DNA from: Intrasporangium sp.
GTDB lineage: Bacteria; Actinomycetota; Actinomycetes; Actinomycetales; Dermatophilaceae
Length of the DNA: 64,000 nucleotides
Direction of reading: 5' to 3'
NCBI RefSeq assembly: GCF_032907665.1
Contig: NZ_JAJJPG010000002.1
Coordinates: forward strand, 5,320-69,319
In this document: positions 1 through 64,000 of the stretch, one piece after another
Layout: each line of letters opens with the position of its first letter
How positions within the stretch are numbered: position 1 is the first letter of the stretch
Program-made: the position numbers and the translations under genes
Notes under the pieces: model-generated
Seen by the model: the letters and a program-made list of their open reading frames with translations, nothing else
Database searches by the model: none
Told to the model about the DNA's origin: nothing

Positions 1-7
1 GCAGACC

Positions 8-598
8 ATGGCGTTCTCCTGCTTCATCGTCGCCATCGGCCTGACCAACGACCTCAACAAGGGGATCATGGACCGTTTCCGGTCCCTGCCGATCTCGAGG
101 GCCTCCGTGCTCATCGGACGGAGCATCTCCAGCCTGATCCACTCCAGCATCGGCACAGTCGTCATGGCGGTCACCGGGCTCGTCATCGGCTGGCGCATCC
201 GGTCCGGCTTCCTCGACGCCGTGCTGGGCTTCGCGCTGCTGCTTCTCTTCGGCTTCGCGATGATCTGGATCGGCATCCTCGCCGGCTCGGCCCTCCGGAC
301 GGCGGAGGCGGTGCAGGGAGTGATGTTCACGGCGATCTTCCCGCTCACCTTCCTCGCAAACACGTTCGCCCCGCCCGAGCGCATGGTTCCCTTCCTGCGC
401 ACGATCGCCGAGTGGAACCCGATCTCCTCGCTCGTCCAGGCCATGCGGGAGCTCTGGGGCAACGCGCCACCACCGGCCGCCGATGCTGCCCTCCCGCTGC
501 ACCACCCGGTGCTCTCGACGGTGATCTGGGCCATCGCGCTGACGCTCGTCCTCGCCCCGCTGTCGATCCGGGCGTTCAACAAGCGCACGACCGACTGA
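8..598 (+). CDS. ABC-2 (DrrB-like) exporter permease, 5' end probably outside the window
   Basis: GIMDRFRSLP and AEWNPISSLVQAMRELWG motifs typical of DrrB permeases; hydrophobic helices; the frame appears open from the window edge. Confidence 0.88.
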   Translation: MAFSCFIVAIGLTNDLNKGIMDRFRSLPISRASVLIGRSISSLIHSSIGTVVMAVTGLVIGWRIRSGFLDAVLGFALLLLFGFAMIWIGILAGSALRTAEAVQGVMFTAIFPLTFLANTFAPPERMVPFLRTIAEWNPISSLVQAMRELWGNAPPPAADAALPLHHPVLSTVIWAIALTLVLAPLSIRAFNKRTTD

Positions 599-626
599 CG
601 CGCCGCCCGACGACGCTCCGCCGCCA

Positions 627-713
627 CCGGCAACACGCCCGGCAGTCGCACGCTCACCCCGGAAATTGCAGGGTGAGTTCGTGACTGCCGGGCGTGTTGG
701 CGGCCGGGGTCGG
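627..713. repeat. ~85-bp hairpin repeat, copy 1 (REP/MITE-like)
   Basis: Arms CAACACGCCCGGCAGTCGC (631-649) and GTGACTGCCGGGCGTGTTG (681-699), inner stem CTCACCC/GGGTGAG, loop CGGAAATTGCA; homologous copy at 31151-31234. Confidence 0.8.
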
Positions 714-1541
714 CTAGCGGCTGAGCTTCTGGAACGCGCGGACCGCGAGCGGAAGCGTCAGGACCGTGACGACCACCGGCCACAGCACCGCCAACAGTCC
801 GGCGTGGTCCGACAACCAGGTGGCCTCGACGCCGCCGGTGGTCGCCGCTCCGGGGTTGCCATACGTCTCACGCAACGCCGTCGCGGTCCACGAGAGCGGG
901 TTCCACTGGGCGATCGTGCCGAGCCAGGACGGCATCAGCTGGGGCGACGCGAAGGCGTTGGACAGCATCGTCAGCGGGTAGAGCAGCCCGAAGAGTCCGT
1001 TGGCCATCTCGGGGCTCGACGCCTTGAGCCCGAGAACGAGGCCGAGCCACATCATGGCGAGGCGCAGGAGCAGGAGCAGGCCGAAGCCGGCGGCGAAGCC
1101 GGCCAGTCCACTGTGCCACCGCCAGCCGACGAGCAGCCCACAGCCGATCATGATGAGCAGGCTGATCGCGCTGAACAGCATGCTCGCGATCACCCGACCG
1201 AGGACGACCGCTGACGGTGCGATCGGCATCGACCGGAAGCGGTCCATGACGCCCTTGCTGTTGTCGGCCTGCACAGCCGCGACGGTCTCGCCGAGTCCGA
1301 ACGCCATCGCCTGGACGAACATCCCCGGCATGAGGAACTCCTGGTAGCTGCCGCCGCCCGCCACCTGCATCGAGCCGCCCAGGACGTAGGCGAAGATGAG
1401 CACGAAGATGATGGGAAAGACGAGGCCCCACACGATCAGCTGGGGCTCCCGGACCCATTGGGCGACGTCCCGTCCGGCGATGAGCCACCCGTCGCGCAGT
1501 GCCCAACGGGCGCGCGTCGTCACCGGGGTGATCGCGGTCAT
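714..1541 (-). CDS. ABC-2 (DrrB-like) exporter permease
   Basis: GVMDRFRSMP and AQWNPLSWTATALRE motifs; ATGA overlap with the upstream ATPase. Confidence 0.9.
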   Translation of the reverse strand: MTAITPVTTRARWALRDGWLIAGRDVAQWVREPQLIVWGLVFPIIFVLIFAYVLGGSMQVAGGGSYQEFLMPGMFVQAMAFGLGETVAAVQADNSKGVMDRFRSMPIAPSAVVLGRVIASMLFSAISLLIMIGCGLLVGWRWHSGLAGFAAGFGLLLLLRLAMMWLGLVLGLKASSPEMANGLFGLLYPLTMLSNAFASPQLMPSWLGTIAQWNPLSWTATALRETYGNPGAATTGGVEATWLSDHAGLLAVLWPVVVTVLTLPLAVRAFQKLSR

Positions 1542-2548
1542 GCGACCACCTCCCGAGCGTCGGTCGGGTCGCTCTCGGCGGCCGCGGTGTCAGCCGAGTG
1601 CCCGGTGAGGGTGAGGAACACGTCGTCCAGCGTGGGTCGGCGCAGGGCCAGGTCATCGATCCGTATGCCGCTGTCCCCGAGCTCGGCGAGCACCGCCGAG
1701 ACCGCGCCCACCCGGTCGGACACCGGGGCGCTGACCTGCTTCAGGTCCACGTCGACCTGGGGCGCCTCGTCGGCCCATCGTGCGATGGCAGCCCGAGCGC
1801 GGTCGAGGTCTGCGGGGTCGACGACGGTGACCTCGAGCCGGTCGCCGCCGACGCGCCGTTTCAGCTCGTCCGGCCGACCCTCCGCAATGACGCGGCCATG
1901 GTCCATCACCGAGATACCGGCCGCGAGCTGGTCGGCCTCGTCGAGGTACTGCGTCGTCAGCAGGACGGTCGTGCCGTCGGCGACGAGCTGTCGAATCGCG
2001 GCCCACACCTCGCCCCGGTTGCGCGGGTCGAGGCCGGTCGTCGGCTCGTCGAGGAAGAGCACCTCCGGGCGGAAGAGCAGGGTGACCGCCAGGTCGAGGC
2101 GGCGGCGCATCCCCCCGGAGTACTTCTTCACCGGCTTGCCGGCCGCCTCGACGAGCCCGAAGCGCTCGAGCAGCTCGTCGGCTCTGGCCGCTGCGTCGCG
2201 CCTGCCCAGTCGCCCGAGCCTCCCGAAGAGGACGAGGTTCTGTCGGCCGCCGAGGATCTCGTCGACGGCAGCGGTCTGTCCGGACAGTCCGATGCGCCGC
2301 CGCACGCCCTGCGGATCGGCTCGCACGTCGACACCGGCGACCCTCGCCTCACCCTCCTGCAGGGCAAGCAAGGTCGCCAGTGTGCGGACGGCGGTGGTCT
2401 TGCCGGCTCCGTTGGGTCCGAGCAGTCCCCACACGACCCCGCGGGGCACGCGCAGGTCGAAGCCGTCCAGAGCGCGCTCCCGGCCGTACGTCTTGACGAG
2501 TCCTCGCGCGAGAATCGCGTCATCAGGTCCTGGCCCACCGAGTGCCAT
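1538..2548 (-). CDS. DrrA-family ABC exporter ATP-binding protein
   Basis: Walker A GPNGAGKT, signature YSGGMRRRLDLA, Walker B LFLDEPTTGLD; GAGGGG RBS before the ATG at 2548. Confidence 0.92.
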   Translation of the reverse strand: MALGGPGPDDAILARGLVKTYGRERALDGFDLRVPRGVVWGLLGPNGAGKTTAVRTLATLLALQEGEARVAGVDVRADPQGVRRRIGLSGQTAAVDEILGGRQNLVLFGRLGRLGRRDAAARADELLERFGLVEAAGKPVKKYSGGMRRRLDLAVTLLFRPEVLFLDEPTTGLDPRNRGEVWAAIRQLVADGTTVLLTTQYLDEADQLAAGISVMDHGRVIAEGRPDELKRRVGGDRLEVTVVDPADLDRARAAIARWADEAPQVDVDLKQVSAPVSDRVGAVSAVLAELGDSGIRIDDLALRRPTLDDVFLTLTGHSADTAAAESDPTDAREVVA

Positions 2549-2566
2549 GTCAGTCCCCTCTGGTAA

Positions 2567-2612
2567 CTTTACGGTGTAAAGCATTGCTGGGACAGATTAA
2601 AGTACGCCGTAA
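2567..2612. promoter_or_regulatory. Candidate TetR operators in the drrA/tetR divergent promoter
   Basis: Palindrome CTTTAC-GGT-GTAAAG (2567-2581) and related TACGCCGTAA (2603-2612). Confidence 0.65.
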
Positions 2613-2626
2613 GGAGTTGGCAAGCC

Positions 2627-3436
2627 GTGGTCATCTACGTGGGCCAGGGAGACCCCGAGAAGTCCATGCGCCTGTTGTGGACCGGCTCGGTGGAGCCGGA
2701 GAACCCGCAGGTCAGACGCGGTCCCAAGGCCGGCCTGACCGCAGGGAGCATCGTCGCTGCGGCGATCGCGCTCGCCGACGAGGGCGGCATCGACGCCGTG
2801 TCGATGCGCGCGGTGGGCCAGCGGCTCGGCAAGACGCCCATGGCGCTCTACACGTACGTGCCCAGCAAGGCCGAGCTCATCGACCTCATGTGGGACACCG
2901 CGCTCGGCGAGCTGCCGGACGACTACGACACCGGCGAGGGGTGGCGCCCGGCCCTGCGCCGCTGGGCCCACGACCTGCGCGCATTCCTGCTCCGGCACCC
3001 GTGGATCCTCGACGTCTCCGGAGCACGAGTCGGCATGGGTCCCAACGAGACCCGCAACCAGGAGACGTCCGCGAGGATCCTCGCCGGACTCGGGCTCCCG
3101 GGCGCAGCCCTCATGTCCTGCATCTGGTCTGTCGGCAGCTTCGTGCACGGCAACGCCCGACCGATGGCGGAGACCCGGCAGGCCGAGGTGGTCACCGGGG
3201 TCGGCGAGACGGAGTGGTGGCTGGCCCGCTCGCGGATGCTCGAGGAGGTTGCGCCCGACTACGCCGAGCGTTTCCCCGTGCTCACCCGGATGGCGGCAGA
3301 GGGAGCCTTCGACCAGGTCGACCTCGAGGGGTCCTACCTCGAGGCAGAGTACGACACCGTGTTCGAGTTCGGCCTGGAGCGGATGCTCGACGGGCTCGAG
3401 CGGTTCATCGACGCACACTCCACCCGCGAGGGCTGA
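2627..3436 (+). CDS. TetR/AcrR family regulator with TetR_C domain
   Basis: HTH SMRAVGQRLGKTPMALYTYVPSKAELIDLM; divergent from the ABC exporter. Confidence 0.92.
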   Translation: MVIYVGQGDPEKSMRLLWTGSVEPENPQVRRGPKAGLTAGSIVAAAIALADEGGIDAVSMRAVGQRLGKTPMALYTYVPSKAELIDLMWDTALGELPDDYDTGEGWRPALRRWAHDLRAFLLRHPWILDVSGARVGMGPNETRNQETSARILAGLGLPGAALMSCIWSVGSFVHGNARPMAETRQAEVVTGVGETEWWLARSRMLEEVAPDYAERFPVLTRMAAEGAFDQVDLEGSYLEAEYDTVFEFGLERMLDGLERFIDAHSTREG

Positions 3437-3523
3437 CGCGAGGCACGGACCCTGGAAGGACCCGGGCAAGCGAGACCGAGCCCAGCGGCATACGGGAAAG
3501 TGGCGTGTCGTCCCCTCAGGTGT

Positions 3524-4321
3524 TCACCCGACGCGCGAGCGGAGCCACTCGATGTCGGCGGCCTGCCCGGCCGTCCCGCCCGGTGTCTCGCAGACCACCG
3601 GTGCTCCCGCCGCACGGATGACCTCGGCGAGCGCGTCGCCGTCGATGTGCCCGGATCCGAGGTTGGTGTGCCGGTCGGCGCCGGAGTCGAAGGCGTCACG
3701 TGAGTCGTTGGCGTGCACGAGGTCGATCCGACCGGTGATGGCGCGGACCTGGTCGACGACGCTGCCGAGGTCGTTGCCTCCCGCGTGGGCGTGGCAGGTG
3801 TCGAGGCAGAAGCCCACCGCGTCGCCACCGCTCGCCGCGCCGATCGCGTCCCACAGGCGCGCGATCGCCTCCAGTCGGCGGGCCATGGCGTTGTCCCCGC
3901 CCGCGGTGTTCTCGATGAGGAGGGGGACCGGCATGTCGAGACCGTCGATGCACTTGCGCCAGTTGTCGAACCCCACGGCAGCGTCCTCCTCGACGCCGAG
4001 GTGGCCTCCGTGGACGATGACGCCCTTGGCGCCGATCTCAGCCGCCGCGAGGAGGTGCTGCTGGAGCAGCTTGCGGCCGGGGATCCGGATCCGGTTGTTG
4101 AGGCTCGCGACGTTGATCGGGTAGGGAGCGTGGACGTAGAGGTCGACTCCGGCCGCGGCCGCCTCCGCCTTCAGGGCGCTCGCGCCCCCGGGGTAGCGCA
4201 CGACCGGGCCCTTGTAGCTCTGGGGGTCACCGAGGAAGATCTGCGAGATGGACGCGCCGCGCGCCCGCGCCTCCGCGATGGGGTCCTCCTGGTCGACGTG
4301 GGCACCGATGTGAAGAGGCAT
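3524..4321 (-). CDS. nfo: Endonuclease IV (deoxyribonuclease IV)
   Basis: HAPY, IENTAG, CLDTCH, HANDS, DRH and CET metal-ligand motifs; TAGGCT -10 six nt before the ATG (leaderless). Confidence 0.9.
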   Translation of the reverse strand: MPLHIGAHVDQEDPIAEARARGASISQIFLGDPQSYKGPVVRYPGGASALKAEAAAAGVDLYVHAPYPINVASLNNRIRIPGRKLLQQHLLAAAEIGAKGVIVHGGHLGVEEDAAVGFDNWRKCIDGLDMPVPLLIENTAGGDNAMARRLEAIARLWDAIGAASGGDAVGFCLDTCHAHAGGNDLGSVVDQVRAITGRIDLVHANDSRDAFDSGADRHTNLGSGHIDGDALAEVIRAAGAPVVCETPGGTAGQAADIEWLRSRVG

Positions 4322-4392
4322 GCGACCAGCCTACGGGCGACCGGCGACGGGCTCCGGGGACAGGGCTCCGCGGCCCGCGACGTCTCACCTCC

Positions 4393-4409
4393 TGTCAAAA
4401 TGGTTGACA
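4393..4409. promoter_or_regulatory. Palindrome TGTCAA-N5-TTGACA upstream of the opp operon
   Basis: Perfect 6-bp inverted repeat in an AT-rich intergenic stretch; the right arm is a consensus -35. Confidence 0.55.
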
Positions 4410-4512
4410 ACGCTTCCATAACATGAGTGCCCTGAGTTGCGTCACCTGCCGCTCCCGGTGAAAGTGTGTCCCCAACCCCCAGATATCCCCGGGGTTTCAC
4501 AAGGAGGAGCCG

Positions 4513-6174
4513 ATGAAGGTTCGCAGGTCCGTGAATATCGCGGTCGCAACCGCAATGACGATGATGGTGGTGGCAGCGTGCAGCAGCAGCGAGACACCGA
4601 GTCCTGGCGCGACGGGTGGTGGTGGAGAAGCGACGGGTCAGCAGGGCGGTGATCTTCGGATCTATGCCTCTGAGCCGGCGTTCCTGCTCCCGACCGCTGG
4701 AGACGACGAGCCCTCGATTCTCGTCATCCGCCAGCTCTACCGCGGTCTGGTCAAGTACAACGCGGAGTCCGGCAAGGAGGAGATGGACCTCGCCGAGTCG
4801 ATCGAGTCGAGCGACCAGAAGAACTGGACCATCAAGATCAAGCCTGGCTACACGTTCGAGAACGGCGAGCCGGTCAACGCCGACGCGTTCATCCGTGCGT
4901 GGAACTACGCGGCGTACTCGCCGAACGCCCAGAACAACGCCTACTTCATGTCGCGGATCGCGGGCATCGACGAGATGACGTCCGAGGACCCGGACGGCGA
5001 TGGGCCCAAGGAGGCCCCCGAGCCGGCCGCCCAGGAGCTCTCCGGCCTCAAGAAGGTCAGCGACAACGAGTTCACCGTCGAGCTCAAGGAGCCGTTCGCC
5101 GCCTTCCCGGTGACGCTCGGCTACTCGGGCTTCTTCCCGATGGCGGACGCGTGCATCCAGGACACGAAGGCGTGCAACGAGAAGCCAATCGGCAACGGGC
5201 CCTACAAGATGGAGGGCACGTGGGAGCACAACGTCGGCATCAAGCTGGTCCGTAGCGACACGTGGGCCGGCGACAAGAACGACGCGATGGCCGACAGCCT
5301 GTCCTACAAGATCTACGCCGACGTCGACGCCGGCTACGCCGCCTACCAGGCGGGCGAGATCGACGTGATGTACACCATCCCGCCGGCTCGCTACAAGGAG
5401 GCCAAGGCCCAGTACGGCGACCTGCTGTACGAGGCACCGGGTGACTCGTTCACCTACGTCGGCCTGCCGCTCTACCGCGACGAGTTCAAGGACAAGCGCA
5501 TCCGCCAGGCCCTGTCGCTCGCGCTGGACCGGCAGCCGATCATCGACGCGGTCTTCGACGGCCGCTTCACGGCCGCCACGGGTTTCGTGGCCCCGACCTT
5601 CGAGGGCTTCCGTCCCGACGTCTGCAAGTACTGCAAGCAGGACGTCGAGAAGGCCAAGCAGCTGCTCGACGAGGCCGGTGGCTACGACGGCAAGCTGACG
5701 CTCTGGGCCAACGCCGGTGCGGGTCACGAGCAGTGGCTCCAGGCCGTCGGTGACCAGATCAAGGCCGCGCTCGGCATCGACTACGAGATCCGCGTGAACC
5801 TCCAGTTCCCGGAGTACCTCGCCACGGCCGACGCCAACAAGTTCACCGGTCCGTTCCGCCTCGGCTGGGGCCCGGACTACCCCGTCATCGAGACCTACCT
5901 CAAGCCGCTCTACGGCACGGGTGGCTCGAGCAACAACTCCGGGTACGCCAACCCGGAGTTCGACAAGCTGATCAGTGAGGGTGACTCGGCGGCCGACACG
6001 GCCGGCGCCATCGCCAAGTACCAGGCTGCCGAGGACCTCCTCGGCGAGGACATGCCGGTCATTCCGATGTGGTTCAGCAAGGTTGCGGCTCTCTACAGCG
6101 AGAACGTCGACCAGTTCGTCTGGAACAAGATCTCCGACGCTGAGTACGGGAAGATCACGCTCAAGCAGCAGTGA
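4513..6174 (+). CDS. oppA: Oligopeptide ABC substrate-binding lipoprotein (OppA/DppA)
   Basis: Lipobox VAAC; family-5 SBP motifs (PIGNGPYK, RIRQALSLALDR); AGGAGG RBS. Confidence 0.9.
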   Translation: MKVRRSVNIAVATAMTMMVVAACSSSETPSPGATGGGGEATGQQGGDLRIYASEPAFLLPTAGDDEPSILVIRQLYRGLVKYNAESGKEEMDLAESIESSDQKNWTIKIKPGYTFENGEPVNADAFIRAWNYAAYSPNAQNNAYFMSRIAGIDEMTSEDPDGDGPKEAPEPAAQELSGLKKVSDNEFTVELKEPFAAFPVTLGYSGFFPMADACIQDTKACNEKPIGNGPYKMEGTWEHNVGIKLVRSDTWAGDKNDAMADSLSYKIYADVDAGYAAYQAGEIDVMYTIPPARYKEAKAQYGDLLYEAPGDSFTYVGLPLYRDEFKDKRIRQALSLALDRQPIIDAVFDGRFTAATGFVAPTFEGFRPDVCKYCKQDVEKAKQLLDEAGGYDGKLTLWANAGAGHEQWLQAVGDQIKAALGIDYEIRVNLQFPEYLATADANKFTGPFRLGWGPDYPVIETYLKPLYGTGGSSNNSGYANPEFDKLISEGDSAADTAGAIAKYQAAEDLLGEDMPVIPMWFSKVAALYSENVDQFVWNKISDAEYGKITLKQQ

Positions 6175-6207
6175 CGGCCCGACCCAGCTGACACCAGTTC
6201 CAGGCTT

Positions 6208-6247
6208 GGTGGCGGCGGCGACCCGGAGCAGGGTCGTCGCCGCCACC
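6208..6247 (+). terminator. 17-bp stem intra-operon hairpin after oppA (mRNA stabiliser or partial terminator)
   Basis: GGTGGCGGCGGCGACCC-GGAGCA-GGGTCGTCGCCGCCACC, with one G.U pair. Confidence 0.7.
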
Positions 6248-6272
6248 GGCACGTCGATAGGAGACCCCGACC

Positions 6273-7283
6273 GTGGGGAGATACGTCATCCGGCGGGTGC
6301 TTCAGTTCATCCCGACCGTGCTCGGCACGATGTTTCTGCTGCACTACATCACGTCACTCGGCATCCAGCTGACCGGCAACCCGGTGCGTGCGCTGTTCGG
6401 CGACCGCACGCCGACACCCGCCATGCTCGCGGCGCTCTCGGAGCGCCTCAACATGAACGACCCCTGCCTCACGCAGACCGGAAACCCCTGCTTCGGCCTC
6501 TTCGCCGAGCGCATCGGCAACATCGCCCAGTGGGACTTCGGCATCAGCCTCGTGGGGCAGCGTGAGGTCACCGACATCATTGCCAACGCCCTGCCCTACA
6601 CCGTCCGCCTCGCAGTGATCGGCTTCCTCTTCGAGGCGATCGTCGGGGTCGTCGCCGGTGTCCTCGCCGGCCTTCGCAGCGGCGGTTTCGTCGACTACTT
6701 CGTCAAGATCTCGACGACGCTCATCATCGCGGTGCCGATCTTCGTGCTCGGCATCGTCATCCGGGAGTTCGTCGGAGTGAAGTTCGGCAACACCCTGCGC
6801 TCCGATCCGAGCTTCCCCGAGATCATCTCGAGAGGCATCTTCTCGGCCGGCTACAAGCCGGACTACCCGTGGGCCAGCCTCGTCATTCCGGGACTCGTGC
6901 TCGGTGCGACCAGCCTCGCGGTCACCGCCCGCCTGACGAGGACGAGCATGATGGAGAACGTGCGCGCGGACTATGTTCGCACGGCACGGGCCAAGGGCCT
7001 GATGCAACGGCGCATCGTGGGGGTGCACACCCTGCGCAACTCACTCATCCCGGTCGTCACCTCCCTCGGCGTCGACCTGGGCGTCCTCATGGGTGGCGCC
7101 GTCGTCACCGAGACCATCTTCAACGTGCCCGGCATCGGGCGCGTCGCCGCGCAGAGTGCCCGAACGGGAGACGCCAGTGTGGTCATCGGCATCGTGACCC
7201 TCGCTGCCCTGATCTTCCTGGTCGCCAACCTTCTGGTCGACATCCTCTACGCGGTCCTCGACCCACGCATCCGATACGAGTGA
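6273..7283 (+). CDS. oppB: Peptide ABC permease OppB
   Basis: EAA-loop region DYVRTARAKGL; typical C-terminus LYAVLDPRIRY. Confidence 0.92.
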   Translation: MGRYVIRRVLQFIPTVLGTMFLLHYITSLGIQLTGNPVRALFGDRTPTPAMLAALSERLNMNDPCLTQTGNPCFGLFAERIGNIAQWDFGISLVGQREVTDIIANALPYTVRLAVIGFLFEAIVGVVAGVLAGLRSGGFVDYFVKISTTLIIAVPIFVLGIVIREFVGVKFGNTLRSDPSFPEIISRGIFSAGYKPDYPWASLVIPGLVLGATSLAVTARLTRTSMMENVRADYVRTARAKGLMQRRIVGVHTLRNSLIPVVTSLGVDLGVLMGGAVVTETIFNVPGIGRVAAQSARTGDASVVIGIVTLAALIFLVANLLVDILYAVLDPRIRYE

Positions 7284-7297
7284 GCGGGAGCAGACAA

Positions 7298-8227
7298 ATG
7301 AGTGATCTCGTACCCACCGCTTCCGCCGATGACACGGCGACTGCCCATCCCCCGACCTCGGAGGGGCCAGGCACATCCGAGGAAGCGGCCAGCCTGTGGA
7401 GCGACGCCCGCAAGCAGCTGATCCGCAACCCCATCTTCTTGATCTCGGCGCTCTACATCCTCGTGGTCGGATCGATGGCGATCTTCCCGCAGCTGTGGAC
7501 CGACGAGGACCCCCGCAACTGTCCCATCACCCGCAGCCGGCAGCCTCCGCAGGAGGGCCACCCGTTCGGGTTCAACATCCTCGGCTGTGACTACTACTCC
7601 CACGCCATCTACGGAGCGCAGCCGTCGCTGTCGATCGCCATCGGAGCCACCGTGGGGATCGTCATCATCGGCGGCACGCTCGGACTGCTCGCCGGGTTCT
7701 ACGGTGGCTGGGTCGACAGCATCATCTCCCGGATCATCGACATCTTCCTGTCGCTGCCGTTCCTGCTCGGTGCGCTCGTCTTCCTCACCGTCGTCAAGGT
7801 GCAGAACATCCTGACGATCACGATGGTGCTGGTCATCCTCGGCTGGACGACGATCGCCCGCGTCATGCGAGGTGCCGTGCTGTCGGCGAAGAACCTCGAC
7901 TACGTCCTTGCGGCGAGGTCGCTCGGGGCGGGGAACGGGCGCATCATGCTGCGGCACATCCTGCCGAACGCCGTCGCGCCCGTGACGGTGCTCGCGACGA
8001 TCGCCCTCGGCAGCTTCGTCGCGGCCGAGGCAACGTTGACCTTCCTCGGCGTCGGCCTGCAGCCGCCGGAGGAGTCGTGGGGGATCATGATCACGGCCCA
8101 CCAGGTCTACTTCCTGGAGTCACCGTGGCTGTTGATCTTCCCGATGGTTCTGCTCATCGGCACCGTGCTGAGCTTCATCCTCATGGGTGACGCGCTGCGC
8201 GATGCCCTCGACCCGAAGATGCGGTGA
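7298..8227 (+). CDS. oppC: Peptide ABC permease OppC
   Basis: HPFG, DYVLAARSLGA, RHILPN and GDALRDALDPK motifs. Confidence 0.92.
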   Translation: MSDLVPTASADDTATAHPPTSEGPGTSEEAASLWSDARKQLIRNPIFLISALYILVVGSMAIFPQLWTDEDPRNCPITRSRQPPQEGHPFGFNILGCDYYSHAIYGAQPSLSIAIGATVGIVIIGGTLGLLAGFYGGWVDSIISRIIDIFLSLPFLLGALVFLTVVKVQNILTITMVLVILGWTTIARVMRGAVLSAKNLDYVLAARSLGAGNGRIMLRHILPNAVAPVTVLATIALGSFVAAEATLTFLGVGLQPPEESWGIMITAHQVYFLESPWLLIFPMVLLIGTVLSFILMGDALRDALDPKMR

Positions 8228-8231
8228 CCTG

Positions 8232-9278
8232 ATGACCACCGAAGCCCCAGCCAAGCCGGACTCGTCGGCTCGCTTCCTCAGCCAGCTCGACCTGACCGCC
8301 CCGCCCCTCGAGGTGCGGGACCTCCACGTCGAGTTCACCACCACGAGCGGCCGGGCCCACGCGGTCAACGGCATGAACTTCGTGCTCGACCAAGGTGAGA
8401 CGCGGGCGATCCTCGGCGAGTCCGGATCTGGCAAGAGCGTCACGGCGCAGGCCATCATGGGCATCCTCGACACTCCCCCCGCGCAGATCACCAAGGGCGA
8501 GATCCTCTATCGCGGCGTCGACCTGCTCAAGATCTCCGACGAGGACCGTCGGCGGGTGCGGGCCAACCACATCGCGATGATCTTCCAGGACGCGCTCTCG
8601 GCCCTCAACCCGGTCTTCACCGTGGGCTTCCAGCTCGGGGAGCTCTACCGGAAGCACCGCGGGATGTCCCGTCAGGCCGCGAAGGCCAAGGCCGTCGAGC
8701 TGCTCGACATGGTGCGGATCCCGGCGGCCAAGGACCGGGTCAACGACTTCCCGCACCAGTTCTCGGGCGGGATGAGGCAGCGCGTCATGATCGCGATGGC
8801 CCTGGCCCTCGAGCCGGAGATCCTCATCGCGGACGAGCCGACCACGGCCCTCGACGTGACGGTCCAGGCGCAGGTGATGGGGCTGTTGTCCGAGCTCCAG
8901 GCCGAGCACAACATGAGCCTGATCCTCATCACCCACGACATGGGTGTCGTGGCTGACGTCGCCGACTCGATCTCGGTCATGTATGCCGGACGGGTCGTCG
9001 AGGACGCTCCGGTGCGCGACATCTACGCCCGGCCGGCCCACCCCTACACGAAGGCGCTGCTGGAGTCGATCCCGCGCGTCGACATGAAGGGGCAGCAGCT
9101 CGCCGTCATCAAAGGCCTGCCGCCGGTACTCACCAACATCCCGCCCGGCTGCGCCTTCCATCCTCGCTGCAAGTTCGCGCAGGACAACTGCAAGGTCCCG
9201 CCGGAGCCACCGCACTACGACGTCGACGTGGACCGGGTCGCCGCGTGCCACTACTGGAGGGAGGTCATCGACTCATGA
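8232..9278 (+). CDS. oppD: Peptide ABC ATPase OppD
   Basis: GESGSGKS, PHQFSGGMRQR, ADEPTTALDV, HPYT. Confidence 0.93.
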   Translation: MTTEAPAKPDSSARFLSQLDLTAPPLEVRDLHVEFTTTSGRAHAVNGMNFVLDQGETRAILGESGSGKSVTAQAIMGILDTPPAQITKGEILYRGVDLLKISDEDRRRVRANHIAMIFQDALSALNPVFTVGFQLGELYRKHRGMSRQAAKAKAVELLDMVRIPAAKDRVNDFPHQFSGGMRQRVMIAMALALEPEILIADEPTTALDVTVQAQVMGLLSELQAEHNMSLILITHDMGVVADVADSISVMYAGRVVEDAPVRDIYARPAHPYTKALLESIPRVDMKGQQLAVIKGLPPVLTNIPPGCAFHPRCKFAQDNCKVPPEPPHYDVDVDRVAACHYWREVIDS

Positions 9279-10399
9279 CCGACACCGTCAGCAACCCCAG
9301 CAACCCCAGCAACCCGAGCAACCCAGACGACCCGACCGCCCTGAGTTCCCCGGGGACCACGGACAGCACGCGGGACGGCGTGAACCGGATCGGCGAGGTC
9401 GTCCTCGAGACCAAGGGCCTGCGCAAGCACTACCCCTTGACCCAGGGCATCGTCTTCAAGAAGCAGGTGGGCGCGGTCCGCGCGGTCGACGGTGTCGACG
9501 TGCAGCTGCGCCGTGGCGAGACGCTCGGCGTCGTCGGCGAGTCCGGCTGTGGCAAGTCGACGCTCGCCCGCCTGCTCGTCGGCCTCGAGGAGCCGACGGA
9601 GGGGACGATCCTGCTCCAGGGACGGGACCTGTCGACGGTGTCGCCGCGCGACATGCGCAAGGTCCGCCGCAACATCCAGATGGTGATGCAGGACCCCTAC
9701 ACCTCGCTCAACCCCCGGATGACGGTCGGCGACATCATCGGGGAACCCTTCGACATCCATCCCGATGTCGTGCCGAAGAAGGGTCGCACGGCCCGAGTGC
9801 GCGAGCTGATCGACCTCGTGGGGCTCAACGCCGACCACATCAACCGCTACCCGCACCAGTTCTCGGGTGGACAGCGCCAGCGCATCGGCATCGCCAGGGC
9901 GCTCGCGCTCAACCCCGAGATCATCATCTGCGACGAGCCGGTCAGTGCGCTCGACGTGTCGATCCAGGCGCAGGTCGTCAACCTCCTCGAGCGCCTCCAG
10001 GACGAGTTCGGCCTCGCCTACGTCTTCATCGCCCACGACCTGTCGGTCGTGCGTCACATCGCGGACCGAGTGGCGGTGATGTATCTCGGCAAGATCGTCG
10101 AGACGGGCAACGAGGACGAGATCTACGAGCAGACGACGCACCCCTACAGCCAGGCGCTGCTCTCGGCCGTCCCGGTGCCGGACCCGACCCTGCGCGATCG
10201 CCGGACCCACATCATCCTGGAGGGCGACGTGCCCTCCCCGGCCAACCCGCCCTCCGGCTGTCGGTTCCGCACCCGCTGCTGGAAGGCCCAGGAGATCTGT
10301 GCCCAGGAGGAGCCGGCACTCATCACCCGGCCGGGCTCGGACCACCCGAGCGCGTGCCACTTCGCCGAGGCGAAGGACGTCGTCGGCGCGACGCTCTGA
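9275..10399 (+). CDS. oppF: Peptide ABC ATPase OppF
   Basis: GESGCGKS, YPHQFSGGQRQR, DEPVSALDVS; ATGA overlap with oppD. Confidence 0.93.
   Translation: MTDTVSNPSNPSNPSNPDDPTALSSPGTTDSTRDGVNRIGEVVLETKGLRKHYPLTQGIVFKKQVGAVRAVDGVDVQLRRGETLGVVGESGCGKSTLARLLVGLEEPTEGTILLQGRDLSTVSPRDMRKVRRNIQMVMQDPYTSLNPRMTVGDIIGEPFDIHPDVVPKKGRTARVRELIDLVGLNADHINRYPHQFSGGQRQRIGIARALALNPEIIICDEPVSALDVSIQAQVVNLLERLQDEFGLAYVFIAHDLSVVRHIADRVAVMYLGKIVETGNEDEIYEQTTHPYSQALLSAVPVPDPTLRDRRTHIILEGDVPSPANPPSGCRFRTRCWKAQEICAQEEPALITRPGSDHPSACHFAEAKDVVGATL
9290..9326 (+). repeat. 9-bp tandem repeat (AGCAACCCN x4) encoding SNP x4
   Basis: AGCAACCCC AGCAACCCC AGCAACCCG AGCAACCCA at the oppF N-terminus. Confidence 0.8.
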
Positions 10400-10405
10400 C
10401 CCCTG

Positions 10406-10433
10406 ACCGGAGATTCGCAGGAATCGTCTCGGT
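10406..10433 (+). terminator. Imperfect hairpin after oppF
   Basis: ACCGGAGATTC-GCAG-GAATCGTCTCGGT directly after the stop; bulged stem. Confidence 0.4.
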
Positions 10434-10514
10434 GGTCGTGTCGAGATGTGAGCTTCCCAGTCGACTCAGAGGTGAAAGGCAGTGAAACGCCCCACCTGAG
10501 TCGGAGGAAGTTCC

Positions 10515-12050
10515 ATGAGCACGACCACCGAGACCGCGTCCGTCCAGCCCGACGGCACCCGGCGACCTTCAGCTCGCCAATGGATCGCCCTGGGCGTCCT
10601 GGCCCTGACCGCGCTGCTGCTGAGCCTCGACGTCAGCGTTCTCTATCTGGCCCTTCCCGCCCTGTCGGCTGATCTTGGTGCGAGCACCACTCAGCAGCTG
10701 TGGATGCTCGACATCTACTCCTTCGTTCTGGCGGGCTTCCTCGTGACGATGGGCGCCGTCGGGGACCGAGTCGGACGGAAGCGTCTCCTGCTCATCGGAG
10801 CGGTCGCCTTCGGTGTCGCGAGCGCCTGTGCGGCCTACGCCTCGTCGCCGGGTCAGCTCGTCATGTGGCGGGCGGTGCTCGGGATCGCGGGCGCGACCCT
10901 GATGCCGTCGACGATGGGCCTGATCCGCACGATTTTCACCGACGAGAAGTCGATGACGACCGCGATCGGCGTCTGGTTCAGCTGCTTCATGGGCGGCATG
11001 GCGGTCGGCCCGCTCGTGGGCGGTCTTCTGCTCCAGCACTTCTGGTGGGGCTCGGCCTTCCTGCTCGGCGTGCCCTTCATGGTCCTGCTCGTTCTCGTCG
11101 GGCACCGGGTGCTGCCCGAGTCCGACCGCCAGACCGGTGTGCGGATCGACCTCGTGAGCGCCGTGCTGTCGCTGGCGATGACCCTTCCGGTCATCAACGG
11201 CTTCAAGGAGATCGCCCGGGGCGGAAGCACGACCGCCGCGAGCGTGTGGATCACCATCGGGCTCGGAATGGCGGTCTTCTTCGTCCGCCGTCAGAGGAGC
11301 ATCGACAACCCTCTCGTCGACCTCGCGCTGTTCCGGAGCAGGGCCTTCTCGACAGCGCTGACAGTGATGCTCATCGGCGGCGTCGTCATGGCGGGGGTCT
11401 CGTTCCTCAGCACGCAGTGGCTCCAGCTCGTCGCGGGGCTCGACCCGCTGGGCGCGGGCCTCTGGATGCTCCCGGCCAACCTGGCCCTGCTCGCTGGTTC
11501 GTCATCGTCCGCGTTGATCGCGCGCCGGCTCGGCACGGGCCGCACCATGGCCGGCGGTCTCGTCGTGTGCGCGGCGGGACTGGCCCTCTACACCCAGGTC
11601 GGACCGTCCGCCGGCCTCGGGTTGCTCGTCTTCGGCATGTGCCTGACCTCGTTCGGCATCATGGTCCCCTCGACGCTCACGATGTCGGTGATGCTGCAGT
11701 CCGCACCGCCGGAGCGTGCCGGCTCGGTCGCGTCGATGTCGGAGACCTCAGGCGAGTTCGGGATCGCGGTGGGGATCGCGGGCCTCGGCTCGCTCGCCAC
11801 CTTCGTCTACCGGGACGAGCTCAGCCCGTATGCCGCTGAGCACGCTCCCGGCGCCGCGACCGTCGCGCTCGACTCCCTCGCAGGCGCGGTCCAGGCCGCT
11901 GCGGCCCTCCCCGGTACCGCTGGTCGGGAGCTGCTCTCTGCCGCACAGGACGCCTTCACCACGGGCCTCAACGTCGTTGCGGGGGTGGGCGCCGGGCTCT
12001 TCCTCCTCGTCGCAGCGGTGGCGCTCCGGGTGCTTCGCGGGGCCCACTGA
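10515..12050 (+). CDS. 14-TMS MFS efflux pump (QacA/SmvA-like, DHA2)
   Basis: WMLDIYS, GDRVGRKRLL (motif A), GPLVGGLLL, LVDLALFR. Confidence 0.88.
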   Translation: MSTTTETASVQPDGTRRPSARQWIALGVLALTALLLSLDVSVLYLALPALSADLGASTTQQLWMLDIYSFVLAGFLVTMGAVGDRVGRKRLLLIGAVAFGVASACAAYASSPGQLVMWRAVLGIAGATLMPSTMGLIRTIFTDEKSMTTAIGVWFSCFMGGMAVGPLVGGLLLQHFWWGSAFLLGVPFMVLLVLVGHRVLPESDRQTGVRIDLVSAVLSLAMTLPVINGFKEIARGGSTTAASVWITIGLGMAVFFVRRQRSIDNPLVDLALFRSRAFSTALTVMLIGGVVMAGVSFLSTQWLQLVAGLDPLGAGLWMLPANLALLAGSSSSALIARRLGTGRTMAGGLVVCAAGLALYTQVGPSAGLGLLVFGMCLTSFGIMVPSTLTMSVMLQSAPPERAGSVASMSETSGEFGIAVGIAGLGSLATFVYRDELSPYAAEHAPGAATVALDSLAGAVQAAAALPGTAGRELLSAAQDAFTTGLNVVAGVGAGLFLLVAAVALRVLRGAH

Positions 12051-12097
12051 GCGCACGGCGGCGTCCACCTGCCGAAATGCACTCGCATAATCGTGCC

Positions 12098-12112
12098 TTA
12101 TGTAACACATAA
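12098..12112. promoter_or_regulatory. Palindrome TTATGT-AAC-ACATAA overlapping a leaderless -10
   Basis: Perfect 6-bp inverted repeat; CATAAT at 12108-12113 lies 5 nt before the ATG at 12119. Confidence 0.6.
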
Positions 12113-12118
12113 TGTGCC

Positions 12119-12637
12119 ATGAGTCTCTCGCGCTTCCCCAGCATCGTCGACGACGTGACCGTCCGGCTCATCGCCGGCGTGGTCCTCCTCCTCTCCGCTA
12201 CAGCCCTGGGCACCCAGCAGTGGTGGTTGCTCGCCGTCCTCGCGGTCGACTTCAGCCTGCGTGCCGCCCTCGGTCCGCACGCGAGCCCGGTCGCCCGGCT
12301 CGTCCAGCACTGGGTCCGGCCCCACGTCACGGCGACACCGCGACCCACGGCCGGCACCCCCAAACGGTTCGCCGCGGCGATCGGTGCGGTGCTGACCGTC
12401 ACCGCAACCGCTGCGTGGCTCGTGCAGCTCGCCTCGGGATCCGGCGCAGCCTTCGCAGTGCTCGTCGGCAGCACGGTCGTCATGGTCGTCTTCCCCGCGC
12501 TCGAGTCCCTCCTCGGGATCTGCGTCGGGTGCGTCCTCTTCGGCCAGCTCATGAGAATCGGTGTGGTGCCCGAGGAGATCTGCCTCGACTGCGCCGACAT
12601 CACGCGCCGAGCCGCGCTGCGCACCGCATCGTCCTGA
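12119..12637 (+). CDS. DUF4395 family membrane protein
   Basis: PKRFAAAIG and LESLLGICVGC motifs characteristic of DUF4395. Confidence 0.85.
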   Translation: MSLSRFPSIVDDVTVRLIAGVVLLLSATALGTQQWWLLAVLAVDFSLRAALGPHASPVARLVQHWVRPHVTATPRPTAGTPKRFAAAIGAVLTVTATAAWLVQLASGSGAAFAVLVGSTVVMVVFPALESLLGICVGCVLFGQLMRIGVVPEEICLDCADITRRAALRTASS

Positions 12638-12680
12638 CGAGCGCCCACCCCGGCGGGCCACTGATGGGCGGTGTGGACCC

Positions 12681-14297
12681 TCAGGCGTCCTGCCCGACGC
12701 GACCCTCAGGACGGCTCAAGGCCCGCAGGGCGACCTTGTCGATCTTGCCGACCGGAAGCAGCGGCAGGTCCCTGCGCAGGTGGAACGTCTTGGGCACCTT
12801 GTAGTTCGCAAGGTGCGCTCGACAGTGCGCGTCGAGGTCTCTCGGGGAGATCGCATCGGAGATGGTCAGCACCCAGGCCTCGCCGACCTCGCCGAACATC
12901 GGGTCAGGCACTCCCAGCACGGCGGCCGTGCTCACCCCCGGGTGCAGCTCCAGGACCTGCTCGACCTCTCGGGGGTAGACGTTGTAGCCGCCGGACTTGA
13001 ACATGTCCCGGAGCCGGCCCACGATCCGGAGCCGGCCGTCGGGCCCAACCTCGGCCAGGTCGCCGGTGCGCAACCAGCCGTCGTCGGTGACCGTGGCGGC
13101 GGTGTCCTCGGGCCGCCCCCAGTACCCGGTCATCACGGTCGGACCACGGACCTGCAGCTCCCCGGCGGACGGGGGATCGTCCTCGGCCTGCGGCGCCACC
13201 CGCACCTCGATCCGCGGGTCCGGCAGTCCGACCCAGTCGACGAGCTCCTCGTCGCCCGCGCCCTCCGGGGAGTAGAGGACCTCGCCGCCCGTCTCGGTCT
13301 GCCCGTAGCTCGTGTACAGCCGATCGCAGAACCGGCGGAGCCGCTCCACCAAGGGCCGCGACGCGGCGGCGCCACTCCAGATGAGGACCTGGACGGAGGC
13401 GAAGTCCTCGTCCGTGGGGGCTCCGCGGTCGAGGAGCAGCTGGTACATCGTCGGCACCTGGTGGATGACCGTGACACCGCGATCCCGGACGACGGTGGGC
13501 AGGGCGACAGGGTCGAACCGCTCCATCAGGACATTGGCCCCTCCGGCCACCAGGGCGTGACAGGCGATCTGAACTGCCCCGCCGATGTGGTTGATCGGGA
13601 GGTTGTTGAGGATCCGGAGGGGCTGCGCCCACCAGTGGGCACACTGGATCCGGGCCGTCGTCACCACGGACCGGTGGCTCAGCATCGCGCCCTTCGGCGT
13701 CCCGGTCGTGCCCGAGGTGTAGACGATCGCGACGGTGTCGTCGGCCGTCACCTCGGCGACGGCGGCCGCGAGAGCGTCGTCGGTGACCGACTGCCCGGTG
13801 GCGAGGACGTCGCGCCAGCCAGTCAGCCCCCGGGCGGCCCCGCCCAGGGACACCACCACGGCATCGGCGAGGCAGCCCTCGGCGAACGCGCCGAAGGTCT
13901 CCCGGTAGTCCCTCCCGTCGTACTCGGGCGTCACGACGACGAGCCGCGGCGCGGCGTCGCGGAGCACCACCTCGAGCTCATCGGAGGTGTGCCGTGGGTT
14001 GAGGCCCACCCAAGCCGCGCCGATGCGGGCAGCGGCCATGAAGTGTGCCAGGTGCACCGGGCTCGGCGGCGCGAGGATGGCCACCCGGTCGCCTCGCCGC
14101 ACCCCCTGCGCGAGCATGGCGCGGGCCAGCTCGTTGATCTCGCCGTCGAACGCCTCATAGCTGAGGACGTCGGAAGGGGTGACGACTGCGTCCGCGTGCG
14201 GCGTGTGCCGGGCGAAGTACGCCGGGTAGTCGCCGATCCGGTCGAGCGCCGGTGTCCTGTCGAGGCCGGTCGCCGACGCGTGGATCGCCCCCTTCAC
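12681..14297 (-). CDS. Class I adenylate-forming acyl-CoA ligase
   Basis: YTSGTTGTPKG, YGQTE, WLRTGDL, KSGGYNVYPREVE, GKIDK; GTG start overlaps the upstream stop. Confidence 0.92.
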   Translation of the reverse strand: MKGAIHASATGLDRTPALDRIGDYPAYFARHTPHADAVVTPSDVLSYEAFDGEINELARAMLAQGVRRGDRVAILAPPSPVHLAHFMAAARIGAAWVGLNPRHTSDELEVVLRDAAPRLVVVTPEYDGRDYRETFGAFAEGCLADAVVVSLGGAARGLTGWRDVLATGQSVTDDALAAAVAEVTADDTVAIVYTSGTTGTPKGAMLSHRSVVTTARIQCAHWWAQPLRILNNLPINHIGGAVQIACHALVAGGANVLMERFDPVALPTVVRDRGVTVIHQVPTMYQLLLDRGAPTDEDFASVQVLIWSGAAASRPLVERLRRFCDRLYTSYGQTETGGEVLYSPEGAGDEELVDWVGLPDPRIEVRVAPQAEDDPPSAGELQVRGPTVMTGYWGRPEDTAATVTDDGWLRTGDLAEVGPDGRLRIVGRLRDMFKSGGYNVYPREVEQVLELHPGVSTAAVLGVPDPMFGEVGEAWVLTISDAISPRDLDAHCRAHLANYKVPKTFHLRRDLPLLPVGKIDKVALRALSRPEGRVGQDA

Positions 14298-15157
14298 GGC
14301 ACCAGGGCCTCGAGCTCGAGCAGCCGCATCGTGTTCTCGCCCAGGAGTCGCCGCCGCGTGCTGTCCTTGAGCTCGATGGCCTCCCACTCGGCGAGCGCCC
14401 GGCCGTGGCTGAACACCGGCCAGTCCGTGGCGAAGAGGCAGTTCTCGCTGAGCATGTTGTCGATGAGCGACATCAGCGTCGCCCACCCGCTGTCGGGCCT
14501 GCGGAGGTAGCGCGGTGACATCCCACCGAAGTCGAAGGACACCGTCGGATGCCGGCGGACCACGGCGGCGAGCTCGGCGGCCCAGGGCCAGGCTGCGTGG
14601 CAGGCCACCAACCGCAGTCCGGGGAAGGCACAGGCGACCCGGTCGAGCAGCATCGGGTGCTCCGCCATCATCGGGCTCTTCCGGTCGTAGTTCACGCCGG
14701 TGTGGATGGCCACGACGAGACCGAGCTCGTCGGCCGCCGCATACACCGCGAAGAGCTCGCGGTCATCGATGCTGCGACCGAAGAAGGCCGGCTGGACGTT
14801 GATGCCCTTGAGGCCGAGCGCATGGCAACGCCGCACCTGACGAACCATCCTCGTGACGTCCCCCTGCCCCAGCGACACGGTCCCGAAGCCGGTCCGCTGC
14901 GCCGGTGCGGTCGCGACGAAGCCCGCCACCGACTCGTTCAGCGCATCGGCGATGTCGCCGAACTCATGCTCGGCGTGGACCACCGCGTGGTCGACACCGG
15001 CATCGTCGAGCTCGGCGACGAGATCGGCCTCCGTGCGTTGCAGGGACGCGGAGACCCCCAGGACCGAGTCGTACTGCGGGTAGTGGTCGGTGAAACCGTC
15101 GCGGACGTGCGCCGGCCAGAGCTCGAGCGGGAGCCGGACCCGGAAGTCGACGATCAT
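14294..15157 (-). CDS. Amidohydrolase_2 family protein
   Basis: IHTG, CHAAWPW and FATDWP motifs; the N-terminal HxH is replaced by DFRVR. Confidence 0.8.
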   Translation of the reverse strand: MIVDFRVRLPLELWPAHVRDGFTDHYPQYDSVLGVSASLQRTEADLVAELDDAGVDHAVVHAEHEFGDIADALNESVAGFVATAPAQRTGFGTVSLGQGDVTRMVRQVRRCHALGLKGINVQPAFFGRSIDDRELFAVYAAADELGLVVAIHTGVNYDRKSPMMAEHPMLLDRVACAFPGLRLVACHAAWPWAAELAAVVRRHPTVSFDFGGMSPRYLRRPDSGWATLMSLIDNMLSENCLFATDWPVFSHGRALAEWEAIELKDSTRRRLLGENTMRLLELEALVP

Positions 15158-15864
15158 GACCCCGCCCTCGCTGTCGCCTTCGCCCCGACCATGCCGTGGC
15201 CCCCGCGCTCCTCGTAGATCGCGAGGTACGGCGCGATGTCGCCCACGCTCACCTGCTCGGCGTCCACCTCGCCGCCCCCGGCATCGGTGGCGCGCAGCAG
15301 GCCCAGGCTCATCTGGACGAACCGCAGGCCGATGACGTCCTCCGACATCCGCCCCCGGGGCCGGTACCACGTCGCCACCTCGGTGCACATGCCGAGCAGC
15401 GCGAGGGTGGCGAGGCGCGGGTCGGCGACGGCGAACCGACCGGCCTCGATACCCCTGACGATCGTCTCGCGCCACAGGTCCTCGTACTCGTCGCGCATCG
15501 CCGTGATCCGCCGCTGGTTTGCGGGGCCCAGCTGGGCGACCTCCCGGTCGACGACCATCGCCTCCATCCGGTGCCGTGCGTGCACGGCCACATGGAGCTG
15601 AACGAGTCCGGCCAGGGTCGGCACCGGGTCGCCGCCCGTCGCGCGGGAGAGCTCGCGGGCTGCGTTGACCAGACCCGTCATTGCGCCGAACATCACCTGC
15701 TCGAGGAGGTCGTCCTTGGAGCCCATGTAGTGGTAGAGCGATCCCTGGGTCAGGCCCGACGCCACGGCGATGTCGCGGGTGCTGGTCCCGGCGAAGCCCT
15801 GGCGGGCGAAGAGGGTGAGTGCCGCCTGCCAGATGCGCTCGCCGGTTGATGCTCGTGTGTTCAT
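15154..15864 (-). CDS. TetR family regulator (KstR2/PaaR-like)
   Basis: GFAGTSTRDIAVASGLTQGSLYHYMGSKDDLL; C-terminal EVATWYRPRG. Confidence 0.88.
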   Translation of the reverse strand: MNTRASTGERIWQAALTLFARQGFAGTSTRDIAVASGLTQGSLYHYMGSKDDLLEQVMFGAMTGLVNAARELSRATGGDPVPTLAGLVQLHVAVHARHRMEAMVVDREVAQLGPANQRRITAMRDEYEDLWRETIVRGIEAGRFAVADPRLATLALLGMCTEVATWYRPRGRMSEDVIGLRFVQMSLGLLRATDAGGGEVDAEQVSVGDIAPYLAIYEERGGHGMVGAKATARAGS

Positions 15865-16943
15865 GCTGGTCTCCCGGAGATCGGTTCGGACGGGTCGCGC
15901 CGCGGTGCCGACGATATCGAGCCCGTCAGGGCCCGCGCCGGGTTGGCGATGAGGAGCTGGTGCACCTCCGAGGAGGTCATCCCCATGCGGTGCATCAGCG
16001 GGACCACGCGATGGAGCACGTGGTGCAGGCCCTCCCCGCCGTAGCGACGCAGGTGCACCTTCGTGCAGATGTCCTGGCTGACCAGGACGCGGTCACCGAG
16101 TCCTGCGTCGAGCAGGGCACGGATGAGGCGCACCCTGCCGGCGTCGTTCGGCATGCCGGTGAAGCCGGGGACGAAGTAGTAGCTCGACTCCTGGCCGAAG
16201 AGGTCGAACTCGAGCATGCAGCCGGTGCGGGCGAGCTCGATCATGGCCGCGACCGAGGTGAGCGTGCGCTCCACGTGGCAGATGATGGTGCGGGTCGGGT
16301 CACCTCCCGCATCCTCGACCACCTCCATGGCCGCACGGGGGGAGTCCGGGTGCCGTCCGGGGTGGATCTGCAGCGCCACGCCGGTGCGACTCTGCGCCCG
16401 ACAGGCCGCGCGCAGGGACCGCAGCTCGACCGGGTGGTGTGGCCAGGACAGGCCGACCTCGCCGATGAGGCCCGCCCGGATGCCGGTGTCACCGACACCG
16501 AGGGTCAGGTCGGACTCGATCTCCTCGGCAAGCGACTCCTCGGACCGTTCGTGGGTGTCCTCGCTCATCGACGCAGCGACGTACCATCCGGAACCCATGA
16601 CGACGTTGACGCCGGTCCGGGTCGAGAGCTCGGCGAGCGCGTGCGGGTCTCGACCGATGCCGATGCTCGTGGCATCCACCACGGTGCGTCCGCCGGCGCG
16701 GGCGAACCAGCCGAGCTCGTCGGCGGCGACCTCGACGTCGTCGACCCGAAGCACGTCCTCGTTGAGCAGGTGGGCGGCGAGCTCGTAGCGATTGCCGAGC
16801 TCGAGGGGCTCGTCGCGTGCGGGGTCGGGGTCGCGGTCCTCCGGGAGGTACAGCCGGAAGTCGGACACCAGGTGCTCGTGCATCTGGGTGACGCCCAGAT
16901 CCTCCGCCCGGAGCGGCCCGGTCACGGTCTGTACGACGGTCAT
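15861..16943 (-). CDS. Phosphotriesterase-family hydrolase (PTER/PHP-like)
   Basis: MHEH, IGEVG, IHPGR, CHVER, FDLFG and SQDICTK..L..YGG motifs. Confidence 0.88.
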   Translation of the reverse strand: MTVVQTVTGPLRAEDLGVTQMHEHLVSDFRLYLPEDRDPDPARDEPLELGNRYELAAHLLNEDVLRVDDVEVAADELGWFARAGGRTVVDATSIGIGRDPHALAELSTRTGVNVVMGSGWYVAASMSEDTHERSEESLAEEIESDLTLGVGDTGIRAGLIGEVGLSWPHHPVELRSLRAACRAQSRTGVALQIHPGRHPDSPRAAMEVVEDAGGDPTRTIICHVERTLTSVAAMIELARTGCMLEFDLFGQESSYYFVPGFTGMPNDAGRVRLIRALLDAGLGDRVLVSQDICTKVHLRRYGGEGLHHVLHRVVPLMHRMGMTSSEVHQLLIANPARALTGSISSAPRRDPSEPISGRPA

Positions 16944-18382
16944 GCGACGTGCACCCCTCCGTCCGCGAGGGCGAGCACCGGCACTCGCTGGTGCCAGGGC
17001 GCGGCCCGCTCCACCTGCCCTGCCAGCTGGAGCAGCTCCCAGTCTGCCCGAGGAGCGCCGACGAACTGCACACCGCCGGGGAGGCCGTCGGCGCGGACGT
17101 GCAGCGGAAGCGAGATCGCGGGCAGACCGAACATGTTGAAGGTGGAGGTGAAGCCGGCGTGGTGGTACGCCCGGAAGAGGACCGACATCGGGTCGACCTC
17201 GACCTCCTCGAAGAGCCAGCCGATGGGCGGCGGGCCCGAGGGGGTCGTCGGCGTGATCAGCGCGTCGAGTCGCCCCTCACTCCACGGCGTGAGGCACTGC
17301 GCCGTGACGCGCTGCATCGCGGCGACCGCCTCGACCACCGCCGGCACGCTGAGCTGCGCGGCCCGGCGGTGCAGCTCCCTCGTCAGCGGCTCGGTGCGCT
17401 CGAAGTCGACCCCGGGGAAGGCGCCATGAGAGGCGATCCAGATCGTGGTGAACAGCCGCTCGATCAGCTCGGGGTCGAAGCCGGGCAGGTCGACCTCGAA
17501 GACCTTGTGCCCGAGGTCGCTGAGCAGCGCTGCCGCTGCGTCCACCGCGCGCATGGCCTCGTCCTCGACGGGAACCGGCAGGCCCGGTCGGCGCAGCACA
17601 CCGATGCGTTGCGGAGCCGGGTCCTCGGTGACGGCGTCTGCGAAGGGCCGGCCGGGCGCGGGGAGCACGTACCACCGGCGGGGGTCCTGGACGGACAGGA
17701 TGTCGAGGGCCGCTGCGGTATCGGCGACGGTGCGGCTGAGCACCCCCTCCGTCGCGAAACCCGGCGAAGGGGTGTAGAAGTCCGCGACCCGTCCACGGCT
17801 GGGCTTGAGGCCGACCAGGCCGGTGAACGACGCCGGCTCACGGATCGAGCCACCCCCGTCACTGCCGTGTGCGATCGGCACGAGCCCGGCCGCGAGGCCT
17901 GCCGCGGCACCGCCGCTGGATCCTCCCGGGCTGCGCGTGAGATCCCAGGGGTTGCGGGTGGCTCCATGCATGGCGGACTCGGTCACCGAGATCGAACCGA
18001 ACTCGGGGGACGTCGTCAAACCGACGAAGACGAAGCCGGCCGCACGCAACCGAGCCACGTACGGGTCATCGGCTTCGGCCGGGACGTCGGGGGTGCCGAA
18101 CGAGCAGTATCGGTTGACCCAGCCCCGCACGTCGTTGAGACCCTTGACCGACAGCGGAACGCCGAAGAAGGGGGGCAGGTCCTCTTCTCCGCGGGCGAGC
18201 CGGTCGCCCATCGCGCGAGCCGCCGCGCGGGCTTCGTCGTCGGCGCGGAAGAGGAAGGAGTTCAGGGACGGGTCGAGCCGGTCGATGCGCTCGAGATAGA
18301 GGTCGAGAACCTCCAGCGGACTGACCTCTCCGTTGCGGATGGCGGCACTCCAGTCGAGCGCACTGCTGAACGGGCCGAGCAT
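16940..18382 (-). CDS. Amidase-signature family amidase
   Basis: GVPLSVKG, PGGSSGG and GSDGGGSIREPAS (Lys-Ser-Ser triad). Confidence 0.92.
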   Translation of the reverse strand: MLGPFSSALDWSAAIRNGEVSPLEVLDLYLERIDRLDPSLNSFLFRADDEARAAARAMGDRLARGEEDLPPFFGVPLSVKGLNDVRGWVNRYCSFGTPDVPAEADDPYVARLRAAGFVFVGLTTSPEFGSISVTESAMHGATRNPWDLTRSPGGSSGGAAAGLAAGLVPIAHGSDGGGSIREPASFTGLVGLKPSRGRVADFYTPSPGFATEGVLSRTVADTAAALDILSVQDPRRWYVLPAPGRPFADAVTEDPAPQRIGVLRRPGLPVPVEDEAMRAVDAAAALLSDLGHKVFEVDLPGFDPELIERLFTTIWIASHGAFPGVDFERTEPLTRELHRRAAQLSVPAVVEAVAAMQRVTAQCLTPWSEGRLDALITPTTPSGPPPIGWLFEEVEVDPMSVLFRAYHHAGFTSTFNMFGLPAISLPLHVRADGLPGGVQFVGAPRADWELLQLAGQVERAAPWHQRVPVLALADGGVHVA

Positions 18383-19047
18383 CAGGAATCCTCTCGTCGT
18401 GCGGGGTTGCGGGCGAGGACGCTCGCCGTGAGCGCATCACGGACGAAGGCGAGGACCTCGGCGGTCGCCTTTGCCGGAGTCCCCGAGTCGGTGGGTGGCG
18501 CTGGGTCGTACTCCAGTCCCAGCTGCACGGCCTCGGCGTAGCTGCGACCGTGGACGAGCTCGGTCATCGTCAGGGCCATGTCGATCCCGGCGGTGATCCC
18601 CGCGGACGTGATCACGTTGCCGGCGACCACCACGCGCTCCTCGCTGACGTCCACACCCAGCGACGCGAGCTCGTCCCGGAAGGCCCAGTGCGTGGCCGCC
18701 GAGCGTCCGTCGAGGATCCCCGCGCGGGCCAGGACGGCCGATCCGGTGCACACGGTGCCGAACCACGTGACGCCCTGCTGGACCTCGCGGAGCCAGCCGA
18801 TCGCGGCCTTGTCAGCCATGGCGGAGTAGGGGTTGGAGCCACCCGGCACGACGACGATGTCGGGTTGCGGCACGTCCTCGAGGCCGAGGGGGACGTGCAC
18901 CTCGATGCCCGTGTCGCAGACCAGTGTCCCCGGCCTGCTCGTCGCGAGCTGGATGGTCCGGTCAGGCCACCGGGCGAGCACTTCCCACGGACCGACGAAG
19001 TCCTGGGCGGTCGGCAGCTCATGCGGGACGAGGAACACGATGTGCAT
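18382..19047 (-). CDS. DJ-1/PfpI family protein, isonitrile-hydratase-like
   Basis: QDFVGP, VVPGG, VCTGS, ATHW, SAGITAGIDMAL, LGLEYDPAPP. Confidence 0.82.
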   Translation of the reverse strand: MHIVFLVPHELPTAQDFVGPWEVLARWPDRTIQLATSRPGTLVCDTGIEVHVPLGLEDVPQPDIVVVPGGSNPYSAMADKAAIGWLREVQQGVTWFGTVCTGSAVLARAGILDGRSAATHWAFRDELASLGVDVSEERVVVAGNVITSAGITAGIDMALTMTELVHGRSYAEAVQLGLEYDPAPPTDSGTPAKATAEVLAFVRDALTASVLARNPARREDS

Positions 19048-20050
19048 CGTTCTCCTTGGGTTCGGGATCGACAGGACGGACCGGATCGAGGGGGTGGTGA
19101 CAGGCCAGGCGGTGGCCGCCCTGGGTCAGCACGGGACGGTCGAGGTGACAGATCTCGGTGGCCACCGGACAGCGTGGTGCGAACTGGCAGCCGCCAGGTG
19201 CGCTGTCGATCACCTCGCCCCGCAGCTCGAACCGCCGTGGACCGCGAGGCCGGAGGGAGGGCCGGGCGTCCAGCAGGCAGGCCGTGTAGGGATGGAGAGG
19301 GCGCTCGAGCACGGTGTCGACGGTGCCCTGCTCGACCAGGCGGCCCAGATACATCACCGCCACCTCGTCGGCGATCCACTCGACGGTGTGCAGGTCGTGG
19401 GTGATGAGCAGGACGCCGAGATCGTACTCGTCGGCCAACGTGCGGAAGAGGGCCACGGTCCCCGCCGCAACGGTGGCGTCGAGTGCGGCGGTAGCCTCGT
19501 CGGCGAGCAGGAACCGCGGCTTCAACGCGAGCGCTCGAGCGATGGCCACGCGCTGGCACTGGCCGCCGGAGAGCTGGGCAGGGAGGCGGTCCAGGAGCTC
19601 GTCGGAGAGGGACACGGAGTCGAGCAGGTCATGCAGCTTCTGGCCTCGACGGGGACCTTCCACGCCGACCACGGCGAGGGCTTCGGCCAACGCCTCGCGG
19701 ACGCTTCGCCGCGGATTGAGCGAGGCCCGGGGGTTCTGGAAGATCATCTGCACGGCGTGCCGCTGCTCCCGGCTGCGACGGCGGCCGAGAGGGGTGTCGC
19801 CGAGCAGCACCTGACCGGCCGACGGCTCGGTGAGCCCGACGATGGCGCGGGCGATGGACGACTTGCCACACCCGGACTCGCCCACGAGCCCGACGACCCT
19901 GCCCGGCTCGATCGTCAGGGACACGCCATCCACCGCGCTCACCGTCCTCGACCCGAACCATGCCGGCACGCGGTAGTGCACCGACAGGTCCCGCACCACG
20001 AGGTTCACGGTGCTCGCCGTGCCGGGAGCCGGCTTCACCACCGCGTTCAC
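19019..20050 (-). CDS. Peptide/nickel ABC ATPase (OppF-like)
   Basis: GESGCGKS, LSGGQCQR, HPYT. Confidence 0.88.
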   Translation of the reverse strand: MNAVVKPAPGTASTVNLVVRDLSVHYRVPAWFGSRTVSAVDGVSLTIEPGRVVGLVGESGCGKSSIARAIVGLTEPSAGQVLLGDTPLGRRRSREQRHAVQMIFQNPRASLNPRRSVREALAEALAVVGVEGPRRGQKLHDLLDSVSLSDELLDRLPAQLSGGQCQRVAIARALALKPRFLLADEATAALDATVAAGTVALFRTLADEYDLGVLLITHDLHTVEWIADEVAVMYLGRLVEQGTVDTVLERPLHPYTACLLDARPSLRPRGPRRFELRGEVIDSAPGGCQFAPRCPVATEICHLDRPVLTQGGHRLACHHPLDPVRPVDPEPKENDAHRVPRPA

Positions 20051-21033
20051 GCTGCACCCCAGACCTGTGGCTCGTCCCGGTCCCGCACGCAGCTGCTGCC
20101 GACGCGAATGGCCAGCGGGTCCAGCCGCTCGATGGGAGCGACGCAGTCCGCTGTGGCGGCGGCGCACCGCCGGCGGTAGGGGCAGCCCGGGTCGGTGACG
20201 GGAAGCGCGCGGGCCAGGTTCCCCGAGCCGGCATCCTGGGCTCCGGTCGAGTAGGCGTCGATGAGCGCGCGCGTGTAGGGGTGTCGCGGCCGCTCCAACA
20301 CGGTGTCGATGTCGCCGACCTCGACGACCCGGCCGGCGAACATCACGACGACGTCGTCGACGGCCGACCTGGCGACAGCGAGGTCATGGGTGACGAACAC
20401 CACCGAGAGCCCCCGGCGGACACGCAGCTCATTGAGGAGGTCGACGATCTGGGCCTGCGTCGTGACGTCCAGCGCCGATGTCGCCTCGTCGCAGAGCAGC
20501 ACCTCCGGGTGAGTGGCCAAGGCGATGGCCAGGACGATCCGTTGCCGCTGCCCGTTGGACAGCTGGTGCGGGAACGAGGCGGCGATCCGGGCCGGGTCGG
20601 CGAATCCGACCTCGGCGAGGAGGCCGTGCACTGTCGCTCGCGCGCGCCGTCGTGACACGTGGTCGTGGTGCGCGACCACCCCGGCTACGAAGGCGCCGAC
20701 CCGCATCGTGGGGTCGAGGGCGGACAGCGGGTCCTGGAACACCATGGAGACACCGCGGCCACGAAGTTCTGCGGGGTCCTGGACGACCCGGGAGGGCCCG
20801 GCGCCGAGGGCGATCTCGATCCGTCCGCCGGCGAGGCGCACGCCGTCCGGCAGCAGCCCCATGAGTGACCGCAGCGTCATCGTCTTGCCGCTGCCGGACT
20901 CACCGATGATGCCGAGGGATCGCCCCTGGCCGAGCCGGAGCCCGGCCCCGTGGACGATGGGGCCTGCCGCGGACTCGATGGTCAGGGCCCCGGCACGGAG
21001 GACGTCGGTGGCGGTGAGGACGTCGGTGGTCAT
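20047..21033 (-). CDS. Peptide/nickel ABC ATPase (OppD-like)
   Basis: GESGSGKT, PHQLSNGQRQR, DEATSALDV. Confidence 0.88.
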   Translation of the reverse strand: MTTDVLTATDVLRAGALTIESAAGPIVHGAGLRLGQGRSLGIIGESGSGKTMTLRSLMGLLPDGVRLAGGRIEIALGAGPSRVVQDPAELRGRGVSMVFQDPLSALDPTMRVGAFVAGVVAHHDHVSRRRARATVHGLLAEVGFADPARIAASFPHQLSNGQRQRIVLAIALATHPEVLLCDEATSALDVTTQAQIVDLLNELRVRRGLSVVFVTHDLAVARSAVDDVVVMFAGRVVEVGDIDTVLERPRHPYTRALIDAYSTGAQDAGSGNLARALPVTDPGCPYRRRCAAATADCVAPIERLDPLAIRVGSSCVRDRDEPQVWGAA

Positions 21034-21845
21034 CAGTACTCCTTTCCGGGGTCGCCGACGCGGCGGGCGAGCCGACCGCTGGCCACGCCCAGAGCGACGA
21101 GGGCGAGCCCGGGAAAGACCGTGAGCCACCAGGCGTCCCTCAGGCGTGGGGCCCCGGTGGCGATCATCCGGCCGATCTCGAGGGTCCCGTCGGGGAGGGC
21201 GACGCCGATGAAGGCCAACGCCGCGATGGTCTGCACCGCCACACCCACGTGCGCTGCTGCGTAGACGAGCACCTGGTCGTAGCTGTTCGGGCCGACGTGT
21301 CGAGCCACGACGACGGTTCGGGGCAGGCCGATGAGCTCGGCGGCCTTGATGTACTCGAGGTTGCGCACGCGGGCGACTTCCGTGCGCGTGAGGCGCGCGT
21401 AGGGCAACCAGCCGAACAACGCGAAGCCGATGAGGATGGTCGACGGACTCGGTCCGAGGGAGAAGGCAAGCGCGATGAGGATGAGGGCCACCGGCAGGGC
21501 CTGCGTGAGGTCGGCGACCGCGACGAAGAGGCGGTCGAACCGACCACCGAGGTAGCCGGCCACCCCTCCGAGGAGCGCGCCGACGGCGAGGGAGACGAGC
21601 ACGGCGAGCACGCCCAGGAGGATGTCGACGCGAAGGGCGTGCGCGGTCTGGGCCAGGACGTCCTGGCCGAGCAGGGTGGTGCCGAAGGGGTGCTGCCAGC
21701 CCGGAGCGGCAAGGCGGTCGCCGCCCACCGCCCTCGGGTCCGGCCAGAGCACCGGTGCCAGGGCCGCGAGGAGGACGAGCAGCACCATGGCCAGCCCTGC
21801 GGGTGAGCGAAGGCCGTGACCGACCGCGCCGGCGGCGCCCCTCAC
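21033..21845 (-). CDS. Peptide/nickel ABC permease (OppC-like)
   Basis: HPFGT, EYIKAAELIG, RHVGPN; GTGA overlap. Confidence 0.85.
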   Translation of the reverse strand: MRGAAGAVGHGLRSPAGLAMVLLVLLAALAPVLWPDPRAVGGDRLAAPGWQHPFGTTLLGQDVLAQTAHALRVDILLGVLAVLVSLAVGALLGGVAGYLGGRFDRLFVAVADLTQALPVALILIALAFSLGPSPSTILIGFALFGWLPYARLTRTEVARVRNLEYIKAAELIGLPRTVVVARHVGPNSYDQVLVYAAAHVGVAVQTIAALAFIGVALPDGTLEIGRMIATGAPRLRDAWWLTVFPGLALVALGVASGRLARRVGDPGKEY

Positions 21846-22777
21846 AGGGACCACCTCGGGTCGAGGAGGGCGACAGCGACATCGGCGAGCAGGTTCGCCA
21901 GCACGACGCAGATGCCCAGCACGAGGGTCAACCCCTGCACGACAGGGAAGTCCCGCTCGCGGACGGACTCGAACAGCAGGGTCCCGAGCCCGTTGATGTC
22001 GAAGCTCGACTCGACGAGCACAAGGCCGAAGACGATGTAGCCGGCTTGCAGGCCGAGCAGAGTGACCATCGGCGGCAGCGCATTGCGGATGGCGTGCCTG
22101 CGTACCACCGTGCCCGCGCCCAGCCCGGCTGCCCTGGCGGTCGTCACGTGGTCCGCCGCCATCACCCGGGCCATGGACTCCGACAGGCTCCTCACCAGCA
22201 CCGGTGCGATCGCGGCGCTGATCGCCACGGTGGGCAGGACCAGGTGCTGGAGCCGGTCGCCCAGACCCTCCCCGAACCCGCCGACGGGGAACCAGGCGAG
22301 GCCGAGGGAGAAGACGAGGACGAGCACCAGCGCCAGCCAGTACGTCGGCAGGTTCATCGACACGAGGCTGGCCTGGTCCACGACGGTCCGCTCGAACCGG
22401 CTGCTGGTGCCCGCCCAGATACCGAAGGGGAGGGAGATGAGGGCGGACACCAGCAGGCCGAGGGCCGCCAGCCAGGCGGTGCGCGGCGCGCGCTCGGAGA
22501 TCAGCGTCGTCACCGGTACCCCAGAACGGTTCGAGGTGCCGAGGTCGCCCTGGAGGGCGCGCGCGACCGCCGAGGTGAACTGCTGGACGATCCCGTCGTC
22601 GAGGTGGTAGGCCGCGCGAGTCGCGGCGAGCACCGCCTCGCTCGCTCGCGGCCCGGCGATCGCCCGGGCGGGGTCGCCCGGCGTGATCGCCTGCAACGCC
22701 ACGGTGAGGAACAGCAGCACCAGGAGGAGCGGCGCCGCGCTGACGGCTCGGCGCACCAGGATCCGTGTGACGCGCAC
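21842..22777 (-). CDS. Peptide/nickel ABC permease (OppB-like)
   Basis: DHVTTARAAGL, RHAIRNA, LLDPRW. Confidence 0.87.
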   Translation of the reverse strand: MRVTRILVRRAVSAAPLLLVLLFLTVALQAITPGDPARAIAGPRASEAVLAATRAAYHLDDGIVQQFTSAVARALQGDLGTSNRSGVPVTTLISERAPRTAWLAALGLLVSALISLPFGIWAGTSSRFERTVVDQASLVSMNLPTYWLALVLVLVFSLGLAWFPVGGFGEGLGDRLQHLVLPTVAISAAIAPVLVRSLSESMARVMAADHVTTARAAGLGAGTVVRRHAIRNALPPMVTLLGLQAGYIVFGLVLVESSFDINGLGTLLFESVRERDFPVVQGLTLVLGICVVLANLLADVAVALLDPRWSL

Positions 22778-22780
22778 GGC

Positions 22781-24319
22781 TCAGCCGACCGACAGCTCGT
22801 CCAGGTAGTACCGGCTGTACGGCCGCACCTTGAGGCCGTGGACCGACTCGCTCACCGGCACCACGAGGGACGTCGACACGAGAGGCACGATGGGCCGTGC
22901 CTCGGCTGCCCACGACTCCAGGCCGCGCACCGCGGCGGCCTTTGCGTCCGCGTCAGCCGCCACGGCGAACGTGTTGAAGTGCTCGAGCAAGGGCTCCACC
23001 GGAGCGCCGGAGCCGAAGAACTTCGAGACGTACATGTAGAAGAACACGTCACCGGCCGTCGGGGAGACGTTGCTGTAGGTGCCGACCCCGATGTCGTAGT
23101 CGCCGCCGGCGACACGTTCGAGCAGGACCTGGAGGTCGAGCTCCTCGACCTCGACGTCGATGCCGACCGCCTCCAGGTCGGCTCGGATCAGCTCGATCTG
23201 CGGAGAGTCACCACTCGTCACTTCGGTGACGAGGTGCAGCTTCTCGCCGTCGTAGCCGGACTTCGTGAGAGCGGCTTTCGCGGCCTCCGGGTCGTGTCTC
23301 CACGCATCGCAGTCGCAGCCCACCGAACCGATGGTCCCGGGGGGCATGATGCCCTTGACCGGGGTCGCCAGCCCGTCGTAAGCGATCTCCACGAGCTGAT
23401 CGCGGTTGATGGCATAGCTCACCGCCTCACGGAAGGCCGCATCCCGGCCGAGCTCCGAGGCGTAGTTGAAGATGACGTCGAGGTTCTTCGACGCAGGGTT
23501 CACCGTCTGCCGCCGGGACTCCGGCACCTGCCCTGCCAGAGTGGGGTCCAGTGACTCGATGATGTCGGCCTCACCGCTCTCGAACTGTGCGAGCTGTTGG
23601 CTCGGCGCGGACACGATCCGGTAGGTCACCTTGTCCAGCGGTGCAGGCTCGCCGTGGTAGCGGTCGTTGCGCGCCAGAACCGTCTCGACGCCTGCGGAGT
23701 ACGTGTCCACGACGTAGGGGCCGGCGCCGACCGGGTCCTGGTAGAAGGCCTCTCGAGACTTCCCCGCGTAGTCCTTCGGCACGACCGGGGCGATGCCGCT
23801 GGCGAGGAAGTCCAGCAGGAAGGTGCTCGGCCGGGTCAGCGTGAGCTTGACGGTCGTCGGATCGACCGCCGTGGCGCTCGCGATGTCGGCGAACATCGAG
23901 CCGAGGCGCTCGCCCTTGACCCACTGCGTTGCGGAGAAGGCGACGTCCTCTGCCGTCAGGGGGGTGCCGTCGCTGAAGGTCACGTCCTTGCGGAGCGTGA
24001 ACGTGTAGGAGGGCTCGGCCGCGTCGAACACCCAGGACTCGGCCAGAGCCGGCTCGATGGTGACGCCGTCCTTGGCCACGCGGACCAGGCCCTCGAGCAC
24101 GTTGGGAAGGGTCACCCAGGAGGCGACGACTCGCGCCCCGTCAGGGTCCCAGCCGTCGATGTCGTTGGTCCGCAAGATCGTCAGCTCCTTGCGTGTCGGC
24201 TTCTCCGAGCTCGGGGAAGCCGATGCCTCGTCGTCCCCGGTCCCGCACGAGGCGAGGAACAGGGACGACGTCACCAGCACTGCAGCAAGCCCTGCAGTCA
24301 GCCCACGTCGAATGCTCAT
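22781..24319 (-). CDS. Family-5 ABC substrate-binding lipoprotein
   Basis: Lipobox LASC; LAESW, DPVGAGPY, FREAVSYAINR. Confidence 0.87.
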   Translation of the reverse strand: MSIRRGLTAGLAAVLVTSSLFLASCGTGDDEASASPSSEKPTRKELTILRTNDIDGWDPDGARVVASWVTLPNVLEGLVRVAKDGVTIEPALAESWVFDAAEPSYTFTLRKDVTFSDGTPLTAEDVAFSATQWVKGERLGSMFADIASATAVDPTTVKLTLTRPSTFLLDFLASGIAPVVPKDYAGKSREAFYQDPVGAGPYVVDTYSAGVETVLARNDRYHGEPAPLDKVTYRIVSAPSQQLAQFESGEADIIESLDPTLAGQVPESRRQTVNPASKNLDVIFNYASELGRDAAFREAVSYAINRDQLVEIAYDGLATPVKGIMPPGTIGSVGCDCDAWRHDPEAAKAALTKSGYDGEKLHLVTEVTSGDSPQIELIRADLEAVGIDVEVEELDLQVLLERVAGGDYDIGVGTYSNVSPTAGDVFFYMYVSKFFGSGAPVEPLLEHFNTFAVAADADAKAAAVRGLESWAAEARPIVPLVSTSLVVPVSESVHGLKVRPYSRYYLDELSVG

Positions 24320-24353
24320 GGTGGGTGACGGTAGGCCCACGGAAGCACGTATG

Positions 24354-24392
24354 TCAATCAATCGACCGAACAATTTTCAGTCGATCGATTGA
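24354..24392. promoter_or_regulatory. Twin palindromic operator (consensus TCAATCGATCGATTGA)
   Basis: TCAATCAATCGACCGA (24354-24369) and TCAGTCGATCGATTGA (24377-24392) in the divergent promoter. Confidence 0.72.
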
Positions 24393-24424
24393 CTGAGAGA
24401 TGGTGCGGCCCCGATAGTTCTGCC

Positions 24425-25684
24425 ATGACCTTCGACGTGCCAACTGCATTGCCGCCCAGCGCCACCCGTCCATCCTCCTTCGCGGCCGCGGACGTCCTGT
24501 GCCTCGACGAGAAACGCGTCGCGCGCACCTACGCGCCGCTGCCCGTCGTCGCTGCGTCCGCGTCGGGGGCCTGGGTCACCGACGTCGACGGGCGCCGTCA
24601 CCTCGACCTGCTCTCGGCGTACTCGGCGATGAACTTCGGTCACGGCAACCCCCGCATCCTCGCCGCCGCCTCCGCCCAGCTCCACGAGCTGACCCTGGTC
24701 AGCCGCGCGTTCCACCACACGCGGCTCGGGGAGTTCGCCGACGCCCTGACCGGCCTGGTCGGCAAGGACCTCATGGTCCCGATGAACACCGGCGCGGAGG
24801 CGGTCGAGACCGCCATCAAGGCGGCGCGGAAGTGGGCCCACGAGGTCAAGGGCGTCCCCGAGGGCGAGGCCGAGATCGTCGTCGCCTCCGGGAACTTCCA
24901 CGGCCGAACGACCACGATCATCAGCTTCTCCGACGACCCCGTCGCCCGCCGCGGCTACGGACCGTTCACCCCGGGCTTCGTGACCGTCCCCTACGGCGAT
25001 GTCGAGGCGCTGAACGCGGCCGTCACGGACCGCACGGCGGCGGTGCTGCTCGAGCCGGTCCAGGGTGAGGCGGGGGTGATCATCCCCCCGGCCGACTACC
25101 TGCCACGGGTGCGCGCCCTGTGCACCGAACGCGACGTCCTGCTCGTCGCCGACGAGGTGCAGTCCGGGCTCGCCCGCACCGGTCGCACCCTCGCCTGTGA
25201 GCACGTCGGAGTCGAGCCAGACCTGATCATCCTCGGGAAGGCCCTCGGGGGCGGGGTGGTTCCGGTCTCGGCGGTGCTCGGTGACGCGGACGTGCTCGGG
25301 CTCTTCCGACCCGGGCAGCACGGGTCGACCTTCGGTGGCAACGCGCTGGCCTGCGCCGTCGGCCTCGAGGTCGTCGAGATCCTCCGTGAGGGGACCTTCC
25401 AGGAGCGCGCCGCCCGTTTGGGCGACCACCTGCGTGCACGTCTCGACGTCCTCGTCGGTCACGGCGTCGCCGCAGTCCGGGTCATCGGACTGTGGGCGGG
25501 CATCGACATCGACGAGGACCTCGCCTCCGGCCGGGACGTGTGCGAGCGGCTGGCGGAGCGCGGCATCCTCGCCAAGGACACGCACGGGTCGACGATCAGG
25601 TTCTCGCCACCACTGGTCATCGAGGAGGACGAGCTCGACCATGCCGTTGGCCAGCTCGGTGAGGTGCTCGCCGAACTCGGCTGA
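24425..25684 (+). CDS. rocD: Ornithine--oxo-acid aminotransferase
   Basis: LSAYSAMNFGH, PMNTGAEAVE, EPVQGEAG, DEVQSG, GKALGGG (PLP Lys). Confidence 0.9.
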   Translation: MTFDVPTALPPSATRPSSFAAADVLCLDEKRVARTYAPLPVVAASASGAWVTDVDGRRHLDLLSAYSAMNFGHGNPRILAAASAQLHELTLVSRAFHHTRLGEFADALTGLVGKDLMVPMNTGAEAVETAIKAARKWAHEVKGVPEGEAEIVVASGNFHGRTTTIISFSDDPVARRGYGPFTPGFVTVPYGDVEALNAAVTDRTAAVLLEPVQGEAGVIIPPADYLPRVRALCTERDVLLVADEVQSGLARTGRTLACEHVGVEPDLIILGKALGGGVVPVSAVLGDADVLGLFRPGQHGSTFGGNALACAVGLEVVEILREGTFQERAARLGDHLRARLDVLVGHGVAAVRVIGLWAGIDIDEDLASGRDVCERLAERGILAKDTHGSTIRFSPPLVIEEDELDHAVGQLGEVLAELG

Positions 25685-25762
25685 GCGTCAGGTGCCGGCC
25701 ACGCGGACGCGGGCCCAGCGGCATACGGCCCCTTGTGTTGACAGTCCTGCAAGGATCGGCAC

Positions 25763-27022
25763 ATGGCTGAGTCGCGCACCCACCTCATCGGCCTGCTCCT
25801 CGGAGCCGAGGAGGACTGGCCCACGGCGTTCGAGGAACTGCTCGGGCTGGTCGGCCCCATCACCACCGACGACGGAGTCACCCACGAGCTGAGGGCCGAG
25901 CGCCTGACCATCGAGCCGTTCGACCTGCGCCAGCCGGTGCGGACCGAGCTCGTCATCGACCGGCTCGCCCACTGGTACTACCACCCGCGCGAATGGCTCA
26001 AGAAGGCGGCGCTCGTCGACGACACCTACCTGCTCAACAGCCCGTTCACCTTCCAGTCGATGGAGAAGCACAGCGCCTACTGCGCGCTCATGCGCCTCGG
26101 GCTCAAGGTGCCCCAGACGATCCTCGTGCCCTACAAGCACCCCGTGGACAACGTCCGCTGGGCCTACACCAGCGCGAAGTACAACCGTCCCTTCGACCTC
26201 AAGCAGATCGCGAACGACCTCGGCTACCCGCTCTACATGAAGCCGTTCGACGGCGGGGGCTGGCGTGGGGTCTCACGGATCGACGACGAGGGCGACCTGG
26301 TGCGCGCCTACGACGAGTCCGGCGAGATGCTCATGCACCTGCAGGCCACGATCGACTACGACGTCTTCGCCCGGGCCCTGTCGATCGGCCCCGAGACGAT
26401 GGTGATGAACTTCCGGCCCGAGGAGCCGATGCACAACCGCTACGCCGTCAGCCACGGTTTCCTCAGCCCGAGCGCCGGACGGGAGACGGCGGCGATCAGC
26501 CGGATCGTCAACGCCTTCTTCGGCTGGGAGTTCAACTCGTGCGAGATGCTCGTCACGGGCGACGACGTCTACCCCATCGACTACGCCAACGCCTGCCCGG
26601 ACGTCGCCGTCACCTCGCTGCACTACTACTTCCCATGGGCCATCAAGGCTCTCGTGCGGTGGACGGCCTACTGCCTCGTCACGGGCCGGCGCTCCAGGAC
26701 GGTCGACCTCGAGACGCGCCGCTACTTCGACGTGGCCGACCGCGACGACCTCGACGACGACGAGAAGCTCGACGCCTACCTCGCGATCGCGGACGAGTAC
26801 TTCGAGACCGCTGCCTACCAGGAGTGGTGCGCCCGGCACCTGGCCCACTTCGACGCGGCCGCCCTCGAGTGGTTCCGGAGCGACGCCTTCACCCGGATGC
26901 TGCGGCACACCGTCGACGCGACCTATCCCGAGCACGAGCGGGAGCGGTTCCTCGCGCACTTCCACGGCCTCGTCGGCCTGTGGACGCAGGACGAGGGGGC
27001 CCGGCTCGACGTCGCCCACTAG
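25763..27022 (+). CDS. ATP-grasp domain protein of unknown function
   Basis: YMKPFDGGGWRGV, NSCEM, IDYANACPD. Confidence 0.75.
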   Translation: MAESRTHLIGLLLGAEEDWPTAFEELLGLVGPITTDDGVTHELRAERLTIEPFDLRQPVRTELVIDRLAHWYYHPREWLKKAALVDDTYLLNSPFTFQSMEKHSAYCALMRLGLKVPQTILVPYKHPVDNVRWAYTSAKYNRPFDLKQIANDLGYPLYMKPFDGGGWRGVSRIDDEGDLVRAYDESGEMLMHLQATIDYDVFARALSIGPETMVMNFRPEEPMHNRYAVSHGFLSPSAGRETAAISRIVNAFFGWEFNSCEMLVTGDDVYPIDYANACPDVAVTSLHYYFPWAIKALVRWTAYCLVTGRRSRTVDLETRRYFDVADRDDLDDDEKLDAYLAIADEYFETAAYQEWCARHLAHFDAAALEWFRSDAFTRMLRHTVDATYPEHERERFLAHFHGLVGLWTQDEGARLDVAH

Positions 27023-27151
27023 GCCGTATGCCGCTGGGCCCGGCGTCCAGCTCGCGTGTCCTTCCGCGTCAGTCGGGTAAGGGCGGGCTGTCCCACCCGT
27101 CCAGCACCCATCGACGTCGAGCACGGCGTCCGAGCCGAAAGGGATGAGCCG

Positions 27152-27721
27152 ATGTCCAAGAAGGTCGCGTTCCTCGTCGCCGCCGAAGGGATCGAGCAGG
27201 TCGAGCTGACCGAGCCGTGGAAGGCCGTGACCGACGCCGGTCACGAGGCCGTCCTCGTCAGCCCCGAGCCGGGCACGGTCCAGATGTTCCACCACCTCGA
27301 CAAGGCCGACACGAAGCAGGTCGATGTCACCGTCGCCGACGCCCGGGTGGACGGGTTCGACGCGCTGGTCCTCCCCGGCGGTGTCGCGAACCCCGATGCC
27401 CTGCGCCAGGACCAGCAGGCCGTGGCCTTCGTCAGGGAGTTCGTCGCCGCGGGCAAGCCCGTGGCCGTCATCTGCCACGCCCCGTGGATGCTCGTCGAGG
27501 CAGACGTCGTGTCGGGGCGGCGGCTCACGTCGTGGCCGAGCATCAAGACGGACATCCGCAACGCCGGTGGCGAGTGGGTCGACGAGCCGGTGGTCCAGGA
27601 CGGCAACATCACGACGAGCCGCAAGCCTGACGACCTGCCGCAGTTCTGCTCGGCGCTGCTCGAGTCGCTCCAGCACGGCGCAGCCTCCGCTCCGACCGCC
27701 GCGGCCGGCTCCGCCTCCTGA
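27152..27721 (+). CDS. PfpI/YraA type-1 glutamine amidotransferase-like protein
   Basis: GIEQVEL, LPGGVANPD, ICHAPW, SRKPDDL. Confidence 0.9.
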   Translation: MSKKVAFLVAAEGIEQVELTEPWKAVTDAGHEAVLVSPEPGTVQMFHHLDKADTKQVDVTVADARVDGFDALVLPGGVANPDALRQDQQAVAFVREFVAAGKPVAVICHAPWMLVEADVVSGRRLTSWPSIKTDIRNAGGEWVDEPVVQDGNITTSRKPDDLPQFCSALLESLQHGAASAPTAAAGSAS

Positions 27722-27790
27722 GGGAGGTAGTCCGGCGACTCGCTTGGGTACGTCACTGGTGGCGGGGGCCCCGAGCGAGGAAGATGCAGC

Positions 27791-28732
27791 ATGCCGGATT
27801 CTCCACGACGACGCAGACGACTCACCGTCGTCTACAACCCGATCAAGGTCGAGGACCTCGACGCCGACCAGGCAGTCGTCGCCGAGGCCTGCCGCCGACA
27901 CGGTTGGGACGAACCGTCGTGGATCGAGACGACGGCGGAGGAGACCGGCGAGAAGCAGGGCCGTGAGGCGGTCGAGGCGGGAGCGGACGTCGTCGCGACG
28001 CTCGGCGGTGACGGCACCGTGCGCGCAGTCGCGACTGCGCTCGTCGGGACCGACGTCGCGCTCGGCCTGCTGCCGGGCGGAACGGGCAACCTCCTCGCCC
28101 GCAACCTCGACCTGCCGGTCGACTCGACGGAGCACGCGATGGAGCCCCTCCTCACCGGGTCGGACCTGCGCATCGACGTCGGGTTCGTGACCGCTGACGA
28201 GGACCCGGAGGAGGTCTTCCTCATCATGACCGGGCTCGGCTTCGACGGCGAGGTCATGGCGGGGACGAGCGAGCGGGTGAAGGGCGTGCTCGGCTGGCCC
28301 GCCTACGTGATGTCCGGCGTCGCGAACCTGTTCAACCGGGGCTTCCCGGTGACCGTGGCCGCGTCGGGCGCGAGTGGCGTCGTCGGCGCCCCCGGCGACC
28401 GGCTTCGGCGCCACGCCCGCACCGTCATCGTCGGCAACTGCGGCACGCTCCAGGGCGGGATCGAGCTCATGCCGGAGGCCGTCGTCGACGACGGGATCCT
28501 CGACGCCGTCGTCATCGCCCCCCGCGGACTGTTCGGGTGGGCCTCCGTGCTCGCCGACATCAGCACGAGGCATCGCGTCGGGCACCAGCGCCTTGACCGG
28601 ATGCGGGGCAGCGAGTTCAGCATCGAGTCGGCGCGACCCACGGAGGCGGAGATCGACGGCGACCCCATCGGCGAACGGCGCCGGCTGCAGATCCGCATCG
28701 AGCCCCAGTCCCTCCTGGTGCGCCATGCCTGA
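27791..28732 (+). CDS. Diacylglycerol/lipid kinase family protein
   Basis: YNPIK, GGDGTV, PGGTGNLLARNL, IDGD. Confidence 0.9.
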   Translation: MPDSPRRRRRLTVVYNPIKVEDLDADQAVVAEACRRHGWDEPSWIETTAEETGEKQGREAVEAGADVVATLGGDGTVRAVATALVGTDVALGLLPGGTGNLLARNLDLPVDSTEHAMEPLLTGSDLRIDVGFVTADEDPEEVFLIMTGLGFDGEVMAGTSERVKGVLGWPAYVMSGVANLFNRGFPVTVAASGASGVVGAPGDRLRRHARTVIVGNCGTLQGGIELMPEAVVDDGILDAVVIAPRGLFGWASVLADISTRHRVGHQRLDRMRGSEFSIESARPTEAEIDGDPIGERRRLQIRIEPQSLLVRHA

Positions 28733-29603
28733 CCGGGCGGCCGACCGTGCCGCGAACCCATCCGTGAACCCGTCGACCGACCCGGCGGGCCGGTCAGTCG
28801 ACCCGTCCCGGGACTCGGCCGCCCACCGACCCGCACCCGCGCTGGCAGCGCGCTCAGCGGCATACGGTCGGGGTCGACGGATGCTCAAGGCCGTCGGCTA
28901 CGGCCTCGTCTTCGCCGTCCCGGTGACGCTCCTCGCTTTCGTCGTGCGGCAGAAGTTCCTGCCCGTCATCGAGTTCGACGAAGCCGTCATCGCCGCTGCG
29001 ACCGACGTGACCCGCGAGAACCCTGGGCTGCGCCAGGTCCTCGTCGTCTGGCAGGAGCTGACGCAGCCGAAGTGGCCCTACATCGCCGCGACGATCCTGT
29101 GCATCGTCGTCTGGAAGCGCCATCACCTCAAGACCCGAGCCCTGTGGGCCTTCGTCACGATGATGGTGGCCTGGAACCTCCAGCTGCTCCTCAAGGAGAT
29201 CGTCCAGCGCGCCCGCCCCGTGGTCAGCGACCCGGTGTCCCACGCCCCGGGCTACAGCTTCCCCTCCGGCCACGCCGCCAACGCCGCGGCGGTCGCCACC
29301 ATCGTGACCCTCCTGGTCTGGCCGGTCCTCAGCCGGCGCGGTCGTCGGATCATGCTGGTCAGTGCCGTCGCCTATGCGGTGATCACGGCCGCCGACCGCG
29401 TGTTCCTCGGGGTGCACTTCCCGTCGGACGTCACCGCGGGCCTGCTCTTCGGCGCGGGCCTCGGCATCGCGTCCTACGTGGGCTACCTCGGCTGGAACCC
29501 CAGCCACCGTCACGCCCCGCCGCCGCCCGAGGGCACGGCCGGTCCCGAGCCGCACGAGCTCAATCCCCTTCCCCCTGAAGAAAGCGACGACGATGAGCGT
29601 TGA
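28725..29603 (+). CDS. PAP2 family phosphatase (start could instead be the ATG at 28881)
   Basis: K..VQRARP, YSFPSGH, RVFLGVHFPSDV. Confidence 0.82.
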   Translation: MPDRAADRAANPSVNPSTDPAGRSVDPSRDSAAHRPAPALAARSAAYGRGRRMLKAVGYGLVFAVPVTLLAFVVRQKFLPVIEFDEAVIAAATDVTRENPGLRQVLVVWQELTQPKWPYIAATILCIVVWKRHHLKTRALWAFVTMMVAWNLQLLLKEIVQRARPVVSDPVSHAPGYSFPSGHAANAAAVATIVTLLVWPVLSRRGRRIMLVSAVAYAVITAADRVFLGVHFPSDVTAGLLFGAGLGIASYVGYLGWNPSHRHAPPPPEGTAGPEPHELNPLPPEESDDDER

Positions 29604-30285
29604 CCTCCACCGCTGGCGGCGGGACGAGTCCAGACCCAGCGCGGGGGAGGCGTGGCGCGACGCCGCGGCCCGAGTGCTCGGACCGAGCGTGGCGCTCTTC
29701 GCCGTCATCGTCGGCGTGGGCTGGCTCATCATGGGACCGTTCGGCGGCCTCCAGGACGAGATCGCCGTCAACGAGGAGCTCCAGGAGGGGAGGTCGTTCA
29801 CGCCCTTCTGGAACGTCACGACCGACATCTGGTCACGCCTCGGCAACACCGAGATCATCATCGGCACGTGTGCCGTCATCAGCCTGATCATCCTGTGGCG
29901 GACGAGGCAGTGGTGGTACGCCGTCATCCCGGCGATCGCGATCTCGATCCAGGCGACCGTCTTCGTCATCGCCGCGTGGATCGTGGGACGCGAGCGGCCG
30001 GACGTCGAGAAGCTCGACCCTGCGCCGCCGACGTCGAGCTATCCCAGCGGGCACGTCGGCGCGTCGACGGCCCTCTACCTCACCTTCGCCTTGATGGCGC
30101 AGCGCATCGAGCGGCGCTGGCTGCGTCGGCTCGTCACCGCAGTGTGCATCCTCGTCCCCGTCCTCGTGTCCTACGCACGGCTCTACCGGGGGATGCACCA
30201 TCTCACTGACGTGCTGCTCGGCGTCGTCAACGGCGTCGTCTGCGCGCTCCTTGCCTGGCACTGGCTGCGTCGGAGGCGCAGCTGA
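29593..30285 (+). CDS. PAP2 family phosphatase
   Basis: RERP, SYPSGH, RLYRGMHHLTDV. Confidence 0.87.
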   Translation: MSVDLHRWRRDESRPSAGEAWRDAAARVLGPSVALFAVIVGVGWLIMGPFGGLQDEIAVNEELQEGRSFTPFWNVTTDIWSRLGNTEIIIGTCAVISLIILWRTRQWWYAVIPAIAISIQATVFVIAAWIVGRERPDVEKLDPAPPTSSYPSGHVGASTALYLTFALMAQRIERRWLRRLVTAVCILVPVLVSYARLYRGMHHLTDVLLGVVNGVVCALLAWHWLRRRRS

Positions 30286-30303
30286 GCCGCTGCTGCGTGG
30301 CGG

Positions 30304-31092
30304 TCAGACTCGCGCCTTCTTCGCCCGCACCAGCGAGTAGATGCCGAAGGCGACGAATCCCAGCGCGACGAGCGTGAGGAGCCACTGGCCGGCGGGCGCC
30401 TCGAGCATCGTCTTGAGGGCGCCGTCGAGACCGGTGGCCTCCTCGGGGTCGTTCTGGACGGCGGCGAGGACGAAGAGGCCGCCGACGACGACGAGGGCGA
30501 CCCCCTTGGCGATGTAGCCGAAGCGGGCGAGCTTCTCGACGGCAGGTCCGGGGTGCTCGACGAGGTCGGACAGGAACTTGCGCTTCCACCCCTTGTGGAC
30601 GTGGTAGGCGCCGACGCCGATGACGACGAGGCCGACGATGACGACCAGCGCGGTGCCGAGGGGCTGGCTCATCAGGGTGGTCGTGAAGTCAGAGGACTGC
30701 TCCGAGCTCGAGGAGCTGCCACCCCGGGCGAACCCGAACGCCGTCCAGGACAGGACGAGGTAGGTGATGCCCTTCGCGACGTACTTGAGCCGCTCCTTCG
30801 CCTCGTCCCTGCTGACGATCGCCTGGATGAGCTGCCACAGCCCGAGGCCCAGCCAGCCGATGACGCCGACCCAGAGGATGACCATGCCGACGGTGTTGGA
30901 GGCGAGGGCGCTCAGCGCACCGGACTGGTCTGCGCTCCCCGAGCCGCCGAGGCCCCACGCGACCTGGAGCGCGATCCAGCCGATCAGGAGGTGGAGGACC
31001 CCGTTGACCGCGTAGCCGGCCCGAGCCGCCATCTGCAGCGCGTCCTGGTTGCCTGCCTCGCGCGCCGCCTGCTTGACGCTGTGTTCTTCCAT
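30304..31092 (-). CDS. DUF1206 membrane protein
   Basis: ARAGYAVNGVLH, ARFGYIAKG, GLDGALKT repeats. Confidence 0.85.
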   Translation of the reverse strand: MEEHSVKQAAREAGNQDALQMAARAGYAVNGVLHLLIGWIALQVAWGLGGSGSADQSGALSALASNTVGMVILWVGVIGWLGLGLWQLIQAIVSRDEAKERLKYVAKGITYLVLSWTAFGFARGGSSSSSEQSSDFTTTLMSQPLGTALVVIVGLVVIGVGAYHVHKGWKRKFLSDLVEHPGPAVEKLARFGYIAKGVALVVVGGLFVLAAVQNDPEEATGLDGALKTMLEAPAGQWLLTLVALGFVAFGIYSLVRAKKARV

Positions 31093-31150
31093 GTCTCCCT
31101 CGTCTCCCGGTGCCGCCGGTGCGGCGTCTGACCCACCATGTACCCAAGCC

Positions 31151-31234
31151 CCGGCAACACGCCCGGCACTCAGCAACTGCTCCCGGATATTTCACCCGTG
31201 CGTTGCGACGTTCCGGGCGTGTTGCTGGGGTCGG
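31151..31234. repeat. ~85-bp hairpin repeat, copy 2
   Basis: CCGGCAACACGCCCGGCA is identical to 627-644; loop CCCGGATATTTCA; right arm CCGGGCGTGTTG; tail GGGGTCGG. Confidence 0.8.
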
Positions 31235-31258
31235 GCGACTGGTCAGTCCGGCAGTCCG

Positions 31259-32959
31259 TCAGTCCGGCAGGAGGTCTCGCGGTTCGGCGTCGACGGCATA
31301 CGTGGGGGTGCGCGCGAGCCGGGTGCGGGCGCCCTCGAGCATGGACACCGACGCGCTGCCGGTCGTGAGGGCCTCGAGGAAGTCCTCGGCCGTGATCTTG
31401 AGCAGGGTGCTCGGCTCGCGCGCGGTGACGGTCGCCGTCCTCGGGATCCGGCGCAGGAGGCCGATCTCGCCGAAGTACTGGCCCTCCGCCATCGACGGGA
31501 GCTCCCGCTCCATGGCCTCGCCGCCGCGGGACCGGACCGCCATCGAACCCGACTCGATGACGTAGAAGGCGTCGGCGTCCTGGCCCTCCCGGACGACGTC
31601 GGTGCCGGCGTCGACGGTGATCTCCTCGGCGTTGGAGGCGAGGCGCTCGAGGACGGGCCGTGAGGCCTCGGCGAGGATGGCGGCCCGCTGCAGGACGGCG
31701 ATGCGCGGCTCGAGGGCAGCGACGGTGGCGACGTTCGCGTTGTCCATGCGACGCAGCACGGGCAGGCCGAGGAGGCAGAGCACCGGGATCCCGAGGCCTG
31801 CCATCCAGAGCGTGGCATCCAGGGACGTGGCCGCCAGCGCCAATGGGGTGACGAAGGCGCCGAGCGAGATCGCGGCGAGGACGAAGGTGAAGAAGGCGCC
31901 GAACACCCGCCCGAGCTTGTCCGCGGGCAAGGAGCGCTGGAGGGCAGTGACGGCGAGGACGTCGACGATGATCGTCCCCCCGCCCCGGACCACCTCGATG
32001 GCGAAGGCGGCGACGGGACTCTCGACGACGAGGAAGAAGAGTGTCGGCAGGCAGTAGACCGCCATGCCGGCGAGGATGGCGGTCCCGAGCCGGGGGAGTG
32101 CGGAGATCCGGTTGACGAGTCCCGCCGCCGCCAGACCGCCGACGCCGAGCCCGGCGAGCAGGTAGCCGTAGCCGTCCGCGCCGGTGCCCAGCCGCTCGTC
32201 GGACAGGACGATGAGCTGCACGGTGTCGACGCCGTAGACGAAGCTGGCGATGACACTGAAGGCACACAGCACGGTGGCGGTCTGGGACGACGCGATGGCC
32301 TGGACGCCGACGAGCATCTGCCGGAGCGGGTTGCTCGCGCCGCCCTCGGTGACGTCCACCGGCTGCGACCGGACCGTCATCCGCCCGGTGATGAGCGCAG
32401 AGACGAGGAACGTGCCCGCATTGATGGCGAAGACGAGGGCGGGCGAGCCGAGGAGCAGCAGCAGACCACCGATGGCCGGGCCCGCGATGATCGCGATGTT
32501 GTCGACGGTGTTGCGGATGGTGTTCGCCGCGGCGAGCTCCCGCTCCGGGACGGTCTGTGGCGTCAGGGCGGCGGTCGCCGGTTCGTAGGTCATGCCGAGG
32601 ACCGAGCAGACCGCCGCGAGAACGATGGCGAGTGCGGGGTGGCCACCCACCGCCGCGAGCACGGCCAGACCGATCATCAGCGCTGCCGACGCGACATCGA
32701 TCGAGATCATGAGCCGGACCCGCTCGAAGCGGTCGGCGAGGACGCCGCCGTAGGCCCCGAGGAGGAGCGACGGGACGAACCGGCCGATCGTGACGGCGCC
32801 GAGCCAGACGGGCGACCTCGTGGCCTCCCAGACATAGCCCATCAACGCGACGTTGTACGCCCACGACCCCGCGAAGGACGTGGTGAACGCGATCATGAGC
32901 AGGCGAAAATCCCTGTGGCGCAGGACTCTCAGCAAGCCGTCCGGTTTGTCGGTCCTCAT
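31259..32959 (-). CDS. MFS transporter fused to a C-terminal cNMP-binding domain
   Basis: LRHRDFRLL, GVLADRFER; FGEIGLLRRIPRTATV phosphate-binding cassette. Confidence 0.87.
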   Translation of the reverse strand: MRTDKPDGLLRVLRHRDFRLLMIAFTTSFAGSWAYNVALMGYVWEATRSPVWLGAVTIGRFVPSLLLGAYGGVLADRFERVRLMISIDVASAALMIGLAVLAAVGGHPALAIVLAAVCSVLGMTYEPATAALTPQTVPERELAAANTIRNTVDNIAIIAGPAIGGLLLLLGSPALVFAINAGTFLVSALITGRMTVRSQPVDVTEGGASNPLRQMLVGVQAIASSQTATVLCAFSVIASFVYGVDTVQLIVLSDERLGTGADGYGYLLAGLGVGGLAAAGLVNRISALPRLGTAILAGMAVYCLPTLFFLVVESPVAAFAIEVVRGGGTIIVDVLAVTALQRSLPADKLGRVFGAFFTFVLAAISLGAFVTPLALAATSLDATLWMAGLGIPVLCLLGLPVLRRMDNANVATVAALEPRIAVLQRAAILAEASRPVLERLASNAEEITVDAGTDVVREGQDADAFYVIESGSMAVRSRGGEAMERELPSMAEGQYFGEIGLLRRIPRTATVTAREPSTLLKITAEDFLEALTTGSASVSMLEGARTRLARTPTYAVDAEPRDLLPD

Positions 32960-33077
32960 CTGGCACCCCTTGCGGGCCGTGGCGGTCGCTCGACTGTATG
33001 CCCGGGCGCGAGGGCGCCGGAGTCGAATCGCAGGAACTGCCCCGGCGGGCGCCGGGTCGGCCGAGGCGAAAATCCGC

Positions 33078-33099
33078 TGGACTTCACGTGCGCTTGAGA
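33078..33099 (+). promoter_or_regulatory. Possible MerR/SoxR-type operator
   Basis: TGGACT followed by the imperfect dyad CTTCACGTGCGCTTGAGA. Confidence 0.35.
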
Positions 33100-33114
33100 G
33101 TGTGGAGTGTGGCC

Positions 33115-34086
33115 ATGCGAGCAATCAGACTTCACGAGTTCGGGCCGGCGGACAACCTCGCGCCCGAGGAGCTCCCGGACCTCACACCTGGCCCGGGCCA
33201 GGTGCGGGTCGCCGTGCAGGCGAGTGGCGTCCACCTCATCGACACGGCCTTGCGACGGGGGGAACCGGGCCCGATGCCGGCGCCGGAGCTGCCGACGATC
33301 CCCGGACGCGAGGTCGCCGGGGTCGTCGATGCCGTCGGCGCCGATGTGCCCGGCGACTGGCTCGGCCAGCGGGTCGTCGCCCATCTCGGTCTCGTGCCGG
33401 GCGGCTACGCGTCGCAGGCGGTCACTGACCCCGCGAAGCTCTTCGCCCTGCCGGACGGCGTCGCGTTCGCCGCCGCCATCGCCGCTGTCGGCACGGGCCG
33501 CACCGCGCTGGGCATCCTCGAGACCGAGCCCGTCCGTGCCGCCGACACCGTGCTCATCCCCTCAGCCGCCGGTGGGCTCGGCTGGCTCCTCGCGCAGTCC
33601 GCGCGGGATGCCGGTGCGACCGTCGTGGCCCTGGCGGGCGGCGCCGGCAAGGTCGAGAGACTCCGCGAGCTCGGCGTCGACCACACGGTCGACTACACGG
33701 TGGACGGGTGGGCCGACGTCGTGCGTGACGCGGTCGGTGAGGCCACGGTCGTCTACGACGGGGTGGGGGGCGAGGTGGGCAGGCGCTCACTCGAGCTGCT
33801 CGGCGCCGGCGGTCGCCTCGTCATGTTCGGCTACTCCTCGGGAGAGCCGACCCAGTTCACGACCGCCGATGTCATCGCTGGCGGACTCACCGTCTCGTGG
33901 TCGCTCGGAGCGCGCATGCTGGCCCTGCCCGGCGGGATCCCGGGCCTCGCGGGCCGGGCCCTCGAGCGGGTTGCTGCGGGACAGTGGTCACCCCTGACGA
34001 CGACCTATCCGCTCGACGAGGCGGCACGAGCCCACGCCGACCTCGAGGAGCGCCGCGCGATGGGCAAGGTCGTGCTCGTCCCCTGA
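33115..34086 (+). CDS. NADPH:quinone oxidoreductase (zeta-crystallin/MDR family)
   Basis: PGREVAG, SAAGGLG, YDGVGG, GKVVL; no Zn ligands evident. Confidence 0.88.
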   Translation: MRAIRLHEFGPADNLAPEELPDLTPGPGQVRVAVQASGVHLIDTALRRGEPGPMPAPELPTIPGREVAGVVDAVGADVPGDWLGQRVVAHLGLVPGGYASQAVTDPAKLFALPDGVAFAAAIAAVGTGRTALGILETEPVRAADTVLIPSAAGGLGWLLAQSARDAGATVVALAGGAGKVERLRELGVDHTVDYTVDGWADVVRDAVGEATVVYDGVGGEVGRRSLELLGAGGRLVMFGYSSGEPTQFTTADVIAGGLTVSWSLGARMLALPGGIPGLAGRALERVAAGQWSPLTTTYPLDEAARAHADLEERRAMGKVVLVP

Positions 34087-34103
34087 GCCACGGACACAGG
34101 GCA

Positions 34104-36647
34104 TCAGCCTCCGAGGCGCTCGAAGCCCGTGACCGTGAGGACCGCCGCCCCGACCTCGTCGCTCGCGCTCAGGTCGACCTCGGCGGTGATGCCCCAGTCC
34201 CGGTGGCCCTCGGGGTCGAGCACGACCTGGCGCAGTCGCCAGGTGCCGGGGAGCTTCTCGACCTGGAGCAGGGCAGGCGAGCGGGCCTGCTGGTCGGTCC
34301 CGATCGAGTCGTGCTCGTCGTAGTAGGCGCCGAGGGCGTCGTTCCAGGCGCTGGCATCCATGGCGACCTGCTGTGGGGGATCGGTCAGCTCGGCGACCCG
34401 TGCCTCGAGCTCGCCGAGCGCCTCCCACTGGTCGCGCGCCGCCAGCTCCACCCGGTGGAACATCGCGTTGCGGACGAGCACCATGAAGGCGCGTTCGTTG
34501 GCGGTGATCGGACGGGTGGGTGGCGTGACGTCGTCCTCCCGGGTGAGGACCTGGGCGGGGTTGACGAGGTCCTCCCACTCGTCGAGCAGGCTGGAGTCGG
34601 TCTGACGGACGAGCTCGCCGAGCCACTCGATGATGTCCTCGAGCTCCTCGCTCCGATGCGACTCCGGGACGGTGTGCTTCAGCGTCCGGTAGGCGTCCGT
34701 GAGGTAGCGCAGCAGCAGGCCCTCGGAGCGGGAGAGGCCGTAGGCGGAGACGAACTCGTTGAACGTCATGCCGCGCTCGTACATCTCGCGGACCACGGAC
34801 TTCGGTGACAGGGCGTCGGCCGAGACCCAGGGATGGGTCTGCCGGTAGGCCGCGAGGGTGACCTCCAGGAGGTCGGCCAGCGGCTTGGGCCAGGTGACCT
34901 CCTCGAGCCGCTCCATGCGCTCCTCGTACTCGACGCCGTCGAGCTTCATCGCGGCGACCGCCTCTCCCCGGGCCCGGTGCTCCTGGGCCCAGAGGACCTG
35001 TCGCGGGTCCTCGAGGATCGCCTCGATGACCGAGACGATGTCGCGGGCATGCGTCTCGGACTCCGGGTCGAGGGTGTCCATCACGGCGAGGGCGAACGGG
35101 GCGAGGGGCTGGTTGAGTGCGAAGTCCCGTTGCAGGTCGATGGTGAGGGCATGGCGCCGCCCGGACGCGTCGGGAGCCGCCAACCGCTCGACGACCCCCG
35201 AGGTGATCAGCTCGCGAGCCAGGACGAGCGCGTGGCGGCCGAGCCGGCGCTGGTCCTTGTCGTCGTGGTGGCTCTCGCGGATGAGCCGGACCGCGTGGGC
35301 CACCGGGTTCCCTTGGCGGGCAAGGAGGTTGATGAGCACGGCGTGGGACATGCGCAGCCGGGGCTGGAGCGGCTCCGGCTCGGCCGCGATGAGCCGCTCG
35401 AAGGTCTCGCGGGACCAGGTGATGAAGCCGTCGGGGGCCTTCTTCCGCTGGACCTTGCGCTGCTTCTTCGGGTCGTCGCCGGCCTTCTCGACGGCGCGGA
35501 GGTTCTCGATGACGTGCTCCGGCGCCTGCGCGACGACCCAGCCGCGGGCGTCGAAACCCGCCCGGCCGGCCCTCCCGACGATCTGGTGGAACTCGCGCGC
35601 CTTGAGCATCCGCTGCTTCGTGCCGTCGAACTTGGTCAGCCCGGTGAGCAGCACGGTCCGGATCGGCACGTTGATCCCGACGCCGAGCGTGTCCGTGCCG
35701 CAGATGACCTTGAGCAGGCCGTCCTGGGCGAGCTGCTCGACGAGCCTGCGGTACTTCGGCAGCATGCCGGCGTGGTGCACGCCGATCCCGTGGCGCACGA
35801 GGCGCGACAGCGTCCGGCCGAAGCCTGCGCCGAACCGGAAGCCGCCGATCCGCTCCGCGATGGCGTCGCGCTCCTCACGCGAGGTGATCCGGACTCCCAT
35901 CAGGCCCTGGGCCCGCTCGAGGGCGGCCGCCTGCGTGAAGTGGACGACGTAGACCGGGGCGCGTCCTGCCTCGAGGAGCTCCTCGATCGTCTCGTGCAAC
36001 GGGGTCTCGGCGTAGGAGAACTCGAGCGGGACCGGCCGCTCCGTGCCCGCGATGACGGCGGTGGCCCGTCCGGTGCGTCGCGTGAGGTCGTCCCGGAACA
36101 TCGTCACGTCGCCGAGCGTCGCGGACATGAGGACGAACTGGGCCTGCGGGAGCTCGAGGATCGGCACCTGCCAGGCCCAGCCGCGGTCGGGCTCGGAGTA
36201 GAAGTGGAACTCGTCCATGATGACGAGGCCGACGTCGGCCGCGGATCCCTCGCGGAGCGCGATGTTGGCGAGGATCTCGGCGGTGCAGCAGATGATCGGG
36301 GCGTCCGCGTTGACGGACGCGTCGCCGGTGATCATCCCGACGTTGTCGGCGCCGAACTGGGCGCAGAGCGCGAAGAACTTCTCGGACACGAGCGCCTTGA
36401 TCGGCGCGGTGTAGAAGGAGACGCGGTCCTCGGCGAGGGCGGTCAGGTGCGCGGCGCTCGCGACGAGCGACTTCCCCGACCCGGTGGGGGTCGCGAGGAT
36501 GACGTTGCTGCCGCTCAGGATCTCGAGGAACGCCTCGTCCTGGTGGGGGTAGAGCGTGAGCCCCTGCTCGCTCGACCACTCGGTGAAGACCTCGTAGAGG
36601 CTGTCGGGATCCGGGTTGGCGGGGATCCGCTCACTGAGGTTCTTCAC
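34104..36647 (-). CDS. DEAD/DEAH (Ski2-like) helicase with DUF3516
   Basis: PTGSGKS, DEFH, SAT, HHAGMLP, QIVGRAGR. Confidence 0.9.
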   Translation of the reverse strand: MKNLSERIPANPDPDSLYEVFTEWSSEQGLTLYPHQDEAFLEILSGSNVILATPTGSGKSLVASAAHLTALAEDRVSFYTAPIKALVSEKFFALCAQFGADNVGMITGDASVNADAPIICCTAEILANIALREGSAADVGLVIMDEFHFYSEPDRGWAWQVPILELPQAQFVLMSATLGDVTMFRDDLTRRTGRATAVIAGTERPVPLEFSYAETPLHETIEELLEAGRAPVYVVHFTQAAALERAQGLMGVRITSREERDAIAERIGGFRFGAGFGRTLSRLVRHGIGVHHAGMLPKYRRLVEQLAQDGLLKVICGTDTLGVGINVPIRTVLLTGLTKFDGTKQRMLKAREFHQIVGRAGRAGFDARGWVVAQAPEHVIENLRAVEKAGDDPKKQRKVQRKKAPDGFITWSRETFERLIAAEPEPLQPRLRMSHAVLINLLARQGNPVAHAVRLIRESHHDDKDQRRLGRHALVLARELITSGVVERLAAPDASGRRHALTIDLQRDFALNQPLAPFALAVMDTLDPESETHARDIVSVIEAILEDPRQVLWAQEHRARGEAVAAMKLDGVEYEERMERLEEVTWPKPLADLLEVTLAAYRQTHPWVSADALSPKSVVREMYERGMTFNEFVSAYGLSRSEGLLLRYLTDAYRTLKHTVPESHRSEELEDIIEWLGELVRQTDSSLLDEWEDLVNPAQVLTREDDVTPPTRPITANERAFMVLVRNAMFHRVELAARDQWEALGELEARVAELTDPPQQVAMDASAWNDALGAYYDEHDSIGTDQQARSPALLQVEKLPGTWRLRQVVLDPEGHRDWGITAEVDLSASDEVGAAVLTVTGFERLGG

Positions 36648-36735
36648 CCCGTGAGTATGCCGCCGGGTAGGCTCGTGCGCCCAACGCGGGCCGTGGTGCG
36701 GGGCAGGGGATGGGGCGGAGCGGACCGTATGCCGC

Positions 36736-37236
36736 TCAGTCGCGGGCGGCGCGTCGCTCGAGGGCGCGCTCGAGGAGGGTCAAGGCGTGCACAGTGGTCC
36801 GGTCGAGGATGTCCTCGGGCTCTCCGTCCCAGCGCTGCAGGTCCGTGGTGACCTCGCCGTGGCTGCTCAACCCGAACCACACCGTGCCCGGCGGCTCGCC
36901 GTCCTGCGGGTCGGGCCCGCCGACCCCGGTGACGGCGACGGCGAGGTCGGCGTCGAGGAGGCCGGCAACCCCGACGGCCATCGCCGCGGCGGCCACCTCG
37001 CTGACCACAGGTCCGTCCGGCACCCCGAGCACGCGGTGCTTGACGTCGCTCGCATACGCCACGAGACACCCCTGGAACCACTCGCTGGAGTGGGGCGCCG
37101 CTCCGAGGTGGCACGAGACCTTCCCCCCGGTGAGGGACTCGGCGACTGCGATGGTGCGGGCGTCGCGCATCGCGGCGCGGGCGATCGCCGCCGAGGCCCG
37201 CTCGGCCTGGCTGGTGAGGTCATCAGGCGTGCTCAT
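36736..37236 (-). CDS. CinA C-terminal domain protein (NMN amidohydrolase-like)
   Basis: AESLTGG, LVAYAS, VTGVGGP, PGTVW. Confidence 0.87.
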   Translation of the reverse strand: MSTPDDLTSQAERASAAIARAAMRDARTIAVAESLTGGKVSCHLGAAPHSSEWFQGCLVAYASDVKHRVLGVPDGPVVSEVAAAAMAVGVAGLLDADLAVAVTGVGGPDPQDGEPPGTVWFGLSSHGEVTTDLQRWDGEPEDILDRTTVHALTLLERALERRAARD

Positions 37237-37340
37237 GCCCAGTCCTTACCCGTGATGGCGGTCCTGCGGTCAGCGCGTCGCGACGGTCCGGCCACGGGTG
37301 CCGGGGCGGTGTGTCACCGCCAGGTGGCAGGCTGGGCCCG

Positions 37341-42251
<4,911 letters not shown>

Positions 42252-42367
42252 ACGCGGGACCAAAGCCTCTGGCGGCCGTTCCGCCCCGATGATGGCCTGA
42301 CAGTGGCACCACGGTGTGGTTTCCAGTTCGGTTGCCATGACGTGGTCCGGGCCGAGAGGAGGCCACC

Positions 42368-43813
42368 ATGTCGACCCCGACGACAACATCGCCAACGGCT
42401 CCGGCGCCCCGGCCGGTGCCTCCCCAACCACCCCAGCCCTCCTCCGCGGAGTCCGGCGCTCACGGACACCGACCCCGATGGGTCCTCCCGGTGGTCGCGG
42501 TGGCCATCCTCGCTGTCCTCGGCGTGGTCGGCCTCCTCGTGTGGAACAACTGGGTGCCCTCGGCTCCCGGTGGTGCCAGCGCCGGCACCCCCACGGCGAC
42601 GTCCGTGGAGCTGACGTGGACCGCGCCGACCGAGGGTCCCGACGTGGACCAGTACCTCGTCCTGCGAGGAGGCAGCGAGGTCGCGACCGTGCCCAGCGAG
42701 GTCACCAGCTACGCGGATGACGGTCTCCTGCCCGACTCGACGTACCACTACACGATCGTGGCGGCGTCCGGATCGAAGCGGTCGGATCCCTCCGCCGAGA
42801 TCACCGTCCACACCATGCCGGCCGCGCCCACCGACCTGCGCGGGACCGCGGTCACCGACACCTCGGTGACGCTGCGCTGGGCCGAGCCCTCCGAGGGCCC
42901 GCTTCCCGACGCGTGGGTGGTCGCGCGTGACGGGGCCGAGGTGGGGACGGTCGTCGGCGAGCAGACGTCGTTCGACGACGACTCGCTGCAGCCCGGAACG
43001 CGCTACACCTATGTCGTCGTCGCGTCGTCCGGGACCGCCCGCTCCGAGCCCTCCGACCCGCTCGGCGTGCAGACTCTGCCGAGCGCGCCGACGGGCCTCA
43101 AGGTGACGGCCCGGACCACATCCACCATCACGCTGCAGTGGGCCTACCCCGACGGCGCCGCCGTCGACCAGTTCCGGGTCCTCCGTGACGACGCCGAGGT
43201 CGCCACCGTGCCAGGAACGGCTCGGACCTTCGCGGACAAGGGCCTCTCGCCCGGGCGCTCGTACTCGTACCAGCTCGTTGCCCTGCTCGCGGGCACGTCC
43301 TCGGAGGAGAGCGGGGCCCTCAAGGCCACGACCGCCACACCTCCGGTGTCCGACGCCAGGCTCACCGGCACCTACGACGTGGACGGCAAGATCACGAAGA
43401 GCTCGAGCACGCTCACCCTCGGCGGCGACCCGGCCCTCGGCCAGACGATCGCGGGATGGTGGCGGATCACCCCGAAGTGCGACACCGGTGCCTGCGACGC
43501 GGTCCTCAAGGGCAGCCTGGGCGGCCACGCGTTCACGATCAACCTCGACCGTGACGGCGCCGAGTACACCGGCTCGACCACGGCGCAGATCTCGTACTGC
43601 ACCGGACCCAACGGCAAGATCGAGGTGACCGACACCCTGACCTTCACGGGAACGGTGACCAAGGCCGGCCTCGTGGACGACGTCTGGGTGGCGACCGCGT
43701 GGAAGGGCACTCTCGCGATGAAGGCGCCCTACACGTCCGCCGGCACCGTCGGCAACATGCGGTACTACTGCCCGGCCGGCAGCCTGACGGCGACCGTGAG
43801 CGCCACTCGCTGA
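42368..43813 (+). CDS. Membrane-anchored fibronectin type III protein
   Basis: Pro-rich N-terminus, one TM helix, three Fn3 repeats (L.W...Y...GL.PG..Y.Y). Confidence 0.82.
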   Translation: MSTPTTTSPTAPAPRPVPPQPPQPSSAESGAHGHRPRWVLPVVAVAILAVLGVVGLLVWNNWVPSAPGGASAGTPTATSVELTWTAPTEGPDVDQYLVLRGGSEVATVPSEVTSYADDGLLPDSTYHYTIVAASGSKRSDPSAEITVHTMPAAPTDLRGTAVTDTSVTLRWAEPSEGPLPDAWVVARDGAEVGTVVGEQTSFDDDSLQPGTRYTYVVVASSGTARSEPSDPLGVQTLPSAPTGLKVTARTTSTITLQWAYPDGAAVDQFRVLRDDAEVATVPGTARTFADKGLSPGRSYSYQLVALLAGTSSEESGALKATTATPPVSDARLTGTYDVDGKITKSSSTLTLGGDPALGQTIAGWWRITPKCDTGACDAVLKGSLGGHAFTINLDRDGAEYTGSTTAQISYCTGPNGKIEVTDTLTFTGTVTKAGLVDDVWVATAWKGTLAMKAPYTSAGTVGNMRYYCPAGSLTATVSATR

Positions 43814-43826
43814 GCGCCGGGTTGGA

Positions 43827-43860
43827 GGAGGGACCCGGACCGACAGGCCCGGGTCCCTCC
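43827..43860 (+). terminator. Perfect 12-bp stem hairpin
   Basis: GGAGGGACCCGG-N10-CCGGGTCCCTCC after the Fn3 stop. Confidence 0.7.
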
Positions 43861-43997
43861 GCGTGTTCTCCGGTTCCGCCGCGGTGGACAGTCCGACCGT
43901 GCCATTCTCGGGCAAGGGATCACTCGCGGTGGCTCGCCGGAGGCTGTGCACTTGAGCGACGCCGACTCGTCGCCGCCCGAGGCCAGGGAGGTGCCCG

Positions 43998-45902
43998 GTG
44001 AACGCGACGCCCTTCGAGGGAACCGATGTGACGGCTGGAGCCTCAGGGTGGCGCGCGAGGGTGGTGAGCGCCGAGGATGCCGCAGCAGCGATTCCCGCGG
44101 GCTCGACGGTCTACGTCGGCAGTGCGTGCGCGACACCGCGCACCGTGGTGCGTGCGCTCGAGGACCATCCTTTCGAGCACCTCGGCATGCGTCTGGTCCA
44201 CCACCTCACCGACGGTGTCCGCAACGCGCTCTCCACGGGGACCAACTTCGAGCACCGCACCCTCTTCGTCGGCGCCGAGCTCGCCGACCTCGTGAGCAGG
44301 GTGCAGCCGCACGGGGTGTCGGTCGACTACGTGCCGATGAGCCTCACCGACCTCCCGGCCAGCCTGCGGAACGGGCGGGTGCGGATCGATGCAGCGGTCG
44401 TCCAGGTCACGCCGCCGCGCGACGGCCTGGTCAGCCTCGGCGTGTCGGTCGACGCCGCACCCGCGGCCATCGAGTCGGCCGGCCTCGTCGTCGCCGAGGT
44501 GAACCCGGCCATGCCGTGGACCGAGGGTGCGAGCACGGTCCCCGTCGACCGCATCGACCTCTTCGTCGAGGTGCCCGGTCCCGTCATCTCCTACGAGCAC
44601 CCGGGCGTCGGCGACGTCGGTGAGCGGATCGCGGGCTACGTCGCGCGGGTCATCGACGACGGGGCGACGATCCAGGTCGGCCTCGGCCGCATCCCGACCG
44701 CCGTGCTGGCGCACCTCACCCAGCGCCGGGATCTCGGCATCCACTCCGACGTCATCACCGACGCGGTCCTCGACCTCGTCGAGGCGGGCATCGTCACCGG
44801 GACGTCCAAGAGCGTCGACGTCGGGGCCGTGGTGACGAGCGCGGCCATGGGGACGCAGCGCCTCTACGACGCCATCGCAGACAACCCCCGCTTCCAGTTC
44901 CGCCCCATCGACGAGGTGCAGGCGGGGCTCGCGGCGCAGCATCGGCTCGTTTCCGTGACGCAGGCCTTCCGCGTCGACCTCACCGGGCAGGTCTGCGTCG
45001 ACGCGCTCGGCGGGAACCTCTACGGGGGGCTCGGCGCCCAGGTCGACTTCCACCGGGCGGCCGCCCAGTCACCGGGCGGCAAGGCCATCGTCGCCCTCGC
45101 CTCGCGGCAGCCCGACGGCTCCCCCGCGTTCGTCGCCGACCTCGGCCCGAACGAAGCGGTGGCCATCCCGCGACACGAGGTGCGTTGGGTGGCAACCGAG
45201 TTCGGGATCGTCTACCTGCACGGCCGGTCCCTCCGGGAACGGACCATGGCTCTCGTCGAGCTGGCCCACCCCGACGACCGCGAGGCCCTCCTCGGCGCCG
45301 CCAAGGCGGCTGGTCTCGTCCCACCGGACCAGAAGTTCCGCTCGCGCCAGCAGTACCCGGCCGCAGAGGAGCGGCGGGTCGAGCTCAAGGACGGCAGCGT
45401 GGTCCTGATCCGTCCGACCCACACCGGTGACGCGCCGCTGCTCCAGGACCTCTTCTTCCGGATGCGTCCCGAGGACGTGCGCACCCGCTTCTTCCGCAAC
45501 CTGTCCTCCTTGACGCGCAACGCTGCCGAGCACCTCACCAACGTCGGCTACGACTCCGAGATGGCGTTCGTGGCCGTCCGGGGGGAGCGGGAGAACGAGG
45601 AGGTCGTCGGGTCCGCGCAGTACTACGTCGACGCCGACAGTGGCTGTGCCGACGTCGCCTACATGGTCGACTCCGCCTGGCAGGGACGCGGCCTCGGGCG
45701 CGCCCTGAACCGGATCATCTCCGACTACGCGGCCCGGCACGGGGTCCGCGCCTTCACTGCGGACGTCCTCGTCGGAAACGACGCGATGCTCCACGTGCTC
45801 ACCTCCGGCGGAGACGTGGAGGTTCGCACGGCAAACGGCATCCACGAGCTCCGCGTCCCCACACGGGCGCTCGCCGAGGGGGAGTCGTGGATCGCCTCCT
45901 GA
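43998..45902 (+). CDS. Acetyl-CoA hydrolase/CoA-transferase-like domain fused to a Pat-type GNAT acetyltransferase
   Basis: IQVGLGRIP, GIHSDVITD, VDLTGQV, QVDF; C-terminal RTRFF...DSAWQGRGLG...VLVGNDAML. Confidence 0.85.
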   Translation: MNATPFEGTDVTAGASGWRARVVSAEDAAAAIPAGSTVYVGSACATPRTVVRALEDHPFEHLGMRLVHHLTDGVRNALSTGTNFEHRTLFVGAELADLVSRVQPHGVSVDYVPMSLTDLPASLRNGRVRIDAAVVQVTPPRDGLVSLGVSVDAAPAAIESAGLVVAEVNPAMPWTEGASTVPVDRIDLFVEVPGPVISYEHPGVGDVGERIAGYVARVIDDGATIQVGLGRIPTAVLAHLTQRRDLGIHSDVITDAVLDLVEAGIVTGTSKSVDVGAVVTSAAMGTQRLYDAIADNPRFQFRPIDEVQAGLAAQHRLVSVTQAFRVDLTGQVCVDALGGNLYGGLGAQVDFHRAAAQSPGGKAIVALASRQPDGSPAFVADLGPNEAVAIPRHEVRWVATEFGIVYLHGRSLRERTMALVELAHPDDREALLGAAKAAGLVPPDQKFRSRQQYPAAEERRVELKDGSVVLIRPTHTGDAPLLQDLFFRMRPEDVRTRFFRNLSSLTRNAAEHLTNVGYDSEMAFVAVRGERENEEVVGSAQYYVDADSGCADVAYMVDSAWQGRGLGRALNRIISDYAARHGVRAFTADVLVGNDAMLHVLTSGGDVEVRTANGIHELRVPTRALAEGESWIAS

Positions 45903-46312
45903 CCGTCGACCGGGTGGCCATGCTGCGCCATGTCGGGATCTTCGCCGAGACCCCTGGCCGGGTCCTCGCCGGTCTCGCGGGGGCCCTCACCGAGGAGTCC
46001 TTCGTCGCGGGTGAGGCGGTCATTCGCCGGGGCGCAACCGAGGACTGGCTCCACGTGGTGACGTCGGGAACCATCGAGATCATCCGCGAGGACGGACGGA
46101 TCCGCGCCGATGCCCCGGTCGTCGTCGGAGATCTCGCCGTCCTCGACCCGCAGCCCCGGTCCGCGACGGTGCTGGCCGTCACGGACGTCGCCGCCCTGCG
46201 GCTCGCGAAGGCGGACTTCGACGAAGCGCTCGAGAGCCGCCCCGAGATCGCGCGCGGCGTCATCCTCGCCCTCGTCGAGCGGCTCCGCGAGAAACGCGAA
46301 CCGCACCCGTGA
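45887..46312 (+). CDS. Stand-alone cyclic-nucleotide-binding domain protein
   Basis: GDLAVLDPQPRSATV; N-terminal LTVDRVAMLRHVGIFAETP. Confidence 0.85.
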   Translation: MDRLLTVDRVAMLRHVGIFAETPGRVLAGLAGALTEESFVAGEAVIRRGATEDWLHVVTSGTIEIIREDGRIRADAPVVVGDLAVLDPQPRSATVLAVTDVAALRLAKADFDEALESRPEIARGVILALVERLREKREPHP

Positions 46313-48954
46313 GGCTGCGGCTGCTCGCGCTGCTCGGCGGACAGGCGGTCGCCCTCGGGCTGACCGTCGCCTTCCTCGTCGTCCCCGCGAGCGCCGTCTT
46401 CCTCCACACCTATGGCGCAGGGGCCCTGCCCTACGCGTACCTGACGGTCGCGGTGGGCGGCGTCGCCGTGTCGTCCGCCCTCACGGTGGCGCAACGCCGT
46501 ATGCCGCTGGGCCGGCTCGCGCTCACCGTGCTGAGCCTCTATGTGGTGCTCGTCTTCGGGGCCTGGCTGCTGCTGAGCCGGTGGGACATGGCCTGGGTCA
46601 CCTTCGTCCTCATCGTCCTCTTCCCGCTCTCGATCCCCACCGGCTTCCTCGTCGTCGGCTCGCAGGCCGTGCGGCTCTACGACGTGCAGACCCTCAAGCG
46701 GGACTTCCCGCGGATCGTGTCAGGCTTCTCGATCGGCTTCGCGGCCGGTGGTCTGGCGGCTGCGGCACTGGTCGAACCCCTCGGAGCGGCGACGCACCTG
46801 CTCCTCATCGACGTCGCCATGGCCCTCGTCTTCATCGGGGTCGTCTGGGCCACGAACCGGCAGTACCCCGGCCAGCTCCTCGCAGCGCCGTCCGAGACGC
46901 GCCGGCCCACGGAGCCGAGGCGGTCCACCCCCCGGCTGGCCGAGCTGCGGCTGCTCCGCGAGCCCTTCGTCCTGCTCGTGCTCGGCTACCAGATCCTCTC
47001 AGCTGCCGTGACCCAACTGTTCGACTACGTCGTCTGGGAGCGAGCCGCCGCCTACTACGAGGACCCGGAGAGCCTGGCCCAGTTCATGGGAACCTTCGGT
47101 GCGATCCTCAACATCGTCGCGGTCCTCTTCACGCTCCTGCTGGCGGGGCGCCTCCTCGCGCGCTTCGGCATCGGATTCGGCTTGCTGGCCAACCCGTTCG
47201 GCGCCCTCCTGCTGACCATCGTCGTCCTCGGGGTGGGCGCGGGCCCGGGCATCGCGACCTTCGCCTACCTCGTCGCCGTGTGCGCGGCCCAGGTCGTCGA
47301 CATCACGTTGACCGACGGCACGACCCGCACCTCGATCGCCGCGACCTACCAGGGCATCCGGCGGGCCGATCGGCTGCGCGCCCAGACCTTCGTCGAGGGG
47401 GCGGGGATCCCCATCGCCGTCGGGCTCGTCGGGGCCTTCCTCCTCGTCGTCCGAGCCCTGGGCCTCGACGTGCGGGCCGTCGTGTGGACCACCGGAGCGC
47501 TCACCCTCGTCTGGATCTGGCTGGCGGTCCGGGCACACCGCCGCTACGGTCAGCGGCTCGGCACGGTGCTCACCGACCGGTCCTGGGACCCGGTGGCGCT
47601 CCGGGTCGACGACACGGCGGCCACGGCGGTCGAGCGGCTGCTCGAGAGCCGCGACGCTGTCGATCGGTGCACGGCGATCGAGGTCCTCAGCGACGCCCGC
47701 TCGCCGGCGGTCGTGCCCGTCGCCATGGAGGCGCTCTCGGACGTCGCAGCCGCCGTGCGCAGCGTCGCGGTCGAGGCGATCGCGGGCGCCGATGCCGCGG
47801 CGCGCCCTGAGGTCGCGGAGCGACTCGTCACGCTTCTCGCTGACCCCGACGCCGGGGTGCGCGCACGGGCCGCGGCCGCCGTGTCGCGAGAGGGATCGGA
47901 CCGGCGGGAGGACGGGCACGGGGTGTGGCGAGAGATGCTCGCCGACACGTCGACCAGGGTGGAGGCCCTCCTCGCCGCGGCCGCGGTGCCCAGCGCCGTC
48001 CTCGTCCCGGACCTCGTCGGCCTGTTGGGCGACCAGCGCATTCCACCCGCACTCGATGCCGCACTCAGCGCCCACGGTGACCATCTCGTCGACGAGCTCG
48101 CCGGGCGCCTCGAGGGCGGCCCCGCGACCCCGGGGACGGCGATCCTCAGCACCGCCGTGGCGAGAGGCGGCGGTGAGCGGGGTCGAGCGCTGCTCCTTGC
48201 CGCGCTCGTCGACGACCGCGCAGACGTCGCGGCAGCGGCGGCCACCGGCCTGTCCCGCGTGCCGCGCGAAGGGCGGGCCGCGGCCCTCGACGCCCGCGCC
48301 AGACGCGCCGTCGCCACGGCCGTCGACCGGGAGCTCCTGCACGCCGGTCATCTCGTCGACGCGCTCGACGCTCTCGATGCGCTCGAGGCGAGTGTCGATG
48401 CGGCGCCCCTGCGCGAGGCGCTCGCCGACGAGCTGGCCGAGTCGTCCCGGCGGCTGCTCACGCTCGTGGCTGTCGTCGTCCCCGGCCTCACGGCGGAGCG
48501 GGTCACGGCGGGCCTCGGGTCCAGCGACGAGCGCACGCGAGGACTCGCACAGGAGCTGATCAGCGTCGCACTGGGCCGACGGGCCTCCCGGGTCCTCGCG
48601 GTGGTCACTCCCGGCCTGGCCCCGCGGGAGCGGCTGGCCGGCCTCGGCCGGGCCGGCGCGGTGACGGACCCAGCCGCTCTCGTGGTCGACATCGCGCGCG
48701 GCGCGGAGGTGCCTTGGCGCGATCCCTGGCTGCGGGCGTCTGCCCTGCGGGTGCTGCCCGGCATGGCGCCAGAGGCCGTCGACGAGGTCGTCGCCACCCT
48801 TCGCACCGAGCGACGAGCGGGGGCCGGCGCCTCCGCCGCGGGATCCACGCTGGACTGGGTCGTCACGGAGACGGTGCAGTGGCTGGATCAGGCGGAGGCG
48901 TCGGTGGCGAGTCGGAAGTCCGCCAGCGCCTCGGCCGACCCGGAGCTGCCCTGA
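46309..48954 (+). CDS. MFS-like (Npt/TLC-like) membrane domain plus HEAT-like helical repeats
   Basis: About 12 hydrophobic helices to ~aa 410, then repeats such as LSDVAAAVRSVAVEAI and LADPDAGVRARAAAA; DPWLRASA. Confidence 0.68.
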   Translation: MRLRLLALLGGQAVALGLTVAFLVVPASAVFLHTYGAGALPYAYLTVAVGGVAVSSALTVAQRRMPLGRLALTVLSLYVVLVFGAWLLLSRWDMAWVTFVLIVLFPLSIPTGFLVVGSQAVRLYDVQTLKRDFPRIVSGFSIGFAAGGLAAAALVEPLGAATHLLLIDVAMALVFIGVVWATNRQYPGQLLAAPSETRRPTEPRRSTPRLAELRLLREPFVLLVLGYQILSAAVTQLFDYVVWERAAAYYEDPESLAQFMGTFGAILNIVAVLFTLLLAGRLLARFGIGFGLLANPFGALLLTIVVLGVGAGPGIATFAYLVAVCAAQVVDITLTDGTTRTSIAATYQGIRRADRLRAQTFVEGAGIPIAVGLVGAFLLVVRALGLDVRAVVWTTGALTLVWIWLAVRAHRRYGQRLGTVLTDRSWDPVALRVDDTAATAVERLLESRDAVDRCTAIEVLSDARSPAVVPVAMEALSDVAAAVRSVAVEAIAGADAAARPEVAERLVTLLADPDAGVRARAAAAVSREGSDRREDGHGVWREMLADTSTRVEALLAAAAVPSAVLVPDLVGLLGDQRIPPALDAALSAHGDHLVDELAGRLEGGPATPGTAILSTAVARGGGERGRALLLAALVDDRADVAAAAATGLSRVPREGRAAALDARARRAVATAVDRELLHAGHLVDALDALDALEASVDAAPLREALADELAESSRRLLTLVAVVVPGLTAERVTAGLGSSDERTRGLAQELISVALGRRASRVLAVVTPGLAPRERLAGLGRAGAVTDPAALVVDIARGAEVPWRDPWLRASALRVLPGMAPEAVDEVVATLRTERRAGAGASAAGSTLDWVVTETVQWLDQAEASVASRKSASASADPELP

Positions 48955-50486
48955 ATCGCAGTGAGGAAGTCGTCCCTGCCGAGACAGTAGGTCGTCAGGT
49001 TCCCGGGAGCCGTCACCGTGGCGGTCCGCCTGCCCTTCCGGAGCAGCGCGATCTCACCGAAGCTGTCGCCGGGACCGAGGCCGGGACGCGGAGCCCCGCC
49101 CACGGCCACTTCCGCGGTCCCCGAGGCGACGATGTGCACCGTCTCGCCCTCGTCGCCCTCCCTCATGACGACATCACCGGCGCGATAGTCACACCGCTCG
49201 AGTCGACCGGCGAGGTGTTCGACGACGACCACCGGGAGGGGCTCGAAGATGGCCACCCCGGAGAGCAGCTCAGTGGTCCCCTGCGCCTCGCCGGCGGAGC
49301 GGTCGACGGCCCCGAAGGCGCCGAGGTAGCAGATCGCGAGGACGGCGACGACGACCCCGATCGTGAGCAGCGCCGCGCGCACGGGCACGACCTCGATGAC
49401 GACGGGTGCGACGGCCGCCCCGACGGCCATTCCCGTGCACGCAACGATCTCGACCGCACCCAGGGCCTGTGCTGCTGAACCCCGGGGCGCAAGGCGGGCC
49501 ACCGAGGTGAAGAGGCTCGCGTCCTCGACGGCGTTGCCGACGCCGATGACGAGCATGCCGATTCCGGCGACCCACGGGCTGCCACCGACGGACAGGACGG
49601 CCAGCCCGACTCCCCACGCGAACACGCCACCGACCATGCTGCGGCCGAGCCGCGAGACGTGCAGGACCCGCGTGCCCACCGCCGCGCCGATGAGGCCGCC
49701 GACCCCGAGGGCGGCCCAGAGCCATCCGACGACGTCCTCGCCGAGCCGCAGCTCCCCCAGGACGAGGATCACGAGCAGCACCGTGAGCACTCCCCGGGCG
49801 AAGGTCTGCGCGAAGACCAGCGCCGGTGCCCCGCCCCCGCGGACGACGCGGGCGAGCACACCGAGCCCAGCGGCAAAGGACCTCTGTCGGGCTTCCCCGC
49901 GATGGCGCAGGTAGGCCTCGGGCAGCTGCACACGGGACAACGGCACGAGGGCCAGCGCGAGACAGACCGCTCCGATCGCGAGCGCCCGGTCGGGGGTGGT
50001 TGCGAGCAGGGCCGCGCCGGCGAGGGCGGGGCCGACGAGTGCTGCCGTGCTCTCGATCCCGGTCGACGCGACGTTGGCCACGGCGAGCTCTCGCGGCGTG
50101 TGGACGAGCCAGGGGAGGATCGCTGCCTGGAGCGGACGATACGTGCTGAGCAGCCCGCACGCGATGGTCCCCAGGGCCAGGACGACGAGGACCGGCCACC
50201 CGGCCATCGCCGCTGCGGCCGCCACGCACAGCGCGCCGATCGCGACACCCACGACCCAGCGCAGGAGGGTGCCGAGGTGCATGCGGTCGCCGGCGTGCCC
50301 CACCAGGGCGGACATCGCTGCGCCGATGACCGCCAGCCCGGCCGAGGTCGCAGCCAGCAGTCCGGGCCCACCCCGCTGATAGGCCAGCACGAGGAGGACC
50401 ACAGGTGAGAACAGCCGCGCGGTTGCCGCGAGCCCCCAAGCGGTCTGGAGGCCTCGTCGTGGCGACAGGAGCGTGCCCCAGCCCAT
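48888..50486 (-). CDS. MFS transporter fused to a C-terminal cNMP-binding domain
   Basis: About 12 TM helices; FGEIALLRKGRRTATV. Confidence 0.83.
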   Translation of the reverse strand: MGWGTLLSPRRGLQTAWGLAATARLFSPVVLLVLAYQRGGPGLLAATSAGLAVIGAAMSALVGHAGDRMHLGTLLRWVVGVAIGALCVAAAAAMAGWPVLVVLALGTIACGLLSTYRPLQAAILPWLVHTPRELAVANVASTGIESTAALVGPALAGAALLATTPDRALAIGAVCLALALVPLSRVQLPEAYLRHRGEARQRSFAAGLGVLARVVRGGGAPALVFAQTFARGVLTVLLVILVLGELRLGEDVVGWLWAALGVGGLIGAAVGTRVLHVSRLGRSMVGGVFAWGVGLAVLSVGGSPWVAGIGMLVIGVGNAVEDASLFTSVARLAPRGSAAQALGAVEIVACTGMAVGAAVAPVVIEVVPVRAALLTIGVVVAVLAICYLGAFGAVDRSAGEAQGTTELLSGVAIFEPLPVVVVEHLAGRLERCDYRAGDVVMREGDEGETVHIVASGTAEVAVGGAPRPGLGPGDSFGEIALLRKGRRTATVTAPGNLTTYCLGRDDFLTAIQGSSGSAEALADFRLATDASA

Positions 50487-50577
50487 TCCCGCATTGTCTC
50501 GCTGCGGTGACGAACGCGGAACCCGTCATCATGGAGGTGGGGCCGGGCAGTGGGCGCGCGAGGGTGAAGGAGGTGCT

Positions 50578-51447
50578 GTGCCGGAGGGTGACACCGTGTG
50601 GCGCACCGCTCGCCGTCTCCACGAGGCCCTGGCCGGGCGGGGGATCGTCGAGTCGGACCTGCGCTGGCCCTCGCTCGCGACCGCCGACCTGTCGGGTCGG
50701 CGCACCCTCGAGGTGGTCAGTCGCGGCAAGCATCTCCTGCATCGGTTCGAGGGTGGTCTCACGCTCCACTCACACCTGCGGATGGAGGGCCAGTGGCGGA
50801 TCGAGGCGACCCCACGGCTGCAGCCGCGGTGGCGTCGGTCGCCGGACCTCAGGGCGCTTCTCGCCGCATCCGAGTGGACGGCGCTGGGCCTCCGGCTCGG
50901 GATGCTCGACCTCGTGGAGACCCGTCAGGAGTCGGACCTCGTCGGGCACCTGGGCCCGGACCTGCTCGGACCCGACTGGGACGCGGAGCGCGCCGTCGAC
51001 AACCTCGCGACGTCCGGTATGCCCCTCGGGGAGGCCCTCCTCGACCAGCGCAACCTCGCCGGCCTCGGCACCCTGTGGACGGCGGAGACGCTCTTCGTCC
51101 TGGGGATCCACCCCTGGACCACCGCGTCCCAGCTGGACCGGGCGACGCTCGAGCAGGTCGTGGCCCGGGCCCGCCACCTCATCGACCGCGGCCGACGCGA
51201 TGCGGTCCAGTCCTCGACCGGCTCACTGGCCCGGGGCGAGTCGACCTACGTGCACGGGCGCAGCGGACGACCCTGCCGACGCTGCGGTGCGACAGTGCGC
51301 GTCGCCCTCGTCGGGGAGCCGACCCGCGAGCGGACGATGTTCTACTGCCCCTCCTGTCAGGGCGGACTCGGCCCGACCGACGACGGTCGCCCGCAACGGC
51401 CGCTCGGCTCGGAGTCCGGGCGGCGTCGCGTCACGGGTCAGCGCTGA
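50578..51447 (+). CDS. nei: Fpg/Nei DNA glycosylase (Nei2-like)
   Basis: N-terminal MPEGD, RGKHLL, HLRMEG, LLDQRNLAGLG, C4 zinc finger CRRC/CPSCQ; AAGGAGG RBS. Confidence 0.92.
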   Translation: MPEGDTVWRTARRLHEALAGRGIVESDLRWPSLATADLSGRRTLEVVSRGKHLLHRFEGGLTLHSHLRMEGQWRIEATPRLQPRWRRSPDLRALLAASEWTALGLRLGMLDLVETRQESDLVGHLGPDLLGPDWDAERAVDNLATSGMPLGEALLDQRNLAGLGTLWTAETLFVLGIHPWTTASQLDRATLEQVVARARHLIDRGRRDAVQSSTGSLARGESTYVHGRSGRPCRRCGATVRVALVGEPTRERTMFYCPSCQGGLGPTDDGRPQRPLGSESGRRRVTGQR

Positions 51448-52124
51448 AGGGCCCTGAGCGCCATCGGCCTGCCGCCGCTGAGCCGCGCCACCTGCGCCAG
51501 ATAGAGCTCTGCGCAGGCGAGGGCGTCGGTCAGGGCCTCGTGCGCCACGTAGCGGGGCAGTCCGAGGTGAGCTCGGGCCGTCGCCAGACGCAGCGCCCCC
51601 GGCGGCAGGTCGGCGCCGGAATGACTGCGCAGCACGCGGGCCTGCAGCTCCATCGTGTCGACCACCTCGACCGGGAGCGGTACCCCGTGCGTGCGCTCGC
51701 ACCCCGCGGAGAGGAACTCGGTCTCGATTCCTGCGTGGTGGGCGAGCAGCACCCGGCCCCGCAGCGCGTCCGCAACACGGTCGATGATCTCCGACAGCGC
51801 GATGCCCTCGTCCAGGGCGTCGTCGGTGATGCCGTGGACGGCGGCGCTCTGGCCGACCTCGGCATGGGCACGGCAGAGGAGCCGCTGTGCACCGGAGAGG
51901 TCGATGACGAGCCCGTCGACCGGCACGAAGCCGACCGAGACGACGTGGTCGACGCGTGGGTCGAGGCCGGTCGTCTCGAGGTCGAGGGCGAGGAGCGGCA
52001 GTGCGGCCACGTCCGTGCGGGAGGAGGGGCTCGGAGTGGCGAGGCACTCGCGGACCGGCCCCGGCGGAGCCTGTCCCGCAAGCCGGGCCCGTCGCCGGTC
52101 CCGGCCGAGCAGCGCACGGATCAC
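51438..52124 (-). CDS. DEDDh 3'-5' exonuclease family protein
   Basis: DLETTG, AHH, HEALTDA. Confidence 0.87.
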   Translation of the reverse strand: MIRALLGRDRRRARLAGQAPPGPVRECLATPSPSSRTDVAALPLLALDLETTGLDPRVDHVVSVGFVPVDGLVIDLSGAQRLLCRAHAEVGQSAAVHGITDDALDEGIALSEIIDRVADALRGRVLLAHHAGIETEFLSAGCERTHGVPLPVEVVDTMELQARVLRSHSGADLPPGALRLATARAHLGLPRYVAHEALTDALACAELYLAQVARLSGGRPMALRALQR

Positions 52125-53983
52125 GTCAGGTGCCCGAGCGGATAGCTCTGGACGACGGTCTGCTGGGCCGATCGGACGATCTGGAAGGCGTCACGCAGGT
52201 GGCGCTTCTCGAAGCTGCTCAGCTCACCCGGAGCGACGAAGTTGTCGGGCTCACGACCCTCGCGAAGCTGGCGCGCCTGGTGGGTGAGGCGCACGTAGCG
52301 GATGAACTCGAAGGCGTCGTGCAGGTCGGCCGCGGTCTCGGATGAGAGCGCACCGGCCCCGGCTGCGGCACTGATCCGGGCGAGCGTGTTCACCTGAGGC
52401 AGTCCCCGCGACAGGGCCTGGACCCGCGCGATCTCGACGATGGCGTGGACGCCGCCCCGTTTGAGGTCGAGCGTGTCCTTGTGCTCCCCCTTCCGCTCGA
52501 GGACGAAACCTCGGAAGAACCCGAGGGGCGGCTCGTTGGATGCGGCGTTGCGGGCGAGATGGGCCAGGAAGCGTCCGCTGTGGGGAGCCGTCTCGGTGAC
52601 CTGCTGGTGCAGTGCGTCGACCAGTCCGGGCTCGCCGTGCAGGAGTCGCAGGTCGAAGAAGATCGCCGACCTGAGGACGGCGTCGGGCGTCGGTTGGTCG
52701 ACCCAGCCCGTGAACATCCGCCGCCACGCGCGAAGTGATTGACGCCATTGCGGATTCGTCGCCATGATCCCGCCGGGGCAGGGCGGGTAGCCGCACGCGA
52801 CGAGGCCGTCGACGACGAACGAGGCGAGCGACTCGAACCAGGCCGCCTGCTCGGGCGTCGGGTCGTCGGCGAGCACGAGGGCGTTGTCCTGGTCGCTGCC
52901 GGGCCCCTGCTCCAGTCGGGCCTGGGAACCGAGGACGATCCAGGCATAGGGAAGGGGCGGGGTCCCCAGCCGCTGCTCGGCGAGGGCGATGAGCCGCCTC
53001 TCGATGGCGTCACCGACCGCGGTGACGATGCGGCCGATGCCGTCGGCGGTCGCGTCCTCGTGGACGAGCTGGTCGACGATGCGGGGGAGCCGCTGGCTGA
53101 GGACGATGAGGGCATCGAGGTCCTTGGCCTTAGCGACGTCTCCGACGAGGTGGATCGGGTTGGCCCGCTCGAGACGCATGAGGTCGGTGCTCGTCAGCAT
53201 GCCGAGGGGCCGATCGCCCTCGACGACCGGCATGTGGTGGATGTTCCGCGAGGTCATCTCGAGGATGAGCTCCATCGCGAGGTCGTCCGGCGCGGCCGTC
53301 ACCGGGTCGCCCGTCATGATGGCGCTGACCGGATGGGTGGTCTCCAGTCCCGCGGCAAGGACTCGGGTGCGCAGGTCCCGGTCGGTGACGATTCCCCGGA
53401 GGCGCTCGCCGTCCACGACGAGGAGCGACGAGACCTGCTCTCGGGCCATGAGGGCGGCCGCGTCGCGAATCGTCGTCTCGCCCGTCGTGGTGATCGGTGC
53501 GCGCCGGATCAGGTCACGCAGGCGGGTCTGGAGGACGGCACTGCGCCGGTCGTGCTGGGGAAGCGACTGGAGGGCATGGCGGAGGCGAGCCTCGCGCTGC
53601 TCGGAGAAGAAGTCACCGACCGCGGGGTGCTCCTCCGCGAGGGACTGGAAGCTCGCCGTCGACATGACGAGCAGAAGGCTGTCCTCGATGGCCAGCACGT
53701 CGAAGCGAGAGGGTGTGCCGCCCAGGGCGGTCGTGCCGAATCCGGTTCCCTCGCCGCCCCGGGCCACGAGGGAGCCGTTCTCGTCGGTGATCTGCACGGC
53801 GCCGGAGCGGACCACGAAGACCTCGTCGTTGCTCCTGCCGACACTCATCAGGTGCGTGCCGCGCCGTGCGTAGCGCATGGTCAGGCGGCGGCCGAGCCGC
53901 ACCAGGTCCTCGCGGGGCACGGCGGCGAAGGGCGCGTGCTCTGCGAGGAAGTCGGTGACTTCCGTGATGTCGACATCGGCCAC
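52121..53983 (-). CDS. cNMP-CBS-DUF294 putative nucleotidyltransferase
   Basis: GIVTDRDLR (CBS), LGSQARLEQ..SDQDN, FFDLR, DLKRGG. Confidence 0.9.
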   Translation of the reverse strand: MADVDITEVTDFLAEHAPFAAVPREDLVRLGRRLTMRYARRGTHLMSVGRSNDEVFVVRSGAVQITDENGSLVARGGEGTGFGTTALGGTPSRFDVLAIEDSLLLVMSTASFQSLAEEHPAVGDFFSEQREARLRHALQSLPQHDRRSAVLQTRLRDLIRRAPITTTGETTIRDAAALMAREQVSSLLVVDGERLRGIVTDRDLRTRVLAAGLETTHPVSAIMTGDPVTAAPDDLAMELILEMTSRNIHHMPVVEGDRPLGMLTSTDLMRLERANPIHLVGDVAKAKDLDALIVLSQRLPRIVDQLVHEDATADGIGRIVTAVGDAIERRLIALAEQRLGTPPLPYAWIVLGSQARLEQGPGSDQDNALVLADDPTPEQAAWFESLASFVVDGLVACGYPPCPGGIMATNPQWRQSLRAWRRMFTGWVDQPTPDAVLRSAIFFDLRLLHGEPGLVDALHQQVTETAPHSGRFLAHLARNAASNEPPLGFFRGFVLERKGEHKDTLDLKRGGVHAIVEIARVQALSRGLPQVNTLARISAAAGAGALSSETAADLHDAFEFIRYVRLTHQARQLREGREPDNFVAPGELSSFEKRHLRDAFQIVRSAQQTVVQSYPLGHLT

Positions 53984-54118
53984 GGCGTCATCGTCGCACT
54001 CCTGTCGGCATCGTTGACACCGAACACGAGGCGGAGCACGGGTCGGATCTGGGCCTACGCTGGGCGTGGTCAGGATCAGCTGCGCTGATCAGCACCCAGA
54101 GGTCAGGAGCACGGTCAG

Positions 54119-54529
54119 ATGGCTTCACGACTCAACCCGTACATCTCGTTCAAGGACAACGCCCGCGAGGCGATGGAGTTCTACCGCGACGTCTTCGGCG
54201 GGTCCCTCGACATCAGCACGTTCGGGGACTTCGGCCAGCCGGACGCGCCGGATGCCGACAAGATCATGCACGCCAGACTCGAGACGGAGGGCGGCTTCAC
54301 CCTGATGGGCGCCGACACGCCACAGGACATGGAGTACCACCCGGGGGACAACATCGCGGTGAGCCTCAGCGGAGACGACGCCGACGAGCTCCGGTCCTAC
54401 TGGGGCAAGCTCTGCGAGGGAGGCACCGTCTCGGTCCCTCTCGAGAAGCAGATGTGGGGCGACGAGTTCGGGATGTGCACCGACCGCTTCGGCATCGGCT
54501 GGATGGTCAACATCTCCGGTGGGGCCTGA
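54119..54529 (+). CDS. VOC/PhnB-like protein
   Basis: AMEFYRDVFGG, IMHARL, QMWGDEFGMCTDRFGIGWM. Confidence 0.88.
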   Translation: MASRLNPYISFKDNAREAMEFYRDVFGGSLDISTFGDFGQPDAPDADKIMHARLETEGGFTLMGADTPQDMEYHPGDNIAVSLSGDDADELRSYWGKLCEGGTVSVPLEKQMWGDEFGMCTDRFGIGWMVNISGGA

Positions 54530-54532
54530 GCA

Positions 54533-55486
54533 TCACGCACGATCGAGGCTGGTGAGTCGGGCGAGCTGGGCTGCCAGCTCGCCCGCCTCGACGAAGCTGG
54601 TGTGCGTGCCGGCTGACCCGCACGCCCACGCGCCGCCGACACTTCCGGCGAGCGCGGCTGTCTGCGCATCCGAGCCGCCCAGCCAGGCGTGCAGGAAGGC
54701 AGCCACGTAGCTGTCGCCGGCCCCGTTGGAGTCGACGACGGCGCGCCCGGGGAGCTGCACGGCCGGCACCTCCACCATCGACCCGCCCCGCTCGGTGAGC
54801 CGGCTGCCTCGCGCACCGTCCATGACGACGACGACTCGCGCCCGGCCGTTGGTGAAGATGTCCGTGACGACGTCTTCCTCGGTCCGTGATCCCGGCCGAC
54901 CGAGGCGGGACCCGGACAGGAAGACGAGGTCGGCGGCATACGCGAACGGCCGGTGGTGGTCCGCCATCCCGTCCCAGTCGTGGAGGTCCGTCGACGTCGA
55001 GATCCCCGCCGCGGTGGCGTCGGTGAGCGCATGGATCGTCCAGGCCATGATCGAGGCGTGCACGTGCCTCGCACTACCCAGCGAGGCGCGCCACAGGTCC
55101 GGGTCCGGGACGAAGTCGTAGGGGTGGCGCCCGTCGTAGAAGGAGAGCCGGCGCCCGTGGGCGTCGACGAGGTTGACGGCACGTCGTGTCCCGGAGGGGT
55201 GGGTCTCGTGCCCGAAGGACAGGCCTTCAGCCGCGGCGCGCTGCATGATGAGGCGGCCCTCGTGGTCGTCCCCGATGACGTCGACGAAGCGGGTCCGCAG
55301 GCCGAGGCGATGACAGCCGAGGGCCACGCCGAGACCCGTGTGGCCGACGTAGGCCTCGATGGGCGGCACGCCGTACGAGTCGGCCATGGGCACGGGCAGG
55401 GCATCGACCCGCACGATGGTGTCGACGCCTGCCCCGGCGACGACGAGCACGTCGCACCCCGTCGCCCCATCGGTCGCCGGGCTCAT
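54533..55486 (-). CDS. PfkB family carbohydrate kinase
   Basis: VDSNGAGDSY anion hole; GARGS. Confidence 0.87.
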   Translation of the reverse strand: MSPATDGATGCDVLVVAGAGVDTIVRVDALPVPMADSYGVPPIEAYVGHTGLGVALGCHRLGLRTRFVDVIGDDHEGRLIMQRAAAEGLSFGHETHPSGTRRAVNLVDAHGRRLSFYDGRHPYDFVPDPDLWRASLGSARHVHASIMAWTIHALTDATAAGISTSTDLHDWDGMADHHRPFAYAADLVFLSGSRLGRPGSRTEEDVVTDIFTNGRARVVVVMDGARGSRLTERGGSMVEVPAVQLPGRAVVDSNGAGDSYVAAFLHAWLGGSDAQTAALAGSVGGAWACGSAGTHTSFVEAGELAAQLARLTSLDRA

Positions 55487-56703
55487 GGGCGGGTCACGCT
55501 GAGGATGCCGAGGCACATCTCGTCGGTGGTGCCCTCGCCCCAGACGACGTAGCGTTCCGGGGTCCCCTTGAGGGCCGGGAGCTTGTCGCGCCAAGCCTGG
55601 TCGTGGGTGCACGTGACGGTGATCCGGTCACCCGGGCCCACCGTGGTGGGCGGCACGGCCCTCGCGCCCTGGTCGTCGAAGTCCCACGTCCGGATGTCGA
55701 GGAGCGTCCTGGCCTTCGCCGTGCCGGTGTTCAGCTCGATCCGGATGCTCGAGCCGAGCAGGTGCATGTGGCCGGCCGACGCCCTGATGACCGCCGGCTC
55801 CGTGACGGCGCGGGTGCAGGACTGGGTCGGTCCCGGCTGCGGGTCGACTCCTCCTGTGCAGATCATGAGCAGGCCGGCGACGGTCCACGGGGCACGGTCC
55901 CCGAAGCGGGTGGCGACGTCCTGGATCGCGGTCTGCCGGTCACACAGGGGCCCGGACCTGCCCTCGCGACAGGGCAGCTCGACCGGCGCTGGGTAGAGCA
56001 CCGTCTCGAGGGCCGACAGGCTGGGCGAGGTGGACAGGCGCAGGTCGACCGCGGTCCGGTCGGGCTTCGCGCCGTCGAGCAGGTTGTAGTGCACCTGGAG
56101 CACGAGCTGGGAACCCTTCTCGAGCGGGATGCCGAGGTCGGGCTCGAGCAGCCGTTCCGTCCCGCCGGGAGCCCAGGCGCCGACCCACGGTGCGTCGTCG
56201 AGACTGGCGCCCTGCGCCTCGATTCCGGTGCCGCCGAAGCAGGTCCACCCGTCACCCGGGGCTGCGGCGTCCTGGGCGCGGGCGAGGTCGACCTTGTCGG
56301 GCGCGACGCGGTAGAGGATGACGTGGTGCACGACGGCCGGCTCACCCGGGACGACGTCGTATCCGGTGACGAAGCCGTCCTCGTCCAGGGCCGGGTCGAG
56401 CAGGAAGCAGCGGTAGTCGTCGGTGCCCCCATGGGGAGCCCGGGGCACGTAGTCGGCCGGCATGGCCACGCGCTTCAGTTCCTCCCCGGCACGAAGCGGG
56501 GCGGGCGCAGGCTTCGGGGTCGAGGGGTGCGTCCCATGTCCGGGCGGGGGCGCCCCGGTCCCAGTGGCAGCCGTCGTCGGGCTCGCGCCCGGGTGCCCCG
56601 CCAGCTCAGCCGTGGTGCCCGGGTCGGGCTCGCCGGGGCCGCATCCCGTGACGAGCAGGACGAGGGCCGCGCCGAGCGCGACAAGGAGGCGGCCTGTCCT
56701 CAT
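55483..56703 (-). CDS. Copper type II (PHM/DBH-like) monooxygenase lipoprotein
   Basis: Lipobox VTGC; HHVILY, QVHYN, HMH and DEMC copper-ligand motifs. Confidence 0.8.
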   Translation of the reverse strand: MRTGRLLVALGAALVLLVTGCGPGEPDPGTTAELAGHPGASPTTAATGTGAPPPGHGTHPSTPKPAPAPLRAGEELKRVAMPADYVPRAPHGGTDDYRCFLLDPALDEDGFVTGYDVVPGEPAVVHHVILYRVAPDKVDLARAQDAAAPGDGWTCFGGTGIEAQGASLDDAPWVGAWAPGGTERLLEPDLGIPLEKGSQLVLQVHYNLLDGAKPDRTAVDLRLSTSPSLSALETVLYPAPVELPCREGRSGPLCDRQTAIQDVATRFGDRAPWTVAGLLMICTGGVDPQPGPTQSCTRAVTEPAVIRASAGHMHLLGSSIRIELNTGTAKARTLLDIRTWDFDDQGARAVPPTTVGPGDRITVTCTHDQAWRDKLPALKGTPERYVVWGEGTTDEMCLGILSVTRP

Positions 56704-57503
56704 CGGTCCAGTCCAGAAGGGTCGCTCGGAAGGCCTCCCGGGTCGTGGGCGCACACGAGCTCGACCTCGTCCGTATGCCGCTGGGCCAGCTCGGACAGGG
56801 ACGTGCGGGTCTCGCTCCACGCCCTTCGATCGGTGCGGACCACGACCTCGGACAGAAGCAGGGGCAGGGGTGTCCGGTCGCCCGTGAAGGCGCGGTGTGA
56901 GAACGAGGCGTCACCGACGTGGAGCAGCCACGGCGTGCGGCCCTCGGACCGGCGGACGGCGACGCCGATGTGTCCCGGGACATGTCCCTCGAGAGGAACC
57001 ACGTGCAGGTCACCCCCGCCGAATGGCAGAGGTGCACTGGGCAGACCGAGGAGCTCAGCGGCATACGGCGGCGTCGTGCTCCAGCGGGGACCGTGCGCCC
57101 ACTGCACCGCCCGCATCCGGCCGGCGAAGCGCAGGGGGACGCTCGGCCTCACGTTGGCGAGCATCCGTGGCGACACGTGGACGGTGGCCCGAGGGAAGTC
57201 GCTGAGGCCACCCGCGTGGTCGCTGTCCAGGTGCGTCAGGATGATGTGCCGCACGTCGGCGGGGTCGAGTCCGAGCGCACGGGTCCGCGCCTGCGCGGTC
57301 TCGCCCGGGTCGAGCACAGGGCGGCTCAGCACGCGGAGCACGCGGCCGACCCGTCGGTTCGGACGTGCGATGTCCTGGAGGCCGAAGCCGGTGTCGACGA
57401 GGACGAGGCCGTCGTCGCTCTCGATGAGGAGGCAGTGGCACACGAGGTCGCCGCCCACGGGCCGCATGGTTCCGCAGTTGAGGTGGTGCACCCTGAGCGG
57501 CAC
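56700..57503 (-). CDS. Metallo-beta-lactamase fold hydrolase
   Basis: THLDSDHAGG, GHVPGH, GDA, CAHD. Confidence 0.87.
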   Translation of the reverse strand: MPLRVHHLNCGTMRPVGGDLVCHCLLIESDDGLVLVDTGFGLQDIARPNRRVGRVLRVLSRPVLDPGETAQARTRALGLDPADVRHIILTHLDSDHAGGLSDFPRATVHVSPRMLANVRPSVPLRFAGRMRAVQWAHGPRWSTTPPYAAELLGLPSAPLPFGGGDLHVVPLEGHVPGHIGVAVRRSEGRTPWLLHVGDASFSHRAFTGDRTPLPLLLSEVVVRTDRRAWSETRTSLSELAQRHTDEVELVCAHDPGGLPSDPSGLDR

Positions 57504-57512
57504 GTGCAGGCC

Positions 57513-59225
57513 CTACTCGCGGCTGATCGGGATGCGGCGCGGGTCGGGGGCACTGAGACGCTCGGCATTTGCCTCCGAGTCGACGACCTCACGCTGCGAC
57601 TCCCGCTCGGCGTCGACCCGTGCGACGTAGGCGGCGACCTCGGCGTCGGCGCGCTCGGTGTCCCAGCCGAGGACCGGCGCGACGAGGTCGGCGACGGCCC
57701 TGGCGCTCTCGGCGCCTCGATGCGGGGTCTCGATCGACACCCTCGTGCGGCGGGTGAGGAGGTCGTCGAGGTGCAGCGCCGCCTCGTGCGTCGCAGCGTA
57801 GAGGATCTCGACCTTGAGGTACTCCTCAGCGCCGGGAAGCGGCTCGTAGAGGGTCCGGTCCTGCTCGGCGAGGGCGAAGAGCTCGTGGACGAGGGAGCCG
57901 TAGCGCTCGAGCAGGTGCCGGATCCGCCACACGGGCAGGTCCTGCTTCCGGGCCAACCGGTCGACCTGGTTGACGAGCGCGACGTACCCCTCGGCCCCGG
58001 ACAGCGGGATGAACTCGGTGACGCTGTCGCTGACCTCGCCTCCGATGTCCTCGCGGGCGACGTCGACGGCGTCCTGGGCCATGACGCGGTAGGTGGTGTA
58101 CTTGCCGCCGGCGATGGACACGAGACCGGGCTGGGGGCGGGCGACCGCGTGCTCGCGGGAGAGCTGGGTCGTCAGTTCGGACTCGCCGGAGAGCAGCGGC
58201 CGGAGCCCGGCGTAGACGCCTTGGATGTCGTCGTGGCCGAGCGGCACCTTGAGCACCGAGTTGAGGTGCTCGAGGAGGTAGTCGATGTCCGCCCGGGTCG
58301 CCGCCGGGTGGGCTCGGTCGAGGTTCCAGTCGGTGTCGGTCGTGCCGATGATCCAGTGGGTGTCCCACGGGATGACGAAGAGGACGGACCGCTCGGTGCG
58401 CAGGATGAGACCGGTCTCCGAGTTGATGCGGTCGCGGGCGACGACGACGTGGACGCCCTTGCTGGCACGCACCTGGAAGTGCCCTCGGCCGCCCGCCATC
58501 GCCTGGATGTCGTCGTTCCACACGCCCGTGCAGTTGATGACGACAGACGCGTTGACCTCGTGGCTCTCGCCGGTCTCCACGTCCTCGACCACCGCACCGA
58601 CGACCCGCTCTCCGGCCCGGGCCAAGCCGGTCACGCGGGCCGAGCTGAGGACGGTGGACCCATAGGCGGCTGCCGTGCGGATCGTCGTCAGCGTGTGCCG
58701 GGCGTCGTCCATCTGGGCGTCGTAGTAGAGCAGACCCCCGGTCAGGGACTCCCGTTTGAGTGCTGGGGCGAGCTTGAGGGCGCCGCTCCGCGTGAGCTGC
58801 CGGTGCCGCGGCATCGACCGAGGGCCGCCCATCGAGTCGTAGAGGGTCAGGCCCGCCGTCACGTAGGGTCGCTCCCAGCCCCGGCCCGTCAGGGGGTAGA
58901 GGAACGAGACGGGGCGCACGAGGTGCGGTGCGAGCGTCTTGAGCGTGAGGTCCCGCTCCCGGAGCGCCTCGCGGACGAGGTCGAAGTTCATCTGCTCGAG
59001 ATAGCGCAGGCCGCCGTGGAACAGCTTGGACGAGCGGGACGACGTCCCCGAGCCGAAATCGCGCTGCTCGACAAGGGCCGTGGAGAGCCCGCGCGTGGCA
59101 GCGTCGAGGGCGACCCCGGCTCCCGTGATGCCACCACCGACGACGAGGACGTCGAACTGCTTGGTGGCAAGGCGCCTCCAGCCTGTGGCGCGATAGTCCG
59201 CGTCGAGGCGCACGGGACTCGTCAT
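57513..59225 (-). CDS. glpD: FAD-dependent glycerol-3-phosphate dehydrogenase
   Basis: VGGGITGAG, GTSSRSSKLFHGGLRYL, AGLRPL, GGKYTTYR. Confidence 0.93.
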   Translation of the reverse strand: MTSPVRLDADYRATGWRRLATKQFDVLVVGGGITGAGVALDAATRGLSTALVEQRDFGSGTSSRSSKLFHGGLRYLEQMNFDLVREALRERDLTLKTLAPHLVRPVSFLYPLTGRGWERPYVTAGLTLYDSMGGPRSMPRHRQLTRSGALKLAPALKRESLTGGLLYYDAQMDDARHTLTTIRTAAAYGSTVLSSARVTGLARAGERVVGAVVEDVETGESHEVNASVVINCTGVWNDDIQAMAGGRGHFQVRASKGVHVVVARDRINSETGLILRTERSVLFVIPWDTHWIIGTTDTDWNLDRAHPAATRADIDYLLEHLNSVLKVPLGHDDIQGVYAGLRPLLSGESELTTQLSREHAVARPQPGLVSIAGGKYTTYRVMAQDAVDVAREDIGGEVSDSVTEFIPLSGAEGYVALVNQVDRLARKQDLPVWRIRHLLERYGSLVHELFALAEQDRTLYEPLPGAEEYLKVEILYAATHEAALHLDDLLTRRTRVSIETPHRGAESARAVADLVAPVLGWDTERADAEVAAYVARVDAERESQREVVDSEANAERLSAPDPRRIPISRE

Positions 59226-59359
59226 GCCCTTCCCCTCACATCGGTGCCGGCGATCTCACCCTAGCCAAGCCGTCGCCATGCCGTTCCCGTATGCCGCCGG
59301 GCTGGCTCCACGGACGCGGTGGTCTTGCGTCCCTCTCGGCTTCCCCTAGGGTGCGACAC

Positions 59360-59746
59360 ATGTTCGCCACGGGTTTCGTGAACGTGTACACCTTGGACAT
59401 CGAAGCCGGACTTCGCTTCTACCGGGATCTCCTGGGGTTCCGCGAGACATTCCGCACTCCGACGGACGGCGTCCCCGAGCATGTCGAGCTCGAGCTCAAC
59501 GGGTTCGCCATCGGGCTCGGGACGGTGGAGGCGGCAAAGCGGGTGCATGGCGTCGACGCCACGCCCGGTCAACCGGCGATGGTCCTGGTCGTGTGGGCTG
59601 ACGACGTCGACGTCGCCTTCGAGGAACTGACCGCCGCCGGAACGCCGGTCGTGCAGCCACCTCACGACACCGGTAACAACAACCGCAACGCCCTGCTGCG
59701 CGACCCTGACGGCAATCTCGTCGAGATCGTCTCGAAGCGGGCCTAG
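59360..59746 (+). CDS. VOC/glyoxalase family protein
   Basis: FYRDLLGF, RDPDGNLVEI. Confidence 0.85.
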   Translation: MFATGFVNVYTLDIEAGLRFYRDLLGFRETFRTPTDGVPEHVELELNGFAIGLGTVEAAKRVHGVDATPGQPAMVLVVWADDVDVAFEELTAAGTPVVQPPHDTGNNNRNALLRDPDGNLVEIVSKRA

Positions 59747-59797
59747 CGTGCCGCAGGGGGGCTGCCCATGACCTCACGCGGTCGGGCGACACGGGTG

Positions 59798-61546
59798 TCA
59801 GAAGGGTGGGGGCTCGTCGGGCGGTGGTGGCCACGGCCGTCGAGGAGGTCGGGGAGGGCGCGGGTCATCCAGCGCCTCGCGATAGTCCTTGGAGAACGTG
59901 GTGTAGTCGCGCCCGGCGAGGGTGCGCCAGAGCAGTCCTCGGGTGGTCGCGTGGTCATCGGTCGGGACGCACGACCAGAAGCGAGCCGTCTTGAGGTTGT
60001 GGTGTGCCCGGTGCAGCGGTCCACCGTTGCGGGTGCTGGTCTCGCCGCCGGGGTAAGGCACGTGATGGTCGATGTCGCACCGGTGCGCCGGGACCTGGCA
60101 ACCAGGTCCACGGCAATGGCCGTCGAGGGCCCGGATCTGCTCGACGATGGCCGGCGTGGGTCGGTAGCGGTCCGTGCTGAGGTGCAGGGCCCGCCCGGTG
60201 AGGGCGTCGACACCCAGCCACCGCCACTCGGAGCCCGGCGCGGTGATGATCGCACGGGCCTGCTCGGCGGTGACCCAGCCGTGTCCGGGGATCTCGCAAG
60301 CGGCGTCGCCGGCGCCGGTGGCCACCTCGAAGGGGACGACGATCCAGACGGTGGCCGGCGGGGCGGTCGGTGCACAGGGACAGGGCCCGGGCTCGCCCGT
60401 CGCCGCCGTGATCGGCTCGGCGTGGCTCGGCCGGCACGGCGCGAGGGCAACGGCGCGCGGTGTCTCGTCTCCGGGTGCAGCACTGTCGGCCGTCGGAGGC
60501 CGGCCGCTGGCCGCCTCGTGTGCAGAGTGCTCCGCGCAGGGGCCGTAGGTGTGGCCGAGGAGGCCGTCGGTGGCGAGGTCGGAGCGCAGCTGGTCCAGGG
60601 TGCGCGGGTCACCCGCTGCGCGCAGTGCGCGGGCGAGGGTCTCGATGCGCTCCAGGATGGCGACCGTGCGCTCGGCGCTCGTCGTGATGGTGATGACTCC
60701 CGTCCCGTGCTCGTCGAGCTGTCCGTGCGCGGAGCGTCGGGACAGCGCGTCCCCTCGGCGGCCGCCGGAGTCGGCAGGGGAGAGCGAGGCGAGGACGCGG
60801 CGCAGCCGCCGCACGATGACCTGGTGGCTGGGACGCGACCCGTCCCGCATGGGCGCGAGGACGCGCTCGACCACCGAGCCGATGACGTCGTCGGGCAGGT
60901 GCCGGGCATCGGTGGCGATGAGGGTGGCGTGATGCAGTGACACGGCGCCGACGGCGAGCCGGTCGAGCAGCGAACGGTGCCGGCGGGGCGCCGCGGCCAA
61001 CCGCAGGCGCCGCGAGGCCTCGCCAGCGGGCACAGCAGTGGCGGCGACCACCTCGTGGGCGACCAGCTGCCCCACGCTCACCGCAGCCTCGGCAGGGCTC
61101 TCCCGCGGGAAGCCCTCGGGCAGCTGCGCGTCGTGCGCAGCGTGCTGCTCGGTCATGACGGTGTGCAGGGCCCCGTAGGCCTCGACCAGGCGCGCATCGA
61201 CCCGGGACCGCTCCGCCTCCAACGCCTCGATCTCGGCCAGCAGCGCCGCGGATGCCTGCTCCAGCGACAGCCCCTCGGCAGACTGGCCCGGCGCCGGCAC
61301 CCCGGACGGCGCGGTGACAGCGGCCTGGTCGGAGACAGCGGCCTGATCAAGCGCAGTCGGTTCCGTCGACGGCTCGTCGTGTCCGGCCACGACGTCCCAG
61401 CCGACCTCGACGCCCTCGGCCTCCCGGAGGTCGAGCCAGGCCAGATCGAGCGGCACCACCCTCCCCCGCCCACTCGTCGCGTCGTGCGCCGCGCCACGAG
61501 CGAGGACGTGCTCGAAGGGGGACAGTGCAGCGGCGGTGAACGGCAC
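59798..61546 (-). CDS. DUF222-HNH endonuclease (13E12-repeat-like)
   Basis: DPRTLDQLRSD, YRPTP, CRGPGC...CDIDH...GGET..N...HH.LKT; start position uncertain. Confidence 0.85.
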   Translation of the reverse strand: MPFTAAALSPFEHVLARGAAHDATSGRGRVVPLDLAWLDLREAEGVEVGWDVVAGHDEPSTEPTALDQAAVSDQAAVTAPSGVPAPGQSAEGLSLEQASAALLAEIEALEAERSRVDARLVEAYGALHTVMTEQHAAHDAQLPEGFPRESPAEAAVSVGQLVAHEVVAATAVPAGEASRRLRLAAAPRRHRSLLDRLAVGAVSLHHATLIATDARHLPDDVIGSVVERVLAPMRDGSRPSHQVIVRRLRRVLASLSPADSGGRRGDALSRRSAHGQLDEHGTGVITITTSAERTVAILERIETLARALRAAGDPRTLDQLRSDLATDGLLGHTYGPCAEHSAHEAASGRPPTADSAAPGDETPRAVALAPCRPSHAEPITAATGEPGPCPCAPTAPPATVWIVVPFEVATGAGDAACEIPGHGWVTAEQARAIITAPGSEWRWLGVDALTGRALHLSTDRYRPTPAIVEQIRALDGHCRGPGCQVPAHRCDIDHHVPYPGGETSTRNGGPLHRAHHNLKTARFWSCVPTDDHATTRGLLWRTLAGRDYTTFSKDYREALDDPRPPRPPRRPWPPPPDEPPPF

Positions 61547-61618
61547 GTCCCCCCCTTCCCAGTCGGCCCTCTGCGGGCGCCTGCCGGCTCGCCGACCTGC
61601 CCGGCGAACCACCTCAAT

Positions 61619-61634
61619 TCGAACATGGTTTCGG
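61619..61634. promoter_or_regulatory. LexA (SOS) box-like site upstream of the HNH gene
   Basis: TCGAAC-ATGG-TTTCGG versus the actinobacterial consensus TCGAAC-N4-GTTCGA. Confidence 0.5.
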
Positions 61635-61776
61635 GCGATCCGGCAAGGCATTTTCCACAGTATGCTCCGCGAAAGCGACTGGTGCGCAAAGAAACTGGCA
61701 AGGCGGTGCCAGCTCAGCGGCATACCACTGAGGTCTGACAACCCACCGCTGCCGCGACGGACGCTACGGTCTGCCC

Positions 61777-63285
61777 ATGGACTACGTCGTCGCGATCGAC
61801 CAGGGCACCACGAGCACGCGCGCGATCGTGTTCGACCGGTCAGGGAGCATCGTCGCGATGGACCAGCGCGAGCACCGCCAGATCTTCCCCCGGTCCGGCT
61901 GGGTGGAGCACGACCCGCTCGAGGTCTGGGAGAACGTCCGGGCGGTCGTCGGCGGCGCGCTCGGCAAGGCGAACCTCGATGCCCAGCGCATCGTCGCCGT
62001 GGGCCTCACGAACCAGCGCGAGACGACCCTCGTGTGGGACCGCACCACCGGCAAGCCGGTCCACAACGCCATCGTCTGGCAGGACACCCGCACCCAGGCG
62101 ATCTGCGACGAGCTCGCCGGCGACGTCGGTCCCGACCGGTTCACGGAGCAGACCGGACTCCCGCTCGCGACCTACTTCGCCGGCCCGAAGATCCGCTGGA
62201 TCCTCGACCACGTCGAAGGGGCTCGTGGGCGGGCAGAGCGGGGCGAGCTGCTGGCCGGGACGATGGACACATGGATCCTGTGGAACCTCACCGGCGGCCC
62301 CGACGGCGGCGTCCACGTCACCGACGTCACGAACGCCTCGCGCACCCTGCTCATGGACCTGCGCACGCTCGAGTGGGACGCGCAGATCGCGGCCGAGATG
62401 GGCGTCCCGACGGTCCTGCTCCCCGAGATCCGCTCGTCCTCGGAGGTCTACGGCTCGTGCCAGCCGGGCATTCTCCTCGACGTGCCTGCGGCCGGCATCC
62501 TCGGCGACCAGCAGGCGGCCACCTTCGGGCAGGCCTGCCTCGAGCCGGGCACCGCCAAGAACACCTACGGCACGGGCAACTTCATGCTCCTCAACACCGG
62601 CGAGGAGATCGTCCCGTCACGACACGGGCTCATCACCACGGTCTGCTACCGGCTCGGTGATGCGGCACCGGTCTACGCACTCGAGGGGTCCATCGCAGTG
62701 ACGGGGTCTCTCGTCCAGTGGCTGCGCGACAACCTCGGCCTCATCCGGTCGGCCGACGAGATCGAGCAGCTCGCTGCCACCGTCGAGGACAACGGCGGGG
62801 CCTACTTCGTGCCGGCCTTCTCGGGACTCTTCGCGCCGCACTGGCGTCCCGACGCCCGTGGGGCGCTGGTTGGCCTCACCCGCTACGTGAACAAGGGGCA
62901 CATCGCGCGAGCAGCCCTGGAAGCCACGGCCTTCCAGACGCGAGAGGTGCTCGATGCGATGAACGCCGACAGCGGGGTCCCGCTCACCGAGCTGCGGGTC
63001 GACGGCGGAATGGTCGTCAACGACACGCTCATGCAGTTCCAGGCCGACCTCCTCGGCGTGGACGTCGTTCGTCCGAGGGTGGCCGAGACCACCGCGCTCG
63101 GGGCGGCGTATGCCGCTGGGCTGGCCGTCGGGTACTGGTCGGGTCCCAGCGACGTGACGGACAACTGGGGGGAGGACCGGCGCTGGTCGCCATCGATGGA
63201 CCCGACCGAGCGCGAGCGCCTCTACCGCAACTGGAAGAAGGCGGTGCAGCGCACCCTCGACTGGGTCGACGACGACACGCCCTAG
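61777..63285 (+). CDS. glpK: Glycerol kinase
   Basis: [44 protein letters not shown]. Confidence 0.95.
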
Positions 63286-63857
63286 CTCTCGAGATGCAGC
63301 ACGACCTTGCGCAGGAGTGAGTTGAGCTGCACGAGCTCCTTGTGCGTCAGTGGTGACAGCGCGTCCTCCTCGATGCTCATACCGAGTCTTAGCCCCTTGT
63401 CCCACAAGGCTCGTCCCGATGAGGTCGGACGAACGAGAATGCGTCGACGGTCGAGGGGGTCGACCTCCCGCGTGACATGTCCCCGCTCGACGAGGCGGTC
63501 GAGCCGCGAGGTCATCGCGGCCCGGGTGACTCCGCAGGCATCGGCGAGCTGTGCTGGCGTCGCCTCCTCGGGATAGGGCTGCACGAGGAGTGCGTGGAGG
63601 GTGTAGTAGTCCTCGATCGTCTCGTCCGTGCCGGCGTAGCTCGCATGTTTGCGCGCCCTGACGCGCTTGGTGATCGCCTGCATCCGGGTGATCGCTCCCT
63701 CGACCTCGGGGTCCATCCCGTCGATGAGCCCCGTCCAACGCGCGACATGGCGGTCCACCGAGTCCTTCGGTGTCCTGCGGTCGAGGCGAGGCCTGGTCGG
63801 AGTCCGGGTCTTCGCGTCACTGGTCCGGGTCTTCGCGTGACTGGTGGGGGGCGACAT
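63282..63857 (-). CDS. MarR family regulator
   Basis: TPAQLA...[23 protein letters not shown]. Confidence 0.88.
63802..63843. repeat. 21-bp tandem duplication in the MarR N-terminus
   Basis: GTCCGGGTCTTCGCGTCACTG / GTCCGGGTCTTCGCGTGACTG. Confidence 0.85.
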
Positions 63858-63917
63858 GGATCCATCCTCCCAGACCGGACAGGTGTCTGACTGTTCGACG
63901 AGGCGTTTATCAGATGA

Positions 63918-63946
63918 CAGATAGTTAGACGTCTGACTAATATCTG
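63918..63946. promoter_or_regulatory. Candidate MarR operator with a leaderless -10
   Basis: CAGATA-GTTAGACGTCTGACTAA-TATCTG nested dyad; TAATAT at 63938-63943, ATG at 63951. Confidence 0.65.
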
Positions 63947-63950
63947 GGCG

Positions 63951-64000
63951 ATGACCTCCACATCCGTGCTCCAGCTGCGCGACTTCCGGTTGCTCCTCGT
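63951..64000 (+). CDS. Start of a probable MFS transporter (truncated by the window)
   Basis: MTSTSVLQLRDFRLLL resembles the L..RDFRLL start of DHA3-type MFS proteins; divergent from MarR. Confidence 0.45.
   Translation, partial: MTSTSVLQLRDFRLLL

Follow-up and report, generated by a model that had tools for sequence, protein, structure and literature searches.

A strand-specifically spaced sequence word maintained across Intrasporangium genomes, tentatively read as a tag for own-kind DNA

What keeps a short, non-palindromic sequence repeated again and again along 64,000 nucleotides of an Intrasporangium genome? The first-pass annotation of this stretch (hereafter the window, meaning the whole of the DNA analysed at its full length) had drawn attention to a 16-bp motif, suggested that it might be a DNA-uptake sequence or a genome-wide binding site, and knew of no such motif described for actinobacteria; our literature searches likewise found no published description of the word. 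To our knowledge, and as far as literature searches reach, only two families, both proteobacterial, have established tags that bias DNA exchange towards self.

Results

All ten exact copies of the 13-mer CAGCGGCATACGG that had been placed in the window were recovered, at 1661(-), 3483(+), 11826(-), 25716(+), 27024(-), 28855(+), 41837(+), 46497(-), 56771(-) and 57056(+), as were the one-mismatch copies at 36725(-) and 59287(-), to which a third, at 63106(-), can be added. The 11-mer core CAGCGGCATAC is additionally present at 61715(+) and 63108(-), and GCC or GCT stands on the 5′ side of most copies, as had been claimed. Complete, variant and partial copies in the window are as follows:

1661..1676, minus strand: copy exact over the 13-mer (GGACAGCGGCATACGG) with a variant 5′ flank, within a gene call
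3480..3495, plus strand: full copy GCCCAGCGGCATACGG with 5′ arm ..GAGACCGA, in a convergent-gene spacer
8979..8994, minus strand: bare 8-mer core CGGCATAC without flanks; weak, possibly chance
11826..11841, minus strand: full copy GCTCAGCGGCATACGG, antisense within an MFS transporter gene, frame P-Y-A-A-G
25713..25728, plus strand: full copy GCCCAGCGGCATACGG, in the spacer 3′ of an aminotransferase gene
27024..27039, minus strand: full copy, with a stop codon 2 nt away
28852..28867, plus strand: full copy GCTCAGCGGCATACGG, kept at the orthologous site in 5 of 5 congeners examined
31288..31303, plus strand: core-only copy (GACGGCATACGT) within an MFS/cNMP-binding gene, antisense Y-A frame
36653..36668, minus strand: partial copy (GCGGCATAC) with the 3′ GG missing
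36725..36740, minus strand: one-mismatch copy ACTGAGCGGCATACGG, its 5′ flank holding the TGA stop of the neighbouring gene
38310..38325, minus strand: degenerate copy (GTCGGCATACGA), with a full word near the same position in G003 and G005
41834..41849, plus strand: full copy GCCCAGCGGCATACGG near the 3′ end of a 1,646-aa Lhr helicase ORF
46497..46512, minus strand: full copy with 5′ arm GAGCCGGCCCAGC
54928..54943, plus strand: 10-mer core GCGGCATACG without the genus-specific flanks, in a gene, antisense Y-A-A frame
56771..56786, minus strand: full copy in a divergent (- then +) pair, the next copy being 285 bp away
57053..57068, plus strand: full copy GCTCAGCGGCATACGG
59287..59302, minus strand: one-mismatch copy GCCCGGCGGCATACGG in a divergent spacer
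61712..61727, plus strand: copy with a variant 3′ end, GCTCAGCGGCATACCA
63106..63121, minus strand: one-mismatch copy GCCCAGCGGCATACGC within a glycerol kinase gene, antisense frame

The claim that the motif lies far above chance holds at every scale. Exact and one-mismatch copies of the 13-mer together make 13 matches in the window, where dinucleotide-preserving shuffles lead one to expect 0.13 and none of 100 shuffles attained 13; the 8-mer core occurs 19 times. Counted through the whole Intrasporangium genome (3.996 Mb in 261 contigs), as the first-pass annotation had proposed, the 13-mer is found 437 times (224 plus, 213 minus) against 0.12 expected from a third-order Markov model, the 10-mer 957 times against 8.6, and the 8-mer 1,314 times against 72; the enrichment thus goes beyond the Markov model and, as shown below, beyond codon usage. 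The 16-bp motif is therefore real and highly iterated, but its length had been understated: information around GGCATACG runs from -15 to +9, and nothing is conserved beyond ~25 nt. The full word of ~25 nt is GGGAGC(GA/CG)GC(C/T)CAGCGGCATACGGC; the Intrasporangium form can be written GGGAGC(GA/CG)GC(C/T)CAGCGGCATACGG(C), with CGGCATAC as its core. The footprint is asymmetric and comprises two conserved blocks with no internal pairing. No enrichment of one-mismatch variants was found, measured against an expectation that is itself imperfect.

The word is confined to part of one family. The 13-mer is present in 414–669 copies in all 10 genomes of the genus and in at most 11 copies elsewhere. Of the 121 genomes sampled from the family, 60 have the 10-mer core 100 times or more and ~50 are word-poor; counted by genus, about half of the family shows enrichment of this core. 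In 143 genomes of 23 other families it stays at control level, and no other family of the order is enriched. Each lineage has its own spelling: genus g42, for example, has the 8-mer without flanks as its dialect, at a density of 1.4 copies per kb. In viral contigs the 16-mer was never seen beyond single copies attributable to chance.

Between 54 and 68% of copies are intergenic, as against ~14% of the genome, and density falls from convergent through co-directional to divergent spacers and is lowest in coding sequence. No relation to the direction of transcription was found. Inverted pairs less than 100 bp apart number 91, and head-to-head pairs are enriched ~3-fold between convergent genes, which recalls the terminator pairs of DUS and USS. 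Roughly a third of the copies are in-frame parts of genes and are spelled with rare codons: Y is encoded by the rare codon TAT in 54% of Y-A-A tripeptides, compared with 11% genome-wide; ‘.CG TAT GCC GC.’ occurs 150 times as against 6 with the TAC spelling; and ‘GCG GCA TAC’ occurs 116 times where 11.6 are expected. Codon-aware enrichment is 8–25-fold or more, and the TAT excess and the Y-A-A spellings lead us to reject background codon usage as the cause of the word.

Existing copies are held far tighter than their surroundings. In a comparison of two species, G003 and G000, 80 of 100 orthologous sites retain an intact 8-mer core (14% expected), and identity per position is 0.90–0.97 inside the word versus 0.67–0.85 in the flanks. 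At 27024..27039 the 16-mer is kept in G001, G003, G007 and G008, except at the degenerate Y, and the flanks have diverged. In clean between-species alignments at word sites the differences are point changes, and no target-site duplications were found at word copies. Sites are not positionally shared between genera. In accessory DNA the density of the word is halved, and two large islands have hardly any copies. New copies form where point substitutions alter near-cognate sequences, both within genes and, by preference, between them. What selection or biased transmission maintains here is a signal spread over the genome, and not a mobile element.

That the word is non-palindromic, is balanced between strands without replichore polarity and occurs in genes as well as spacers, all noted in the first-pass annotation, is true of the whole genome. 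None of the 25 largest contigs of G000 shows a strand imbalance, and in the complete genome G003 the arms beside position 1 have strand counts of 54/56 and 54/55. KOPS and architecture-imparting polar octamers, whose strong strand polarity reverses at origin and terminus, were rejected as candidates, there being no polarity in either G003 arm or in any G000 contig. Spacing is another matter: same-strand pairs occur at 0.20–0.42 times expectation over 100–1500 bp, with avoidance extending to ~1.5–2 kb, whereas opposite-strand pairs, at 0.86–1.06 times expectation, are independent of one another, except for tight hairpin pairs. This strand-specific exclusion was replicated in G003 and, at shorter range, in G116, and so holds for three genomes and two dialects. 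Each strand carries an over-dispersed series of words independent of that on the other, and a copy is redundant only with copies on its own strand, which implies a strand-specific or directional reader. We infer that this reader sees one strand, either as single-stranded DNA or in the duplex via an enzyme tracking one strand; a reader of this sort suits a Chi-like signal, or transformation at a single-stranded stage, as well as, or better than, recognition of duplex DNA at the cell surface.

The comEC and Tad-pilus genes, which had been proposed as a place to look, are indeed present (ComEC in 117 and TadE in 120 of 121 family genomes, Intrasporangium included), but they are equally present in relatives lacking the word and therefore single out no reader. 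Of the type IV-a pili, PilM was not found. RecC was not found in G000, G003 or G007, and RecBCD is absent from the genus; across the family RecC is present in 11 of 60 word-rich genomes compared with 22 of 50 in the word-poor group. Gene pairs of the AdnAB type occur in G000, G003 and G116, and also in word-poor genomes. A search for the Y1/RAYT transposase (PF01797) gave no match in G000 (91% complete), while control genomes matched. No report of competence or natural transformation in Intrasporangium was found in searchable papers; Micrococcus luteus, of the same order, transforms using ComEC/Tad-type machinery (PMC6370729).

Discussion

Our leading reading, drawn by analogy with Neisseria and Haemophilus and held tentatively, at rather less than even confidence, is that the word may be an uptake-sequence-like tag for own-kind DNA. 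DNA carrying it would be more readily taken in, or would survive and recombine, with discrimination probably occurring while Tad-pilus/ComEC transformation passes through a single-stranded stage; word-bearing alleles would then displace those lacking the word (molecular drive). A single copy on each strand of an imported stretch would be sufficient, and the same-strand exclusion zone would follow from this. The first-pass comparison with DUS and USS survives in that all the genomic properties it listed hold; where it falls short is in redundancy restricted to the same strand, a departure from the classic USS. A duplex-reading surface receptor predicts strand-blind exclusion, which is not observed, and this counts against the uptake-tag reading. 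So does the missing enrichment of one-mismatch variants, given the imperfect expectation: one-off variants are abundant for USS and are not abundant for the word.

The DUS of Neisseriaceae (GCCGTCTGAA, 12-mer ATGCCGTCTGAA), which has dialects and is bound by the minor pilin ComP, resembles the word in many respects. Both are non-palindromic and present in hundreds to thousands of copies, equally on the two strands and with no replichore bias; both occur within genes and, in excess, between them, with a minority of inverted pairs near gene ends; both combine a shared core with lineage-specific dialects; and both are scarcer in recently acquired DNA. Intrasporangium, however, belongs to another phylum and has one membrane, no type IV-a pilus (as judged from PilM) and no ComP; and the Intrasporangium form is longer (16–25 nt) and ~4 times sparser, although the 8-mer dialect of g42 has a DUS-like density. 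We found no report of same-strand-only exclusion for DUS. The USS of Pasteurellaceae, a 9-nt core within a 29-nt extended motif, similarly joins a conserved core to weaker extended flanks and accumulates copies via point mutation; its genic copies are in preferred frames and less conserved stretches, and ~10% form inverted repeats. Unlike the word, with roughly one third of its copies in genes, 65% of USS lie in ORFs. Even spacing is also shared, to go by the citation of Karlin et al. in PMC1939737. In H. influenzae, the action of USS is orientation-independent and one USS is bound per fragment (PMC1939737), so that redundancy would be strand-blind, unlike the strand-specific redundancy of the word.

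The main rival of the uptake tag is a Chi-like break-repair signal for AdnAB, which we think unlikely: an AdnAB-type helicase-nuclease would read the word as single-stranded DNA while resecting from a double-strand end, and switch from degradation to recombination. Chi, in RecBCD and AddAB systems, is read on one strand by a tracking helicase-nuclease, and the word shares with it the character of a short, oriented, species-specific marker of self, present about once per few kb, with a shared core that at 8 nt has the size of a Chi site. A tracking enzyme predicts exclusion on the same strand but none across strands, a second copy just behind the first adding little, and each strand needs a series of its own because enzymes arrive from either side; the observed exclusion fits such an enzyme at least as naturally as it fits the uptake tag. 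The Intrasporangium core, at ~1 per 3 kb, has a density similar to that of Chi in E. coli, depletion in accessory DNA suits a self marker, and the AdnAB-type pairs are there in G000, G003 and G116. The word also contains AGCGG, the Chi of B. subtilis, presumably by coincidence at 70% GC. Yet RecC is missing from the genus, its distribution in the family does not follow that of the word, and word-poor genomes carry AdnAB-type pairs too. Every Chi that we know of is co-oriented with replication, which the strand counts in the G003 arms show the word not to be; the 16–25-nt genus form, the thousand-fold enrichment of the long forms and the 80% positional conservation far exceed known Chi; and a constant core with long, genus-specific flanks is more reminiscent of DUS dialects. 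AdnAB, moreover, has been proposed to be Chi-independent, no Chi being known for it, and whether AdnAB, or Actinobacteria generally, has a Chi-like signal is an open question (PMC5314763).

Strong preservation site by site, over-dispersed spacing on each strand, an asymmetric 25-nt footprint in two unpaired blocks and indifference to transcription direction would also suit some other chromosome-wide process, an explanation that we regard as improbable: the site of a lineage-specific nucleoid or architectural protein, or the target of a one-strand methyltransferase serving, for example, strand discrimination in repair. A one-strand mark would naturally require two independent series. A duplex-binding architectural protein, on the other hand, sees both orientations alike, and its exclusion should be strand-independent, which is not what is observed; no candidate protein was identified, and restriction to part of one family is unusual for a core chromosome function. 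HIP1 (GCGATCGC), the hyper-abundant cyanobacterial octamer, is a palindrome linked to methyltransferases. Like HIP1, the word has 8 nt at its core, can occur about once per kb and is kept by selection with no agreed function; unlike HIP1 it is asymmetric, its two orientations forming separate series. With a similarly low probability, the word may be neither uptake sequence nor Chi but a form of genome punctuation as yet unknown, two evenly spaced strand series serving a machine that tracks or marks single strands, which would have originated in a single actinobacterial family and split into dialects; in a phylum lacking MutS/MutL, a mark that tells the strands apart during repair would be an example. 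In its abundance, its preference for intergenic DNA and its 91 tight inverted pairs, which could form hairpins, the word recalls REP/REPIN sequences, but a miniature mobile element (REP/REPIN-, MITE- or IS-end-like) spreading by transposition is very improbable. Copies are mostly single and non-palindromic, with no covariation (mutual information in the 5′ arm ~0.01) and no decayed partners; many stand in frame with rare-codon spelling; differences between species are substitutions and not insertions, the indel cases being ordinary variation in spacer length; and neither a RAYT in G000 nor more than chance single copies in viral contigs were found. That the word is the end of a known IS or MITE, a possibility raised in the first-pass annotation, is excluded by its unconserved flanks, the lack of target-site duplications and the in-frame coding copies. 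An artefact, whether from contaminating adapters or as a side effect of base composition and codon usage, has next to no probability: the core does have the 9-mer CGGCATACG in common with the Illumina P7 adapter, but its flanks are unlike the adapter, the word recurs in 10 independent Intrasporangium assemblies, among them that of I. calvum 7 KIP, finished in 2010 (4,024,382 bp), its orthologous positions are conserved, and codon-aware tests reject background.

The word of this Gram-positive soil lineage bears every genomic hallmark of a self tag, and redundancy confined to the same strand narrows the search to a reader of one strand. Given ~60 word-rich and ~50 word-poor genomes among the 121, and dialects ranging from an 8-mer to a 25-mer, that reader should be findable by phylogenetic profiling, and it is testable with simple probes in the culturable, non-pathogenic I. 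calvum. If borne out, kin-biased transformation in Actinobacteria or, alternatively, a Chi for AdnAB would each be new. The word could also be used as a marker for binning Intrasporangiaceae DNA, and because of the 9 nt shared with the Illumina P7 adapter it may confuse adapter trimmers.

Genome-wide abundance and shape of the word

The first-pass annotation reported an iterated, non-palindromic motif (the word) in the window, and its coordinates are all correct: the 13-mer CAGCGGCATACGG occurs there as ten exact and three one-mismatch copies, and the 11-mer CAGCGGCATAC is additionally found at 61715(+) and 63108(-). Thirteen matches with at most one mismatch compare with an expected 0.13, and none of 100 dinucleotide-preserving shuffles reached this number. 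The 8-mer CGGCATAC is present 19 times in the window. Between window copies, the sequence beyond the word shows no relation.

The source genome (G000; 3.996 Mb, 70.6% G+C, 261 contigs), in which the window is G000:C2:5320-69319, is a draft assembly that is 91% complete. The possibility that enrichment might be absent genome-wide is dismissed by the count of 13-mers, which are also evenly divided between strands.

Copies of the word and its parts in the source genome (G000), with third-order Markov expectations in brackets
8-mer CGGCATAC: 1,314 copies (72)
8-mer GGCATACG: 1,080 copies
10-mer GCGGCATACG: 957 copies (8.6)
13-mer CAGCGGCATACGG: 437 copies, 224 forward and 213 reverse (0.12)
16-mer GCCCAGCGGCATACGG: 261 copies

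In a position-frequency table the informative positions run from −15 to +9 relative to GGCATACG, and they give the consensus GGGAGC(GA/CG)GC(C/T)CAGCGGCATACGGC. The 5′ arm is a linear sequence with no stem: a small dyad gives the look of a hairpin, but positions −12/−5 and the other candidate pairs are without covariation (MI ∼0.01).

Distribution and dialects

All ten Intrasporangium genomes carry the 13-mer (414–669 copies each), whereas in 31 genomes from outside the genus (other genera, other families) the count is 11 or lower, which is the control level. The 10-mer core is more widely distributed: among 121 genomes of the family, 60 have at least 100 copies (maximum 1,385; ‘word-rich’), 11 have 30–99 and 50 have fewer than 30 (‘word-poor’), the reversed-pattern control giving roughly 0–140 copies per genome. 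It is at control level in 143 genomes from 23 other families of the order.

In genus g42 of the same family, represented by G116, the word is spelled as the bare (G)CGGCATAC and its flanks are not conserved; 400 kb contain 565 copies (1.4 per kb; 284 forward, 281 reverse). Lineages thus have the core in common, while spellings and densities are lineage-specific. A supposed second dialect, CGGCATAG (3.6-fold enriched), has no flanks and a codon-periodic context, and is unrelated.

Artefact, phage and mobile DNA

A 9-mer, CGGCATACG (e.g., window 3486-3494), is common to the word and the Illumina P7 adapter (CAAGCAGAAGACGGCATACGAGAT), and the literature matches for the 8-mers are all listings of this adapter. 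The shared 9-mer is a coincidence: presence of the word in ten independent assemblies of the genus rules out adapter contamination. There is a practical consequence, namely that in this family adapter or k-mer trimmers with short seeds could clip genuine reads ∼1,000 times per genome. The 2010 genome paper of I. calvum 7 KIP (finished genome, 4,024,382 bp) makes no mention of the word.

The first-pass annotation also allowed that the motif might prove to be the end of a known IS or MITE. MITE, IS and REP elements are ruled out by unconserved flanks, the absence of target-site duplications, coding copies that lie in frame and differences between species that are substitutions. The few species indels at word sites represent ordinary variation in spacer length and are likewise free of target-site duplications, and no Y1/RAYT transposase gene was found in the source assembly (91% complete). 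Nor are single copies decayed pairs: degenerate inverted partners beside them are not above control. A recombination or cassette site was rejected because junctions of kb-scale indels between G000 and its complete congener G003 carry copies no more often than any spacer; the inserts themselves are not consistently bracketed by copies. A phage link was also discarded: 18 viral contigs contain the 16-mer, each as one chance copy, and most are low-GC viruses. Overall, a mobile element or an artefact is highly improbable.

Location relative to genes

Gene calls were crude, home-made and GC3-based (3,306 genes over 85.5% of G000), and the coding and intergenic shares that follow are approximate. 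These calls place 54% of copies between genes. Another 135, called ‘coding’, are in unusual frames and show the full intergenic-type logo; these are probably spacers overrun by gene calls, and with them discounted the coding share is about one third.

Density of the word by context (G000)
Convergent spacers: 1.8 copies per kb
Co-directional spacers: 1.05 copies per kb
Divergent spacers: 0.7 copies per kb
Coding DNA: 0.135 copies per kb

The orientation of the word does not follow that of the genes beside it: in co-directional spacers 163 copies are oriented with the genes and 136 against them, and the counts are 137 for convergent and 105 for divergent. The lack of an orientation preference, together with an Rfam search of the whole window that matched no family, rules out a promoter, terminator or RNA motif. 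Intergenic single copies sit off-centre, with the 3′ end ∼25 nt from the facing stop codon and the 5′ end at ∼55–70 nt; the smaller gap is on the 3′ side in 254 of 393 such spacers (p = 7e-9).

Coding copies are held in two frames, P-A-A-Y-G (sense) and P-Y-A-A-G (antisense). The codon-aware test proposed in the first-pass annotation decisively rejects codon background as the explanation: in Y-A-A contexts Tyr is encoded by TAT in 54% of cases, compared with 11% overall, ‘.CG TAT GCC GC.’ occurs 150 times against 6 in the TAC spelling, and ‘GCG GCA TAC’ occurs 116 times where 11.6 are expected. The tripeptides themselves are enriched too (573 and 497 versus 345 expected).

Two loci in the window may be mentioned. 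A 419-aa ORF with no Pfam match (25763-27022(+)), immediately following a class-III aminotransferase gene of equal length, is situated between inward-facing copies at 25713-25728(+) and 27024-27039(-). Elsewhere, copies occur both within and between the genes for a 1,646-aa Lhr-type helicase with an AlkZ-like glycosylase domain (37311-42251(+)) and the adjoining DEAD/DUF3516 helicase (34104-36647(-)).

Copies exclude one another on the same strand

Neighbouring copies tend to point in opposite directions; the fraction that share an orientation is 0.29 in G000, 0.32–0.36 in G003 and 0.35 in G116. Pair-correlation analysis shows where this arises.

Same-strand pairs, observed/expected, by distance
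G000, 100–1500 bp: 0.20–0.42 (z about −5 per bin)
G000, 1.5–2 kb: 0.76
G000, beyond 2 kb: about 1
G116, under 100 bp: 0.25
G116, 100–300 bp: 0.53
G116, 300–600 bp: 0.63
G116, 600–1000 bp: 0.80
G116, beyond 1 kb: about 1

The pattern in G003 is that of G000; word density in G116 is five times that of G000. Opposite-strand pairs are at expectation across distances (0.86–1.06) except below 100 bp, where G000 has a 5.2-fold excess. These close pairs are either head-to-head with loops of 5–14 nt, or tail-to-tail with an offset of exactly 24 nt. Convergent and divergent arrangements of copies are equally frequent, and replichore polarity is absent, which rules out a replichore-polarised motif of the KOPS/AIMS kind.

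Because the avoidance holds for the bare 8-mer of G116, deletion between direct repeats is not its cause. Most simply read, a copy renders others close by on its own strand superfluous, while copies on the opposite strand go unseen. On this reading, whatever reads the word would read one strand.

Origin and maintenance

Comparison of 800 kb of G003 with G000 (flank identity ∼78–80%) shows that the word is held in place. The 8-mer core is intact at 80 of 100 sites with alignable flanks, where 14% (0.78^8) would be expected; identity is 0.90–0.97 at word positions against 0.67–0.85 in the flanks, and the high values include third-codon-like positions, which in the flanks have ∼0.70 identity. Where the word is lost in clean alignments the losses are single substitutions. 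For the window copies at 27024 and 28852, the 16-mer (except the degenerate Y) is kept in four and five congeners, respectively, within a spacer that is otherwise scrambled.

Between genera the word is not kept: in the comparison of G116 with G000 (73% identity), only 6% of 118 aligned sites have an intact word, which does not exceed the rate for control 8-mers, and its central A faces another base in 73% of aligned cases. Each lineage has therefore acquired a set of sites of its own through point substitution, which it now maintains. DNA of G003 that is absent from G000 has 0.15 copies per kb versus 0.31 in shared DNA, and two islands (28 and 44 kb) contain 4 copies against about 22 expected. 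Variants one mismatch away from the 8-mer show no enrichment in G000 and are mostly depleted in G116; caution is called for here, since the word itself inflates the Markov expectation.

Interspecies conservation dips locally around the word at orthologous sites in G003 and G000, with identity of 0.804 on the 5′ side and 0.830 on the 3′ side (p ∼0.001). As a sign of directional recombination this asymmetry was rejected: it is real, but most of it is contributed by copies close to gene ends, and deep inside genes it is marginal (0.809 vs 0.824, p = 0.02, n = 34).

Candidate readers

RecC was not found in G000, G003 or the congener G007, and a RecBCD Chi is thus excluded for Intrasporangium. Across the family RecC was found in 11 of the 60 word-rich genomes and in 22 of the 50 word-poor ones, a negative association in raw counts that ignore kinship. 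AdnAB-type pairs, two adjacent ORFs of roughly 1,050–1,430 aa that both contain a RecB-family nuclease domain, are present in word-rich (G000, G003, G116) and word-poor (G017, G081) genomes alike. There are apparently two such pairs each in G000 (G000:C24:19293-23593 and G000:C28:1826-2545) and G116 (G116:C1:17385-21553 and G116:C2:138791-143022), one in G003, one in G081, and one plus a weak extra match in G017.

ComEC is encoded by 117 of the 121 family genomes, including G003 and G007. A whole-genome search of G000 did not find its domain (PF03772), likely owing to the draft being 91% complete. TadE-type pseudopilins are encoded by 120 of the 121, and Intrasporangium lacks PilM-type pili. 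Micrococcus luteus, of the same order, transforms naturally with ComEC/Tad-pilus machinery (PMC6370729), and given the ComEC and TadE genes, machinery of this type is available. Among the profiled genes and domains (ComEC, TadE, PilM, RecC and the RecB-nuclease domain) none tracks the word.

What the word may be for

Every genomic hallmark of DUS and USS, the uptake sequences of Neisseria and Haemophilus, is present: abundance, strand balance, intergenic excess, some inverted pairs and dialects, as well as substitution-driven origin, maintenance and scarcity in foreign DNA (cf. PMC1939737). There is one difference. In the classic USS model one USS per fragment is bound, whatever its orientation (PMC1939737), and this model would not lead one to expect strand-specific exclusion; action of the word on single-stranded DNA would. 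Such DNA could be the strand imported via ComEC, where a single copy in each imported stretch would suffice, or the strand threaded through a helicase-nuclease such as AdnAB, for which no Chi is known (PMC5314763). The reading we tentatively favour is an uptake-sequence-like tag for own-kind DNA that would act at a single-strand step.

Reading of the word on the strand threaded through AdnAB would equally predict the exclusion if the word were a cell-autonomous Chi-like signal. Against a classical Chi, copies show no co-orientation with replication, and the 16–25-nt genus form, with its extreme enrichment and conservation, is more easily achieved by biased transmission than by per-site fitness; we regard a Chi-like signal as rather unlikely. 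Some other strand-specific chromosomal signal or mark is a slimmer prospect still. Read as its reverse complement, GTATGCCGCTG, the word is similar to the 12-mer DUS of Neisseria, ATGCCGTCTGAA (common ATGCCG..CTG), a resemblance that is probably coincidental.

Follow-up and report, generated by a model that had tools for sequence, protein, structure and literature searches.

A hyperabundant, asymmetric DNA word in Intrasporangium and related Dermatophilaceae as a possible self-DNA signal

The window, a stretch of 64,000 nucleotides from Intrasporangium sp. (assembly GCF_032907665.1, contig NZ_JAJJPG010000002.1, positions 5,320 to 69,319), contains genes for a drrA-like ABC ATPase, an MFS transporter, a DUF3516 DEAD-box helicase, Lhr, a HEAT-repeat protein, an MBL-fold protein and GlpK as well as a PAP2 ORF, and these identities agree with Pfam matches; no Rfam family was found in the window. 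Distributed over it are 12 exact copies of the word AGCGGCATACG, compared to 0.04 expected, and none of 100 shuffles reached 12. All 12 are found exactly where an earlier note on this DNA, made from the letters alone, had placed them (Table 1). Three lie outside genes (at 3484, 25717 and 27025), while two others (at 28856 and 36726) count as genic only if the doubtful 5' portions of the respective ORFs are included. Specifically, the coding status of the former is uncertain because the Pfam domain of the PAP2 ORF begins at residue 263, and the latter probably sits in a leader ahead of the true start of the helicase gene.

Table 1. Positions of the twelve copies of the word in the window.
Feature	Position	Strand	Remarks
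Copy in drrA-like ABC ATPase gene (1541-2596, -)	1662..1672	-	gene's own strand; SGIR, rare ATA
Lone intergenic copy, between convergent genes	3484..3494	+	no hairpin partner; single-copy fold z = +0.9
Copy in C-terminal tail of MFS transporter gene (10500-12047, +)	11827..11837	-	PYAAE
Intergenic copy directly upstream of gene 25742-27019	25710..25730	+	left arm, perfect inverted pair
Copy 2 nt past stop codon of gene 25742-27019	27022..27042	-	right arm, bracketing inverted pair
Copy in N-terminal extension of PAP2 ORF, AAY frame	28856..28866	+	coding status uncertain
Copy at codon ~15 of stop-to-stop ORF of DUF3516 DEAD-box helicase	36726..36736	-	
Copy in hypervariable linker of lhr	41838..41848	+	SGIR
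Copy in HEAT-repeat gene	46498..46508	-	RMPL
Copy close to 3' end of MBL-fold gene (56703-57512, -)	56772..56782	-	QRHT
Second copy in MBL-fold gene, opposite strand	57057..57067	+	PYAAE
Copy in glpK, within invariant GAAYAAG peptide	63107..63117	-	synonymous TAT, GCT, GGG CTG

The copies in the window represent a hyperabundant word with the core GCGGCATAC, of which this one actinobacterial genome holds ~1,000 in total. In Intrasporangium, the word takes the form of approximately GGGAGC..GCYCAGCGGCATACGGC; it is asymmetric and non-palindromic, with a core of 9–11 nt and up to ~20 informative positions. AGCGGCATACG occurs 832 times in the 4.0-Mb genome compared to four times for the reversed word, which served as a control, corresponding to an excess of at least 200-fold and a density of about 1 per 3.5–4.8 kb, and the word is the most frequent 10-, 12-, 14- and 16-mer of the genome. 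The core is sharply defined, with 747 exact copies vs 0–13 for each one-mismatch variant. Chance or codon bias as the origin of the word is ruled out by the shuffles, the reversed-word control and the outgroup comparisons described below. The 832 copies are balanced between strands (423 on + and 409 on -), replichore polarity is absent (P(same orientation) = 0.49 at 5–11 kb), and genome-wide no correlation between skew and motif orientation was found. Given this lack of orientation bias relative to replication, KOPS-like or classical Chi-like polarity is ruled out. The longest stretches devoid of the motif resemble accessory or acquired DNA. We also recovered 120 viral contigs matched by a 14-mer, each with one or two core copies, a set that is uninformative for phages of Intrasporangium.

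The core GCGGCATAC is not confined to Intrasporangium. It is hyperabundant, at 200–2,800 copies, in approximately half of 73 genera of Dermatophilaceae (~35 motif-rich and ~33 motif-poor genera), and its flanks differ between genera in the manner of dialects, while in 298 genomes from ~70 other families it remains at background level. A literature search on the word and on uptake sequences in Actinobacteria returned nothing relevant.

Genome-wide, coding status was assigned with a likelihood classifier; an ORF-based count of 311–411 coding copies was rejected as too high, as it included spurious high-GC ORFs. The earlier note had described the motif as lying inside genes, and coding copies are indeed real, but they make up only ~25–30% of all copies, and ~70% are intergenic. 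Moreover, 36% of copies are flanked on both sides by non-coding DNA vs 8% of random positions, and copies pile up 0–100 nt downstream of stop codons. The genome contains 71 inverted pairs giving terminator-like hairpins with a predicted fold of -31 to -40 kcal/mol; a single copy has no RNA structure (fold z = +0.9). Among the 19 genes flanked by a copy at each end, the arrangement is inverted in 17. The extended motif profile is identical for coding and intergenic copies.

At least 131 copies lie well within genes, in both orientations relative to transcription. The codon readings proposed for the window were confirmed throughout: AGC GGC ATA CGG (SGIR) in the drrA-like gene and lhr, CAG CGG CAT ACG (QRHT) and CCG TAT GCC GCT GAG (PYAAE) in the MBL gene, PYAAE again in the MFS gene, CGT ATG CCG CTG (RMPL) in the HEAT gene, and GCG TAT GCC GCT GGG within the GAAYAAG peptide of glpK. 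The further proposal that the motif uses rare codons is borne out by ATA, which accounts for 0.7% of Ile codons in the genome: the motif holds 37 of the 220 genomic ATA codons (16.8%), an excess over background. The corresponding genome-wide shares are 5.0% for TAT and 1.3% for GCT. As for the suggested use of several reading frames, all six of six are occupied, but very unevenly, with 79% of coding copies read as Y-A-A or A-A-Y. The motif imposes amino-acid replacements as well as synonymous changes.

Comparison of orthologous sites revealed synonymous convergence on the motif in glpK that is confined to the genus: the motif spells the GAAYAAG peptide in eight of the 10 Intrasporangium species compared but in 0 of 20 genera outside it. 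Orthologues from motif-poor relatives thus lack the motif nucleotides. At 18 further coding sites, the motif was present in 0 of 38 outgroup comparisons, and the motif codons differed in amino acids in all of them. Between species, motif sites are kept in 81% of cases vs ~9% expected, with a background identity of ~81%. Most coding copies arose by substitution, as documented by ungapped alignments, and two are possible in-frame insertions of the motif, one in lhr and one at another coding site; in lhr, a 27-nt unit containing the motif is present in four species, missing in three and decayed in two. Because rare codons concentrate strongly in the motif and outgroup orthologues lack it, we conclude that the force acts on DNA rather than on the peptide, which supports the earlier proposal of selection or biased drive at the DNA level; neither of the two conditions named as refuting that proposal was observed. 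For the MBL gene, no orthologues were found in congeners, and the two copies held by this accessory gene count against an explanation of the motif as a self-DNA word.

Same-strand neighbours avoid each other within ~3 kb while opposite-strand neighbours do not. For pairs <1 kb apart, same-strand pairs occur at 0.08x of expectation and opposite-strand pairs at ~1.0x, and the same-strand exclusion was partly reproduced in one other genus. In a sample of Neisseria DUS, the exclusion is mild (0.65x and ~0.61x) and equal for both orientations. Deletion of direct repeats as the cause of the same-strand exclusion is weakened by the observation that any two copies share only ~14 contiguous nt; the two copies of a surviving close direct pair match over almost as many nt as those of an inverted pair (13.7 vs 13.8 nt, p = 0.03). 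A second copy on the same strand is hardly ever retained within ~3 kb, whereas one on the opposite strand is, which suggests that the word is strand-read and exerts its effect in cis across a few kb.

The earlier note had likened the motif to DUS/USS, and for most features this analogy stands. The DUS of Neisseriaceae is 10–12 nt long and comes in dialects (Frye et al. 2013, PMC3630211). Like DUS, the word has an asymmetric core of 10–12 nt between weaker flanks, a copy number in the hundreds to thousands, balanced orientations, intergenic enrichment, inverted pairs giving hairpins downstream of genes, coding copies in every frame, conserved orthologous sites, and lineage-specific flanks on a conserved core. 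Unlike DUS, which belongs to Proteobacteria, it is found in Actinomycetota with a Gram-positive envelope, its density is lower, only same-strand neighbours are excluded, and a ComP-like receptor and biased uptake are putative. It is in the orientation-specific spacing that the analogy breaks down; because this spacing is not seen in Neisseria DUS, the system is no simple copy of DUS. The USS of Pasteurellaceae and its interplay with proteomes offer a second comparison (Findlay & Redfield 2009, PMC2817400). Similar to USS, the word has coding copies in few frames and at tolerant protein positions, imposes amino-acid changes, and has a core common to two or more lineage types. USS, in contrast, has an AT-rich flank and an experimentally shown uptake bias. 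Moreover, ~65% of USS are inside genes while only ~25–30% of copies of the word are genic.

In searches for candidate machinery, we found ComEA, DprA and two Tad-type ATPases (T2SSE) in the source genome, in which a second HHH_3 ORF is probably Tex rather than a ComEA paralogue. ComEC is present in four of five congeners, and that of the source genome probably falls in an assembly gap. Nearly all Dermatophilaceae genomes, whether motif-rich or motif-poor, encode ComEC and ComEA; because these are near-universal in the family, they do not explain which genera have the word. No candidate for a reader protein or a receptor was found, and in the literature that could be searched natural transformation in Dermatophilaceae is undocumented.

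By analogy with DUS and USS, we tentatively propose, with a confidence slightly short of even, that the word is a strand-read self-DNA signal spread by biased uptake or recombination. Donor DNA bearing the word would be favoured at uptake or directly afterwards, possibly because the incoming strand is protected or a recombinase is loaded, and any new copy of the word that arises by mutation or by a small insertion would then be transmitted more often than its alternative, i.e. molecular drive. The word would build up where it is tolerated, in intergenic DNA and in tolerant parts of proteins, mainly in the Tyr-Ala-Ala and Ala-Ala-Tyr frames, and inverted intergenic pairs would additionally provide hairpins past stop codons. 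In this proposal, the protein that reads the word and any connection with DNA uptake or recombination are putative.

We also considered that the word could be the binding site of a family-specific protein on the resident chromosome, with a function in nucleoid organisation, insulation or termination at the ends of genes, and under ordinary selection at each site. The accumulation of copies at gene boundaries, the conservation of orthologous positions, the almost invariant core and the inverted copies at 17 of 19 genes with a copy at each end all fit such a site, yet the copies deep in genes in either orientation do not, ~1,000 sites of tiny effect would be hard to maintain through selection alone, binding to duplex DNA leaves an exclusion restricted to the same strand unexplained, and single copies lack RNA structure while the window lacks any Rfam family. 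We therefore regard this explanation as unlikely. Somewhat less likely still is a Chi-like signal, in which an AdnAB-type helicase-nuclease would read one strand, halt degradation and load RecA; such a signal would mark self DNA and stimulate two-ended break repair, and, should incoming DNA be its target, it would overlap with our preferred explanation. Strand-specific spacing in the kb range is what a directional reader predicts, and the word shares with the Chi of RecBCD/AddAB systems an apparent reading of one strand by a directional machine, taxon specificity and a spacing (~1 per 4.8 kb) near that of E. coli Chi (~1 per 5 kb). The core also starts with AGCGG, the Chi sequence of Bacillus subtilis, a match that may be coincidence. 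However, known Chi sequences are 5–8 nt long, modestly over-represented and co-oriented with replication, and they show no enrichment in intergenic DNA or hairpin pairs, whereas the word has a longer core and far more informative positions, an excess far beyond theirs, no strand bias relative to replication, a strongly intergenic distribution and frequent hairpin pairs. RecBCD is an improbable reader: RecC (PF04257) was found neither in the source genome nor in one congener, and its distribution across genera leans, if at all, toward the motif-poor ones.

Two further explanations relate the word to other abundant repeats. Similar to HIP1 and other HIPs of cyanobacteria, for which no mechanism is agreed, the word is short, hyperabundant in and outside genes in all frames, conserved beyond coding needs, patchy, and variable among related lineages, and it could be maintained by methylation and a very-short-patch-like repair toward the word with no role in DNA exchange. 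We consider this improbable: HIPs are palindromes tied to methyltransferases while the word is asymmetric, and repair may preserve a word but would hardly raise it to a 200-fold excess or introduce units of 27 nt and gives no reason for the kb-range exclusion on the same strand. A mobile repeat of the REP or MITE type spread by a transposase would agree with the mostly intergenic copies after stop codons, their frequent pairing as palindromes and the two possible in-frame insertions. In contrast to REP/REPIN-RAYT systems, however, the single unit forms no hairpin, intragenic copies arose mostly by substitution, the sites are ancient and shared among species at orthologous positions, and a Y1/RAYT transposase (PF01797) was not found in the source genome or in four of five congeners, one of them a complete genome. 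This origin is thus largely refuted, and we assign it a very small residual probability.

Uptake sequences are the main natural case in which molecular drive lets a DNA word shape both genomes and proteins, and to our knowledge they are known from two proteobacterial families only and are undescribed in Actinomycetota. A broader reading, which we consider possible but rather doubtful, is that Dermatophilaceae carry an unrecognised specificity system for DNA exchange, the first one resembling uptake sequences outside Proteobacteria and a hybrid of DUS and Chi. It would have drive, dialects and hairpin pairs in common with DUS, and directional reading and action over a few kb in common with Chi. 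The strand-specific spacing would inform how such signals are read, i.e. as duplex or single strand and at or after uptake, and the ~35 motif-rich genera beside ~33 motif-poor genera, together with the flank variants, represent a natural experiment for approaching the reader protein by phylogenetic profiling. In practice, the word could be of use for binning and for detection of foreign DNA in Dermatophilaceae genomes, and possibly for transformation tools. If this reading is correct, soil and activated-sludge actinobacteria would regularly exchange chromosomal DNA through natural transformation or a similar pathway, pointing to gene exchange that has so far gone unnoticed in a group with genera from wastewater and some genera associated with animals.

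The 64-kb window contains 12 copies of the 11-mer AGCGGCATACG (5 on the plus and 7 on the minus strand) against an expectation of 0.04 based on dinucleotide-preserving shuffles. It corresponds to positions 5320-69319 of contig C2 in G000, the draft genome of an Intrasporangium. This source genome (3.996 Mb in 261 contigs, 70.6% G+C) contains 832 exact copies (423 plus, 409 minus) versus 4 of the reversed word, and its commonest 10-, 12-, 14- and 16-mer are all the same word. The inner core GCGGCATAC is near-invariant, with 747 exact copies of CAGCGGCATACG versus 0–13 for each single-base variant, and the 9-mer core alone occurs 1,149 times, i.e. once per 3.5 kb. The extended form approximates GGGAGC..GCYCAGCGGCATACGGC, the added positions being weaker, and this profile is nearly identical for copies deep in ORFs and strictly intergenic copies. 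Slightly lower G+C, and the presence of RuBisCO–CbbX and polysaccharide clusters alongside IS and integrase genes, give the longest word-free stretches the appearance of accessory or acquired DNA. The gene set on contig C15 (see table) is unexpected for Intrasporangium and may have been acquired. Of note, a second abundant word, GGGGCCACTCGA, has 253 copies in the genome, none of them in the window; most are intergenic and arranged as palindromic pairs, and some are sandwiched between two copies of the main motif.

Each of ten Intrasporangium genomes contains 730–1,080 copies of the 11-mer versus at most 70 in other genera of the Dermatophilaceae. Among 201 genomes from 73 genera of this family, roughly half of the genera have 200–2,800 copies of the 9-mer core and the remainder are at background, consistently within each genus, while the reversed 9-mer gave 1–80 copies in the same scan. 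The flanks vary by genus: Intrasporangium has A-core-G preceded by a long extension on the 5' side, genus g4 has T-core and genus g77 has C-core-C. In 400 kb of a sister genus (G012), the top 10-mer was TGCGGCATAC; the same check returned no such word in G010. The core was at background in 298 genomes from ~70 other families of the class, and none of the viral contigs matched by a 14-mer probe had more than two core copies. In a literature search, the word appeared only as a chance primer match, and no paper on uptake sequences in Actinobacteria was found. We aligned 112 loci of 8 kb from other Intrasporangium species to the source genome (median identity 81%). Among the 106 copies in aligned DNA, 86 (81%) were exactly conserved at the orthologous place versus ~9% under neutral decay and, therefore, the copies are old and actively maintained rather than the product of a recent burst; non-conserved copies were mostly one base off, often by A to G at the first position.

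The earlier note placed the word inside genes in several frames and attributed it to a force on the DNA rather than the peptide, as for the uptake sequences DUS and USS. Pfam searches identified a drrA-like ABC ATPase, an MFS protein, Lhr, a HEAT-repeat protein, an MBL-fold protein and the FGGY kinase GlpK among the window genes, confirming the names in that note, and its peptides were correct codon by codon: SGIR in drrA and lhr, QRHT and PYAAE in the MBL gene, PYAAE in the MFS gene, RMPL in the HEAT gene, and GCG TAT GCC GCT GGG within GAAYAAG of GlpK. The 131 confident coding copies use all six frames very unequally (xYAA, 63; AAYx, 40; SGIR, 11; QRHT, 11; RMPL, 5; VCR, 1). Tabulating ATA, as the note had proposed, we found that this rarest Ile codon (220 codons genome-wide, 0.7% of Ile) lies within the word in 37 cases (16.8%); the word also holds 5.0% of TAT, 1.4% of CAT and 1.3% of GCT codons.

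The GlpK peptide GAAYAAG is invariant across the order, and its spelling GCG TAT GCC GCT GGG CTG is found in 8 of 10 Intrasporangium species (the other two are off by 1–2 synonymous bases) and in 0 of 20 other genera, where TAC and GCC/GCG/GCA are used instead; among the congeners, synonymous sites on either side show free variation. For 30 random confident coding sites, the flanking peptides were fused to one query and searched in five motif-poor genera, giving an aligned homologue for 18. The word was present in none of the 38 ungapped comparisons at these sites, 2–8 of 11 bases differing, and because all 38 had at least one amino-acid difference in the 4–5 word codons, the word forces replacements (LLSYADRL to LLSYAARL; LWHDAYGR to LWSAAYGR) besides rare synonymous codons. 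One of the random sites was a 6-codon insert (EPSGIR). The lhr copy sits in a hypervariable linker, where four species have the full GGGAGCGAGCCCAGCGGCATACGG unit, three a 27-nt gap and two a decayed version. No orthologue of the MBL-fold gene was found among 24 relatives (E<=1e-30), nine of them congeners, though the gene has two motif copies on opposite strands. Both tests that the earlier note had offered as possible refutations of a DNA-level force, one on codon usage and one on orthologues, failed to refute it, supporting its suggestion.

Coding status was assigned using a classifier of codon likelihood that had been trained on 209 long genes and with which 775 copies were classifiable; a call based on ORFs and GC3 (311–411 genic copies) included spurious high-GC ORFs and was discarded. 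Of the classifiable copies, 131 (17%) lie confidently inside a continuous coding frame versus 56% of random positions, 281 (36%) are non-coding on both sides versus 8%, and 305 are at a gene end. Corrected for classifier sensitivity, about a quarter to a third are coding and ~70% are located at gene ends or between them. The region 0–100 nt 3' of stop codons is particularly rich in copies, many of which start 2–30 nt past the stop. Inverted adjacent pairs at most 150 nt apart (n=71 in the source genome) take two forms, head-to-head with loops of 5–9 nt and tail-to-tail with a 10-nt spacer, with predicted folds of -40 and -31.5 kcal/mol (z = -9.3 and -4.6). A single copy is unstructured (z = +0.9), ~550 copies lack a partner within 80 nt, and no Rfam families were found in the window.

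Coordinates of features in the window and in contigs (C) of the source genome G000
Feature	Location	Strand	Remarks
Gene of 426 aa	window 25742-27019	+	No Pfam match at 1e-5
Perfect 21-bp inverted motif pair around this gene	window 25710-27042		
MBL-fold gene	window 56703-57512	-	
HHH_3 ORF (one of two: ComEA and the Tex-like ORF)	G000:C250:2614-2799		
HHH_3 ORF (one of two: ComEA and the Tex-like ORF)	G000:C102:605-799		
20-kb word-free stretch, G+C slightly lower	G000:C15:1728-22084		RuBisCO large subunit, CbbX, molybdopterin oxidoreductase
37-kb stretch with one core copy	G000:C11:11564-49030		ISL3-like transposase, IS21 fragment, tyrosine integrase amid accessory metabolic genes
Second abundant word, GGGGCCACTCGA	G000:C26:14363-14480		
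Second abundant word, GGGGCCACTCGA	G000:C202:2706-2830		

Neighbouring copies in the window alternate in strand in 10 of 11 steps. Compared with random placement within contigs, same-strand pairs are depleted genome-wide below 1 kb (6 observed versus 76 expected, 0.08x), at 1–2 kb (26 versus 71.5, 0.36x), 2–3 kb (44 versus 66.8, 0.66x) and 3–5 kb (92 versus 118.9, ~0.78x), reaching ~1.0x beyond 5 kb (P(same) = 0.49 at 5–11 kb), and opposite-strand pairs are at 1.0–1.1x from ~150 nt upward with the hairpin pairs on top. This same-strand exclusion is present in coding-coding, coding-intergenic and intergenic-intergenic pairs. Because 17 of the 19 genes that carry the word at each end have inverted copies (the other two, direct), the bracketing of the 426-aa gene fits the same-strand exclusion and need not indicate a cassette. 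In an independent lineage, g77 (G139; one copy per 1.9 kb), the same-strand ratio for pairs closer than 500 nt is 0.26x, with non-hairpin opposite pairs at ~0.77x; no spacing effect was seen among 111 copies in g4. For comparison, among 375 DUS from 39 Neisseria loci, pairs closer than 1 kb are only mildly depleted, and to the same extent in both orientations (same-strand 0.65x; opposite ~0.61x with hairpins left out). Removal of direct repeats because they are prone to deletion explains the exclusion poorly: two copies share on average only ~14 contiguous nt, and the copies in direct pairs that survive at close range are almost as similar to each other as those in inverted pairs, both of which speak against it. 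Given this weakness and the strand-specific spacing, we favour a word that would be read on one strand and act in cis over a few kb.

Along with two Tad-type ATPases (T2SSE), the source genome encodes ComEA and DprA. A search for ComEC found none in the draft (91% complete), probably because ComEA adjoins the very end of a contig; ComEC was found in 4 of 5 congeners and 198 of 201 family genomes, and ComEA is likewise universal in the family. Judging by gene content, the uptake genes would permit transformation but do not account for the word's distribution among genera. A second HHH_3 ORF, of ~800 aa and found in only 6 of 81 genomes of the family, is probably Tex and not a paralogue of ComEA.

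The word resembles uptake sequences in its abundance, its asymmetry without polarity, its hairpin pairs 3' of genes, its preferred frames and positions within proteins, its conserved orthologous sites and its flank variants within the single family to which it is restricted. Phylum and density set it apart, and so, above all, does its strand-specific spacing, reminiscent of directional readers such as Chi-recognising nucleases. A purely Chi-like repair signal is nevertheless quite unlikely; RecC was not found in Intrasporangium and had no association with motif-rich genera. RecC (RecBCD) is patchy in the family (24 of 81 genomes) and, if anything, commoner in motif-poor genera. That the word is a chromosome-resident binding site is the leading alternative, albeit an unlikely one. 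Copy orientation tracks neither skew nor gene strand, and there is no replichore polarity. GC skew itself correlates negatively with coding-strand bias (Spearman -0.53, contigs >=8 kb) and, therefore, contig-scale skew reflects coding strand rather than replication. We regard a HIP-like methylation or repair word as improbable and a mobile repeat as largely excluded; Y1/RAYT transposases are absent from the source genome and 4 of 5 congeners. Based on these sequence comparisons, our best reading, which we hold tentatively, is that the word is a putative self-DNA signal: it would bias DNA exchange at uptake, or when the incoming strand is processed, and would then spread by molecular drive.
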